Below, one piece after another: positions 1 to 64,000 of a stretch of DNA of 64,000 bases (position 1 is its first letter; every line of letters begins with the position of its first letter). The notes under the pieces are model-generated. The model was not told where the DNA came from. It searched no databases and worked only from the letters and a program-made list of their open reading frames with translations. The stretch is from Malacoraja senta (Eukaryota). Made by a program: the position numbers and the translations under genes. The stretch covers positions 69,750,001-69,814,000 of the forward strand of contig CM075981.1 in the NCBI GenBank assembly GCA_038087875.1, in the 5' to 3' direction.

Positions 1-87
1 ATGAGTGTGGGTGATGTGTCGTGGCTGGGCAGCTGATCAGAAGTGATGCATCTTGTTAACTGCATCCTCTTGTTGGTTTTGCTGCAG

Positions 88-158
88 GTCCTAGCTGGGG
101 CGACATCAGCTCAGGGAGAATAACAAATTGGCTTGTTCTCAAGAACCTCACGCCTCAG
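88..158 (+). CDS. TNRC6A: TNRC6A (GW182) internal coding exon, start of RRM ([23 protein letters not shown])
   Basis: tgcag|GT acceptor, CAG|gtgagt donor, 71 nt; translation matches the GW182-family [10 protein letters not shown] motif and continues in phase into the next exon. Confidence 0.93.
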
Positions 159-359
159 GTGAGTGTGTGTATCATTGTCAAACAATGATTCAGTTGTCCT
201 GTGCAGACTAACACAATCGTCAGTGCCACCATAGTTTTGACGGAGAGGCTGAACAGATTACAGCTGTTCAGGATTCCTGGCTCACCATCAAGAAAATGCA
301 CATGAAACTCAAGTAAACCCTTGTGAAATGTTAGGATTGTACATTCTAGATGTACTCAA

Positions 360-1900
360 GGATCTCCAGATGCTGGTTTACAAAAAAGGACCTGGAATAA
401 CAAAGTCCTGGAGTAACGCAATGGGTCAAGCAACATCTCTGAATAGGTGATGTTATGGGTCGTGATCCTTCAGACTGATTGTTGGAGGGGGTGAAGAAAG
501 CTGGGAGAGAGGAGAGGCAGGACACAATGTGGCAGGTTATAGGTAGACAGGCAAGGAGGTTTTTGATAGGCAGATGGTTGGAACAGTCCAGAGATTAAAA
601 CTGAAGGGTTGAGACTAAAGTAATGAAGAGTTGCAAATTGTGAAGATAGAGGAAGGAATGTGGGTGGAGTGGGAGGAGGGGAGAAATAGGTGTTATTCCA
701 GGTGAGGCACAGGGCAGGAGAAGAGCAAAGGAGAGTGCGGGGTCAGCGAAATGGCGGATAGAAGGGGGGGGCGGGGGGGGCAGGTGTTGTAGGGGTTACC
801 TAAAATTGGAGAATTCAATGTTCACACCATTGAAAGCCAGTCGTGGAATATGAGGTGCTGTTCCTCCAGTTTGCGTGTGGCCTCACTCTGGCAATGGAGG
901 AGGCCAAGGGCAGAATGGCCAGTGTGGGAAGGGGATTTAAGATGATTAGCAATCAGGATATCCAGCAGGCCTTGGCGGACACACGAAAATGTTCGGCGAA
1001 ATGGTCGCCAAGTCTGCGCTTGGTCTCACTGATGTACAGGAGGCCACATTAGAAACACCACGTGCAGTAGATGAGGTTAGAGAGGGTGCACGTAAACCTC
1101 TGTTATACCTGGAAGGACTACTGAGGTCCCTGGATGGAGGCAAGGGAGGAGGTATACGGACAGCATTACATCTCCTGCAGTTGCAGGGGGGAGTACCTGG
1201 GGAGGAGATGGTTTGGGTGGGAAGGGATGAGTAAATCAAGGAGTTGTGCAAGGAGCAGTCTCTGCAGAAGGCAGAATGGGGTGGAGATGGGAAGATGTGA
1301 CTGGTGGTGGGATCACGTTCGAGGTGACGGAAAATGTCCGAGTTGGATGTGGAAAGTGAGGACATGGGGAACCCTATCCATGTTCTGTCTAGAGGGAGGA
1401 GAGTGAGAGAGGATCCATGGGGCACAGAGAAGACATGGATGAGGGATCCATATATGACAGCTGGGGAGAAACCAAGTTTATGAAAGAAAAAGACCATCTC
1501 AGATGTCCTAGAATGGAAAGCCTTATCTTGGGAGCAGATGTGGCAGATATGGAGGAATTGAGAGTAGGGAATACCGTCTTTGCAAGAGGTTCGTCTAGGT
1601 AACTGGGAGTCGGTAGATTTGTAGTAGATGTCAATCAATAGGTTATCCCCTGTGATGGAGAGACAAAGATCAAGAAAGGGGAGGGAAGTGACGGAGATAA
1701 TTCAGGTAAATTTGAAGACAGGGTGGAAGTTTGAGATGAAGTTAATGAAATCATCGAGTTCTGCACAGCAGCAGGAGACAGCCCCAATGCAGTTGGCCAT
1801 GTAACAGAGAAAGAGTTGGAGGATGGTGCCAGTGTATGCCTGGAGCAAAAATTGTTCGACAAAACCAACAAAAAGGCAGGCATCTCTGGGGTCCATGTAC
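360..1900 (-). mobile_element. Penelope-like retroelement, 5'-truncated and decayed (RT C-terminus, GIY-YIG endonuclease, 3' terminal repeat with hammerhead motif)
   Basis: ORF pieces read DIYYKSTDS..SCKDGIPYSQF..ICSQD (PLE RT thumb), then a Cys-rich linker and GIY-YIG remnant; hammerhead-like terminus at ~447-475. Confidence 0.85.
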
Positions 1901-2811
1901 ATTGCATCTTGCATTGCAAGCATCATTGCAATTTATAAACATTCCCCTTTTAAATCTTCATCTATCCATACCATTATCTATTACCATCTCCCTCCCACCA
2001 CCCCAAAGGCATGGCATTGTTACTAAGACCAGTTTCACACACATTATTACTTTGTCCAGATGGCCTTATGTAATTCGACACACACATTGCCAACTATCCA
2101 GCTATGCCTGCTAACTGGAATATTTTCCAGGTCAATAGGTAGCCGGATGCCTGGCTGATTAGATTATTGTTCGAGCCCAATAGACTCAACTTGCACAGGT
2201 TAATGGAAACTATGTGTAGCTCATTATCACTGCGTGCAGCTCAGTATAATACGTGTGAGCCCTTGCGGTGTAATCTGAACATGATACAGACCTCACAGCA
2301 TTTTAAACTTCTCAGTGAACCAAGTAATTGATTTTATCTTCTGCTTAGGAAGCTGCTCTTCACACTTTCTCTGTTTTAAACCTCATCCCTGTTGGCATGT
2401 CTTCTAGGATATCGAGTCCAGCTTTGTTTTCAGTTCTGGTTTCCCTCCATCAGGGCAGCAGTTCTTTCAGCTGCCTAATTCCCTCCATAAACCCTTCCAC
2501 ATCTTTTTTTAAAGACTTTTCTTAAACCTATTTGTTTTTTACTTTATGGCCTATTCTTTTTGTGGTTCCATGTGGATTTTTAATCATTCCTATGAATCAC
2601 CTATTCAGGGAGGTTTTTGCTGTATATAAGCACCATATAAAAACAAGGTAGACAAAAATGCTGGTGAAACTCAGCGGGTGAGGCAGCATCTATGGAGCGA
2701 AGGAATAGGTGACGTTTCGGGTCGAGACCCTTCGGTAATACAAGTTGTTGTCTATCTGCAGGCCTGCATTAATCTTGCTAACTGGTCTCTTGCTGTATCT
2801 TTAATCTTCAG

Positions 2812-2951
2812 ATTGATGGCTCCACCTTGCGTACACTGTGCATGCAGCACGGCCCACTAATAACATTCCACCTTAACCTGCCCCATGGAAACGCTTTGGT
2901 CTGTTACAGCTCGAAAGAAGAGGCAGCCAAGGCTCAGAAATCTCTGCACAT
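2812..2951 (+). CDS. TNRC6A: TNRC6A RRM exon ([47 protein letters not shown])
   Basis: ttcag|ATT acceptor, AT|gtaagt donor, 140 nt; near-identical to the vertebrate TNRC6 RRM; NLPHG is the A-paralogue variant as I recall it. Confidence 0.95.
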
Positions 2952-3783
2952 GTAAGTTGGACCTGAGCTTGATGAACAGGCTTGTGGTGGGATTTTGTTA
3001 TCCCTCCAAAAAGGGAAAGGAATTTGTAAACCACATAAATTCGCTTGCGAAGCACGAATTTTGAACCATGATCTTACCAGACTATGGGTTTGTAATCATG
3101 TGGTAGGTCTTTGGAAATGTATTTATATAGTGCAGGAGCCCACACTTGCTGCAGAGCTACTGCCTATCCCCAAAAACTATTTATTCACTGCCTAATGTTT
3201 CCTTCTGTCCTGTCATAAGAATTTGCAAGATTAGCCGGAGAATTATTTTTAACAATACTTACTTACTTCAAAAAACACTCAGTAAAATATATGGGAGATA
3301 AAAGAAATGTACACTACTCGTCGCCACATTAGTACTTGAGAGGGTAAGAAGATTTGCATGGAGAGTTTTTACTGAGGAGATTTGAGTTATTCAGGAATTG
3401 TCTTATTTGAAACTCCATTAAAGTATCCATTTTCTCCAAGTTCATTGCCATACGATTTACTTTCTCTTAGGAGTCGCTGCAACGTTGTCAGTGCTTTATT
3501 TTTAGCTATATTACCTTCCCTTTTAAACCAACAGATTGGTCGCTTTAAACTCCAAACCTAGATCAATCTGGCCATTGACCTACTACCTCACACATCCCCA
3601 TTTTCATGGCTTTGCACATGTAACCCCTCATGAGTGTCTGTCTCAGCCTGGCTTCTGTTGTTATGAAGCTCTGAGACAACTCTGTTTAATGTGAGTTGTG
3701 CATTGTGTGGTATTGTCTTGTTTTCCTTTACTGGCTGACCAGCTGTGAAAAGACCAGAGATAACTCCAGTACTAGATTTACAA

Positions 3784-3937
3784 GTTTTAGTTTATTTTAG
3801 AGATACCGTGCGGTAACTGGCCCACCGAGTCTGCGCCGACCAGTGATCCCTGCATATTAACACTATCCTTCCCTCACTAGGGACAATTTACAATTATACC
3901 AAACCAATTAACCTACAAACCTGTACCTGTCTTTGGA
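3784..3937 (-). mobile_element. HE1/V-SINE-like SINE, 3' part
   Basis: Shares ccaattaacctacaaacctgtac and the (tttag) tail with the fuller copies. Confidence 0.7.
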
Positions 3938-4003
3938 TTATGGGAGTAAATTGGTTTTTGGGTGTTGTAAGTCTACTTGATTGCTTTTCTTTTTGACTTT
4001 CAG

Positions 4004-4376
4004 GTGTGTTTTAGGGAACACTACCATTCTTGCTGAGTTTGCCAGTGAAGATGAGATTAATCGCTTCTTTGCACAAGGCCAGTCGTTGACGCCCTCTCTA
4101 GGCTGGCAGTCTCTGGGATCCAGCCAGAACCGTATTGCATCCATCGACAGTTCCCACCCGTTCTCAAACCGCAACGATCTCAATCACTGGAATGGGGCTG
4201 GGCTGTCGGGAACTGGTAGTGGAGACCTCCATGGCACTTCACTCTGGGGCACTCCCAATTATTCCACTAGCCTATGGGGAACCCCGAGCAGCAACGATAT
4301 GCGGGGAATCGGCAGCCCCTCCCCCATCAATGCTTTCCTCCCTGTTGATCATCTTGGAGGTGGAGAGTCCATTTAA
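4004..4376 (+). CDS. TNRC6A: TNRC6A last coding exon ([24 protein letters not shown]...[10 protein letters not shown])
   Basis: ttcag|G acceptor in phase 2; C-terminal silencing-domain sequence of TNRC6A type ([39 protein letters not shown]). Confidence 0.95.
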
Positions 4377-6000
4377 ACTTTACTCATGACTCAAACTGTG
4401 ACCTCGACATGAAAAGCAGCACTAATCGGACTTTTCACCTACAACACGAGAGAGACGGAGAAAAGGGGTCACCTGTGGAAATGTTCCGTTCTGCACCTTT
4501 ATTTCCACTTTCTTTTAGCCCAGTACATATCAGTTTTAATACTTGAATCATGCAGGTCAATAGTTTAAAAAATGTGAAAAGTATATATTTATACTTCCAG
4601 ATAGTGCTATCCATTAAAAAAAAACTGCTTCAAATGAGCTAGTTGTGTGCACTCATCATGTTTATTCCTTAAATTCCAAAACTATTTTGAGTTTGGTGAT
4701 GTTTGGAATGTGAAATCTGCACTGAGTATAGTCTCCCTGTCCAATTGGCAATAGGGCGGGGTGGGGGACGGGGTGGAGAGGGTAGTTCAAGTGTAAATGT
4801 TTACTCAAATGTTCTTTTAGCAAGGAAATGGCAAAAAAGGTGTGCTCTTTAATATGCCTTGACATGTACTTACCATAACGTGGTATTGTAGAGCAAAGTT
4901 ATACTGATCTTGCAGTTTCAAAAAGAAGTATTGCACCAACCTGTTTCTTTCAAAAACATTTTAATAAGATTAAAGAAAACCTAAAGAATTTAATCTCTGC
5001 AGTGTGACACTGTGGCAGTAGCTGTGACTTGCAACCCCACCCTGCAAGCCAGGAGGGTACAGCACTTTCAATAGAGCTTTCATTTTTTTTGGAGGTGCCC
5101 TGGTTGTGCCCTCTTGTTTACAGACTTTTGAGGGGAAATGTTTACTCTTCCATCATTAATAAAAATGATTTTTTTTTAATTAAAAAAATTGCAGATGAAG
5201 ATGTTCTATCTCTGGGAATATTGAACAGTGTTTTGACCATGTTCTTTTTTTTCTATTCCTCTATATCCTGAAACGAGAAGAGCATGGTTCTCAGGAAATA
5301 GTTCCCTCCCCCTCTCCCTCTTTCCCATGTTAGAGACTTCTGGTAGTTTTGTGTAGGACCCCCTCTCCAAACTTTTAGCACTGAATTAAACTGCTCTGTA
5401 AAATTACCTTTGTTTTATTTTTGCCAAGTTAACTGCTTAAAGCCGGATTTTCCAGCTATTGCTTTGAAATTGCTGTCATTTTATGGTGAGTGAAGGTGAA
5501 TTTTGCTGACATGTTGTAGTATATATACTTTATTTCCAACACCCTGGTCCTTTATATTCCCATTATCGAGTGGCTAAATGTATTTTGCTATTATGACTGT
5601 CCAATTGACTGTTGTACTTTAAAAAAACAACTGGCTGAGATCTGTAACTATGCATACTGTAACCAACTCTGGTGGTTCACAGAATCACTGTCATCCCCGT
5701 AAGACACCGTTTTAATGTTAGAATTTGCTTCTGAGAAAAGTTCAACAGGAAACGAGTTATTTTACACTTTGGTTTTGTCACAAAATGTATTTGTTCAGAG
5801 GAGACAAACCAGGACACAATTTTAACACTGCAGACTTGCCACCATTTCATTGCCTTCATTATAACTGTCTGTTGGAAGATGCAAACAAGTCAGTGGCTTT
5901 TTAACTGTTTACAAATAGAATGTGATTGTAAAATGTATAATTTGGTTGTGTTGAATTATGAAGTTACTTCAAATATTAATAAATCATGACGTTTTTGGCT
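4377..6000 (+). other. TNRC6A: TNRC6A 3'UTR; candidate poly(A) signal AATAAA at 5978-5983
   Basis: AT-rich 1.6 kb free of recognisable repeats after the stop; AATAAA followed by T/GT-rich downstream sequence; the end point is inferred. Confidence 0.7.
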
Positions 6001-6409
6001 GCTCAGCATTTCTACCCCTACCCTTCCGTTGTTTCTTTTGGTGTTGTGATTTGTCACTGGAACTGGATGATTGTTGACCCACCCCTTTGGAACCCTCCGT
6101 GTGCCTAGGCCTCCGCTAACTAAAGCAACGGCCTTGTCACTTAACACGGGCCGGAGGTCAGAGTGCAGGCAGCAGATGGCGTGTTGTTTAATCTGCGGTC
6201 AGCCTTGTTCCACAGGAAACTCGCACTCGCGGAAGTGACATTAAACTCCAAACCCTAATGTCTGGCTAATTGTTTTTGCACAGCATGGCCAGTGTAAAAA
6301 CATGGAAAAATATACTCTGGTCATGCCAATGCTGCATCCAACCCAAACAAAATAGGCCTGACCTTCAGGAAAAGGAGTGCTGCTTTATCTGCATGTTTTC
6401 TATTACTAT

Positions 6410-6484
6410 TTAGGCCGTCCAGTTTCTTTCCATGCTCACAGGTTCCATCCCTTCACAGTACGAGTGTGGCCGTCTGCCTTTGAA
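6410..6484 (-). CDS. CUB-mucin-SEA-EGF TM protein exon 11, last (FKGRRPHSYCEGMEPVSMERNWTA*)
   Basis: Strong acceptor tttttctttcttccag|TTC, phase 0 matching exon 10, 75 nt ending in TAA. Confidence 0.75.
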   Translation of the reverse strand, partial: FKGRRPHSYCEGMEPVSMERNWTA

Positions 6485-6537
6485 CTGGAAGAAAGAAAAA
6501 TTTGATTTTTAACAAAATCTACAGTACAATTAACATC

Positions 6538-6691
6538 GACACAAAATGCTGACTCAGCGGGTCAGGCAGCATCTCTGGAGAATAAGAATAGATGATGTTC
6601 CCGGTCGAGACCCTTCTTCAGACCCAAAATGTCACCTATTCTTTTAGTCCAGAGATGCTGCCTGACCCGCTGAGTTACTCCAGCATTTTGT
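6538..6691. repeat. Palindromic Penelope-terminus-derived element with central hammerhead remnant
   Basis: Inverted arms ctcagcgggtcaggcagcatctctgga...tccagagatgctgcctgacccgctgag. Confidence 0.8.
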
Positions 6692-6879
6692 TCTTTCTTC
6701 AGTGTAAACCCGCATCTGCAGTTCTTTTCAATGGTACAATTAGGTAATTTAGTCCAACAACTATATTAGTTTTTGTACACTCTGCCTCCTTCCACTATAA
6801 CTATCTATTTCAATTGGAGCTGGTATCCTTCAAAACGACATTTTAAAAAATGCATTAATCTCCATCTTTTCAAGTGTTT

Positions 6880-7495
6880 AATCGTAGGCCCCCCCTCGGT
6901 CATGACTGACCATGGGTGATGCATCCTAGTTGTTGGCTGCTTGCTCCAAACCTCGGCTGGAGCAGTGTCGCTTGTGGCTGTAGAAACCAATGTGGGATTG
7001 ACAGACTCTGTGGCAAAGGTCACATTTATGTGTGGTCTTTGGTCTTGAAGTTGCTGCGCTCCTTTCTGTGTGCCCGCTTGTCTGCCTCTGCGTTCAACAG
7101 TTTCTCTTCCCCTGTTTTGAGATGTTGGTTCAGGGTACCTCTCCACCTCGTGCGGTCAGCTGCAAGGCTCTCCCAGGACTCCACATCGATGTCGAGCGCC
7201 TTCATATCTCTCTTGCAGACATCCTTGTAACGTAGCTGGGGGTGGCCAATGCTTCTCCTCCCAGATGTCAGCTCTCCATAGAGGTTGTCTTTTGGAATGC
7301 GGCCATCCTCCATGCGGTGGACATGGCCCAGCCACCGCAGTCTGCGCTGCCTGCGTAGAGTGTACATACTGGGAAGGCCAGCGCGAGACAGGATCTCGGC
7401 GTTGGACACTGTCTTGCAAGGATATGCCCAGGATACAGCGGATCCTTCTCGGGTGGAAGGTGTTGCATCTTCTCTCCTGCCTGGCATATGCAGTC
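6880..7495 (-). mobile_element. RTE-clade LINE 3' fragment
   Basis: Translation VSNAEILSRAGLPSM..RRLRWLGHVHRMEDGRIPK..LYGEL..GRRS.GHPQLRYKD.CKRD is the typical RTE post-RT region. Confidence 0.88.
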
Positions 7496-8247
7496 CATGT
7501 CTCACTGCCGTACAGTTATGCCATATATTTTCGAGTGAATTCCACGTATTCAATAATATCGTGGTTCCCATTATATTCTTTGTTAGTGGCCATTTTAAAA
7601 TGTATTCCTGCATCACTTTCCCCTCTTGAGAGTGGCTGGCAGATTGAGATTACTGCAAACCAGAACTATGGACCAGTGGTTAATCTGACTGTCCCTGCAG
7701 AGCTGACCCTAACCCTAGTGGGGAATAAGGTCAGTCCTGCAAAACACTAATTGCTGGAGTAACTCAGCAGGTCAGACATCTGATGAGGGAACTATTAGGT
7801 GACATTTAGGGTTGGGACCCTACTTCAGAAGAAGGGTCCTGACACATCACCTATCTTATTTCCTCCACAAATGCTGCCTGACCCGCTGAGTTCCTGCAGC
7901 ACCATGCGTTTTGCTCAAGATCTGCAGTTACTTGTGTCTCCAGGTCAGTCATGGTCAGGTCAACTGAGCAAAGTGTGCTATGGCGATCTGGATGTCTGGG
8001 CAATGTTTCCACCATGTGTCACAATGCAAGGTGGAATAATAAACACAACCAGGCTATTCTTACCAAAGCTATAGGATCTTTGATTCTTCCCATCCTAACT
8101 GCAAGCAAATACCAGCTTGAAGCGAGATACTCTGATCTTAAAAACCGTTATGTCTGAGCTCACCAGTGCCTGCAGAAAGGTTGTGTTTGGAGGAATTAAG
8201 CCAAGGAAAGGCTCACAAATACACATGGACTGATGCGTGTTACTCAC

Positions 8248-8398
8248 CGACCTGTCCCTGCCGAGTTGGTACAGGATTGGGAAGGGTGACCACTGGTAAG
8301 GTTCAAAAGGCCAGCTGCAAACCGACAGATCACTGGCTTTCCCCGAGTCTCCTGTGTGCTCGTTGATGTTGCTGATGCTAACATCCAGGTTTTGTAGA
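8248..8398 (-). CDS. Mucin-like gene exon 10, cytoplasmic (LQNLDVSISNINEHTGDSGKASDLSVCSWPFEPYQWSPFPILYQLGRDRS)
   Basis: ttttccactgcag|T acceptor (phase 2), TCG|gtgagt donor, open frame, 151 nt. Confidence 0.78.
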
Positions 8399-9869
8399 CT
8401 GCAGTGGAAAAAATAAATAAAACCTCATTGACTGCTTTGAACGTCAAGTCAGAGTGCTATTCCCAAGTTAACAATGAGATGCCCAATATCCTATCAGTGG
8501 CTAATTTACACCTGGGCACAAAGTAATGATCAACTGAGGGAACTCGGGGTGGTTTCTATTCCGCTTTTCTTGTAACCTCCCATGCCTGTGCTTCTACCGT
8601 CCTTGGCTGTTTAGATCCCCCCCACTCCCTTCCACCTTCCTCAGTACAACAAAATCAACACATGGGGGCTGGGACTCAAAGCTAAAAAAAATGCTTTAAA
8701 AAAATACTTCACAGATTGCAATAAACATTAAAGCAAAACAGCAAATGTTGGAAACACTCAGCAGGTCAGGCAGTGAAGATGGAAACAGCATTTAGATCTA
8801 AGACCTTTCGGTTGAAAGATTATTAACATATATTGACCTTGATTCTCTCTTCAGATCTGGCTGATTTGCATTTTGTTTTCAGTTCAGATTTCTAGCATCT
8901 GCAGGTTTATTTTGTTTTTGCACTGCAATAAACATGTATAAATTATAGACTCTCCCATGATCACTTGTATTGACTTTACGAAACCTAAGTGGGTGGAATA
9001 TTGATACTAGTAATTCTTTAACACAATCAGTTCCTTGCTGAATTCCCTAGAGACTACTGCCAGAGTAACACCACCTTAATTAAAAAGATTAGGGTCAAGG
9101 GAAAAGTGTGAGGCTGCTTTGATAACTGTGGTGGGAGGGCTCTTAGTCAATCATCCTTGACACCACCCGAATCACGTCACAACGGATGTTATTTCGGGAT
9201 CATGGAAAGCTTTCCAACATCCACCCTCTGACTGAGAATCTCAAAACAACAGCAGCAAAACTTAACTACTTATTGCCCAGAGCAACCATTGTAACTGTGA
9301 TAGTTACAATTAATTTAGTTGCAGCCCAATTTCCAAGGTCTATTACAATACGATTGAACTTTATTTATCCCAGGAGGGAGATTGAACTGCCAACAGTCAT
9401 AAATCACACCTGCCAGGTGGGCAGGTGAGCGTAGACGATTGGCATGTATGATTTGGTTGAAGGGGTTGTTTCTGCGCGGAGTTATGACTACAAGGAGGAA
9501 TTCAGTGTGTCGTTAAATACTGAAGCTCACGGCAATGGAGAAAATGGCTTTCAGCCAGCTCTGGATCAGTTGTAACACTCAAGATTGTGCCAGAAGACTG
9601 AACCACTCCACTGAGTCGATATTAAAATCTAAGCCATTGCTCTCAGGAGGATAATCATAGAAAACCTACAACATGCAGGCCAGTTGACCTTTCTTGTAAG
9701 TGCCTGTTGAAAAAGTATCCAGCCTCATCCCTCCCTCCAGCACCAGCTCTAGTCCTGCAGGTCAGTCCACTTCCAGGCACTGGTTAAATGTGATGAGGGC
9801 TTCTGGGTTGGAGTGGGTTCCAAACTCCCCTCATTCCCTGGGTGAAGAAAATCCTCATCTCTTTACTCT

Positions 9870-10870
9870 TACACCAATCCACTTCCTTTTGATTTTTGAC
9901 TTCTGCAAACAGAAATAGGCTCTTCCTATTTATCCAGGCCCTTCATTTTATTTATATGGTTAAATTACCCTCAACCTCTTGTTCTAAGGAAAAAGACCTT
10001 AGCATACTTATTCTTTCTTCCAAGCTACAATTCTACCATTCTCACCAGAATCCTTGGGATGTTTTTCTGCACTGGCATCTTCCCTGCAATGTGGCGGCTG
10101 GAACTGTATACAGTAAATGTGGTGTGGTTTAACTAATCACTGCCAGAGTAACCTCCTAGCTCTATATATTGTATACCTCAACTGATAAATAAAAGCACCC
10201 TATATGTCCTACTTTTTAATCTGCCCTGCTGGCTTTGAGGGGAGATGTGGATGTACATTCCAAGTTCATTCTAGATGTTCATATTTAGAACACATGAAAA
10301 GTACAGCACGGGAACAGGCCCTACGGCCAAGTAATCCGGGCACCAATCTGGTTAACCTGCACTCTCTCCAAAGCCTCCAATCCTTCCTGTAATGCTCCAA
10401 AAAGCCCTATAAATTTATTGTGCATTCACTTATTGCACCTCCCTTAATGCATGTCTGTAAATTCCATTCATCACTTTTCTGACCACCCTGTCTCCTTTGC
10501 TCTATTTTCCTATTTGTCCTCATGGGCAATTTTTGTGTCATGTGCAAAATTCTTATTCCCCAGATGTTTTAATCAAAGGGCATTACTATGTACAATAACC
10601 CAGAATACTGACAGCTTGGAACCTTTCTGGTAACAGCATCACAATCCAGAAAAAAACACTCCTCAACTACATCCTGCCACTGAGTCACATTTTAAATCCA
10701 ATTTGCAGTTGCCTCTTGCTTCTCAGAGGCTTGTGCTCGTTTGGCCTTTCTGCCACAGGGGACCTCATCAAATGACTTCCTAAACACCGGTAGACTACAT
10801 CCACCACACCTCCCTCATTGATCCTCGTTACCTCAAAAAATTCCTTGTCAGATAGTTCTGAAGACACTGA
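9870..10870 (-). mobile_element. Old degraded CR1 LINE fragments
   Basis: Remnant GGVVDVVY...F.KAFD-like RT segment and CR1 3' motifs. Confidence 0.55.
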
Positions 10871-11451
10871 TAAAATATTAATTACAAACCCTACCCATAT
10901 ACTTCACCACCATATATAGATTATCATTTTTGATCCCAAAAGATATCCAGTGAGTCCTGACACAGCCATGTACCGGTAATTGAAATTAAAATCTGGTAGT
11001 TCTTTGGAGAGAGTCCAGGCACTTGCAAGATATTCTGGTGGTAGGACAGATAGACTTTGGCCAGAGATTCTGGGCATGGAGACATTGTCCAGAGACTTCA
11101 AATACTGGAGAGACAAATCTTGGCCTGAAATTCCAGTCACCAGAGAGATGAACATTTACTTGAATTTCTGGGCACCAGAAACTTACTAAGTTGGCTGGAG
11201 ATCCTGGGAGCCGGGACGATGGACACTGACCCGAGGTTCTGCCTGTAGGGCAGATGGATTTTGGCCGAATCCCCCGGACACTAAGGGTTTGACCATAGCT
11301 GGAGAGCTGTGCACTGGAGATGCAGACTGTGTGGAGGAGGAGAGGGGTTGTGTGGAGGAAGGGGAAGGGATATTTTATACACAAAAATCCCTGACATGTA
11401 TTGCATTTTAACCATTTTGTGTTTTAACACACTTTCCTGAATTATTTATAC

Positions 11452-11679
11452 CTGTGCCTGAAAGGTGGCTGACTGTGCCGTCCAGTCCTGCGACTGTTGT
11501 AAGTGCCGGTCTCTGACTCTTCGTGGCAAGAGTAGAAACTGGTGTCCAAGATATGCAGATGGATCAGTTCGTCTGAGTTACTGAAGCCGGGATTGTCCAA
11601 CGAATTCACAGAGAAGTTGAGCCAGGATTGGGACTGGTTTTGATTGGAGAAATCATCAAAGCGACTGAAACGCTTATAA
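11452..11679 (-). CDS. Mucin-like gene exon 9, cytoplasmic (YKRFSRFDDFSNQ...LDNPGFSNSDELIHL...PPFRH)
   Basis: ttcccttcccag|T acceptor, AG|gtataa donor, 228 nt, phase 2-2, fully open. Confidence 0.82.
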
Positions 11680-11999
11680 CTGGGAAGGGAAAGTCACAAC
11701 AACATTCTTCAGGGTGTTTGACCAGTCAAATGGGAACGCACATCCTTTTGAAACTCTGGAATATTGCATTTTAAACAGATGTCATAAATGTTATCCTTTT
11801 TTCCTGTACATGTGTGCAATTGCTTATGAACACATTTGTGTTGGACTCTGTATCCTCAAACGTTTTGAAGTGTTGAGCCAAAGATTTACTGGGCAGATAG
11901 CAGACTGCTGCTCATTGTTTTGTTCTGACTCCTCATTGTTACTGAAACTCTAACAATAAAAATGGCAAGTTCAAGACAGATTTCAAGGATCTATGGAGT

Positions 12000-13520
12000 T
12001 TCAGCTACTGCATGGATCAGAGACAGGGAGCCAGCCACTGCCAACACACTCTTGGAAGGGGAAGAAGTAAATCCAGTTAGTATGGTCCACAGTGAATAGA
12101 ACTACATTTAGGAAGCTGTGTGGATGTATCGGGAGTTAGGCTGCACATTATAAAGCAAGATCTCGAGGATAATAATCTCAGAATTCTTGTCCAAACCATG
12201 TGTAAATTGGCAAAGATGCAGACACATCAGCAGAATTAACACAACTAACGGTCAAGTGTGGGAACGAGGGAGTTCCTCGTTATGGGTTATTGACACAGTT
12301 TCAGGGGCAGGAAGAGCTTCACAAGTGGAATGGGGTTAATCTGAACGTCCACGTCCTGCAGGAGAGGATAAGTAAAGAGATGGCAAAAAGCTTTGAGGTT
12401 TTGAAACACAAAAAAATGAGACATTTAAACATAAACAAACAGCGGCAGGAAAGAATAAAGTAAGGGAAAATTTGGCAGCAAATAGAATTAAGATGGTTTA
12501 TATTAAATGAAAGGAAATCCTATTTAAAAAATAAGTTAAACTATCTTTAAGCCATGTTCAAACTCTTAAATAATGCCAAGAAGTTGGATGCAATCATGCA
12601 TTGGGAGGAACCAAGACACAAGAAAGATTACTGAGGCACAGTGGAAAAATCAGGACCAGGAATAAAATGCTGCAGCGTGTAACATAATTAGAAATGAGAG
12701 GTGAAAAGGGAAGGTGGAATAATAATATTTGATAGATACAACATAATGCAATGGAAAGATGTGACACTATTATTATTACAAGGACACAAATAGTAAGGAC
12801 AGTACCGGAAATATCTCACATATACTGTAAGTGTGGTCTCCACCTAACAATGAAAAGAAGCGAGGGAAGAATTATCCAGGCAAATTAAGGAAATATTGGC
12901 ATAAAAATATGGGCAATTTTAGTTACCCTGATTTTAATTGTATGCAGAAAGTAGGAAAAAGGTGTAAGAGAGTGGTGTACATAAAATACAGCACTCCTTT
13001 CTACACCAACCTTATTTTAAAAAGTCTAAAGATCTGTTATTGGATGTAGTTATGGGGTGAACCAGAGTAGATAGGCACAAGAGGGGGAACATTGTGCAAG
13101 AATGACCATAACATATTTTATTTTAAGATAATGAAGAATACAGAAAACTAATTTTGGGAGACTAAAAATATTTTTAAAGATAAAATGGAGAGCAATATTC
13201 AGCAAGTAAACAGATGACGGAAAGCATGATAGTAATTAGGAAGTTAAAAGGGAACTATGAAATACAATTTTTAAAGAACATAAAAGAGTAAAAATATCTT
13301 ACAGACACAGGGATGGCCTACTCCAAATGCGGTCTAACTGAAATCTTATTTGTAGCTCTTTAAAAATTTGGTTAGGCCGCATTTGGAGTACGAGGACATT
13401 TCTGGTAGGCACATTATAGAAGCTTTGGAGAGAGTGTAGAGGAGGTTTACTAGAATGTTGCCTGGATTAGAGGGTTTCAGCTGCAGAGAGAGAGAGTTCG
13501 GATAAACTTGGATGCTGGAG
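12000..13520 (+). mobile_element. Very old degraded CR1 LINE (ORF1, endonuclease and RT remnants)
   Basis: A-rich sense strand; remnants of GDFNYPD.NW (~12910) and LVRPHLEY (~13370). Confidence 0.5.
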
Positions 13521-14023
13521 TTATCAGCTATCTTCGGTGTAAACCAGGCATCTGCAGTTCCTTACACAAACCTAACCCACGCAGTCTCTCCTCATACAGG
13601 ATTAGTATAAGGACAATGATGGGGAGACATCAAGAACATTAAATCATCAATTCAGTTGTTGAATATCAGATAAATAATGAGATAAATGTATTTTAAATAG
13701 AAAAAAAATGATACATTAAATTAATTCAAACTCAAAGAGGATATACACCCTGGTCTGAATTTATTGCAGTCGTGACATTTAATACATGGAGAAGCAATAA
13801 CGGGAAGAGACATCCAAATGTAGCAATGTGTTAGAAACTTTGCTGAATAGAGCCAGGGGTGGTGGTGGAAGCAGACATGAGTGTTCAAATGTCTTTGACA
13901 TAGGTTAGTGGAAGTTGCAGGGAACTGAACTTCTGGCACCTTTCCTCTTCCCCCCACTCCCCAAATTCCCTCCTCTCCCCCCACTCTCACCCCTCCGTGT
14001 CGCTGCCATGAACCCTCTCTCAC

Positions 14024-14215
14024 CTGCTTCGGGTCTGGTCCGTTTCGGCCTCGATCAGCACCACCTTGTACCTTCGGAGGACGCCGATAGCCACAGCGGC
14101 TAGCAGCAAGGCCAGAGCAAACACCGCCCCGAACACGATCGCTATCAGGCTCTGCCGGGTCACTCTGTGGTCGCACCGGGGGCCCATGTACCAATAATCA
14201 CTGCCCACGGGACAC
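14024..14215 (-). CDS. Mucin-like gene exon 8: end of EGF (CPVGSDYWYMGPRCD), TM helix (LIAIVFGAVFALALLLAAVAIGVL), RRYK stop-transfer
   Basis: ccgcag|G acceptor, AG|gtgaga donor, 192 nt; the WYxGxxC-then-TM arrangement is typical of MUC3/12/17 and IMPG2. Confidence 0.9.
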
Positions 14216-14431
14216 CTGCGGTGAAAGACGATGAGCAGCGGCTGACACCGTGATCTCAGAGACAGTCCGTTTCACAAAGCACTATCATCGTGCCTTTTAA
14301 TGAGACATTGTAGCCCCACAGGACAACCTTCCCCCACTAAACTACTAAAGGCTCTTCAAACCCTTGCCCCATTCCCAGCTAAAGTTCCCATCCAGTCTAC
14401 CACCCCTGTTGCCTTTACATACCCCTAGTTA

Positions 14432-14845
14432 CCCTCTCCCCTGACTCTTAATCTGAAGAAGGGTCTCGACCCGAAACATCACCTATTCCTTTTCTCCAAC
14501 AGCTCCTCATATTTCGCTTGGGCAGCTTACAACCCAGTGGTACGAATATTGATGTCTAATTTCGAGTAACCCTTGCATTTCCTCACTCTCCATCCCTCCC
14601 CTCCCGAATCGTCCTGCTAATTTTACTGTTCATATCCCCTCGTTATTATCTCCAATGGACCAGTGTGGGCTCTTTGGCCATCGGTGCCGGCACTGATCAG
14701 TTCTGTACTTTTTCATACCTCCAGCTTTCCCTCTCCCCTGACTCTCAGTCTGAAGAAGGGTCTCGACCCGAAATGTCACCTATTCCTTTTTCCAGAGATG
14801 CTGCCTGACCCGCTGAGTTACTCCAGCATTTTATGTCTATCTTCG
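14432..14845 (+). mobile_element. Penelope 3'-end unit flanked by two direct-repeat hammerhead motifs (pseudo-LTR arrangement)
   Basis: ccctctcccctgactct..tctgaagaagggtctcgacccgaaa..tcacctattcctttt at ~14432 and ~14729; the internal part matches the 3' end of the PLEs at 360-1900 and 21950-22890. Confidence 0.8.
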
Positions 14846-15521
14846 CCTTTTCAGACAAACTTTCGGAAGACAGACGTCCACGCACAAAAAGCACCCGCAG
14901 TCCTCTCACACCCCAGTTCTGGTCTCTGTCTATTATTTCATGTTGATTGCCTCTTGCTATTCATTTAATGGGCCCTGGGTAAGGCCATGAGGTAACATCT
15001 CCCTGCCTGCTGCAATGCCAGGAGTAGGGACTTGGCCCCAGCAATAAAAAAGGAATGGAGATTTCAAAGTAAAGATGGTGCATCTTGGGGAGTTGGGGAA
15101 GCTGCAACTCCAATGCCCTACTGCTTTTTTTCTTCCGGGCGGTGGGGACTAGGTGCAAGGACAGAACTGTTGAGGTAGCCTTGCTGAGTTGCTGCAGATG
15201 ATGTGGTGGTAGTGAATGCTGGTGGTGGTGGATGTGGGGCCAGTAGCAGAGGTTACATTGACCAGGATGATATTGACCTCCTTGAGAGTTTTCACTTATC
15301 TTCCCTTCACACCAAGTGCTGGAGTAACTCAACGGGTCAGGCGGCATCTCTGGACAACATGGACAGTCCCAGACCTGAAACGTCATCTGCCTATGTTCTC
15401 CAAGGATGCTGCCAGGCCCACTGAGTGACTCCAGCACTTTGTGAGTTTTTCTTTTTGTAAACTAGCACCTGCAGTTTCCTGATTCTACATTCCTCCCTTC
15501 ACACCCCTTTTAGACATTAAA

Positions 15522-15806
15522 CTTTTCAGACATTAGAGATATAGCGTGGGAACAGACTCTTCAGCCCAGCGATCACTCCGTACACGAGCACCATCCTACA
15601 CACTAGGGACAATTATGTTTTGTTTACCAAAGCCAATTAACCTGCATGTCTTTAGAATGTGGGAGGAAAATGGAGCACATGGAAAAAACCCACATGGTTA
15701 CAGGAAGAACGTACAAACTCCGTACAGACAGCACCCGTAGTTAGAATTGAACCCGGGTCTCTGGCGCTGTAAGGCAGCAACTCTACCGCTGCGCCACCGT
15801 GCCACC
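15522..15806 (-). mobile_element. tRNA-derived V-SINE (HE1-like)
   Basis: Minus strand starts GGTGGCACGGTGGCGCAGCGGTAGAG (A box) ... GGGTTCAATTC (B box), followed by the V-domain-like core. Confidence 0.8.
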
Positions 15807-16614
15807 TCTTCCTCATGCTTTGGAGTGAAGCAAAGAGTTGCAGAGAGATAGACCACGTTAAGGGGCCCTTCAGCCCACCGAGTTCACACCAAATTCCAAC
15901 CTGGACAGGACAGGTTTAGAGGGATATGGGCCAAAAGCAGGCAGGTGGGGCTTGTGTAGATGGGCCATGTTGGTCCACAGTGTATGATTCTATATACACC
16001 CATTTCCATGAATCCTACTTTAATCCATTTTATTCTCGCAAATTTCTCTCAGTTCCCTCCCAGATTCTGCCACTCACGCACACAGGCACAATTTATGGTG
16101 GCCAATTAATCTACTAATCATGTTGTTGGGATTAGTGAGGAGGCCCACACGATCACAGGAGAACAGATGGCACGTGGCCTGGGTTGCTGGAGCTGTCAGG
16201 CAGCAGCTCTACCTGCTGGACTGTTTATTGTACGTCCCTGGTGTTAGGAGATACATCACTAGCTGCAGATTGTACGCAGTATCATAGCAAAGGAGTAATT
16301 AACATTCCTAAAAGATTGGTGAAATTTAGGGAACTAATGTCAGATTCATCCTCCATAACCATGCAATCTGCACCCCATGTTTCTAAACACAGCGCTTTGG
16401 GGAGTGTTGTAGAGCAGGGAACTAAGAGAGCAGGTACATACTTCCTTGAAAGTGGCACCACAGTTAGACAGGGTAGTCAAGAAGGCCTTCATCTGTCAGG
16501 GTATTGAGTATACAAGTTGGGATGTATGTGCAGTTGTACAGGATATTGAGGAAGAAGAATAAAACTGGACACTATGGCAGAAGTCTCTGGGATCTGTTAG
16601 CGCAATTTAAATGA

Positions 16615-16878
16615 TGCAACTGCTGTGTTGCTATGAGTGCTGTCAGTATAGTGTTTGTACGTTCTCCCCATTGACCTGCGTGGGTTTTCTCCGGGATCTC
16701 CGGTTTCCTCCAACATTACAAAGATGTACAGGTTTGTAAGCTAATTGGACAGTAAAAAATGGTAAATTGTCCCTAGTGTGTAAAGGATAGTATTAATGTG
16801 TGGGGATCGCTGGTCGGCACGGACTCAGTGGGCCGAAGGGCCTGTTTCCACCCAGTATCTCTAAACTAAACTAAACTA
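16615..16878 (+). mobile_element. V-SINE (HE1-like), 5' degraded
   Basis: gacctgcgtgggttttctccgg..tccggtttcctc core; (ctaaa)n tail. Confidence 0.78.
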
Positions 16879-17120
16879 TACTGCTGTGGTGGGATTTGCT
16901 CTCAAGTCTTTGGATTTGGTATTTACAGGGGGTTTACTTGATGCAGGGTCTTAGAGTAACATCTCGTCTGGATGGAACATCTCCCTCCAACACTTCACCA
17001 CTCTTGCTATGGTCATTTGTCAGTTGGACAGCAGCTGGCTTCAAAGGGTTCTCCGTCTACACTGAAGATGATAGACACTGAGCAACCTGCCCCGAGCACG
17101 GGGAACGCCACGTCACTTAC

Positions 17121-17283
17121 TGGCAGATTGGCCCCTGGCCCCGGCTGTGAGTGCAGATGCCGCTATTCTTGCAGTAGGCAGTGTGGCAGAGGGAGGTACA
17201 GCTCACGTTCCCCGACTTTCTATATACGCACTGGAACCCGTTCTGGCAGAAAAGCACCTCACCACACAAAGCAATTCGCTTTT
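17121..17283 (-). CDS. Mucin-like gene exon 7: EGF-like modules (CGEVLFCQNGFQCVYRKSGNVSCTSLCHTAYCKNSGICTHSRGQGPIC)
   Basis: (ct)n-acag|AA acceptor, CA|gtaagt donor, 163 nt, EGF cysteine spacing. Confidence 0.9.
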
Positions 17284-17344
17284 CTGTAGAGAGAGAGAGA
17301 GAGAGAAAGAGAGAGAAATGTATAAGACAACGTGATTGATACAC

Positions 17345-17765
17345 ATGTGTAGGAAGGAAGTGCAGATGCTGGTTTACACCGAAGATAGGCACAAAAAGCT
17401 GGTGTAACATAGCGGGTCAGGCAGCATATCTGGAGAAACGGAATAGGTGATGTTTTGGGTCGAGACCCTTCTTCGGAGTGAGAGTTGGGGAGAGGGAAAG
17501 GAGAGGTAGGAAAAGGTACAGAACAGATCAGAGCTGGCACTGATGGCCAACGAGCCCACAATGCTCCATTGTTGGCTGTGGAGGAGGTGGTAACGAGGGG
17601 ATACGAACAGTGAAACTAGAAGGCCGACTAGGGTGGGGAGGGATGGTGAGAGAGGGGTTTTGCTTGAAATTAACGAAATCAATATTCGTACTGCTGGGTT
17701 GTAAGCTGCCCAAGCAAAATATGAGGTGCTGTTCCTCCCATTTACTTGTGGCCTCACTTTGACAC
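17345..17765 (-). mobile_element. Penelope-like element 3' fragment with terminal hammerhead motif
   Basis: Encodes EEQHLIFCLGSLQP...NIDF (PLE C-terminus) followed by the same terminal repeat. Confidence 0.8.
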
Positions 17766-18764
17766 TCAACCACAATTCTAATAGTTTCAATTGACTCTTA
17801 GAATTGTGGCTATAGACTCCACTTCCTTATTAGGATGTAATCCCTGATCCATTGCTGGGTTGCCCTACCCCTAATATAAAGTAACCATCCACTGAGAACC
17901 CCACACCAAGTTGCCACATGAAACGTTGAAAGCTTGTAATCAGATCTGAATGGGGCAGAGCTGTGCAGTACTAATGGGTATAGAGTTTCTGAGAAAATTA
18001 CCATAAATCAAACCATGCAGAAAATAACAACTCCACACAACTGTCATGTACTCCTATCTTAAGTTTGCCTCACTCTGTTATTCCATTAACGTCCTTCTAA
18101 TTTTTTTTGCACACTTTGTATTGCACTGCAGTCTTGCACCATTCTGCTAATTTGCACCTGCCAATGTATTTATTGTTGCATCTATCATAGTCATAGCTTG
18201 GAAACAGGCCCTTCGGCCCAACTTGCCCACACCGGCCAACATGTCCCATCTACACTAGTCCCACCTGCCTGCGTTTGTCCCTCTAAACTTATCCTATCCA
18301 CGTACCTGCCTAAATGTTTCTTAAACGATGTTACTCTGTCGGCTTCATGTGATCAAAGAATTTCATTGCACCCTATTGTATATGATGATAATTATTCTGA
18401 ATTTGAACCATTACTGAGATAATCTCCTTCTCCTCAAGTGTAACGGAAATAACCTCAAACCACTTGTTCCAAACCAGACCCATGAAGAAAAGGGGTCACC
18501 CCCTAGTCCTCTCTACGCAACAGGGGAGATGACAGTAGAATGGTCTGGGCTGAAGAAGGGTCTCGACCCAAAACATCACCTATTCCTTTTTTCCAGAGAC
18601 ACTGCCTGACACACTGAGTTACTTCAACATTTTGTGTCTATCACGGGAGATGACCAGGGCCTTATGCAGCTGGAGATGAGGGGAATCATCCTCTTTCCTC
18701 CATGATCAGAATAGTACTCAGAGAGGGTAGGATACTATATGTTCGGTAGTTTGGTGCGGGCTAC

Positions 18765-18928
18765 CTGTCACATACACCGTCACCACTTGAGCGCCACCGA
18801 TCTCGAAGCCAGCGGCAATGACAAGGCGCAGGCCACTAACATTGAAGATCAGGTTGGGCTCCAGCAAAAACCATTGCATTTCCTTCAAGGTGAAGATGGC
18901 GTCAAACTCAATCTGCACACGGCCCACA
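18765..18928 (-). CDS. Mucin-like gene exon 6: SEA domain C-terminal part (VGRVQIEFDAIFTLKEMQW...VVTVYVT)
   Basis: ccatccacag|T acceptor (phase 2), G|gtagcc donor (phase 1), 164 nt. Confidence 0.82.
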
Positions 18929-19736
18929 CTGTGGATGGAGAATGGTGAAATTAATATCATGATAGCAACAATACCAGAACTTATTAACAGAGACCTGGTA
19001 ACCAGACAGAGTGCACACAATTTCTGACCTGACACACACATAGAGAGCAATGAGACATCTAGAGGGTATCGACTGAAAACAAACATTAATCTGTTATGCA
19101 AACCAGCCTTCCCCCCATTGACCCCATCTTCACCACACTGCTCCAAGAAACCAATCAACATGATCAGTAGAAGGGTTTCGACCCGAAACGTCGCCTATTT
19201 CCTTCGCTCCATAGATGCTGCCTCACCCGCTGAGTTTCTCCAGCATTTTTGTCTACCAACATAATCAAGGACCACTCACACCCCAGTCATTCTCTCTTCT
19301 CCTCTCTCCCGTCGATCGGAAGATAGAAAACCCTGAAGGCACGCACCACCAGACTCACAAATAGCTACTTCCTCACTGTTATCAGACTCTTCAACTGATC
19401 TCTCAACTGTTGAATTTCCATTCTTTCACCGCGGCCCTTACACTTTTCTTTATCTGCACTTTCTCTGTAGCTGTACACAATATTCTGTATTTTCTTTCCT
19501 TCCTCTTTTTGTACTACCTCTTGTTCTCATGTATGGTATAGTTCTGCCCGCCCTGGCATGCAAGAACAACATTTTCACTGTATGTCAGTGTACATGACAC
19601 TAATAACCAATACTAATATCAATTATACAGCAAGTGTCTACACACTTTACCAGGACATGAAGATTGTCCATGGGAATGAAGATACATGTTAACCAAACAC
19701 AGAAATATTCCTGGACATTGATCAGCCTACACAGAG

Positions 19737-19878
19737 NNNNNNNNNNNNNNNNNNNNNNNNNNNNNNNNNNNNNNNNNNNNNNNNNNNNNNNNNNNNNNNN
19801 NNNNNNNNNNNNNNNNNNNNNNNNNNNNNNNNNNNNNNNNNNNNNNNNNNNNNNNNNNNNNNNNNNNNNNNNNNNNNN
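19737..19878. other. Assembly gap (142 N)
   Basis: Run of n. Confidence 1.
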
Positions 19879-20414
19879 GAATAAACTAGGTGAGAGGCTG
19901 AAGAATGGTCCCAACCCAAAATGTCACCCATCGTTTTTCTCCAGAGATGTTGCCTGACCCACTGAGTTACTCCAGCACTTTGTGTCTAACTGGGTGCAAG
20001 CACAGAGAAGGCACCCAGAGATATGAACCAGACATAAGCAAGGCATTATCCAGTAACACATAGCATCTAAATACATTAACCACACACCGAGATCATACTG
20101 GGTCATTGACACGGTAGACTTTAACCAGGAACACAGAATATTTACATTCGGAGACAGTAAGCAGAGAATCTACAGACTGAGACGTTAACCAGAGACACCC
20201 AGAGCACAAATAAGCAGAATATCTGGTGGTATAATGAGTACACACAGGTATTAAACAAGGTAATGTAAATCAGACACACAGCGGATGTACCCAGGCATTA
20301 ACCAGGCACACATCCACCACCCACAGACAACAGGCAAGACATGGAGCATCTGCATCCTTAAACAGATATGGAAAGGACCCAGGCACATATGCAGTCATTA
20401 ACAAATCAAACTCA

Positions 20415-20814
20415 NNNNNNNNNNNNNNNNNNNNNNNNNNNNNNNNNNNNNNNNNNNNNNNNNNNNNNNNNNNNNNNNNNNNNNNNNNNNNNNNNNNNNN
20501 NNNNNNNNNNNNNNNNNNNNNNNNNNNNNNNNNNNNNNNNNNNNNNNNNNNNNNNNNNNNNNNNNNNNNNNNNNNNNNNNNNNNNNNNNNNNNNNNNNNN
20601 NNNNNNNNNNNNNNNNNNNNNNNNNNNNNNNNNNNNNNNNNNNNNNNNNNNNNNNNNNNNNNNNNNNNNNNNNNNNNNNNNNNNNNNNNNNNNNNNNNNN
20701 NNNNNNNNNNNNNNNNNNNNNNNNNNNNNNNNNNNNNNNNNNNNNNNNNNNNNNNNNNNNNNNNNNNNNNNNNNNNNNNNNNNNNNNNNNNNNNNNNNNN
20801 NNNNNNNNNNNNNN
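20415..20814. other. Assembly gap (400 N)
   Basis: Run of n. Confidence 1.
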
Positions 20815-21959
20815 GAGCATCCACGGACATCATCTGGTCACAGAGAGTGTTCAGTGATATTAACCAGGCACGGTGTGGCCACAGAAATGAACCAAACATG
20901 TAAGTCACACAACAAGCATGTAAATCCATTAACCAGACACTGACTGACATTCACTGACATTAAACAGATGCACCAGGGGTGTCCACAGATGCCAACCTGA
21001 TAGAAAGAATCTCCACAGATATTAACCCCAAACATAGAGGTTTCACCAACATTAACCAGACCATCAAAGGGTAAACGCTGAGATACTAACCACGTACACA
21101 GAAACACATTCACGAGGCAGACGCAATGTGCCAGCAGACCTTACCAGACACAAACAGAGACCTCAGAGAACAGCAGGCAGGCAGAGACCATCTGCAGACA
21201 TTCACCAGATGGTGGGTGTCCACAGACATTAATGAAACAGAGAGAGCAGTCAAACACATTATTGAAGCTTGTAGAACATCCACATGCATTAAGACAGAGC
21301 AAGTCCTCAGACATGAAGCACACACAACAAGTATTAACCATGGACATGGATGTTAATCAGATACAGAGAGCATCCAGAGATGGTAACTAAACACACAACT
21401 TGTCCAAATTAACCACATACGGCATCTAGCAACATTAACTGGGTGTCCATAGACATGAACCAGACACACACACACTGTCCACAGACATTAACCAGACACA
21501 CACCGTATCCACCGACACTAACCAGACACACACTGACTGTCCAGACATTAACCAGACATTAACCAGACACATACACTGTTTCCACAGACATTAACCAGAC
21601 ATTAACCAGACATTAACCACACACTGAGAGTCCACAGACGTTAACCAGACACACACCATGTCCATAGACATGCAGCATCCACAGATGTTTATCTGACATA
21701 TTTACAGAGCATCCTCAGAGATTAATAAAATAGAAATAATCCAAAGATATTAACCAGATGGACAATCAGTGCAAACACAGACACATAAGTCACAATGACA
21801 GTGCTCATGGACATTAACCTGACACACAAAGCATACGGCATGAATGGCTGACATTCCACCCTTCACTCAAAGCTGTTGTCATTGTTATCACTGAGTTTCC
21901 TGACATTATAGGGGTCACTAAAAACCTGACTGAACAAGCTAGAACACCATTGCTACTGT

Positions 21960-22890
21960 AGATGCTGCTTCCGAGATGTCCCCATTCTTTTGGGGAAACT
22001 TATGGTTCCCCTCCTTCTATCATGGATGGGTCCCTCACACGTGTCTCTGTGTCCTGTAGTTCTGCCCTCACCCCTCCTCTCCCCCGACGCAACAAGGACA
22101 GAGTTCCCCTGGTCCTCGCCTATCGCCCAACCATCCTCTGCATCCAACACGTCAACCTACAACGTGATCCCACCTCCACCCCTTTATACCTACTGCAGAG
22201 ACCACTCCCACCGCAACTCCTTGATTCACTCATCCTTTCCCACGCAAACCACCCCCTCCCCAGGTACTTTACCCTGCAACAGCAGTAGATGCAACACCTA
22301 TCCTTATACCTCCTCCCTCGACTCCATCCAGGGACCCCGACAGTTCTTCCAGCTGAGACAGAGGTTCACGTGCACCTCCTCTAACCTCGTCTACTGCATC
22401 TGGTGATCCCGATGTGGGCTCCGGTACATTGGCGAGACAAATTATAGACTCGGCAACTATTTCGCTGAACACCAACTTAAGCTTGGACTGCCAAGGCCGA
22501 CTGGATCTCCCGGTTGCCAACCATTTAAACTCCTCTTCCCATTGCCATGCTGACCATACTGTCCTGGGCCACCCATCGCCAGAGTGAGGCCACACGCCAA
22601 TTGGAGGAACAGCACCTCATATTTCGCTTGGACAGCTTGCAACCCAGCGGCATGAACGTGGAATTCTCTAATTTTAAGTAACTTCTACAAACACTCCCCT
22701 TGCTCCCTTTCCTCCACTAAAAGGCATTAACCAGTCCACAGTTCCACAGTTCCTGGTCTTTGCTGGCTTCCAGTCCCCCTCCCCCTCCTACAATCAGTCT
22801 GATGAAGGGTCCCGATCCGTAACATCACCCATCCATCTCTCCAGAGATGCTGCCTGACCCGCTGAGTTACCCCAGCATTTTGTGTCTATC
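21960..22890 (+). mobile_element. Penelope-like element fragment (GIY-YIG region and 3' terminus)
   Basis: QRFTCTSSNLVYCIW*SRCGLRYIGET (GIY-YIG-like); ends in CTGATGA-agggtcccgatcc hammerhead remnant at 22799. Confidence 0.85.
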
Positions 22891-22999
22891 ATTGCTACTA
22901 TAGTTGGTCAGAGGCAAGACCATCCTATGCAAGTCTCTTACTTCCTGACCCTCCAAAGCTTCTTCACAAGACAGAAGTGTTGGGATACTCTCCACTTGC

Positions 23000-23700
23000 C
23001 TGAATTGTCCCACAATTGCAGCAAATTGTGAACGCAGCCCAGGCCATCACACAAACCAACTTCCCTTCTATATTGATTCCATTTATACCTCCCGCTGCCT
23101 CGGCAAGGCCAGCAGCATAACCAAGGACGAGTCGCACCCTGACCACTCCTTCTTCTCCCCTCTCCCATCAGGTAAAAGGTATAGAAGTGAGTAGCAGCCT
23201 GGACGAGGTCAGGAAAAGGCCAGATGTCAGGCAGGTTCAAACAGTAGTTTTTAATGACACAGCGAGAACACACACACCCCCGAGAGGGACCTCAGGAAAC
23301 CCCGTGGCAGACCAACGCCCCTGTCCCTCAATAGCCGAGGGGGATGACCCAAGGAGTGGCCTAACCCCCAGGGACTGCCACAAGTGTGAAAATGCTCACC
23401 ACCAGATTCAGGGACAATTTCTTCCCAGCTGTTATCAGGCAACTGAATCATCCTACCACAACTAGAGAGCAGTGCTGAACTACTATCTACCTGTTTGATG
23501 TCACTCAGACTAACTTTGACCGGACTTTGCTGGCTTCACCTTGCACTAAACGTTATTCCCTTATCATGTATCTGTACACTGTAAAATGATTGATTGTAAT
23601 CATGTATTGTCTTTCTGTTGACTGGTTAGCATGCAACAACAAAACTTTTCACTGTACCTCGGTACACGTGACAATAAATTAAACCGAACAACTGAACTGA
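23000..23700 (+). mobile_element. Rex1/Babar-type LINE 3' end fragment
   Basis: ccatcacacaaaccaacttccct...cttctcccctctcccatcagg...accaccagattcaggga; shared 3' tail ctgtacctcggtacacgtgacaataaa. Confidence 0.65.
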
Positions 23701-24828
23701 ACTCTCGACTCACTACTACCATTGGGAAGAAGTACAGGAGCTTGAAAATCATGACCTCCAGGTTCAAGAATAGCTTCTTCCTAGCACCTATCAGACTGTT
23801 GAATATTGCACAACACTAACCATTGCCTCAGCAACTATGATCTTCTATCAACTCTATTTTGGTTGCACTATGGACTTCGGTATTACTGATTAGTAATTTA
23901 TTGCATTATTGATTATTGTATATTTATTTGTACATTATGATGTTAATGGGCCTTGTTAAGCTGCAGCAAGTAAGAATTTTCAATGTCTTGTTGGCGGTAT
24001 ATATGACTATTAAACGCTCTTGACTTGATGTGTACAGCTTCAACAATTCTCAAGCAGCAGGACAAAGGAGCCCATTCCATCCACCTTCCTTCCCTCCACC
24101 CACACAGTAGTGGCACCGTCTACAAAATGCACCAGAGGCACTAAAGTAGGCTACTCCAAGAGCATCTTCCAAACCTGCAATGTCTACACAGGGCAGCTGG
24201 TGCAGAGGGACACCACCACCTCCAGGTTCCCCCACACCATGCCGGCCTGGAACGATAGCACCAATCGATCATTGTCACCAGGTCCAAATCTTGGAATATC
24301 TACCCAACAAAACCACCAGACAGACTGCAGCAGTTCAAGAAGGTCAGCTCACCAACACCTTCGTGAGGGCAATTGGGGATGGGTCATGAATGCTTGCCTT
24401 GTCAGTGAGGTGCACATCCTAAACAAGGAAGCGACTAGGACATGTACATACACACAGAGATTCCACAGACACCCATATGATTTATCATAAGACATACACG
24501 GGTCAGACACACAGAAAATGTGCAGGGAGGAACCAGACTCACACACAGAGCATACACAGAAATGACACAGACATTCGTGGAGCCTTGACCAAAATTAACA
24601 AGAGATAGGGGGAGGAGGCATCTGCAGGTGAGAGACACATGCAGTATCACAGTATTGACACGATTCCTAAACCAGAGATTTCCGCAACACATCGCCCACC
24701 AATGGATCACAGAGCCATTTCCAGAGCATTTTTTTAGGATGGAAGAAATGGGAGATTTAAATATTACATTGGACAAAAGAATTGCTATTCAGCATGCTGA
24801 CTGAAGCGGTTTGTGAAATCGTCATCAC

Positions 24829-24887
24829 CTGAAGCGTTTAATCTGCAGCTGCTGAAACCCAGGAACCTTGTCATAAAATGGAACGAT
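24829..24887 (-). CDS. Mucin-like gene exon 5: SEA middle (IVPFYDKVPGFQQLQIKRF)
   Basis: gtcctgcag|ATC acceptor, AG|gtgatg donor, 59 nt; PGF..L.I..F motif of MUC3/17- and IMPG-type SEA domains. Confidence 0.82.
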
Positions 24888-25209
24888 CTGCAGGACAAGA
24901 GGAGGAGAGCGGTTACAGTATTCCTGCTTCCCAAAGAGGCAGCAAAACCCAGCAATGCGAGAGCCGGGCAAGGTACGGTGACGGTGTAAGTGGACACACT
25001 TGGAGACGGTGTGAGTGAGTGAACACACTCTGTAATAACAGGAAGCTACACCCAATGACAGCAACTATGTGCATTGAACACCCAGTGTCAGTGTGAGCAG
25101 TGTGGCAACAATGCAAGTGGAAACCCAATGACTCTGCCTGCCTTTGCTGGAGTCCATCAACAGCAGCTGTATGAAATGAGTTGCAATGACTGTAACAGCT
25201 GAACACGTT

Positions 25210-25482
25210 GGGGTGGCATGGTGGCACAGCGATATAGTTGCTGCCATACAGTACCGGTTCGATCCCCACTATGGGTGCAGTCTGCACAGAGTTGATATGT
25301 TCTACCTGTGACTGCGTGGGTTTTTTCGGGTGCTCCGGTTTCTCCCCGCACTCCAAAGATGTACAGGTTTGTAGATAAATTGTAAATTGCCCCTAGTGTG
25401 TAGGATAGTGCTAGTGTACACTGGTCGACGTATACTCGGTGGGCTGAAGGGCCTGTATCCACACTGTATCTCTAAAGTAAAG
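25210..25482 (+). mobile_element. V-SINE (HE1-like)
   Basis: A box, GGTTCGATCCC B box, central core and tail. Confidence 0.78.
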
Positions 25483-25759
25483 TAATACTGGGTGAATTGG
25501 GACTGTCCAAGGAAAAGGAGGTATCTGGTGAACCCTGTTGGCAAGGTGCAACGGAGCCTTGAGCTCATCACTCGGTGTCTCGCTCGGGCTGAGGTGATGG
25601 TGACACCCAGGAGCTTTGGCACATTGTGGAGAGTACTGTACACTTGCTCAACGGATGCAGAGTAATAACAAACTACAATCTCCCTCAAACCATTCTCAGC
25701 GGTAGAACAAGCCAACCCAGATGAGAGCTGCTGATCAGATCATGACTTTAAAGTCTTAC

Positions 25760-25875
25760 TTTGAGTGTGAAATCCTTGGCCAGGTTCTGGTATTCGTCGG
25801 ACTTTGAGTCTTCCAGTTGATGATCAAAGCTCATGTCCAGAATAAGCTTTGTTGGAATCTTTACAGTGATGCCCT
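25760..25875 (-). CDS. Mucin-like gene exon 4: SEA N-terminal part (GITVKIPTKLILDMSFDHQLEDSKSDEYQNLAKDFTLK)
   Basis: ctcttgcag|AG acceptor, AAA|gtaaga donor, 116 nt; F...L.D..S.EY..L is the SEA signature. Confidence 0.88.
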
Positions 25876-26231
25876 CTGCAAGAGAGAGCATTGAGGTTAT
25901 CATTACTGATCCAAGTTCCTCCATTATCCCACATCTCCCGAACACCACAACCTTACACGGAGATATTGCCATTCCTTCAATTCTGGTCTCCAATTCCTGC
26001 CATGAATTTAATCACTCCACCATTGCAACTGTGCCGTTACTAACCATGAACCAAGCACTGGAATATCCTTCCCACAACATTGCACCATTATAACCAACAA
26101 CACTGACCAAGCTATTTGTCTCCAGATAAATTACATTCTGACGTGCCGTATAAGAATGCTTCACAGGAATAAGATAATTTGCCATTAAAGATGTTTTAGA
26201 AATGCACTCATGTTTTTGATCAGATCTATCG

Positions 26232-26490
26232 TTGTATAACTGGGGTACTGTACTGGTGGGGACAGGTCTGTTGCTCTATAACTCTGGGGTACAGTACCAG
26301 TCGGATCAAATCTGTAACTATATAACACTGGGATACAGTACTGGTGGGGACAGGTCTGTCACTGTATAACACTGGGTACAGTACTGGTGGGGAGAGTATC
26401 TCTGTATAACACTGGGTACAGTACTGGTGGGGACAGGTCTGTCACTGTATAACACTGGGTACAGTACTGGTGGGGACAGGTCTGTCATTG
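26232..26490 (+). repeat. ~43-bp tandem minisatellite, about 6 units
   Basis: tataacactgggtacagtactggtggggacaggtctgtcactg repeated. Confidence 0.9.
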
Positions 26491-26780
26491 GACTAACACT
26501 GGGGCAGAGCACCGCTGGGCACAGTTCAGTAAATATGTAACACTGGAAAAGTGTACTGGTGAATGCAGGTAAGTCACAGTGTGACTGAGCATGCAATGGT
26601 GATCGGCACTTGGTTTGATTAAGTTTAGTTTAGTTTAGTTTTATTTATTGTCACGTGTACCGAGGTACAGTGAAAAGCTTTTGTTGCGCGCTGACCAGTC
26701 AGCAGAAAGACAATACATGATTACAATTGTGCCATCACCGTGTGCAGATACGTGATAAAGGGAATAACGTTTAACCATAT

Positions 26781-27200
26781 AACCTTTACAGCACGGAAAC
26801 AGGCCATCTCGGCCCTTCAAGTCCGTGCCGAACACTTCCCCCCCCCTTCTTTCTTCTTTCTTCCCCCTAGTCCCATCTACCTGCACTCAGACCATAACCC
26901 TCCATTCCTTTCCCGTCCATATACCCATCCAATCTATTTTTAAATGATAAAATCGAACCTGCCTCCACCACTTCCACTGGAAGCTCATTCCACACAGCTA
27001 CCACTCTCTGAGTAAAGAAGTTCCCCCTAATGTTACCCCTAAACTTCTGTCCCTTAATTCTCAAGTCATGTCCCCTTGTTTGAATCTTCCCTACTCTCAA
27101 TGGGAAAAGCTTATCCACGTCAACTCTGTCTAACCCGCTCATCATTTTAAAGACCTCTATCAAGTCCCCTCTTAACCTTCTGCGCTCCAAAGAATAAAGA
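26781..27200 (-). mobile_element. CR1 LINE 3' fragment nested in a Rex-type tail
   Basis: ERRRLRGDLIEVFKMMSGLDRVD...TRGH.L...FFTQRVV.VWNELP. Confidence 0.9.
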
Positions 27201-28289
27201 CCTATTATTTTTAGTTTAGTTTAGTGCAAGATAAAGTCCAGTAACATCCGATTAAAGACCAATGAGGTAGATAGTAGCCCAGGACTGCTGGTTTAGCAGT
27301 TGGTAGGATGGTTCAGTTGCCTGAAACAGCTGGGAAGAAACTGTCCCCGATTCTGGAGGTGTGCGTTTTCACACTTCTATACCTCTTGCTTGATGGGAGA
27401 GGGGAGGATAAGGAGTGGCCAGGGTGAAGAAAAGCTGCCGTTGGGGTGGAGCTATAAAAGAGTGGAGCGACTGTAGTTCGTTATCTTCAATACGTTGCAG
27501 ATAAAGTTGACAATGCAAAGTATTCAGGGAGGAAATGAGCCACTTCCTGAATGGAAAAAATGTCTGTCCATGAAGCTAAATGTGTGAACTTTTAAAACAC
27601 ACAGCTTTTATATACCTTCTGCATTTAAACTCGACCCCTGAATTAACCTTTGTCTCGGGAGCTTCACAGAATTCTAGTTCTGACACTAGACACTTCTTTA
27701 CAAATGAAAATCTACTCTCCTCATCAATAGGATGAGCATTTATACGATTTCAGAAAAAGCACGAAGATGCTGAAAATGCAGATGCCGGACATCGGAAATT
27801 AGTCCGAAAATCCTGGATGTACTCAGGAGCGAAGTGGAGTAAAGAGTTGACATTTTATTGTGTAGAGAACATTCCTCAGGCCTGAGTCAAGTACAAGGTT
27901 ATCATGCTGAAACATTTATCCTGTTCCTCTCTCCAGGAATGCTGACTGACCCTGCTCAGAACTGCTAGAAATTTTCTGTCTGAAAATACTGGATCTCTGA
28001 GTCATTTCTTGTTGTTCAACGTGGTCGGCATCTGAGGGAATCTGAATGGAATTGCTCTTCTTGTTGGTTGCAATAAAAAGGAATCTGACTTTTACGGCAC
28101 CTTCCCTTGTCTTGAGAATCCTGAAGTACTTTAAATCCAATAGTTTAGATTCTCACTGTATCTTGGTACATCCAACAATAATAAATCTAAACCGAAAATG
28201 TCCACACCAGAACTGTGCACTCTACAGATCAACTAGCATAAATATTCACAGACGTGCGACATCTTTAACCTCTCACTATTCCATTGTGA

Positions 28290-28760
28290 GATCGCCACCT
28301 GCTTCAAAAAGACCACTTTCATATCGGTGCTGAAGGAAAGTAAGGTATCGTGCCTTAATGACCACCATTCAACGGCTAAGACATCCACCACCATGAAGTG
28401 CTTTGAGGGACTGGTGATGGAGCACATTCAGCTTCCCAGCTAGCCTTGACCCACTGTAGTTTGCTTACCGTCACAACAGGTCCACACCTGACACCATGTC
28501 CGTGGCCCCAAGTTGCTAAACCCATCTCTGGAACACCTCGACACCAACATTTAGATTCCTCTTTATCAACTACAGTTCTGCCTTCTACACCATAATCCCA
28601 TCAAACTCGTTGTAGATGGAGTCCAGTGCATTAAAAAGACAAGACTTCCCACCATTGACTCCATCTACACTTCACGCTGCCGTGGAAAATCAGCTAATAT
28701 AATCAAAGTCTTGTCCCACCGCGATCATTTCTGCTTCTCCCTCCTCCCATCCATTATTAT
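28290..28760 (+). mobile_element. Rex1/Babar-type LINE RT remnant
   Basis: CLNDH...TSTTMKCFEGLV and LDPL.FAYR.NRST-like remnants. Confidence 0.65.
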
Positions 28761-28847
28761 TGTTCAGTCGCCCATCGTCAACATTTTGGACGTCATCGTT
28801 TGCCGGAAACTTAACCAGCCCAGCCACACTAATCGGTTCAGGCGTAC

Positions 28848-31800
28848 CTCTGACCTGTGGTAGCCGGTCCTCCACGATAAAAATCTGCTTGTGTCTCTCT
28901 GGAGGAGTGGACAGTGAGACTGTGTACTCCGCAGCTCCAGAGGTGGCTGGTGTGTGCTGCTGCTGCTGCCCGATGCTCTGCACAGCTCCCACTCGCTCTG
29001 TATCCCCAGCTGACGATGTTGGCCTGACTGATGTATTGATGCTTGGCTGGGACGTAGGGTGCAGGAGTGCAAATGATCCGGTGTTTGGTGCGGGCAAAGT
29101 TAGAGCAGAGCCAACCCTGCCCCGTGTCTGGTTGATGCCTGTACCCCTTGTCCCATTTACGCCTGTGGTCTGTGTCCGACTGACATCTGTGTTCTGTGTC
29201 TGACTGGCATCTGTACTCAGTGTAGGTCTGATGTGTGAGGTCAGTGTATTAATGATGTCCTGGCTCTGTGTCTCGCTAACATCCATGGTCAGTGTCTGAC
29301 CAATATTCGGGCCTAATGTCCAGCTGATGTCTGTGCTCTCTGTCTGACTGTCATCCATGTTGAATGTCCATCTGTTGCCTGTACTCTCTGTCTCACTCAC
29401 AACCATGCCCTCCGTCTGGCTCATGTTGATGCTTTCTGTCCAGTTGATGTCTGGGCTCTCTGTCTGACTGATGTCTGGGCTCTGTGTCTGACTGATGTCT
29501 GTGCTCTCTGTCTGAATGATGTCTGTGTTCTCCGTCTGACTGATGTCTGGGCTCTGTGTCTGACTGATGTTCATGTTATCTGTCCCAATAACGCCCGTGC
29601 TCTCGATCAGACTGACATCTCTGCTCTGTGTCCAATTGATGTCTGTACTCTGTGTCCTTCTGATGTGTGTGCTCTGTGTCTGAGTGATATCCGTTAGCAG
29701 TGTCCGGCTGCTGCCTGCACTCAGTGTCCGACTGATGTCAGTGTTTAGTGTCTGACTGAAGTCTGGGTTCAGTGTCTGACTGATGTCTGTGCTCTGTGTC
29801 TGACTGACACCCATGTTCTGTGTCAGACTGATGCCCATACCCAGTGTCTGACTAATGTCGGTGTTCTGTGTCTGACTGACATCTGTACTCAGTGTAGGTC
29901 TGGTGTGTGAGGTCAGTGTATTAATGATGTCCTGGCTCTGTGTCTCGCTAACATCCATGGTCAGTGTCTGACTGATATTCGGGCCCAATGTCCAGCTGAT
30001 GTCTGTGCTCTCTGTCCGACTGATATCCCAGACCTCTGTCTGACTGTCAACTGTGTTGAATGTCTGTCTGTTGCCTGTACTCTCTGTCTCACTCACAACC
30101 ATGCTCTCCGTCTGGCTCATGTTGATGCTTTCTGTCCAGTTGATGTCTGGGCTCTCTGTCTGACTGATGTCTGGGCTCTGTGTCTGACTGATGCCTGGGC
30201 TCTGTGTCTGACTGATGTCTGCGCTCTGTGTCTGACTGATGCCTGGGCTCTGTGTCTGACTGATGCCTGGGCTCTGTGTCTGACTGATGTCTGGGCTCTG
30301 TGTCTGACTGATGTCTGGGCTCTGTGTCTGACTGATGCCTGGGCTCTGTGTCTGACTGATGTCTGCGCTCTGTGTCTGACTGATGCCTGGGCTCTGTGTC
30401 TGACTGATGCCTGGGCTCTGTGTCTGACTGATGCCTGGGCTCTGTGTCTGACTGATGCCTGGGCTCTGTGTCTGACTGATGCCTGGGCTCTGTGTCTGAC
30501 TGATGTCTGCGCTCTGTGTCTGACTGATGCCTGGGCTCTGTGTCTGACTGATGCCTGGGCTCTGTGTCTGACTGATGTCTGCGCTCTGTGTCTGACTGAT
30601 GCCTGGGCTCTGTGTCTGACTGATGTCTGCGCTCTGTGTCTGACTGATGCCTGGGCTCTGTGTCTGACTGATGTCTGGGCTCTGTGTCTGACTGATGCCT
30701 GGGCTCTGTGTCTGACTGATGTCTGCGCTCTGTGTCTGACTGATGCCTGGGCTCTGTGTCTGACTGATGTCTGGGCTCTGTGTCTGACTGATGCCTGGGC
30801 TCTGTGTCTGACTGATGCCTGGGCTCTGTGTCTGACTGATGTCTGGGCTCTGTGTCTGACTGATGTCTGGGCTCTGTGTCTGACTGATGCCTGGGCTCCG
30901 TGTCTGACTGATGTCTGCGCTCTCTGTCTGACTGATGTCTGCGCTCTCTGTCTGACTGATGTTCATGTTATCTGTCCTAATGACACCCGTGCTCTCAATC
31001 AGACTGACATCTCTGCTCTGTGTCCAATTGATGTCTGTACTCCGTGTCCTTCTGATGTGTGTGCTCTGTGTCTGAGTGATATCCATTAGCAGTGTCCGGC
31101 TGCTGCCTGCACTCAGTGTCTGACTGACGTCTGGGCCCAGTGTCCGACTGATGTCTGTGTTTAGTGTCTGACTGATGTCTGGGTTCAGTGTGTGGCTGAC
31201 GTTTGGGCCCGATGTCCGACTGACATCTGTTTTTAGTGTCTGACTGATGTCTGGGTTCAGTGTCTGATTAATGTCGGTGTTCTGTGTCTGACTGACATCT
31301 GTACTCAGTGTAGGTCTGATGTGTGAGGTCAGTGTATTAATGATGTCCTGGCTTTGTGTCTCGCTGACATCCATGGTCAGTGTCTGACTGATATTCGGGC
31401 CCAATGTCCAGCTGATGTCTGTCCTCTCTGTCCGACTGATAGCTGAGCCCTCTGTCTGACTGTCATCCATGTTGAATGTCCGTCTGTTGCCTTTACTCTC
31501 TGTCTCACTCAAAACCATGCTCTCCATCTGGCTCATGTCGATGCTTTCTGTCCAGTTGATGTCTGGGCTCTCTGTCTGACTGATGTCTGTGCTCAGTGTC
31601 TGACTGATGTCTGCGCTCTGTGTGTGACTGATGTCTGGGCTCTGTGTCTGACTGATGTCTGGGCTCTGTGTGTGACTGATGTCTGCGCTCTGTGTCTGAC
31701 TGATGTCTCGGCTCTGTGTGTGACTGATGTCTGGGCTCTGTGTCTGACTGATGTCTGGGCTCTGTGTGTGACTGATGTCTGCGCTCTGTGTCTGACTGAT

Positions 31801-34800
31801 GCCTGGGCTCTGTGTGTGACTGATGTCTGGGCTCTGTGTGTGACTGATGTCTGCGCTCTGTGTCTGACTGATGTCTGGGCTCTGTGTCTGACTGATGTCT
31901 GGGCTCTGTGTGTGACTGATGTCTGCGCTCTGTGTCTGACTGATGTCTGGGCTCTGTGTGTGACTGATGTCTGCGCTCTGTGTCTGACCGATGTCTGTGC
32001 TCTGTGTCTGACTGATGTCTGCATTCTCTGTCTGACTGATGTCTGGGCTCTGTGTGTGACTGATGTCTGCGCTCTGTGTCTGACTGATGTCTGGGCTCTG
32101 TGTGTGACTGATGTCTGCGCTCTGTGTCTGACTGATGTCTGCGCTCTGTGTCTGACCGATGTCTGTGCTCTGTGTCTGACTGATGTCTGGGCTCTGTGTG
32201 TGACTGATGTCTGCGCTCTGTGTCTGACTGATGTCTGCGCTCTGTGTCTGACCGATGTCTGTGCTCTGTGTCTGACTGATGTCTGGGCTCTGTGTGTGAC
32301 TGATGTCTGCGCTCTGTGTCTGACTGATGTCTGGGCTCTGTGTGTGACTGATGTCTGCGCTCTGTGTCTGACCGATGTCTGTGCTCTGTGTCTGACTGAT
32401 GTCTGCATTCTCTGTCTGACTGATGTCTGGGCTCTCTGTCTGACTGATGTTCATGTTATCTGTCCTAATGACACCCGTGCTCTCGATCAGACTGACATCT
32501 CTGCTCTGTGTCCAATCGATGTCTGTACTCCGTGTCCTTCTGATGTGTGTGCTCTGTGCCTGAGTGATATCCGTTAGCAGTGTCCGGCTGCTGCCTGCAC
32601 TCGGTGTCTGACTGATGTCTGGGCCCAGTGTCCGACTGATGTCTGTGTTTAGTGTCTGACTGATGTCTGTGTTCAGTGTCTGACCGACGAGTGAAGTTAG
32701 TGTCTGACTGATGTCTGTGTTTAGTGTCTGACTGACGTCTGGGCCCAGTGTCTGACTGACACCTGTGTTTAGTGTCTGACTGATGTCTGGGCTCCATGTC
32801 TGTCTGGTATCCTTGCTGAGTGTTGAGGCGCTAGGAGTGCTATGTGTTATAAATAAGTCAGTCGGTACTAAAGTTGACGAGAGTTGTGGAGTGATTTTGG
32901 GATGAGTTGACGAGCCTGATGTAGGTGACCCCCCATGACTGCTCGTTTCCACCACGGAATCAGGCTGAGCAACATCGGCTAACGTCGTCAACATTTTCCA
33001 TTGCCATTGTTCAGTTAACCAAGGCCGTGCTGACAGCATTGCTAGGTTGCCAAGATCTTCTGTGCCAACATGTGCGATAGGAAGCTTTGAAGAACCCTTG
33101 GGCACTGAACTCAGCGTCCATGATGTGAAAGATTCCTCACTGACTAAAGAACCCTCTGCAGAAGATGAAGGTGGTGTAGGAGAGTTACTCTCCAAGCTGA
33201 TGCTGGTCGGTAGGGCTGATGCCCCACTCGAGGCTGGAGAGGAGCTGCCAGGCCTTTGCCAACTCACCACACCCCACTGGTCAACAGGAGGCTGAGATGT
33301 TGTCAGAAGGCCAAGCTCAGATGGCTGGAACTTGGCCAAGTTGGTCACCGAAACAGGCAGCGACGAGGATGGTGGGAATTGTGCCCCAGAATGGGTTGGG
33401 TCTGAGAAATCAAAAGTCAAGGAAGGGGTGGTTGGAGCAACCAAACTTCCCAAAGTGGTCACGTCCTGGTTCTGGACTTGTGCCAAGGTCTTGCCCGGTA
33501 AAACTCTTCCTGAAGACCATGCATTGGGCAATGTGATTTGACGTGATGGCCTGGTGTTAGGCAGCGTTGGTGATCTCCAGGGAAACCATGTGAATAGCAA
33601 GGCTGTTTGGAGATCCAACGCATTGGGTGGAGTATCACTGTGGTCAACGTCAGTGGGTGGTGGGCTTCTGTTTGCCAGAGGCCGGGATATGATGACTTCG
33701 GTGGTGAAAAGCCTCGTAAGGCCGGTGAAACGTCCGGAACTGGGAGAGGTGTTGATCGGCCCCGTTGTCAAGTACCTTCCATCCATTGCCAGTGAGTGCG
33801 ATGGTGCAGTCTGTGTGGTGTCCACATTATTCATAGAAGGAACAGCTGAAGGGATTCCAGCGACTTGGGCACAGCCGCTGACTCCTGTCTCGCAGATCAG
33901 ACTTTCCACATCTGTTTCCTGGTCGGTGGAAGGTCCCCGCACTGGGAGCTTGGAAGAATGTGTAGTCAGTTCAGGACTTTCTAACACACTCCCCGGTTTA
34001 ATCGCCGCTTGGCTGTGGGCTGCTGGAGCGGCGGAGGAAATGTCTTTGAATTGGAATTTCCTTTGCATGCCGCCAAGCTGACTCACTTCTGCTGAGGTCA
34101 GCAGATGGTGGCTTCGGAGATCACCTGCGTTTGAATTGCGAACGTGGAGTGAGGTGGGCCTGTGGGTGTGGCTCGTGTGAGAGGAGAGAGCACCGTGTTT
34201 CCCGGAGCCCAATGCAGTCTCCCGGTGCTCTGTGGAGGACTGAGCGGCGCGGAGTTCCGCAGTGGAGCCGAGGTCCGGTTTGTGGCTGGGTGCCGGGTCC
34301 CGGGCCGTTCCTCTCCCGTGCAAGTAGTCAACGCCCTGGGACCCTCCGACTGCTCCCCGGCTGCCCCCGGGTCTTGTAAACCGGGCAATGTTGCCGGCTT
34401 TGAGTGACCGGCCCGGTGCCAGAGACCCCGGGGTGTTGGGGTGGGACTCGGTTGCAACCCCACCCCGACCGCCTTCGGCTTCGCTGCTGCTGCTGCTGCT
34501 GCCCGTCTCATCGTCACCCCTGGTCAGCCTTGGCTCCTGCCCCAACCCCGAGCCCGGGACACGGCGCCTGCCCGTCTTGCCTTCCTGGTGGCTCATCACA
34601 TCATCCGCCTGGGGAACCAGTGACCGGGGTAGTGACCGGGCTCCATCCACCAGCGTGATGTTCTCAGGGGTGAATAAAAAAGACCCAAGGCTGGGTCTCA
34701 GCACTAGGCTGGAGTTCATGTTCGCTCTGGAGGTGAGTGTTGGCGCGGGCAATGGCTTCCGACCGCTGATGGAGTTCGACTGGGAGCTTCCAATGGGGCC

Positions 34801-35420
34801 GGAGATGTTGTTGACAAATGGTGCAAGGATGGAGAAGCGACCTGGGCGAGAGCTGGAGGCAGAGCGTGGTCCTGGGGTTGTGCCGCTGCTGTGTCCGGTG
34901 TGGGAGACGGGATTGAGTTGTGTGCCGCTGCTGTGTCCAGTGTGGGAGACGGGATTGAGTTGTGTGCTGCTGCTGTGTCCAGTGTGGGAGACGGGATTGA
35001 GTTGGGTGCCGCTGCTGTGTTGAGGGGCAGGGTTGGGTTTGGTGTGGGTGGTGGAGATGGAGTCAGGCGTAGCAGCAGATTCTCCTGGAGACGCCAGTCT
35101 TGTCGAGTTGGGATGTGATGACACACGGGGATCCGCCTGGCGATGCCTTGCTGCCGGGATGTTTCCTGGCACCGGGTGGGCTCGGGTTCCCCGCTTGGGG
35201 CGGACTGGAAGATTGGGAGCCTGGGAGCGGTGGTGGACGCCGGCAGGTGGTTTACTCGCCAGCTCCTTTCCACTGGGTTTCGGGACTTGATCGGACGACT
35301 CGGGGGACATTAAGATTTCTTTGCGTTTGAAGCCAGCTTCCTTTCCCCGGACTGGAGAAGGGTTTGGAATCGCCATCAGTGGCTCCGGGCCATTGGGGTC
35401 CATTCCTCTGCTGGGTAGTC
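28848..35420 (-). CDS. Mucin-like gene exon 3: giant 6,573-nt Ser/Thr/Pro-rich stalk exon with 8-aa tandem repeats
   Basis: Lies within the 2247-aa ORF; gggacag|GA acceptor and AGAG|gtacgc donor give a symmetric phase-1 exon (2191 codons) joining the CUB and SEA exons in frame. Confidence 0.9.
29170..32790 (-). repeat. Coding 24-bp minisatellite (D/G-I-S-Q/H-T-Q-S-P/A/T) in three higher-order blocks; homogeneous cores ~30140-30960 and ~31560-32450
   Basis: Plus-strand unit gtctgactgatgtctgggctctgt repeated dozens of times; landmark tgtccggctg at 29701, 31093, 32581. Confidence 0.97.
34882..35020 (-). repeat. Coding 42-bp tandem repeat x3 (TQLNPVSHTGHSS[G/S])
   Basis: Visible in both the DNA and the translation. 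Confidence 0.9.
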
Positions 35421-35586
35421 CTGTCCCAAACATGAGAACAAAGCACGAGTGAGATTATTCAGGTACAACCCTGGCATTCAGTTTGCAGTTTTAGTCATGT
35501 TTGGGACGGCTCGGGGTCGCCGTTTACATCACGTTTTCTAGGGTCCAACACCAATCAGAGGGGGAAATATATAAACACACAGAAGA

Positions 35587-35751
35587 TAGACCCAAAAAGC
35601 TGGAGTAACTCAGCGGGACAGGCAGCATCTCTGGAGGGAAGGAATGGGTGACCTTTCGGGTCGAGACCCTTCTTCAGACCCGAAACGTCACCCATTCCTT
35701 CCCTCCAGAGATGCTGCCCAGGCAGCTGAGTTACTCCAGTTTTTTGTGTCT
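35587..35751. repeat. Near-perfect palindromic Penelope-terminus element
   Basis: About 75-bp inverted arms around gagacccttcttca. Confidence 0.85.
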
Positions 35752-36142
35752 ATCTTCGGTTTAACGCAGCATCTGCAGTTCCTTCCTATATAACCACACA
35801 AGCGCGTATACACAGAGGCGCGAAGCTACACGCGTATGTATGTATGTGTACAACGAGTGTACTCACACCTCCTGAGGCGCTGCTCCAGAGTGGAGTCAGA
35901 TTGAAGATGAGATCGAATGCACCAGCAGAGCTGATCTGGTGTGGTTTTTAACCAGCGTCTTCAAAGGAGAAAACAGACCGAGAGATTAGGATGGAATCAC
36001 CGACTATGGAGCTCGGCGACTGCAAACGTGAGGATCAGCAACAGATTGGAAGTAGAGAAGCCGGCAGCTTGGAATTAGAGACAGAGAAAGGTGCAGGTGC
36101 AGCGATTTCACAAAGGCAGTCAAACATATACTAAACCATACA

Positions 36143-36307
36143 CAGAGTACTGGAGTAACTCCGCATATCAGGCAGCATCTGTGGAGGGCATAGATAGGCG
36201 GCATTCCGGGTCGGGACCTTTCTTCAGACTCGAACCTGACCCGAAATGTTGTCTATTCATTCCCTCCACAGATGCTGCCTGACCCGCAGAGTTACTCAAG
36301 CACTTTG
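36143..36307. repeat. Second, diverged palindromic Penelope-terminus element
   Basis: gagtaactccgc..caggcagcatctgtggaggg ... ccctccacagatgctgcctg..gagttactc. Confidence 0.75.
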
Positions 36308-36466
36308 TTTTTTGCTCGATTCCATTATTTGTGATTCCTTATGTATCCATGCACAGAAACAAAGACAAATTCTCCCTCTTTATTATGTATTTATCTCTAT
36401 CTCTATAGAGATCTCACTCACTCACAATGGCAGGAGTCTCGCTGTGCCTCAGTCCGCCAAACTTAC

Positions 36467-36853
36467 CCAAGTACTGCAGGGTAAATCTATGCTTGAAGCC
36501 AGAAGTCAATGCTTTAAGAGTGATAACAACCGGCCCTCGCGCTCGGATCACAAGCTTCTTTCCAGCTTCGTGGATACTCCAGAAGAGGCCACAGAATTCA
36601 CTTTCCTTTTCTGTTGCTTCCAGTTTGATTGTCAAGTGGGCAGAAGAAGTACAGCCGGCATCGGTCCGGGGCGTTGTCTGATTTGACACAACCTCCAACT
36701 CGACGGCCGCCGCTCTGGGTGCTGGCAGAATCCAGTAACACTTGATCCCATTGACGGAGTCGGTCGCAGGCAGGGAATACTGCGAGATTCCCTGGGTGAC
36801 ATTGGGAAGCAGAACACCGCCACACTCCTCCTGGGATGGGCCGAGGAGAAACC
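36467..36853 (-). CDS. Mucin-like gene exon 2: end of signal peptide and CUB domain (ECGGVLL...KCYWIL...GCTSS...EFCG...RFTLQY)
   Basis: ttcttcag|GG acceptor, G|gtaagt donor, 387 nt, phase 1-1, open; CUB hallmarks CGG, CxW, C, FCG and terminal F..Y. Confidence 0.85.
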
Positions 36854-36892
36854 CTGAAGAACACAGATTGTGATTAAAGGAACAACTGCACT

Positions 36893-37150
36893 CATACAGT
36901 CAGTGCTGGGACACAGTGCTGTTATTCACACAGTCAGAGCTGGGATTACAGTCCCTGTCATACACAATGTTGGGACATAGTGCTGTTGTACACACAGTCA
37001 GTGCATCGGATTAGTCTTGTCATACACACAGAGTGCTGGGATTACAGTCCCGTCACACAGTCAGTGCTGGGATAGACAGCGCTGTTGAACACACAGCTGT
37101 TCTGACAAACTCGGTGCTGTTGTACACATGATCACTGCTGGGACATGCAC
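36893..37150 (+). repeat. ~34-bp degenerate minisatellite next to the CUB exon acceptor
   Basis: cacagtcagtgctggga(t/c)acagt... repeated about 7 times. Confidence 0.8.
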
Positions 37151-38099
37151 TCTATTGTCCACACATACCTTGGGGATGCAAGCAAAGAATTTCACTGTGA
37201 CTTGTCACATGTGACAATAAAATATTCAATTCAACCCACTCACTGTGTTGTACCTATATTTAAGAATGGCTGGAAGGACAAATGAGGGAAAAATAGGGCA
37301 GTGCGCCTGAGGTGGCTGAGTGACTGGAGGGGATTCTATGGGACACAATTTACCCAACATTGGTAAGATTCCAAATAATGATGAGATGGAATATAGGAAG
37401 GAGATAGAGAGTTTAGTGACATTGTGCCAAGACAACAAACTCTCCCTCAATGTCAGCAAAATAAAGCTCATCATCGACTTGTTTAATCAGGGTGAGTTCA
37501 CACCCCAGTCTGTATCAGTGGTGCTGAAGTGGAAATGGTCTAGAGCTTCAAGTTCCTAGGTGTAAAATTCACCAACAATTTGACATGTCCAACCAAATGA
37601 ATTCTATGGCCAAGAAACCACACCGATGTCTTTCTTGCCTCAGAAGACAAAGGAAATTTGATGTATGCAATGACCTTTACCAATTTCTAGAAATGCAGCA
37701 TAGAAAGCATCCTATTTGAATGCATTACAGCAGTTTGGTAACTGTGTAGGAAGGAACTGCAGATGCTGGTTTAAACCGATGATGGACACAAAAAGCTGGA
37801 GTAACTCAACGGGTCAGGCAGCATCTCCGGAGAAAAGGAATAGGCGACGTTTCAGGTTGAGACCTTTCAACAGTCTGAAGGGTCTCTGGCATTGTAAGGC
37901 AGCAACTCTACCGCTGCGCCACCGTTTCACAGAGATGCCGCCTGACCTGCTGAGTTACTCCAGCTTTTTGTGTCTATCTTAGGTCGAAGACAGCAAGCAA
38001 TTGGTGAGAGTTGTGGGTGCAATCCAGTAAATCGCACAAAGCATCCTCTCTCCCCATTGACTCCATCTACATTTCACGCTGCCTTAGGAAGGTCAAGTC

Positions 38100-39830
38100 A
38101 TAAGGTCATAAGTAATAGGAGCAGAATTAGGCCATTCGGCCCATCAAGTCTACACCATTCAATCATGGCTGATCTATCTCTCCCTCCTAACCCCATTCTC
38201 CAGCCTTAAAAACATAGAAACATAGAAAATAGGTGCAGGAGGAGGCCATTTGGCCCTTCGAGCCAGCACCGGCATTCATTGTCATCATGGCTGATCATCC
38301 ACAATCAGTAACCCGTGCCTGCCTTCTCCCCATATCCCTTGATTCCGTTAGCCGCTAGAGCTCTATCTAACTCTCTTTTAAATTCATCCAGTGAATTGGC
38401 CTCTATTGCTTTATGTGGGAGAGATTTCCACAAATTCGCAACTCTCTGGGTGAAAAAGTTTTTTCTCATCTCAGTTTTAAATGGCCTCTCCTTTATTCTT
38501 AGACTTTGGCCCCTGGTTCTGGACGCCCCCAACATTTGGAATATTTTTCCTGCATCTAGCTTGTCCAGTCCTTTTATAATTTTATATGTTTCTATAAGAT
38601 CCCCTCATCCTTCTAAATTCCAGTGAATATAAGCCCAGTCTTTTCAATCTTTCCTCATATGACAGTCCTGCCACCCTGGGGATTAACCTCGTGAACCTAC
38701 GCTGCACTGCCTCAATAGCATGAATGTCCTTCCTCAAATTAGGAGACCAAAACTGCACACAATACTCCAGATGTGGTCTCACCAGCGCCCTGTACAACTG
38801 CAGAAGGATCTCTTTACTCCTATACTCTAATCCTCTTGTTATGAAGGCCTACATGCCATTAGCTTTCTTCACTGCCTGCCATACCTGCATGTTTACATTC
38901 AGTGACTGGTGTACAAGGACACCCAGGTCTCGTTGCACTTCCCTTTTTCCTTATCTGACAGCATTGAAATAATAATCTGCCTTCTTGTTCTTGCCGCCAA
39001 AGTGGATAACCTCACATGTATCTACATTATACTGCATCTGCCATGTATCTACCCACTCACTCAACCTGTCCAAGTCACCCTGCAACCTCCTAGCATCCTC
39101 TTCACAGTTCACACTGCCACCCAGCTTTGTGTCATCTGCAAATTTGCTAGTGTTACTTTTAATTCCATCTAAATCATTAATATATATTGTAAATAGTTGT
39201 GGCCCCAGCACCTTGCAGCTCTCCACTCGCCACTGCCTGCCATTCTGACAGGGACCTGTTTATTCCTACTCTTTGTTTCCTGTCTGCCAACCAATTTTCT
39301 ATCCATGTCAATACCCTACCCCCAATACCATGTGCTCTAATTTTGCCCACTATTCTCCTGAAAGTCCAGATGCACTACATCCACTGGCTCTCCTTCATCC
39401 ATTTTACTTGTCACATCCTCAAAAAATTCCAGATTAGTCAAGCAGGATTTCCCCTTCATAAATCCATGCTGACTTGGACCAATCCTTTTACTGCTATCCA
39501 AATGTGCCGTTATTACTTCTTTGATAATTGACTCCAGCATCTCCCCCACAACCGATGTCAGGCTAACTGGTCTATAAGAATTCCACAGATTCACCACCGT
39601 CTGGCTAAATAAATTCTTCCTCGTCTCTTTCCTAAACGAACGTCCTTTAATTCTGAGGCTATGACCTCTAGTCCCAGACTCTCCCACTATTGGAAACATC
39701 CTCTCCACATCCACTCTATCCAAGCCTTCAACTATTCGGTAAGTTTCAATGAGTGACCCCCTCATCCTTCTAAACTCCAGCGAGTACAGGCCCAGTGCCA
39801 TCAACGCTCATCATATAACCTACTAATTCC
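38100..39830 (-). mobile_element. Composite/nested CR1 LINE fragments (RT and C-terminus)
   Basis: YRPVSLTSVVG, QHGFMKGKSCLTNL, VLGPQLF.IYINDL, KFADDTKLGG, LVRPHLEYCVQFWSP. Confidence 0.92.
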
Positions 39831-40189
39831 TGGGAAAGCAGCCAACATAATCAATGACAACTCACACCTCAGTCATTCTCTTCTTCCCTCTTCCTTGGAC
39901 AGAAGATACAAAACCCTGATAATATGTACCACCAAATGCAAGAATAGTTTCTTCACCACTGAATTTAGATTCTTGAATGGACTTCTTTTTTTGCTAAAGA
40001 TTGGATCCTGATCTCAATCTACCTCATTGTGGACTTTACACCTTTTTTAAACCTGCACTTTCTCTGTAATTGTACAATCGGTTTATTTTCTCTTTTTTAA
40101 CTACCTGGTGTACTCGTGTATGCTATGACTTGCCTGAATAGTACGCAAAATAAAGTTTTTTCAATGTATCTCGGTACACGTGAATGCTG

Positions 40190-40830
40190 CTGCGCACACG
40201 ATACTGAGTACTGAGACACTAGCTGCTATTGTACATACGCAGCTGTGCGCTCTGGTTACTTCCGCGAAAAAGACGTATTTGTAACAGTTATCAGAGCGCC
40301 ACAGGCTCGTTCAAAAAAGTACGTTGCATTTTGAAAAATGTGCGACAGTATTTGAGTTAAACGCGAGAGAATTGCAGTTAAACGCCATCTCCTGGAGCCA
40401 TTTCGCCCCTCTATCCCGGACTGCAAACTCAGGTTACCTGCGTTGGCGAGAAGCAGAAGCCAGCTTGCTCTGGCCCACATGGTCCATCCGAGAGGAGGCC
40501 GAGGAGCCCAGCGGGAAGAGAGCGGCTGCCGACCCGGGAGCTGCATTGATCGGAGCGAAAGGCAAGGAGCCCGGAGGGTGGCTCGTTGATCCTGATATCC
40601 CAGCGCTTGTGGTTGGCCGGCAGCCGGAGAGGATATCCGACCCAAACCCTGTCAGGGAAATGGGAGCATGTCTGGGAGAACTAGGAGGGAGAAGTGGGAG
40701 AGACAGAGAGACCCGAGGAGAGGAGGGGGGAGAATGAATGGGGAAACTGGGGAGGGAGGCTGATACAGCAAACTGGGCGAGTGCAGGGTACGGGATGTTA
40801 ACAGGTGGCCGCGGCTTGTGCAGGAAGGAA
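40190..40830. promoter_or_regulatory. CpG/GC-rich promoter region of the mucin-like gene
   Basis: Local rise in CpG density around exon 1 compared with the CpG-poor flanks. Confidence 0.55.
40438..40480 (-). CDS. Mucin-like gene exon 1: signal peptide start (MWARASWLLLLANA)
   Basis: ACCATG Kozak context in a CpG-rich region, CAG|gtaacc donor in phase 1; spliced to exon 2 it gives MWARASWLLLLANAGFLLGPSQEEC, a plausible signal peptide. Confidence 0.78.
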
Positions 40831-42067
40831 CAGCAGATGCTGGTTTACACCAAGTGCTGGAGTAACTCTGGAGAAAAGGTATAGGTGACGTTTTGGGTCG
40901 GAACCATTTTTCAGACTCTGCTGTGCATGTGCTGGCTTTTTGTAATCCTATTTCCACTCGAGGTAGATAACCACATATAAAACATGCATTGGAAAACATG
41001 GGTTTACAAATAATCTCGTGTTGCGTACAGTAACAGGCGAGGTAAATTGAGGATTTTAAAGTGCGGTATATTTGAAAGCATAATGTATAAACCTCGGAGT
41101 AACTCGGTGAGCCAGGCAGCATCTGCGGAGGAAAATAGACAAAATGTGACGAGTCGGGACCCATCTTCATTTCTCTCCACAGATGCAGCCTGAGCCGCTG
41201 AGTTCCTCAGTTTGCATTTTGCTCACGATTCCTGCATCTGCAGCCTCGTCTGTTTCCATGTGAAGGCACAAACCCGTCTCACCCTGCCACCTAGTGGGGA
41301 AAATGTATACTGGAGAATACTCCTCACCTCGCTTCCCGGCACCAATGGACCAGAATCTCAATGACTTGGGTCGTCAATTGCTTCTCAGAGAGTTCTGCTT
41401 GAAGACGATCATGAACTCCTCTAACGCAACCCAGACGACATATATTACCAATAAATAATAATTCCAAGAGAGAATTCAGTACAAACTTAATTTAGATGTT
41501 ACAATGCAAAGTTCATTTTCGCAGTGACAATTCAGGCAGAACTTGAGACAATGAGAAATGTGTAGGGGAAATTAGGAGGGCAGCTTTAGGCCACTTCCCT
41601 TTTATTTCGTAATGCAAGAGAGCACATTAGACCCACATATAACACTAGTTAGGCCACAGATAAAATTCTGCATACAGTTCTGGTTCCAGCACATCAGTTA
41701 TCATTGGAGAAGTTTGAAGGGATTTACCCTGATTTTGCCAGTCGTTGGGAGGAAACATTGAGATCGATTGGATGGGAGAAAGGTTTGTTTCACATAGTAG
41801 CGGGGCTTGAAAATGTGAGACAACCCTGATCTCATAGACTTTGTGTATTTTTAATGTTTGAGGCTAGAGTGACTGCTGGAACAGGAGATTTATCCCAATA
41901 ACAGCACATGTACAAATGAGCCAAATACCTCATGCCATAAATGTTTATGATTATCTAATTAGTTTCTCTTCTCATCAGCTGGCTAGCGACCAGTGGGAAG
42001 TGAAGAATGCAAAGAATATTATTTGAAGCTGTCTTTTCAGCAATTGAATATCTGATTTAATAAGTTA

Positions 42068-42442
42068 CAGTGCCTTCCATAATGTTTGAGACAAAGACCC
42101 ATCCTTTATTTATTTCCCTCTGTGCTCCACAATTTGAGATTTGTAATAGAAAATATCACAGTTAAAGTGCACATTGACAGATTTTAATAAAGGCCATTTT
42201 TATACATTTTGGTTTCGCCATGTGGAAATTACAGCAGCATTTATACATAGGGGGACAATGTATAAACACAGCTGTAATTTCTACATGGCGAATCCAAAAT
42301 GTATAAAAATACCCTTTAATAAAATCTGATAATGTGCACTTTAACCACGTGTGATTTTTTCTATTACAAATTTCAAACTGTGGCGTACAGAGGCAAATAA
42401 ATAAATCATGGGTCTTTGTCCCAAATATTATGGAGGGCACTG
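42068..42442. mobile_element. Non-autonomous Tc1 derivative (MITE-like; two TIRs, no transposase)
   Basis: TA|CAGTGCCTTCCATAATGTTTG ... TATTATGGAGGGCACTG|TA; same TIR as the element at 47697. Confidence 0.92.
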
Positions 42443-42999
42443 TAGCACGGAAACAAAAGCTTTTCACTGTATATCGCATGTGTTACAATAATAAATCAAC
42501 ACCAATTTAACTTTGTTACTCTACGTAGCTTTGCCCAATAGTGGACTTGCACTCCCCAGGAATATAGACTGAAGGCAACTTAATTAAAGTTAAAGTATAG
42601 TGATACCAGTCCTGAACTGTATACTAAAATGAATTTCACTGTATCTCAGTACATGTGACAAATAAAGATCCATTGAACCATTAAAAGTTTAGATATTGAA
42701 TAGAACAGAGGAACTAAGCAGAGGGATGGTTATTCCTGCTGAGAGAGCAAGAGCCAGCACATTCAGGAGATAAAATGGGAAACACACCGAGAGTGGTATA
42801 AATTTGGCACAGTTTTACACGAGAGGAGCCCAAGGTATAGTAAATATAGGATGGGATACAGATTAAAACCTTCAACGAATGGCAGAATTTAAGGTAGTTA
42901 ATTCCTTCCCTCCTCCCATTTCTAATAAATAATAACCACTGTTGCTCACTGATCTAGGATTCAGTGTGTCAGATTGATCAGATTAATAAACAGCAATAC

Positions 43000-43152
43000 A
43001 TGCCCAAGTCTTCAATAGTAATTTATTATTTTCTGAAATCAAATAAAGGTTGAAGAATGTGAAATATCACTATCTCAACAAACAACAAAAGCCGCAGTAG
43101 CACGTTGTACTTCAAGCACTTGGGTGTGTCACATACTTCCGACAGCAAGTAC
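43000..43152 (-). other. NDUFAB1: NDUFAB1 non-coding last exon (3'UTR) with AATAAA at 43027-43022
   Basis: gttttgcttttgcag| acceptor pairs with the CAGG|gtaaga donor at 44113, 34 nt after the stop. Confidence 0.65.
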
Positions 43153-44146
43153 CTGCAAAAGCAAAACACTGGATTCAGAATCTTTATGTTATTGTTTGTA
43201 ATTTTTCCAAAGGTGTCACTGATCAGTTTACAGAGAGTATTGATTCACACAGGCCTGTTCCCTCGTCTGTGTTGAGTTAGCTGATCATGGATGGGGAGGG
43301 GCTATTAGTGTACTATAGCTGACCTACACACTGCACAAGTATTGGTGTCTAACTCAATGCAATAGACTCCAGAAGAGATATTTTACTTGATCCTCTTTTA
43401 AAACAAAATCATTCATGGCCATCATCAGTACTTGTATTTATCACACTTTAGAAAGTGGTGGCTTGTAGTAACAATCTTTGATACATTTCTGATGGCAATT
43501 AACATTCATCCACTTTGCAGAGATGTACCAGTCAGATTTTTCAAAGATGGCAATTTCCTTCTCCAAGGAAAATCAGTGAATCATGCTTTCATAATAGCTC
43601 TGATGTTTTGTGCTTTCTATTTCAGATACTATTTATTCCAGATTTACGTATTGAACTGAATTTACATTCCTTAACTACTCCATTTGGATTTGAACGTGTT
43701 TCCAGATTATTAACTCACAATGCTATTGTTCCACTGGCTTCTTAGTACATTGTCATATCACAGCCATGACTTCATTGCTGAGTCATATTGAACAATTCCT
43801 ACAATGGACTTTTTCTACTATTGGGAGCTGTCACATCCCAACCTCCTCTCAATCTGAAGACTGGCTCCAAACATAGCAATTCTTCTGACCAAACCCCTCA
43901 CCAGTCCCACCCATCCCACAGCAACAACAAATAGATATTCTTCAGTAATAAAACTCTACAAATGTCATTGCATTATTTCTGACTCCAAGGGATCTGAGAG
44001 AGAACAAATTAATATTTCCCTTCACCTTCACAGCTCATGTGACTGAAGACAGATTAATGTGCCTTTGTGCACATTGCCCCTCCCCTTTATTTAGACAAAT
44101 GAAAGCTCTTACCCTGCAATGATTCTCCAGGAACAAAGAAAAACAT

Positions 44147-44260
<114 letters not shown>

Positions 44261-45133
44261 TCAGTGGCCCTGGAGACTGGTTTTATCAGTGTTATTTTTC
44301 ACCAACTTGTACCAACACTGTATAGCGTACGCTCTGCCAGATATCCATCAAGTACCCTGGAGTCAACAGCTGGCCGTGCCAATCTAAGTGGTAATACATG
44401 TGGTAACTCCTGTAGTTGTGAGCTGCTGCCAAAAGAACATTGGGGAACCGCTGCACCTGCACAGATACTGTACGCTGCACCCACTTTGCATGGTGGAGGG
44501 AGTGAACATTCAAGTAGTAGATCGACTGCTATCAAGCAGACTCCTTTGCACAAGTTTCTCGGCTGCAGCCAACCAGATTCATGGATGGTGACCCATTCCA
44601 CTCCTAATATGCCCCTTGAAAATGGTGGAAAGTCTTTGGGGGAGTCAAGAGGTGAGCTACAAGCCCTCAGAATACCAAATGACCAAATATAATCTTTAAT
44701 TGCCATTGTAAGCATTGATGTGGCTTGTCACATGGTTTATGTTTTGTGCTGCTGGAGAAGGTAAGTGAGGGAGATTCAGTCTTAGCAATGATATTAAATG
44801 AATGTTAGGGAGAGGCAGTCATTGCTGGGAGGTATAGCACAATGTTATATGCTACTCAGTCGCTCCTAGGTCTTGCTGCAAGAGGACACTAACTACTCGG
44901 TCATTTATGGGACAGAGCTCTGGTAAGCAGAAAGCCCTGGTCACCAAAAGCGTGTGCATGAGGGTTAGAAACAATGACTAGGTCTAGTATCACACATGAC
45001 AACCAGCCATTTGAACATGGTATTGGAAGGCTCCTCATTAGAGTTCATGCACCATAATGTGAATCACCTTATTCAGGGAAAGGGAACAGAATTTATAGAA
45101 CACAAAAACAGCAATGATTGAAGCTTACAATCA

Positions 45134-45319
<186 letters not shown>

Positions 45320-46791
45320 TCACTGGAGAGATCTAGTCTAATTGACCAAAGATCACTCCAAGAATCATCAAACAAAAAATGTCCCCCATATTTCACCATC
45401 CTGTTGAGTCTGTGCCAGCTCTCAGAGCAATTATTTCCTTCTAAAATATTCCCTCCCATATTCCCTGCCCACCAATCTGCCCATCACCTACACTTGGACC
45501 CAATTAATCCATCAACCAGCATATGTTTGTGATGTGGCAGGAAGCCAGAGTATGCAGGGGAAACTCCCAGGGAGAACAATCAAGCTCCACGCTGATAGCA
45601 CCAGAGGTTAGGAATGAACCCAAGTCAGTTAGCTGAGAGACAGTAGAACTACCCACTAGACAACTTTGCTCTTTCCTCCTAATATAATTTGTCTCACTCA
45701 TGGTTAGCTTCTGGGCAGAGGGCTAGGACTCATTCACTCTCACTGGCACACATTGATCACAGAGTGTAAGTCACAAACCAATTTTTCTTTTTAAAGCAAG
45801 GAGCACAGTAAAGTTAAATGATGGGAGGGTGGAGATTCAATCATAACCTTTCTTTAATGTTTCTAAGTAAGAGTGGGGTGAGGATGCAGAGAAAAAGAAT
45901 TATCTGAAGAGGGCGTCAAACAAAGAATTTGGGAAGCCGAGTTGTTTCTGTACGTATTCTGCCTGCAGAGCATGTAGCTACTATTATCTGCAGTCCCATT
46001 GTTCCAACATGCTACAGAACAGAAAATGACAGAAACTTTCCCCCAGAAATGGAATGGAGGGAGATTTTCCAAAACTCGTTTACATTTGAGCTTCCTGTGA
46101 GAATTGGGATGGGAACATCCACTGTGTAATCAGTCAACTAATAAGGAATATTTGAAACCAATTCCTTCTCCAGCAAGACTTCTGCGTCAAGTATCTGACT
46201 GGTACATTGTTTGTGTACATTCCCAATTCTAATGCAACTTCTCTTCCATAGCTCAGAGGTGTTGGTGTTTGTTGCAACTCTGGTTTATCTCAAAAAGTCT
46301 TGAACTCTACAGCATCCATTAAACTTCTCCTAGGACTGGAAATACATATTTCACCCTATCTTATTCTTCTTTGAAGGATATGAACCATCTGCATTATTAT
46401 CACTGCTACGACAACTTATTTACTCCAGAATTAATGAGTTGAATCCAAGTTTCATGGTTGGCAATGTGACCCAATGTCTCCAGATTATTCTTGGCTTCCA
46501 AATATTAACAGCGCAATGTTACCTCCACTCCTCTTAACCACCCGAAGGCCATGACAGCAAAGTTTTAGGGTCTTGACCCGAAACGTCACCCATTCCTTCT
46601 CTCAAGAGATGCTGCCTGTCCCGCTGAGTTACTCCAACTTTTTGTGTCTAACTAAGGTTTTATATATGTCTATCTCTAAATTTTAAATTCTAATAAAACT
46701 AGTTGGTTTAAAAAATAACATTTACATCGAATCCACTGAAGTTTTTCAATCTATAACTGCATCTTTCCCAGTGCTTATATACTTCCCATTT

Positions 46792-47050
46792 GGGCAGCAC
46801 AGTGGCACAGCTGGTAGATCTGCTTCCTCATAGACCCAGGTTCAATCCTGACTGGGTACCGCCCGTGTGGAGTTTGCATTTTCCCTGAGACCACGTGGGT
46901 TTCCTTTGGGTGCTCTGGTTTCCTCCCACGTCCCAAAGACGTGCGGGTTTGTAAGTTAGTAGGCCTCTGTAATTTGCCACTAGTGTGTAGGGAGTGGATG
47001 AGAAAGTGGGATAACAAAGAACTAGTGTCAACGGGTGATTGATGGCTCGT
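46792..47050 (+). mobile_element. V-SINE (HE1-like) in NDUFAB1 intron 2
   Basis: ggcagcacagtggcacagctggtaga...ggttcaatcc...gtgggtttcc..gggtgctctggtttcctcccac. Confidence 0.78.
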
Positions 47051-47452
47051 AAAGTTAAATGATGGGAGGGTGGAGATTCCTGATTCCATGATTTACCCTC
47101 CAAACTCAAAACAATGCCAGCCCCTGGCTCACCATTAAAAAAGCATAAAATGATCTTTTGCAGAAGCATTTCATGACATTACGTGACCAAAGCAAAAACA
47201 GCTGGTGCTGAAAATGTATAAATGCATAATGTCAGAAATGTTCAATGGATCAAGCAGCATCTATGGAGAGTTAATGATCAAGGTGATATGACCTTTTGTA
47301 GCCATTAGTGAGCTAACTGAGGTACATGCTGTTACTCCCCCCCCCCCCCCTGCTGTGGTGTATTATTTATCAGGGTTTGTCAAGTTTAGAAGTTAAATTT
47401 ATTCCTGTTAACCTTTGTATTTTAAAACAAAAATATTTGCCATCATAATCTA

Positions 47453-47671
<219 letters not shown>

Positions 47672-47696
47672 CTAATCTAAGGAATATATACATATA

Positions 47697-49336
47697 CAGT
47701 GCCCTCCATAATGTTAGGGACAAAGACCCATCATTTATTGATTTGCCTCTGTACTCCACAATTTGAGATTTGTAACAGAAAAAAATCACATGTGGTTAAA
47801 GTGCACATTGTCTGATTTCAATAAAGGCCATTTTTATACATCTTGGTTTCACCATGTAGAAATTACAGTTGTGTTTATACATAGTCCGCCCCATTTCAGG
47901 GCACCATAATGTTTGGGACACATGGTTCTCGTGTTTGTAATTGCTCTGCTGTGTTTAATTGCCTCCTCAATGCAGGTACAAGAGAGCTCTCAGCACCTAG
48001 TCTTTCCTCCAGTCTGTATATCAACACGAGGACCAAAGTTGTGCCAATGAAAGTCAAAGAAGCCATTATGAGACTGAGAAACAAGAATAAAACTGTTAGA
48101 GACATCAGCCAAACCTTCGGCTTACCAAAATCAACTGTTTGGAACATAATTAAGAAGAAAGAGAGCACTGGTGAGTTTACTAATCGCAAAGGGACTGGCA
48201 GGCCAAGGAAGACCTCCACAGCTGATGACAGAAGAATTCCCTCTATAATAAAGTAAAATCCCCATGCACCTGTCCGACAGATCAGAAACACTCTTCAGGA
48301 GTCGGGTGTGGATTTGTCAATGACCACTGTCCGCAGAAGATTTCCTGAACAGAAATACAGAGGCTACACTGCACGATGCAAACCACTGGTTAGCTGCAAA
48401 AATAGGATGGCCAGGTTACAGTTTGCAAAGAAGTACTTAAAAGAGCAACCACAGTTCCAAAAAAAGGTCTTGTGGACAGATGAGACGAAGATTAACTTAT
48501 ATCAGAATGATGGCAAGAACAAAGTATGGAGGAGAGAAGGAAATGCCCAAGATCCAAAGCAAACCACCTCATCTGTGAAACACGGTGGTGGGGGTGTTAT
48601 GGCCTGGGCATGTATGGCTGCTGAAGGTACTGGCTCACTTTTCTTCATTGATGATACAATTGCAGATGGTAGTAACATAATGAATTCTGAAGTGTATAGA
48701 CATATCCTATCTGCTCAAGTTCAAACAAATGCTTCAAAACTCATTGGCCGGCGGTTCATTCTACAGCAAGACAATGATCCCAAACATACTGCGAAAGCAA
48801 CAAAGGAGTTTTTCAAAGCTAAAAAACGATCAATTCTTGAGTGGCCAAGTCAATCACCCGATCTGAACCCAATTGAGCATGACTTTTATATTCTGAAGAG
48901 AAAACTGAAGGGGACTCGTCCCCAAAACAAGCATAAGCTAAAGATGGCTGCAATACAGGCCTGGCAGAGCATCACCAGAGAAGACACCCAGCAACTGGTG
49001 ATGTCCATGAATCACAGACTTCAAGCAGTCATTGCATGCAAAGGATATGCAACTAAATACTAAACATGACTACTTTCATTTACATGATATTGCTGTGTCC
49101 CAAACATTATTGTGCCCTGAAATGGCGGGGGGAGGGGGGGCACGGATGACTATGTATAAACACAGCTGTACTTTCTACATGGTGAAACCAAAATGTATAA
49201 AAATGGCCTTTATTAAAATCTGACCATGTGCACTTTTACCATATGTGATTGTTTCGTTTACAAATCTCAAATTGTGGAATACAGAGGCAAATAAGTAAAT
49301 GATGGGTCTTTGTCCCAAACATTATGGAGGGCACTG
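47697..49336 (+). mobile_element. Full-length Tc1/mariner DNA transposon with ~200-bp TIRs in NDUFAB1 intron 1 (antisense)
   Basis: TA|CAGTGCCCTCCATAATG...CATTATGGAGGGCACTG (right TSD reads CA). Confidence 0.96.
48026..49063 (+). pseudogene. Tc1 DD34E transposase, inactivated (ATG>ACG at 48026; in-frame TAA at 48254-48256)
   Basis: HTH and GRPRK linker, WTDETK, QQDNDPKH, SPDLNPIE; the two ORF pieces are in the same frame. Confidence 0.93.
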
Positions 49337-51329
49337 CATGCAAAAATACATTGTAGCATTGCTCTGAAGTATTCCAAAGATGAAACCCTTTAATGTTATG
49401 AAATGCACAATTACAATCAATAAATTTAGAGCCACACAAAAATACAGCCAATCCTCTTAATAGTCATTTGGAAGAGATGCAAACCTGAGTAACAAAAGAA
49501 AGTTGGAGCATATCCCTTCATTTCTGATCCAAAATATTAACTTGCTCTCTCTGACGGTACTGTCTGATAATGTGAGGTTCAGGCTTTAAGGTTTATATTA
49601 TAACCTTTTGGTGGTTGAACCACTGCCCTTGGTTCTTAAAATGTATGCACACTTGCACCAGCTTCTTCTCTGATGGGGGGAGGGCCAGGAACAAGGGAAG
49701 GAGCATGACACTAATGTGTGATTGTCTAAAAAAAATCTTTAATTTTAAAATGGGCTGCCGACATTGACTGCCGGATAAAAATGAGCCAGAACAGGAGGTA
49801 AATGTCCAACCTATCTGCAAACGGAACCTGCAGTTATCCCTCTACCAAAAATACTAAGAAACAGATCTGCACACTAACTTGACTGCTGAAAGCTTGACTA
49901 CTTTCTCAATATATGCTGTGATAAATTTATCATACTCTTTGTATGCTGCACAGGGTACCACTCTTCCCTACAAATCGGGAGCCAAACCTAACTTACTCTT
50001 CCACCTATCAACACTCCTGCTACCACCTCAGTGCTAATTCTTTCTTAACAGAGCCTACAATTCTTCCTTTGCGGCTCCCCTCGTATCCAGAGAAGGGCAT
50101 AATGAGGTGTTTGTCATGGGATTGCCCAAATCTATTGTCTCCAACACTGGGCTTCACCATGCTGATCTAATTTCTGCCTAATCATGATAATCTTTCACTT
50201 CCTCACTTATCAAGTATTCTTCTACCTCCTTAGAAACATTCGGAGGCTGCATTCAGCTTTGACGAAACACATTTCCAAGCCTCACAACCACAGGACAAAA
50301 AATCACCTCAACTGAATTATATGAATTAAAAGAATTTCACGGTTTTGCACATGACAATAAAACACAATTGAACTATTGAAAATTAACTTGAAACTAGATT
50401 TTTCCACAAGTAGAAAGAATCTCCCCAAATCTACTCTGTTGGTCATTCAGTTCTCTTCACCTTTCATCCTACCAAACTCAGAGGACAAGAAAATTGTGCT
50501 GAACTTGTTGAATGGCAATGTAGGGCTGAAAGGGCCAAATATAATATGTACCCCTGTCCAACCTTTCTGCTCACAACAACCCTCCCATTCCAGGCATGCC
50601 AACTAAATCTTCTATGAACATTAAACTTCAAACACATCAACATCATTTGGTAAATAAGGAACATGCAACATTGCAGGCATTGTCTTGCCAATTCTCCAAA
50701 GAAATGAAGCACCTTTGCATAAAATTCACCTGACAATAGACAACAATATTGCTAGCTTGCCCCATCACTCTACATACCTACCATATACCTTATTTCTGCA
50801 AATCACTGCGAGAAAAAAATTCTCTGCAATCTCTTACAATTTATATTTCCTACCAAAGTAGATAACTTCACAGTTTTTATACATTATATTCCACTTGGCA
50901 GATCTTTGCCTGTTCAATTATCCTAATCCCATTGCAGCTACTTTATATCCTCTTCACAATTTACTTCCCTACCCATCCATTCTGGAAGCTACGGTTATAC
51001 TTTGTTCTGAATTCACGACCAAGCACTATATAAATGCAAGTTTAATTTCTTGCCTACATTGAAGATTTTGTAACATGATGTCCTGACCTTTGCAAATGAC
51101 AGACGTAGATATCAGTGGGGGCTGATATCTACTTCTCCAAGTCTAAAGCCTAATTCCCCAAGTCTAAATCCTGTTTTTAAGGAAAGGATTGCAGAAAATA
51201 AATGAGATTTTCTGGCTGGATTTAAGTATTTTAAACAGAAGTCCGGCCCCGGGGTGACTGCTCCCGCCCACCAGCCAACAGCATCTGAAGTCTGCCCAGG
51301 TCAGACGCAGCCTCCAACAGCCTTATTAC

Positions 51330-51515
51330 CTGAGCCGGGTGCGATGCGCCGGGTGCCTGCCTGCTAAAAGCATGGAAACAGTTTGCGCTGGCTACGGCCG
51401 GGAGCTGGAGCTGGAGCTGGAGCGGGAGCTGGGCCCGGAGACCCAACCCTGTCCTTGGCCCGCTCCAAGGTTGCGGCCACCGGCGCAGGCACCGAGAGAG
51501 CACACGCGCCGCCAT
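51330..51515 (-). CDS. NDUFAB1: NDUFAB1 exon 1, mitochondrial transit peptide (MAARVLSRCLRRWPQ...SHPAQ)
   Basis: AAGATGG Kozak; Arg-rich leader with no acidic residues; CAG|gtaata donor; full protein 162 aa. Confidence 0.9.
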
Positions 51516-51660
51516 CTTGCTGGGAATTCCAGCGTGCACCGCGGCGTGCATGCGCAAACCAGGCTGCGCTTCGGTGGCCCGCCACTGGCGGCGCAGCTGA
51601 GCTCAGCCGATCAGCGCAACCCCGCAGCCACAGGTTGTCTGTCCGCGGACCTCCTGTAGG
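51508..51660 (-). promoter_or_regulatory. NDUFAB1 CpG-island promoter with YY1 motif (CAAGATGGCGGC, 51508-51519, over the ATG) and NRF1-like site (51545-51556)
   Basis: Direct motif matches; NRF1 and YY1 are established regulators of nuclear-encoded OXPHOS genes. Confidence 0.7.
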
Positions 51661-51885
51661 TGAGTCCTTGCGGCAGGAGCACATTGCATTAGACCCCTCG
51701 AACCTACCCGCAGCCACAGATTGTCCATCGACCTGCAGGTGAGTCCATGGAGGAGAATAAACTGGATCAGGAGCACACATTGGACCCCTTCGCACCTACC
51801 CACAGCCGCAGGTTGTCCATGGACCTACAAGTGAGTCCATGGAGTAGGAATAAACTAAAGCAGGAGCACACATCAGACCTCTCGC
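51620..51885 (+). repeat. ~88-bp tandem repeat x3 upstream of NDUFAB1
   Basis: cagcc(a/g)cag(g/a)ttgtc...gacct...gtgagtcc...caggagcaca...gacc repeated at ~51625, ~51710, ~51803. Confidence 0.8.
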
Positions 51886-52261
51886 AATTACGCCTTTCAA
51901 CGTTCACGCCTAATCCTCTACCTCAGCATCATTTACTGGCTCTTTCTGTACATCGAACAGTTCGCCCATGAACATGGATAGGCACAGGAACAGACCCTTC
52001 AGCCCACAATGTCCGATGCCAATTTAAATGAATCTCCTGTTTGTATGTGATACATATTCCTCCATCCCTGCGTATCTATGTGCCTATTCAAAAGCTTCCT
52101 CAATGACACTATGGCATTTGCCTCCACCACCACCCCTGGCAGCATGTTCTTGGCTCCCATCACCCTCTGTGCAAAAATATGTTCGCGCATACCTCCTTGA
52201 AATTTCCCCCCTCATCTGGAAGCTGCCTTCTAGTCTTTGGAATTTCTACTCAGTGAGAAAG

Positions 52262-52935
52262 ACTTAGATAGAGTGGATGTGGAGAAGATGTTTCCACCAG
52301 TGGGAGAGTCTAGGACTTGAGGTCATAGCCAAAGAATTAAAGGACTTTTTTTAAGGAAGGAGATGAGGCATTTCTTTAGTCAGAGGGTGGTGAATCTGTG
52401 GAATTCTTTGCCACAGAAGGCTGTGGAGGCAAAGTCAGTGGATATATTTAAGGCAGAGATAGATAGATTCTTGATTAGTACGGGTGTCAGAGGTTATGGG
52501 GATAAGGCAGGAGAATAGGGGTTAGGAGGGAGAGATCGATGAGCCATGATTGAATGGCAGAGTAGACTTGATCGAGCGAGTTGGGCGAGTCCAGAACCAG
52601 GGGGCAGTCTTAGAATAAAGGGGAGGCCATTTAAGACTGAGGTGAGAAAAAACGTTTTTACCCAGAGAGTTGTGAATTTGTGGAATTCCCTGCCACAGAG
52701 GGCAGTGGAGGACAAATCACTAGATGGATTTAAGAGAGAGTTAGATAGAGCTCTAGGGGCTAGTGGAATCAAGGGATATGGGGAGAAGGCAGGCACGGCT
52801 TATTGATTGGGGACGATCAGCCATGATCGCAATGAATGGCGGTGCTGGCTCGAAGGGCCGAATGGCCTCCTCCTGCACCTATTTTCTATGTTTCTATGAT
52901 GGGCCAAATGGCCTAATTCTACTCCTATCACTTAT
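52262..52935 (+). mobile_element. Nested CR1 LINE 3' ends
   Basis: Two successive copies of QRVVNLWNSLPQ.AVE and the CR1 3'UTR. Confidence 0.85.
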
Positions 52936-53099
52936 GATCTCATTAGATACTGTGTAAGTTGTGATATAAATCTGAAGTCTCGACCCAAAATGTCACCTAT
53001 TCCTTTTCTCCAGAGATGCTGTCTGACCCGCTGTTACTCCAGCTTTTTGTGTCTATCTTTGATAATCAACACATTGCTTTTTTGTCAGGAGCTAATTGC

Positions 53100-54367
53100 T
53101 ACATTTAGTTTCACCATGTAGAAATTACAGCTGTATTTATACATAGTACCCCCCCCCCCCCAAACAAATTTCAGGGCACCATAATGTTTGGGACACATGG
53201 CTTCACGGGTGTCTGTAATTGCTCAGGTGTGTTTAATAGCCTCCTTAATGCAGGTATAAGAGAGCGCTCAGCACTTAGTCTTTCCTCCAGTCTTTCCATC
53301 ACCTTTGGAAACTTTTATTGCTGTTTATCAACATGAGGACCAAATGTGTGCCAATGAAAGTCAAAGAAGCCATTATGACTGAGAAACAAGAATAAAACTC
53401 TTAAGAGACATCAGCCAAACCATAGGCTTACCAAAATCAACCGAGTGAGACCACACCTGGAGTATTGTGTGCAGTTTTGGTCCCCTAATTTGAAGGACAT
53501 TCTTGCTATTGAGGGAGGTGCAGTGTAGGTTGACAAGGTTAATTCCCAGGATGGCGGGACTGTCATATGCTGAGAGAATGGAGCGGCTGGGCTTGTACAC
53601 TCTGGAGTTTAGAAGGATGAGAGGGGATCTTATTGAAACATACAAGATTGTTACGGGTTTGGACACGCTAGATGCAGGAAACATGTTCCCGATGTTGGGG
53701 GAGTCCAGAACCAGGGTCCACAGTTTAGGAATAAGGGGTAAGCCATTTAGAACGGAGACGAGGAAACACTTTTTCTCGCAGAGAGTTGTGAGTCTGTGGA
53801 ATTCTCTGCCTCAGAGGGCGGTGGAGGCCGGTTCTCTGGATACTTACAAGAGAGAGATAGATTGGGCTCAGGGGATATGGGGAGAAGGCAGGAACGGGGT
53901 ACTGATTGGGGATGATCAGCCATGATCACATTGAATGGCGGTGCTGGCTCGAAGGGCCTACTCCTGCACCTATTGTCTATTGTTTGAAACATCATTAAGA
54001 AGAAAGAGAGCACTTAATCGCAAAGGGACTGGCAGGCCAAGGAAGACCTCCACAGCTGATGACAGAAGAATTCTCTCTATAACAAAGAAAAATCCCCAAA
54101 CACCTGTCCGACAGATCTGAAACACTCTTCAGGAGTCAGGTGTGGATTTGTCAATGACCACTGTCTGCAGACTTCATGAACAGAAATTAGAGGCTACACT
54201 GCAAGATGCAAACCACTGTAATTTCTACATGGTGAAATGGCTTTTATTAAAATCTGACAATGTGCACTTTAACCACATGTGATTGTTTCTATTATAAATC
54301 TCAAATTGTGTACAGAGGCAAATAAATAAATAATGGGTCTTTGTCCCAAACATTATGGAGGGCTCTG
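53100..54367 (+). mobile_element. Deleted Tc1 copy of the same family, interrupted by a CR1 insertion
   Basis: Colinear with 47845-48390 plus the right TIR ending ggagggctctg|TA; split at 53441/53981. Confidence 0.9.
53442..53980 (+). mobile_element. CR1 LINE 3' fragment inserted into Tc1
   Basis: VRPHLEYCVQFWSP...LEFRRMRGDLIETYKI; tail cctattgtctat. Confidence 0.9.
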
Positions 54368-54553
54368 TATATCTGAAAATGTGAGGGTAACTTTGACAAC
54401 TGTATCAAAGAAAACCCAGAGGATAAAGAGAAGTTAGCCAGAAGATTAGGTCAAAATGTACTGATTAGTGCTGGAAGAGCGGTTCTGGACAATGGCACAT
54501 TGTGCCAGGGTGAGAGCTCTGCTGCATGGTTTTGCTGCATTTGATTGGTCAGT

Positions 54554-54786
54554 TTTTTACTTTAGACTTTAGAGATACAGCACAGAAACAGGCCCTTTAA
54601 CCCACCATGTCCATGACAATCAGCAATCCCCGCACTCCTACACACTCGGGACAATTTACAATTTTAACGAAACCAATTAACCTACAAACCTGTACATCTT
54701 TGGAGCGTTGTAGGACACGGAGAAACCCCAGGATTGAACCTGGGTCTCTGGCGCTGCATAGCAACAACTCTGCCACTGTGCTGCCC
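54554..54786 (-). mobile_element. V-SINE (HE1-like), internally deleted
   Basis: Same head and tail motifs on the minus strand. Confidence 0.72.
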
Positions 54787-55876
54787 TCGATTAGGGTTTT
54801 GATCAGGTTCTTCAACAGATCTGCACAACCCTAATCCTACCTCAGCAACAGAACGTAATGGAGCACCCCTTATGCAACCATGAATTGCATTTCTCATTTT
54901 GTCTTGTTTTTGCAATCTTTTTCCTCACACTGTCTTGTAATGTTTTATGTGTTGTATAAAATATTTTGTGTGTTGTGAGTCTATGGGCTTGTGATGCTGC
55001 TGCACACATGATTTTAACCTCAACGTACTTGTGTATATGACAATAGACTCAATTTGGCATGATGCTTCTTACGCATGTTATGTATATATACATTGAATAG
55101 GAGAGCTTGATTAATTGATTTTATTTATTGAAGACAGATTTGTGACATTATAATCCTCTTTCATTTGTCTTTTTAAACAAGTACAATCATTCCATTTTTG
55201 GAAACTTTTCGAAGTTCCCCCTTAATAGGGAAAGGCAACAACCCAACTACCAAATGGAAGTAAATTTGAAGCTGTGTAGGAAAGGACTGCAGATGCTGGT
55301 TTAAATCAAAGCTAGACACAAAATGCTGGAGGAATGGGTGGCGTTTCAAGTTGAGACCCTTCTTCAGTCTCCCATTCCTTCTCTCCAGAGATGCTGCTTG
55401 TCTCACAGTTACTCCAGCATTTTGTGTCTAAATTTGATGCTGGCTCTACAGTTAGCGGATGTGAATACAACTCAGATTTTCCAACGTTACATTAGTGGTT
55501 GTTTCAACCGAGTGTACAGAGGAAAATATAATCTGCTCGTTTATCATGATACACAGTGATCAAGGAATGCCCTTCAAGTACATTAGGAAAGGAACTGTAA
55601 AGTCCTATCACCACAGTTAAAAGCAAAATAAATCTGCAATTATTTGAATATATTAAATGAATATTTTACCGAAATAGTCCATAGTAACTTATAATATATC
55701 CCTGCAATTAAAAAAAGCACTGTGCAGTGGCTCAGTAAATCATTGTGCACAAGAATTGTACACTTTGCTCACATTGAAGTCTTTGGTGGTTTTCATCCCA
55801 AAAAGAGGTGAACAGGTTTCACGAACCAAGGTACTGCAAGTTTATCCTGCATAATCTTGACACAGCAATAGTATAT

Positions 55877-56102
55877 TCATACTGTTCTGGCTCCTAAGCA
55901 TTTGTATATATACACAGTGCTATCGTTCTTTCTGGCTAGAAGACATGAGTCCTCGTCAGCCCAGTAAAATAGTGACCAGTCCCCACTAGAGTCATGCTGG
56001 AGCATGGTTGAGATTTGGCCAGACAGTAGATTCCAAAGTACCATGGTTCCGGGAGTTACAATTGCTGCAATGGACTGTCCCTTCACACCTCCGTCAATGT
56101 AC
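55877..56102 (-). CDS. PALB2: PALB2 last coding exon (YIDGGVKGQSIAAIVTPGTMVLWNLLSGQ...WSLFYWADEDSCLLARKNDSTVYIYKCLGARTV*)
   Basis: aatcag|G acceptor; aligns by eye with the human PALB2 C-terminal WD40 blade; adjacent to NDUFAB1 as in human. Confidence 0.92.
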
Positions 56103-56549
56103 CTGATTAAAGAAATACAGTCAATGTTAAAATGAGAAAAACAAATGTGTTATTACCCTAATTAAAAGGAAGAGCACATCCAACTAACCTGATTCACAGA
56201 ATGATTAGTGTGGAAGGAGGCCTTTGTGCCCCAAACAACTCTGTATAAAAACAATCCAGGTGCTCCCACTCCCTGCTTTCCTTTATTTCAGATAGCAATC
56301 CAGGCTAATTTTGACTATTGAATCTGCCTCCACTATTAACACCGTAATATATTCCACGCCCAAACCATTTGTTGCATAGGTTTTTCCTCGTGTCAATTAT
56401 GGTTCTGTCAATCACCTTATTTCTATGTTCTTCTTTTGCCTAACTCTTGACAAGAACATGGTATATGGAATATAATGCGAGAGCTTTGAAAGTATTGAAA
56501 TCCAGAGGAAGCTAGGCATTCTTATAAATAAATATTTGGTACAACAAAC

Positions 56550-57245
56550 AATTAGACAATAGGCAATAGACAATAAGTGCAGGAGTAGGCCATTCGGCCC
56601 TTCGAGCCAGCACTGCCATTCAATGTGATCATGGCTGATCATCCAGTCAGTGGATGTGGAAAAGCGAATGGTATACTGCGAATTAGAAAAGCGAATGGTA
56701 TATTGGCCTTTATTGCAGGAGGATTAGAGGACAAAATGTGAGACAACACATTGCTCTACTAATATAGGACTTTGGTAAGAAAACACCTACAGATCTAGAT
56801 CTCCCTACCAAAGGCAGAGCATACTTGCAATTGAGGGAGCATTGCAAAATTCACAACCTGACTCCTGGGATAGTAGGTTTGCCAGTAGGAGGTGAGATTT
56901 GGGCTGATACTTTCTTGAGTGCAGAAGAATGGGTTGAACACACAAGATTTTTACAGGGCTTGACTGAGTAAATGTGGTTGAAGTTTCCTCTAGCTAGAAT
57001 GTCAAGAACAAGAAGTCACAATCTTATAAGGGATTGGCCATTCAAGACAGAGAGAGAAATGTCTTCCTGCAGAGCGTACTTAAGAGGGCCATGAAGGCTC
57101 AGTCTCTGAATATTTATAGATAGATTTTTTGTGAATCAATGGGTTAAGGGGTTAGTACAGGCAAATGTCACTGGTAAAAGATCAGCCATTATGTGACTGA
57201 ATTACATATCTGCTAAATGGTTTAGTTATGTTTCTTATGTACTTG
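56550..57245. mobile_element. CR1 fragments in the last PALB2 intron (short minus-strand 3' tail plus older plus-strand piece)
   Basis: CR1 3'UTR (ggccattcggcccttcgagccagcac) and degraded KANGILAFI..G remnant. Confidence 0.65.
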
Positions 57246-57722
57246 GGCAAGGGCACAGAGACCGCACAAAAGTGCAGGCACGCCTTTCACATGAAAACAA
57301 ATTAGGGTGGTTGAATTCATACCATCAATTTCCTGCTGGGTGGATCCAGTTAAAGTGGTGCCCAGGCACCTTTGATTAATGTAAATGCAACATTTCATTC
57401 ATGTTAGAACCTTGTTTATTAGGATACATAAACCTCTCCATGAGCCGGCCAACACTGAAGAAAATTATGACTCCATTTTCCATTTTCCCTGACAGGAAAG
57501 CTAATCTCTTACCCTACTACAAATCGATGCAATTAATAGGACAATACAATTTACAGGGAAACTTTCTCAGCAAAAGCTTGAATGTACAGATTTAGCAGGG
57601 AAAGCCCAATTAGATATTATGCCTGAGAGTGGCCAATCTAAACATAGTCCAGTAACATACTGAGTATCAAAGGGCATTTTTATACAGGAAGGTACTGATC
57701 AGGTAATACAAGTGGACCTTAC

Positions 57723-57880
57723 CTCCCACTGCATTCCACAGGGATTGTATACGACATGATGGGTCTACTTTTCCCATTCATGGGATTAACAGCCACCATT
57801 CTCAAAACACAGACCTGCTCTCCAACTAATCCTTCACAGGTGCCAATGTACCGACGACTGAGAATAATGAACAATATTCC
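57723..57880 (-). CDS. PALB2: PALB2 exon (GILFIILSRRY...MVAVNPMNGKSRPIMSYTIPVECSGR)
   Basis: 158 nt, phase 0-2, AG|gtaagg donor; corresponds to human GLLFIVLS...VINPKT. Confidence 0.9.
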
Positions 57881-58872
57881 CTACATGCCAGAAATAAAAC
57901 AATTATTACTAAATATTTATTCCAGTCCGTTTTAACTTTGTAGATTTTACTGATAATTTAGGTGCTGCATTCAAGATTTAATTTATTTTTTCAGCAGCTT
58001 TTCTATTTACTAGCAAGCAACTCTCCAGTATACAATATATACAGACCGTGTGAAATATATAAACTGGTGATATTGGACATAATCATGACAGATATGTAAT
58101 GGCAGGGATAAAATGAAACTGCAAGTGTTAAAAGTCTTTACTTTGGGGAGTGATGGTTTGGAGAAAGAAAGACGTGCATATTCTACCTATCAATTCTTGG
58201 TCAAAATACTGTTTGTCACTATTTCTAACCTAGCTGACGCTAATCCTGCTCTAAAATCCCAGAACTTGTAGTTTCAATTGCAAGTTATTTAATCAAGAGG
58301 CCAAGCAGGCAGTAGGTCCAGAGATTGTACAGCATCAAACAAGGCGAATCAAATTAAATGTCACTGGGCCACAGTTAAATTGTACCACTGGGTTTTGAAA
58401 TGAATTATCAGAAGCAAATATTTCATTTTTATTTTGGAATATTAACTTTTTAGTGGCAATCTTTTACTCTCAAATCATCAGGGTCTTGAATGAAAATGAT
58501 CTCTACTTCCTGCTCTCAGTCAGCCCTGAGTTAATTAAATGTGAGGAAAGTTTGCCTCCAATACATAGCCATTTCCTTCCCACATAGCACTTCTATTTAC
58601 TGTACTCAACGTTAGCAATTCTGCATATAGTCTGAAGCTCATATTAATACGCCATACACTATAAATACAGTCCAAATGCCACACTAACAAGGAATCACTA
58701 AATCTATTTTAGTTAAGATCCTTTCAACTATTACTAATTTTCTTCTTTCAGTTTAAAATGGGTCCCTCCCTGACAAAAGGCTCACAGAAAACAGAGTTTT
58801 GGATTATTATACAGGATTTTCTAGTTCTTAGTCTCCACCACCATAAAACAATAATTTCTCGCTGCGTCTTAC

Positions 58873-58960
58873 CGACTGGGAATAGGCCTTCTGGCAGACA
58901 GTGCCAGGGTAGCTTTCACTTAAATGGATCCTCTTGAGGAGGTGCCCAGTCTTCATGTTC
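58873..58960 (-). CDS. PALB2: PALB2 exon (NMKTGHLLKRIHLSESYPGTVCQKAYSQS)
   Basis: 88 nt, phase 2-0; corresponds to human WNLKTGQLLKKMH...VCHKAYSE. Confidence 0.93.
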
Positions 58961-59678
58961 CTAGGAGATAAACAATAAATTAAATTAGATCAAATGGTCA
59001 AGTGAGCACCATAGGCCATGTACAGGTAAACATGAAAAGATGAAAGACCTGTACTTTTATGATGCCTAAAGGAGCTCAGAAGCCATTGAAAACGCCTTTG
59101 AAGCACAATCCCTGATGTAGGTGTGGGAAATATTACACCCAATTATCACACAGTAAGGTTTTACAAATAATAATCTAATAATCAGATAAAGTGTTTTTTA
59201 AAGTGATGTTTCAATGATGCTGATTGAGGGATAAGTATTCGTCTCTGGCCACTAATTACAACTCACCCACTCCTCTTCCGTAGGATCTTATAAGTACATG
59301 GAAGTGAGACAAGGCTTTGGTTTGAAAGAGAAACTCCTTACATTGCAGGACACTCCCAGCATTGAACTGCAATATTAACTCAGGTTTGCTATCTCAGTTG
59401 GCTGAAATAGATTTCAGCTGTCTGACTCATAGGCCAGCATGCTACCAGTTGAACTATGGTATTGGCATATTATTGCCTTGTGGACCAAGATGCAATGAAA
59501 AAATTGTTTTGCGTGCTAACCAAGCAAATAATACCAGTCACGAGTACAATCTAACCATGCACAAGTAAAGCAGGTTGTGCAAAGAGAGGAAGGAAACAGA
59601 CCTACAGAATACATTGTTACAGCTACAGAGAAATTGTGATATTGTTATTAAAGAAACAAATGGGAATAAAGTTCTCAC

Positions 59679-59795
59679 CAAATGATGATGTTGCTCATTA
59701 TAGTCGATCCGATCAAAGCTTCTATTTGCCCTTCAACTTCGCTGAAAGCCAAAACGATCTCATTGGGAGGAACAAGTTGCATAGATTGCTCACTC
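59679..59795 (-). CDS. PALB2: PALB2 exon (SEQSMQLVPPNEIVLAFSEVEGQIEALIGSTIMSNIIIW)
   Basis: 117 nt, phase 2-2, TG|gtgaga donor; corresponds to human LMPPEETILTFAEVQG..EALLGTTIMNNIVIW. Confidence 0.93.
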
Positions 59796-60406
59796 CTAAC
59801 CAAAAAATTCAGTCAGTAAATCCACCCAACATCCAAATTAGTACAACAATATTTTCACTTCTCTTATTCTGAAGCTTCATCCCGCTCTCTGTGAACTCAC
59901 TAGTTCTTTGTGTTATGGCTCAGGAGAGATTTTTGTGGGCATGCCAGATTTGGGAACTGAAAATCCCATTTAAGCCACGAGTCATGACGATGGCTTTTTG
60001 TAGTCTATTTTATGAATTTGTGACAATACTTGCAAGTCCATCATTATACGTCAACGTTATCATAATCAAGGTCAGCATTATCTTGTGACATCTTTAACAC
60101 AAAGAGTTGGATAAAAACAATATTTTGTTGGTTATATCTAACCTGCTTGGAATTACAGAGCAAAATCATGTTAATAGCCATGTTATTTGACTGGCCTTCC
60201 ATGCCTCCTTGCTGTCTAAATCTGAGCTGAAAGTTTATAGTAGTTTCTCTTCATTGTTGCTTCATCTATCTCTCTTGAACCCTCCAAACTCCAACACCAT
60301 TTTAATACTCAGTCCATATAGTATCTCGCGTGGTCTGCTAACTGAGAAACTGCTGACCAAAGTAAAACAATAAAGAGAAAGCAAATAATACATATAAAAT
60401 TCTGAC

Positions 60407-60565
60407 CTTCCTTCTTTGGAGAGGGTGTTCATTTCTATGCTTTGAGTCTGGAGCGTGCCACAAGAGCAGACTAGTTTCCATCCAGGCAGCCCCAACACGG
60501 CATTTATATCTCCTGTCTGCAGCAGAGTATGTTCCAAGCAGCCTTGCTCTGTAGAGCGTAATACC
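60407..60565 (-). CDS. PALB2: PALB2 exon (VLRSTEQGCLEHTLLQTGDINAVLGLPGWKLVCSCGTLQTQSIEMNTLSKEGR); upstream exons not found in the window
   Basis: 159 nt, phase 2-2; corresponds to human LLKSGNIKAVLGL..RLVSSSGTL. Confidence 0.9.
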
Positions 60566-60879
60566 CTGATAAGAAGCAGGGGGGAAAAAACATCTTTATC
60601 ACAAAGGAGAGGAACCTGCTTTCATCTGAACGATTATTGTACAATTCCCTTGTATCCATTATTAGAATTAGAGTGGCATTCTTTAAAAGTAATAGTTTTC
60701 TCCCTGCATGAGGTAGAGCTCCCTCTAAGCTAAAACACTACTGACAAATACAGTATGGGCTGAAGTAACTCAGCACATCACTTATCCATGTTCCCCAAAT
60801 TTGCTGCCTGATCTTTTGAGTTATTCCAGCATTTTAGTTATTTCGTCAAATGTCCTTGGAAAAGGGTTCTGGACTTTAT

Positions 60880-61750
60880 TAGACAAAATTGTATTCCTGG
60901 GGAACAGATCTGGCAAATATGGGAAAATGCAAATCTATTAATTTTGCAGGAAAAATAAGATATTTTATCAATATATCAAGAGTTTGCAGAGCCCTGAGAT
61001 GCAGAGGTACCTGAATGTCCCAGTGCACATTTCACAAAAGGATAGCAAATAATTGGAAAAACTGACAGAATATTATTGTTTATTACTAGGATAATCAGAT
61101 ATAAAAGTAGGGAGATTATGCTCCTGTTATATAAGGAACTGATGAAAAACATTTGGAGTGCACTATATTGATCTTTGTATTCAAGTAAGAATGTTAATAT
61201 GTTGGATGCTGTTGGAACTGACTAAATTAATTGGTGACGTCACCTATTCCTTTTCTCCAGAGATGACCCACTGAGTTACTCCAGCCTTTTGTGTCTATCT
61301 TCGGTTTAAACCAGCATCCACAGTTCCTTCCTACACATGATTAAATTAATTCCTGGATTGGGTGGATTGACTGATGATGAAAGATTGGACAGGCTAAATT
61401 TGTATCTACTGGAGTTTAGAGGGGTGAGAGGAGATTTAAGCAAAACATTAAATTCTGACGGGTGTTGACATGGTGAATCCAGGGAGTACATTTCCTATTA
61501 AGGGTGGTTAGAACCAGGGAACGCCTATTTAAGACACAGGTGGAAGCAGAACTTTTAATATTTTCAAGACAGCAATAGATGGATTCTTTATAAGAAAGGA
61601 GGTAAAAAGTTACTGCAGGTAGATGGGAATAATGACCCGAGATTATAATAAAATCAACCAGCTGAGCTGAGATTACATTCAGATAACAGCCATTATATTA
61701 ATAAATGGAGGACGTATGAATAGCCTATTCCTGCTCCTTGTTCGAGTGAA
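60880..61750 (+). mobile_element. Degraded CR1 LINE with an inserted Penelope-terminus fragment (~61233-61337)
   Basis: LDRLNLYLLEFRGVRGDL remnant; ggtgacgtcacc junction. Confidence 0.6.
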
Positions 61751-64000
61751 TATGAAATTCCTTGTTGTAAATCCTTATAATTCTCTATGTGCAAGGGGTG
61801 TGGATGTTGTTACTAAGCAGATTCAAGGCTGAGATAGATATATTGTTGGACTACTGGAAAAACAGAGGCTGTGGACATCAGATAGAAACTGTAGTTGAAA
61901 CCAAAAATTAGATCACCCAGTTTTATTGAGTGGCAGAGCAGACCTGAATAGCAGCAGCCAAAATCCATGCAGCCTTTCACATACAATAGTTAACAAGCTT
62001 CTGCAGTTCTGCTTTGTAACAACTGTTGAGGTCTGAGAGACCAACCAAAGTCAGCCAATGATTAGTTTATATTAGTTTAATTTTTAATAACATAGTAGAG
62101 ACAGACTGGGAACAAGCTAAATACTACACACAGCAAAAGACTAAACAATTAAAAAATTGTCATTACATTTCTTGGTGAATTTTACAACCTTGGAATGCCT
62201 GAAAGGACTTTTTGCCATTTAAGTACTTTCGAAACGTGGTCACTGTTGTAACATAAGAAATGCAAAAGCCAATTTGTTTACAGCAAGCCTGCACAAAACA
62301 TCAATATGATAATTAGTAGATAATGTTTTTTTTAAAATGATATTGATTGAGGGATAAACATTGCCCACGTCACCTGGAAGAATTCCCCAAGTTTTCCTTG
62401 CAATATTGATTATTTTAATGTCCAGCCACGATGATTTGGGTTTTAATGCATCGTCTGAAAGACAATGGTTCCAAACATCTTCTGCACTTATGTTCCATAA
62501 CTTCTTGAACTAGAAACAAAACTGCTCCTAACTCACTACTACTTCTACTGACGTATTTTACTTCAGTATGTCCTATTTTGAACTGTGATAGAGATATTAT
62601 GAGGAAATAAATTTCCCATTGACAGCCATACACAGATTTTATATTGAGACGCTAAAAACAGTTGCCAAGAGGAATTTAAGTGAGCACAGGACATTTTCCC
62701 TGCTACTTTCTACAATCACATCCTCAAGAAGCAATTAATTTCTGCTCTCTGCTCAAATCTTAGCTCAGTGGCTTGTAACCTATTATGATTATGCTACGTC
62801 ACAATGTGTGAATGGTAAGAGAACTGTAGGAGCAAATCAATTTCAACAGTCTGGTTATGATGCGTTGTGGGTTATTAAAAAACTGTCGTGTTGTGTAGGT
62901 GCAATTCTGTCAGCAGTGCAGTACATTTATGGTTTTGTCAACATTTTTTCCAGCCTTACTTTACTTCCCTTATCTCCAGGCTTCCAAAAGCCACACACAG
63001 AATGTTAACAGCATCTGGAATGGGGACGAGTTCAATTATGGGAACCTGAATAAAAGTGGAAAGAAGCAAATCAATGTTAGAAATGGTAAAACCTTCAAAA
63101 ATTAGTCCACCTCTTCATCAACCCATTCTTAAACACCGTAAAACCTGTACACATAACTGCTGCCAAGTTGTCTCTGAACAGATCTAAATGGCAAAGATAC
63201 TGTCTCATCGGATCAGATTGACGTGATATAAAATCAAATTAAGATAGAATCAGAACGATCTACTAGATTGGAAAGCACTAGGAAAGACATGCAGGTTTGT
63301 TAGTTAATTGGCCTCTATAAATTGCCCCTAGTGTGTAAGAAGTGGATGTGAAAGCAAGACAACCTAGAACTAGTGTGAACAGGTGATGGTTAGCATGGAC
63401 TTCAGTAGGCTGAAGGGCCTGTTTATAGGTACGTTACAAAACTTACCTTCAGTCGCGCTGTAATTCTGCCACTGGCCGTGTGCGCGATTTTGGCGCCTTT
63501 AAGGGGGGGGCAGGGTTAAAACGCGGTTTCTCCTCCCTTGTCCTGGAAATATTTTGTTGGAGTACAAAACTTCGCTGACAAAATCGTTCCTACCGGCGTT
63601 TTGTGATTTTTTTTTTAAAATTAAATCGTCAATGTCAGCGCTACAGTCATTTTAAAAGCAGCTCCTGAAGCGTCAACGCCAATAACGGGGACGGATTTCA
63701 CACAATGGACAGGTAAACGAAAGTGCTTTCTTTAAATGTATAAAAGTGCTTCTTAAGAAGCCTTTAATTCACATTTTGTCATGCGACACGGTGATTTTAT
63801 TCCCCGAATTAACGGCAGTATTTTTCATGCCAATACGGGGTTAAATTCACCGCAAATGAACGTTCCAAAAGATCGCGTTCCAGAAATTCTCACTCGCAAG
63901 ATGAATTAAATCCCCATTAATTTACAGGTATTAAACATTCAATTCCTTCCATTTGGCCTGTAAATTCATGAAAATTAGATTTAAAAATTATGTTATATTG

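What the first reader, a model, noticed from the sequence alone, without database searches (positions are those of the whole stretch)
6410..40480. Unnamed ~2,716-aa type-I membrane mucin with CUB-mucin-SEA-EGF-EGF-TM architecture between TNRC6A and NDUFAB1
Seen: 11 exons (43, 387, 6573, 116, 59, 164, 163, 192, 228, 151, 75 nt; 8151 in total) with GT-AG junctions and matching phases form one open frame. The ORF track shows only pieces of it. Established: SEA, EGF-like WYxGxxC and TM is the membrane-proximal design of MUC3/12/17 and IMPG2, but as I know them they have no N-terminal CUB domain, and I know no such gene beside human NDUFAB1/PALB2 or TNRC6A. Inference: a glycocalyx receptor or sensor that holds a CUB ligand-binding head on a long O-glycosylated stalk and signals through a ~170-aa tail; possibly lost in mammals and uncharacterised.
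Basis: partly seen in the sequence, partly recalled or inferred. Interest (0 to 1): 0.85.

Follow-up and report, generated by a model that had tools for sequence, protein, structure and literature searches.

The report
Skate orthologue of vertebrate vap gene
The 11-exon membrane mucin gene is real and intact, but it is the skate copy of a gene found across jawed vertebrates and named vap (vascular associated protein) in zebrafish, whose nearest human relative is the retinal proteoglycan IMPG2.

Summary
On the minus strand, 11 GT-AG exons with the stated lengths join into one 8151-nt frame of 2716 aa. Both assembly gaps lie in intron 5. The thorny-skate orthologue runs straight from exon 5 to exon 6, so the gaps hide no coding exon.

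The architecture is signal peptide, divergent CUB, 6.6-kb Ser/Thr-rich repeat exon, SEA, two EGF-like domains, TM and a 168-aa tail.

The gene is not unnamed. RefSeq annotates orthologues in sharks, sturgeons, coelacanth, lungfish, amphibians, reptiles, birds, monotremes and teleosts. Most carry meaningless automatic names. NCBI labels the Mustelus and Gasterosteus copies "vap", and UniProt calls the Astyanax and Triplophysa copies "Vascular associated protein". That zebrafish gene has one 2012 paper, which I could not read.

No therian mammal was among the hits, but the searches were length-limited. The nearest named human protein by fold is IMPG2. The tail is the best conserved part.

Verdict: an ordinary orthologue of a poorly studied family. 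The function is inferred: a cell-surface, probably vascular, glycocalyx receptor.

The parts
41227..41331 (-). Upstream exon, probably 5'UTR or alternative first exon. The Amblyraja RefSeq model reads it as an N-terminal extension.
   Evidence: tblastn of P0001 residues 2-40, 77% identity. Shark orthologues start instead at the position of the ATG at 40480.
40438..40480 (-). Exon 1 (43 nt): ATG and signal peptide MWARASWLLLLANA|G.
   Evidence: Same N-terminus in Heptranchias, Heterodontus and Chiloscyllium orthologues.
36467..36853 (-). Exon 2 (387 nt, phase 1-1, so skippable in frame): divergent CUB domain with four Cys.
   Evidence: phmmer hits starfish cubilin (5e-20, 11 stretches) and multi-CUB proteins. 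Pfam CUB is above cut-off for the Heterodontus orthologue, 23.8 bits. The AF2 model is all-beta, and the best VIA-align matches are CUB domains, Z up to 8.5.
28848..35420 (-). Exon 3 (6573 nt = 2191 codons, phase 1-1): Ser/Thr-rich mucin-like stalk, 31% S+T.
   Evidence: 76% identical to Amblyraja over the non-repetitive first 860 aa. Isoforms without this exon are annotated in Chiloscyllium (P0107, P0117).
29445..32806 (-). Tandem array inside exon 3: 24-nt (8-aa, DISQTQSP-like) unit, about 140 copies, arranged in three super-repeats of about 465-495 aa.
   Evidence: TRF. Motif positions and octamer runs of 272 and 264 aa.
25760..25875 (-). Exon 4 (116 nt): start of the SEA domain.
   Evidence: Pfam SEA positions 9-34, E=0.0097 on the exon alone. 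29.3 bits, above cut-off, on the joined Amblyraja sequence.
24829..24887 (-). Exon 5 (59 nt): SEA, middle part (VPGFQQLQIKRF).
19737..20814 (.). The two assembly gaps (19737-19878 and 20415-20814), both inside intron 5 and next to a loose intronic tandem array.
18765..18928 (-). Exon 6 (164 nt): SEA, C-terminal part. The autoproteolysis position reads VGRVQI instead of G|SV.
   Evidence: GS[VIL] in 41 of 94 orthologues; absent in both skates.
17121..17283 (-). Exon 7 (163 nt): EGF-like 1 and first half of EGF-like 2.
   Evidence: Invariant cysteines in 94 orthologues. AF2 pLDDT 72-85.
14024..14215 (-). Exon 8 (192 nt): end of EGF-like 2 (CPVGSDYWYMGPRC), TM helix (aa 2524-2548), juxtamembrane RRYK.
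   Evidence: EGF weak in Pfam, 16.8 bits, and weak matches to human EGF in the PDB. Confident TM helix in AF2.
11452..11679 (-). Exon 9 (228 nt): cytoplasmic tail, part 1 (SSYKRFSRFDD, SLDNPGF).
8248..8398 (-). Exon 10 (151 nt): tail, part 2 (DSGKASDLSVCSWPFEP..W.PFP).
   Evidence: tblastn with P0001, 83% identity. Motif invariant in 94 orthologues.
6410..6484 (-). Exon 11 (75 nt): tail end, RRPHSYCEGMEPVSMERNWTA, then stop.
   Evidence: The C-terminus (E/K)RxWTA is shared by nearly all orthologues.

Best explanation
Shown: this is the intact skate orthologue of the gnathostome gene called vap (vascular associated protein) in zebrafish. It encodes a type I membrane protein of 2716 aa. The parts are a signal peptide, one divergent CUB domain, a 2191-aa Ser/Thr-rich repeat stalk in a single in-frame-skippable exon, one SEA domain, two EGF-like domains, one TM helix and a 168-aa disordered tail. 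The tail is the most conserved part of the protein. The SEA-EGF-EGF-TM module is most like that of IMPG2, but the gene is a separate lineage, with its own conserved place between NDUFAB1 and TNRC6A.

Inferred: it works as a cell-surface glycocalyx receptor, probably on vascular endothelium as the zebrafish name and gene-set membership suggest. The CUB head would bind a ligand at the end of a long O-glycosylated stalk. The SEA-EGF module would form the rigid membrane-proximal base. In most vertebrates the SEA carries the G|SV self-cleavage motif, but in skates it reads VGRV or VGGV and is probably uncleaved. The tail would signal through short linear motifs that never vary: a juxtamembrane SSYRRFxRFDD, an LxNPxF site of the kind bound by PTB domains, a DSGKAS site shaped like a beta-TrCP phosphodegron, a WP.EP..W.PFP stretch and the C-terminal (E/K)RxWTA. 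Skipping exon 3 or exon 2 would give short or headless isoforms.
For: - Gene model.
- Orthologues: P0001 Amblyraja is 92-96% identical in all domains. There are 45 plus 81 hits from sharks to monotremes, with 100% coverage of the C-terminal 394 aa.
- vap naming: XP_078096447 'uncharacterized protein vap [Mustelus asterias]' is 68% identical. XP_040041995.2 is 'vap [Gasterosteus]'. UniProt gives 'Vascular associated protein' for Triplophysa rosa and Astyanax; another sequence of the same 90%-identity Astyanax cluster (P0130) is named 'Si:ch211-14k19.8'.
- Literature: the vap paper's title is cited. si:ch211-14k19.8 is listed in a zebrafish blood-vasculature gene set.
- Synteny: NDUFAB1 > gene > < TNRC6A holds in the window, Amblyraja and zebra finch, where PALB2 also lies upstream. 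The platypus locus shows only the convergent TNRC6A side: no gene is called in its 10-kb upstream flank.
- Domains: SEA is above the Pfam cut-off. The AF2 model has SEA pLDDT 82-97, EGFs 72-85, a TM helix and a tail at about 40.
- Closest human relative by fold: IMPG2, residues about 870-1197, E about 4e-10.
- Tail conservation: 44-81% identity against 25-65% for SEA. Invariant motif columns in 94 sequences.
- Exon-3-skipped isoforms in Chiloscyllium.
Against: - No expression data exist for the skate.
- The zebrafish paper could not be read, so its functional claims are known by title only, and I never compared the zebrafish protein itself.
- CUB does not reach the Pfam cut-off on the window's own sequence: no hit on exon 2 alone, and 16.9 against 21.4 bits on Amblyraja. 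The CUB model has pLDDT of only 62.
- The CUB head is missing from frog, bird and monotreme models, so it cannot be essential to the family's core function.
- O-glycosylation, motif function and partners are all untested.
- The stalk has less Pro (5-7.5%) than classical PTS domains.
- si:ch211-14k19.8 was also found enriched in iridophores, so expression is not purely vascular.
Confidence: 0.72

Rival explanations
1. One reading: a previously unnamed, uncharacterised membrane mucin with a new CUB-headed architecture, lost in mammals.
For: Most RefSeq names are meaningless automatic ones, such as mucin-2, mucin-5AC-like, collagen alpha-1(I)-like and uro-adherence factor A-like. I found only one paper on the family. 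No therian hit appeared.
Against: NCBI and UniProt/Ensembl tie the family to zebrafish vap, which has a 2012 functional paper. Monotremes keep the gene. The same model is already in RefSeq for the sister skate.
Confidence: 0.08
2. An IMPG-type matrix proteoglycan. The ectodomain would be released at the SEA domain and organise an extracellular matrix, with the tail serving only for trafficking.
For: IMPG2 gives the best Swiss-Prot fold matches over SEA2-EGF-EGF-TM. Some bird and caecilian orthologues are auto-named IMPG2. IMPG1 and IMPG2 are reported to be cleaved in the SEA domain (title cited). 41 of 94 orthologues keep GS[VIL].
Against: Identity to IMPG2 is only 19-21%. There is one SEA domain, not two. 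In the two skates the cleavage serine is replaced, so release at SEA is unlikely here. A tail conserved better than the ectodomain argues for signalling. Hyaluronan-binding motifs were not examined.
Confidence: 0.12
3. An epithelial barrier mucin of the MUC3/12/13/17 kind, serving as gut, gill or skin glycocalyx.
For: MUC3B and MUC13 are the next best fold matches. The Atlas feature search on the EGF-TM exon lists 'mucin-3A' clusters. The gene has a long tandem-repeat Ser/Thr exon.
Against: The domain order differs. MUC3/12/13/17 have an EGF on each side of SEA (my knowledge of those proteins), whereas here both EGFs follow SEA and no Cys-rich module precedes it. The zebrafish orthologue is annotated as vascular. 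The locus is unrelated.
Confidence: 0.06
4. Not a working gene: a decaying copy, or an over-joined prediction across repeats and gaps.
For: Two assembly gaps lie within the gene's span. Repeat-rich exon 3 is open in several frames.
Against: All 11 exons are open, canonically spliced and more conserved than the introns. The gaps are intronic. The tail exons are conserved across about 450 My of vertebrates.
Confidence: 0.02

Closest known systems
Zebrafish vap (vascular associated protein; formerly si:ch211-14k19.8) and its RefSeq orthologues, e.g. Amblyraja radiata 'uro-adherence factor A-like' (P0001)
   Same: Same orthologous family. Identity to the Amblyraja protein is 92-96% in CUB, SEA, EGF-TM and tail. 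Identity to the shark protein labelled vap is 68% over 394 aa. The exon structure, the C-terminus and the NDUFAB1/TNRC6A neighbours are the same.
   Different: The stalk is longer than in most species: 2716 aa against about 1050-1700 in birds, teleosts and frogs. The SEA cleavage serine is lost in skates. Cartilaginous fishes lack the extra EGF that follows CUB in bony vertebrates. The zebrafish protein itself was not available for direct comparison.
IMPG2 (SPACRCAN), human Q9BZV3
   Same: SEA followed by tandem EGF-like domains, one TM helix and a cytoplasmic tail of about 120-170 aa, with a mucin-like region upstream. It is the best fold match in Swiss-Prot, aligning IMPG2 residues about 870-1197. 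IMPG2 domain positions are from PMC10558372.
   Different: Identity is only 19-21%. IMPG2 has a second, N-terminal SEA and no CUB. Its locus differs. IMPG2 is retinal, whereas vap is annotated as vascular in zebrafish.
MUC3/MUC12/MUC13/MUC17 membrane mucins
   Same: Type I membrane mucins with a tandem-repeat Ser/Thr stalk, SEA, EGF-like domains next to the membrane and the xYxGxxC EGF end. MUC3B and MUC13 are fold matches 4 and 5.
   Different: They have an EGF-SEA-EGF order (my knowledge) against SEA-EGF-EGF here. They have no CUB, and their tails are unrelated. The G|SVVV site is absent in the window.
CUB domains of cubilin, Neto2, MASP-1, C1r and neuropilin
   Same: Four-Cys pattern, beta-sandwich fold, about 100-106 residues superposed at about 3.1-3.4 A with Z 7.5-8.5. 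phmmer E=5e-20 to cubilin.
   Different: Very divergent: below the Pfam cut-off on the skate sequence. Calcium-site residues were not assessed.

Membership tests
vap (vascular associated protein) orthologous group | Strong full-length similarity of SEA-EGF-EGF-TM-tail to proteins carrying the vap name | tested here: met
   P0004 'vap [Mustelus asterias]' is 68% identical over 394 aa to the Amblyraja orthologue (E 9e-186). The window's pieces are 62-78% identical to it. P0092 'vap [Gasterosteus]' and P0083/P0131 'Vascular associated protein' are in the same hit set.
vap (vascular associated protein) orthologous group | Family-specific cytoplasmic tail motifs and C-terminus (SSYRRFxRFDD, SLDNPxF, DSGKAS, SWP.EP, ...WTA) | tested here: met
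   All are present in the window's exons 8-11. The columns are invariant or nearly so in 94 orthologues.
vap (vascular associated protein) orthologous group | Conserved position between NDUFAB1 and the 3' end of TNRC6A | tested here: met
   NDUFAB1 on one side and TNRC6A on the other in the window, Amblyraja and zebra finch, with PALB2 beyond NDUFAB1. For platypus only the TNRC6A side is shown; no gene was called in the upstream flank. TNRC6A identity was checked by tblastn. Not examined in zebrafish.
vap (vascular associated protein) orthologous group | Direct alignment with the zebrafish Vap protein of Kawahara et al. 2012 | not tested
The link rests on NCBI and UniProt/Ensembl name transfer.
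IMPG1/IMPG2 proteoglycans | SEA followed by tandem EGF-like domains (and a TM helix in IMPG2) | tested here: met
   IMPG2 of mouse, rat and human are fold matches 1-3, E 3.5e-10 to 5.3e-10.
IMPG1/IMPG2 proteoglycans | Two SEA domains flanking the mucin-like region | tested here: not met
   A single SEA in Pfam scans of the window's exons and of full-length P0001. The N-terminal domain is CUB.
IMPG1/IMPG2 proteoglycans | Orthology-level sequence identity | tested here: not met
   19-21% identity in the structural alignment. The locus differs.
MUC3/12/13/17-type membrane mucins | EGF-SEA-EGF order next to the membrane | tested here: not met
   There are no cysteines between the repeat region and SEA, and both EGFs follow SEA.
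MUC3/12/13/17-type membrane mucins | SEA autoproteolysis site G|SVVV | tested here: not met
   The window reads FSVGRVQIEF and Amblyraja reads VGGVQIEF. 41 of 94 orthologues do carry GS[VIL].
MUC3/12/13/17-type membrane mucins | Long tandem-repeat Ser/Thr-rich domain in one large exon | tested here: met
   A 24-nt unit in about 140 copies. 31% S+T over 2191 aa. Glycosylation itself is not testable here.
CUB domain (Pfam PF00431) | Pfam gathering score | tested here: inconclusive
   No hit on the window's exon 2. 16.9 bits against a 21.4 cut-off but full profile coverage on P0001. 23.8 bits on the Heterodontus orthologue.
CUB domain (Pfam PF00431) | Sequence link to undoubted CUB domains, and the CUB beta-sandwich fold with two disulfides | tested here: met
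   phmmer hits cubilin at 5e-20 and multi-CUB proteins at 1e-6 and 2e-5. Four Cys sit at the expected places. The top VIA-align rows are almost all CUB domains, Z 7-8.5, on a model of only pLDDT 62.

The most novel reading that the evidence does not exclude
vap may be a third, overlooked IMPG-type lineage. On this reading it is an ancestral jawed-vertebrate surface receptor with a CUB head on a mucin stalk and a signalling tail (an LxNPxF site plus a DSGxxS degron). It would act in the vascular glycocalyx and would have been lost in therian mammals when the NDUFAB1-TNRC6A interval was rearranged. Skates would have stretched the stalk to about 2200 aa and abolished SEA self-cleavage.
Probability: 0.2. 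Interest if true: 0.6.

Novelty: new member of a known kind. Interest (0 to 1): 0.33.

Why it matters
The finding itself is ordinary: a correct gene model for the skate copy of a gene that is already annotated and already named in zebrafish.

What the work adds is a clearer picture of a nearly unstudied family:
- It is present from sharks to monotremes, always beside TNRC6A (and NDUFAB1 wherever the upstream flank showed a gene).
- Its cytoplasmic tail, with invariant short motifs, is better conserved than its ectodomain.
- It has an optional CUB head and a mucin stalk of very variable length.
- No therian copy was found within the limits of these searches.

A surface receptor kept this long, tied to blood-vessel and red-cell development by one zebrafish paper and missing from mouse and human, would explain why it has been overlooked. 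It may be worth a proper knockout and a search for tail partners. The junk names in RefSeq (mucin-2, collagen-like, uro-adherence factor) could also be replaced by one family name.

Tried and rejected
- Chaining exons by brute force timed out twice. I replaced it with a per-exon search using phase.
- I first doubted exons 10 and 11, because exon 9 can read on to a stop at 11442 and the two small exons lie near the TNRC6A 3' end. I dropped the doubt once every orthologue ended with those exons' sequence.
- Pfam and PDB sequence searches on the single exons gave almost nothing. Spliced proteins have no reference, so I used the Amblyraja orthologue (92-96% identical) as a proxy for the Pfam, PDB and structure work on the C-terminal module.
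- The Atlas feature search on the tail exon gave no lead. On the EGF-TM exon it gave only generic EGF-TM and mucin-3A clusters.
- Plain Foldseek on the low-confidence CUB model gave a mixture of beta-sandwich folds. Only the VIA-align second look sorted CUB domains to the top.
- The AlphaFold cluster search returned unnamed SEA proteins and added little.
- The first HMMER job was lost and had to be re-sent.
- The Kawahara 2012 paper is not held. Searches for further vap or IMPG3 literature found nothing relevant.
- A search for inverted copies of the coding 24-mer at 4 or fewer mismatches found none.
- HEG1 came to mind as a vascular EGF-EGF-TM mucin but was not among the top 30 fold matches.

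Full report
**1. Observation**

The large open frame lies on the minus strand, so the gene runs from 40480 down to 6410.
- 40480-40438
- 36853-36467
- 35420-28848
- 25875-25760
- 24887-24829
- 18928-18765
- 17283-17121
- 14215-14024
- 11679-11452
- 8398-8248
- 6484-6410

Every intron is GT-AG with a pyrimidine-rich acceptor. The join is 8151 nt and translates to 2716 aa plus a single final stop.

**2. The assembly gaps**

The N runs are at 19737-19878 and 20415-20814, both inside intron 5 (24828-18929). The SEA domain reads on across the exon 5/6 join (…QIKRF-S-VGRVQIEF…). tblastn of the thorny-skate orthologue places its residues up to 2129 on exon 5 and from 2130 on exon 6. No residue is missing, so the gaps hide no coding exon and do not touch the frame. 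I neither looked up nor filled their letters. A loose tandem array lies beside them, which probably explains why the assembly broke there.

**3. Orthologues**

I searched with the non-repetitive first 860 aa of exon 3. This returned one protein, P0001, 'uro-adherence factor A-like [Amblyraja radiata]', 2453 aa and 76% identical.
- The window's CUB, SEA, EGF-TM and tail pieces are 92-96% identical to it.
- All exons align end to end and in order with the Amblyraja locus, at 94.7-98.3% against about 79-92% for introns.

The window therefore comes from a skate close to Amblyraja.

Searching with the C-terminal 394 aa of P0001 and with the echidna orthologue gave 45 and 81 hits. They cover sharks, sturgeons and paddlefish, gar, coelacanth, lungfish, salamanders, caecilian, frogs, turtles, lizards, birds, echidna and platypus, and many teleosts. 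No therian mammal appeared. These searches only admit proteins of 1350-4290 and 1054-3355 aa, so a shorter therian protein cannot be excluded.

**4. The name**

Most names are automatic and meaningless: mucin-2, mucin-5AC-like, mucin-17, collagen alpha-1(I)-like, NACA-like, and even 'IMPG2 protein' in some birds. Several sources point to one real name:
- RefSeq labels the Mustelus asterias and Gasterosteus aculeatus genes 'vap'.
- UniProt calls the Triplophysa rosa and Astyanax entries 'Vascular associated protein'.
- Another sequence of the same 90%-identity Astyanax cluster (P0130, 1225 aa) is named 'Si:ch211-14k19.8'.

[quoted passage not shown] I know it only from its citation in PMC4498767 and PMC4350073, because the paper is not held.

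Two papers mention si:ch211-14k19.8. One lists it in a zebrafish blood-vasculature gene set (PMC11968557). The other finds it enriched in iridophores (PMC3706446).

**5. Domains**

*CUB.* Exon 2 alone has no Pfam CUB hit and no PDB sequence match. Other evidence supports the assignment:
- A phmmer search of 1.84 billion representatives returned only 11 proteins. They were the cartilaginous-fish orthologues, starfish cubilin (5e-20, 11 stretches) and two proteins with six Pfam CUB domains each.
- The Heterodontus orthologue passes the Pfam cut-off (23.8 against 21.4 bits). Amblyraja and coelacanth fall just below it.
- An AF2 model from 18 sequences is all-beta but only pLDDT 62.
- Foldseek alone was unspecific. 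In the VIA-align second look nearly all top rows are CUB domains: Neto2, MASP-1, spermadhesin, C1r, neuropilin, TSG-6, PCPE-1, enteropeptidase and Kremen. They score Z 7-8.5 over about 100 of 128 residues.

I accept a divergent CUB.

*Mucin stalk.* The array has a 24-nt unit in about 140 copies. It forms three super-repeats with octamer runs of 272 and 264 aa. S+T is 31%.

*SEA.* It is above the Pfam cut-off on the joined sequence (29.3 bits), and AF2 pLDDT is 82-97.

*EGF-like domains, TM and tail.* Pfam is weak on the EGFs (16.8 bits). All their cysteines are invariant in 94 orthologues and the region is folded in AF2. The TM helix spans aa 2524-2548 and the tail is 168 aa.

**6. What is conserved**

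The tail is the best conserved part. Identity is 71-81% with sharks, about 59-64% with sturgeons, paddlefish and coelacanth, about 50-56% with turtles, 47-49% with frogs and 44% with echidna. The SEA domain scores 25-65% or is undetectable.

AF2 leaves the tail disordered, at pLDDT about 40. The conservation therefore sits in short linear motifs:
- QT(R/K)SSYRRFxRFDD
- SLDNPxF
- DSGKAS
- SSWP.EP..W.PFP
- RRPHSYCEGMELV
- the C-terminal (E/K)RxWTA

By my knowledge of such motifs, LxNPxF resembles PTB-binding and endocytic signals, and DSGxxS is the shape of the beta-TrCP phosphodegron. Neither has been tested.

The SEA self-cleavage motif GS[VIL] is present in 41 of 94 orthologues but reads VGRV in the window and VGGV in Amblyraja.

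The CUB head varies across lineages:
- It is full length in cartilaginous fishes, sturgeons, coelacanth, lungfish, turtles and several teleosts. In bony vertebrates an extra EGF follows it.
- It is missing from the frog, bird and monotreme models and from one Astyanax isoform.

Exons 2 and 3 are both phase 1-1. Chiloscyllium isoforms X3 and X4 join CUB directly to SEA.

**7. Surroundings**

The TNRC6A C-terminal exons lie on the plus strand at 2782-2952 and 3981-4373. NDUFAB1 lies on the minus strand at 45134-51500.

The same order, NDUFAB1, then the gene, then a convergent TNRC6A, holds in Amblyraja and zebra finch; in the finch PALB2 lies upstream of NDUFAB1. In platypus the convergent TNRC6A neighbour is present, but no gene is called in the 10 kb held upstream, so NDUFAB1 is not shown there. 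The TNRC6A neighbour was verified by tblastn.

From memory, and not tested, human NDUFAB1 and TNRC6A lie about 1 Mb apart with other neighbours. That would fit a therian rearrangement at this interval.

**8. Closest known families**

A Swiss-Prot fold search with the C-terminal model puts mouse, rat and human IMPG2 first. The match covers IMPG2 residues about 870-1197 (SEA2, EGF tandem, TM), with E about 4e-10 and 19-21% identity. MUC3B, MUC13, MUC4 and IMPG1 follow. IMPG2's domain map is taken from PMC10558372.

The gene shares the membrane-proximal design of IMPG2 but fails membership: it has one SEA rather than two, a CUB head, low identity and its own locus. It also fails the MUC3/12/13/17 order of EGF-SEA-EGF.

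**9. Mechanism (inferred)**

I read it as a surface glycocalyx receptor, probably vascular. It would consist of:
- a ligand-binding head on a long glycosylated stalk
- a rigid SEA-EGF base, uncleaved in skates
- a disordered tail that recruits adaptors and is turned over through phosphorylation

I put the identity as a vap orthologue at about 0.9 and this mechanism at about 0.35.

**10. Verdict**

This is a new member of a known but poorly studied family, of modest interest.

Noticed in passing
window 2782-2952 and 3981-4373 (+): C-terminal coding exons of TNRC6A (RRM-like and last exon). The last exon is 100% identical in protein to Amblyraja, 89% to platypus and 88% to zebra finch. Its stop is only about 2 kb from the mucin gene's stop, so the two 3'UTRs probably overlap tail to tail.
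   Followed up: partly
window 45134-45319, 47453-47671, about 51400-51500 (-): NDUFAB1 (acyl carrier protein) exons, including the DSLD phosphopantetheine site. Its 3' end lies a few kb upstream of the mucin gene's first exon.
   Followed up: partly
window 47885-49060 (+): A long open frame that looks like a Tc1/mariner-type transposase, inside an NDUFAB1 intron. Judged by eye only.
   Followed up: no
window 39807-38308 (-), 27220-26870 (-), 7649-7029 (-), 52321-53922 (+): Fragments of reverse-transcriptase-bearing retroelements (LINE-like, with a recurring ...FFTQRVVNLWNSLP... ending) in introns 1, 3 and 10 and downstream of NDUFAB1. Judged by eye.
   Followed up: no
many places, e.g. window 6565-6765, 14748-14960, 19927-20000, 22730-22885, 35691-35825 (-): A short interspersed element whose translation reads ...KCWSNSAGQAASLE... 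or ...TQNAGVTQRVRQHLW... It recurs on both strands throughout the introns and flanks.
   Followed up: no
window 21444-21623, with similar sequence from about 19600 to 21600: A loose intronic tandem array (units of 11, 30 and 43 nt, CAGACATTAACCAGACACACA-like) beside the two assembly gaps. An exact-style search at 4 or fewer mismatches found no inverted copies.
   Followed up: partly
window 41227-41331 (-): An upstream exon that the Amblyraja RefSeq model reads as coding, giving a 96-aa extension before the signal peptide. Shark orthologues start at the later ATG, so the extension is probably an annotation artefact of a 5'UTR exon.
   Followed up: partly
loci of other sharks (proteins P0105, P0106, P0108, P0116 versus P0003, P0005, P0006): In Carcharodon, Stegostoma and Hemiscyllium, RefSeq lists an N-terminal 'uncharacterized' or 'cadherin-related 5-like' piece with the CUB head and, separately, a C-terminal 'mucin' piece. 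This looks like one gene split in two by the annotation, probably at the repeat exon. I did not check whether the two pieces adjoin on the contig.
   Followed up: no
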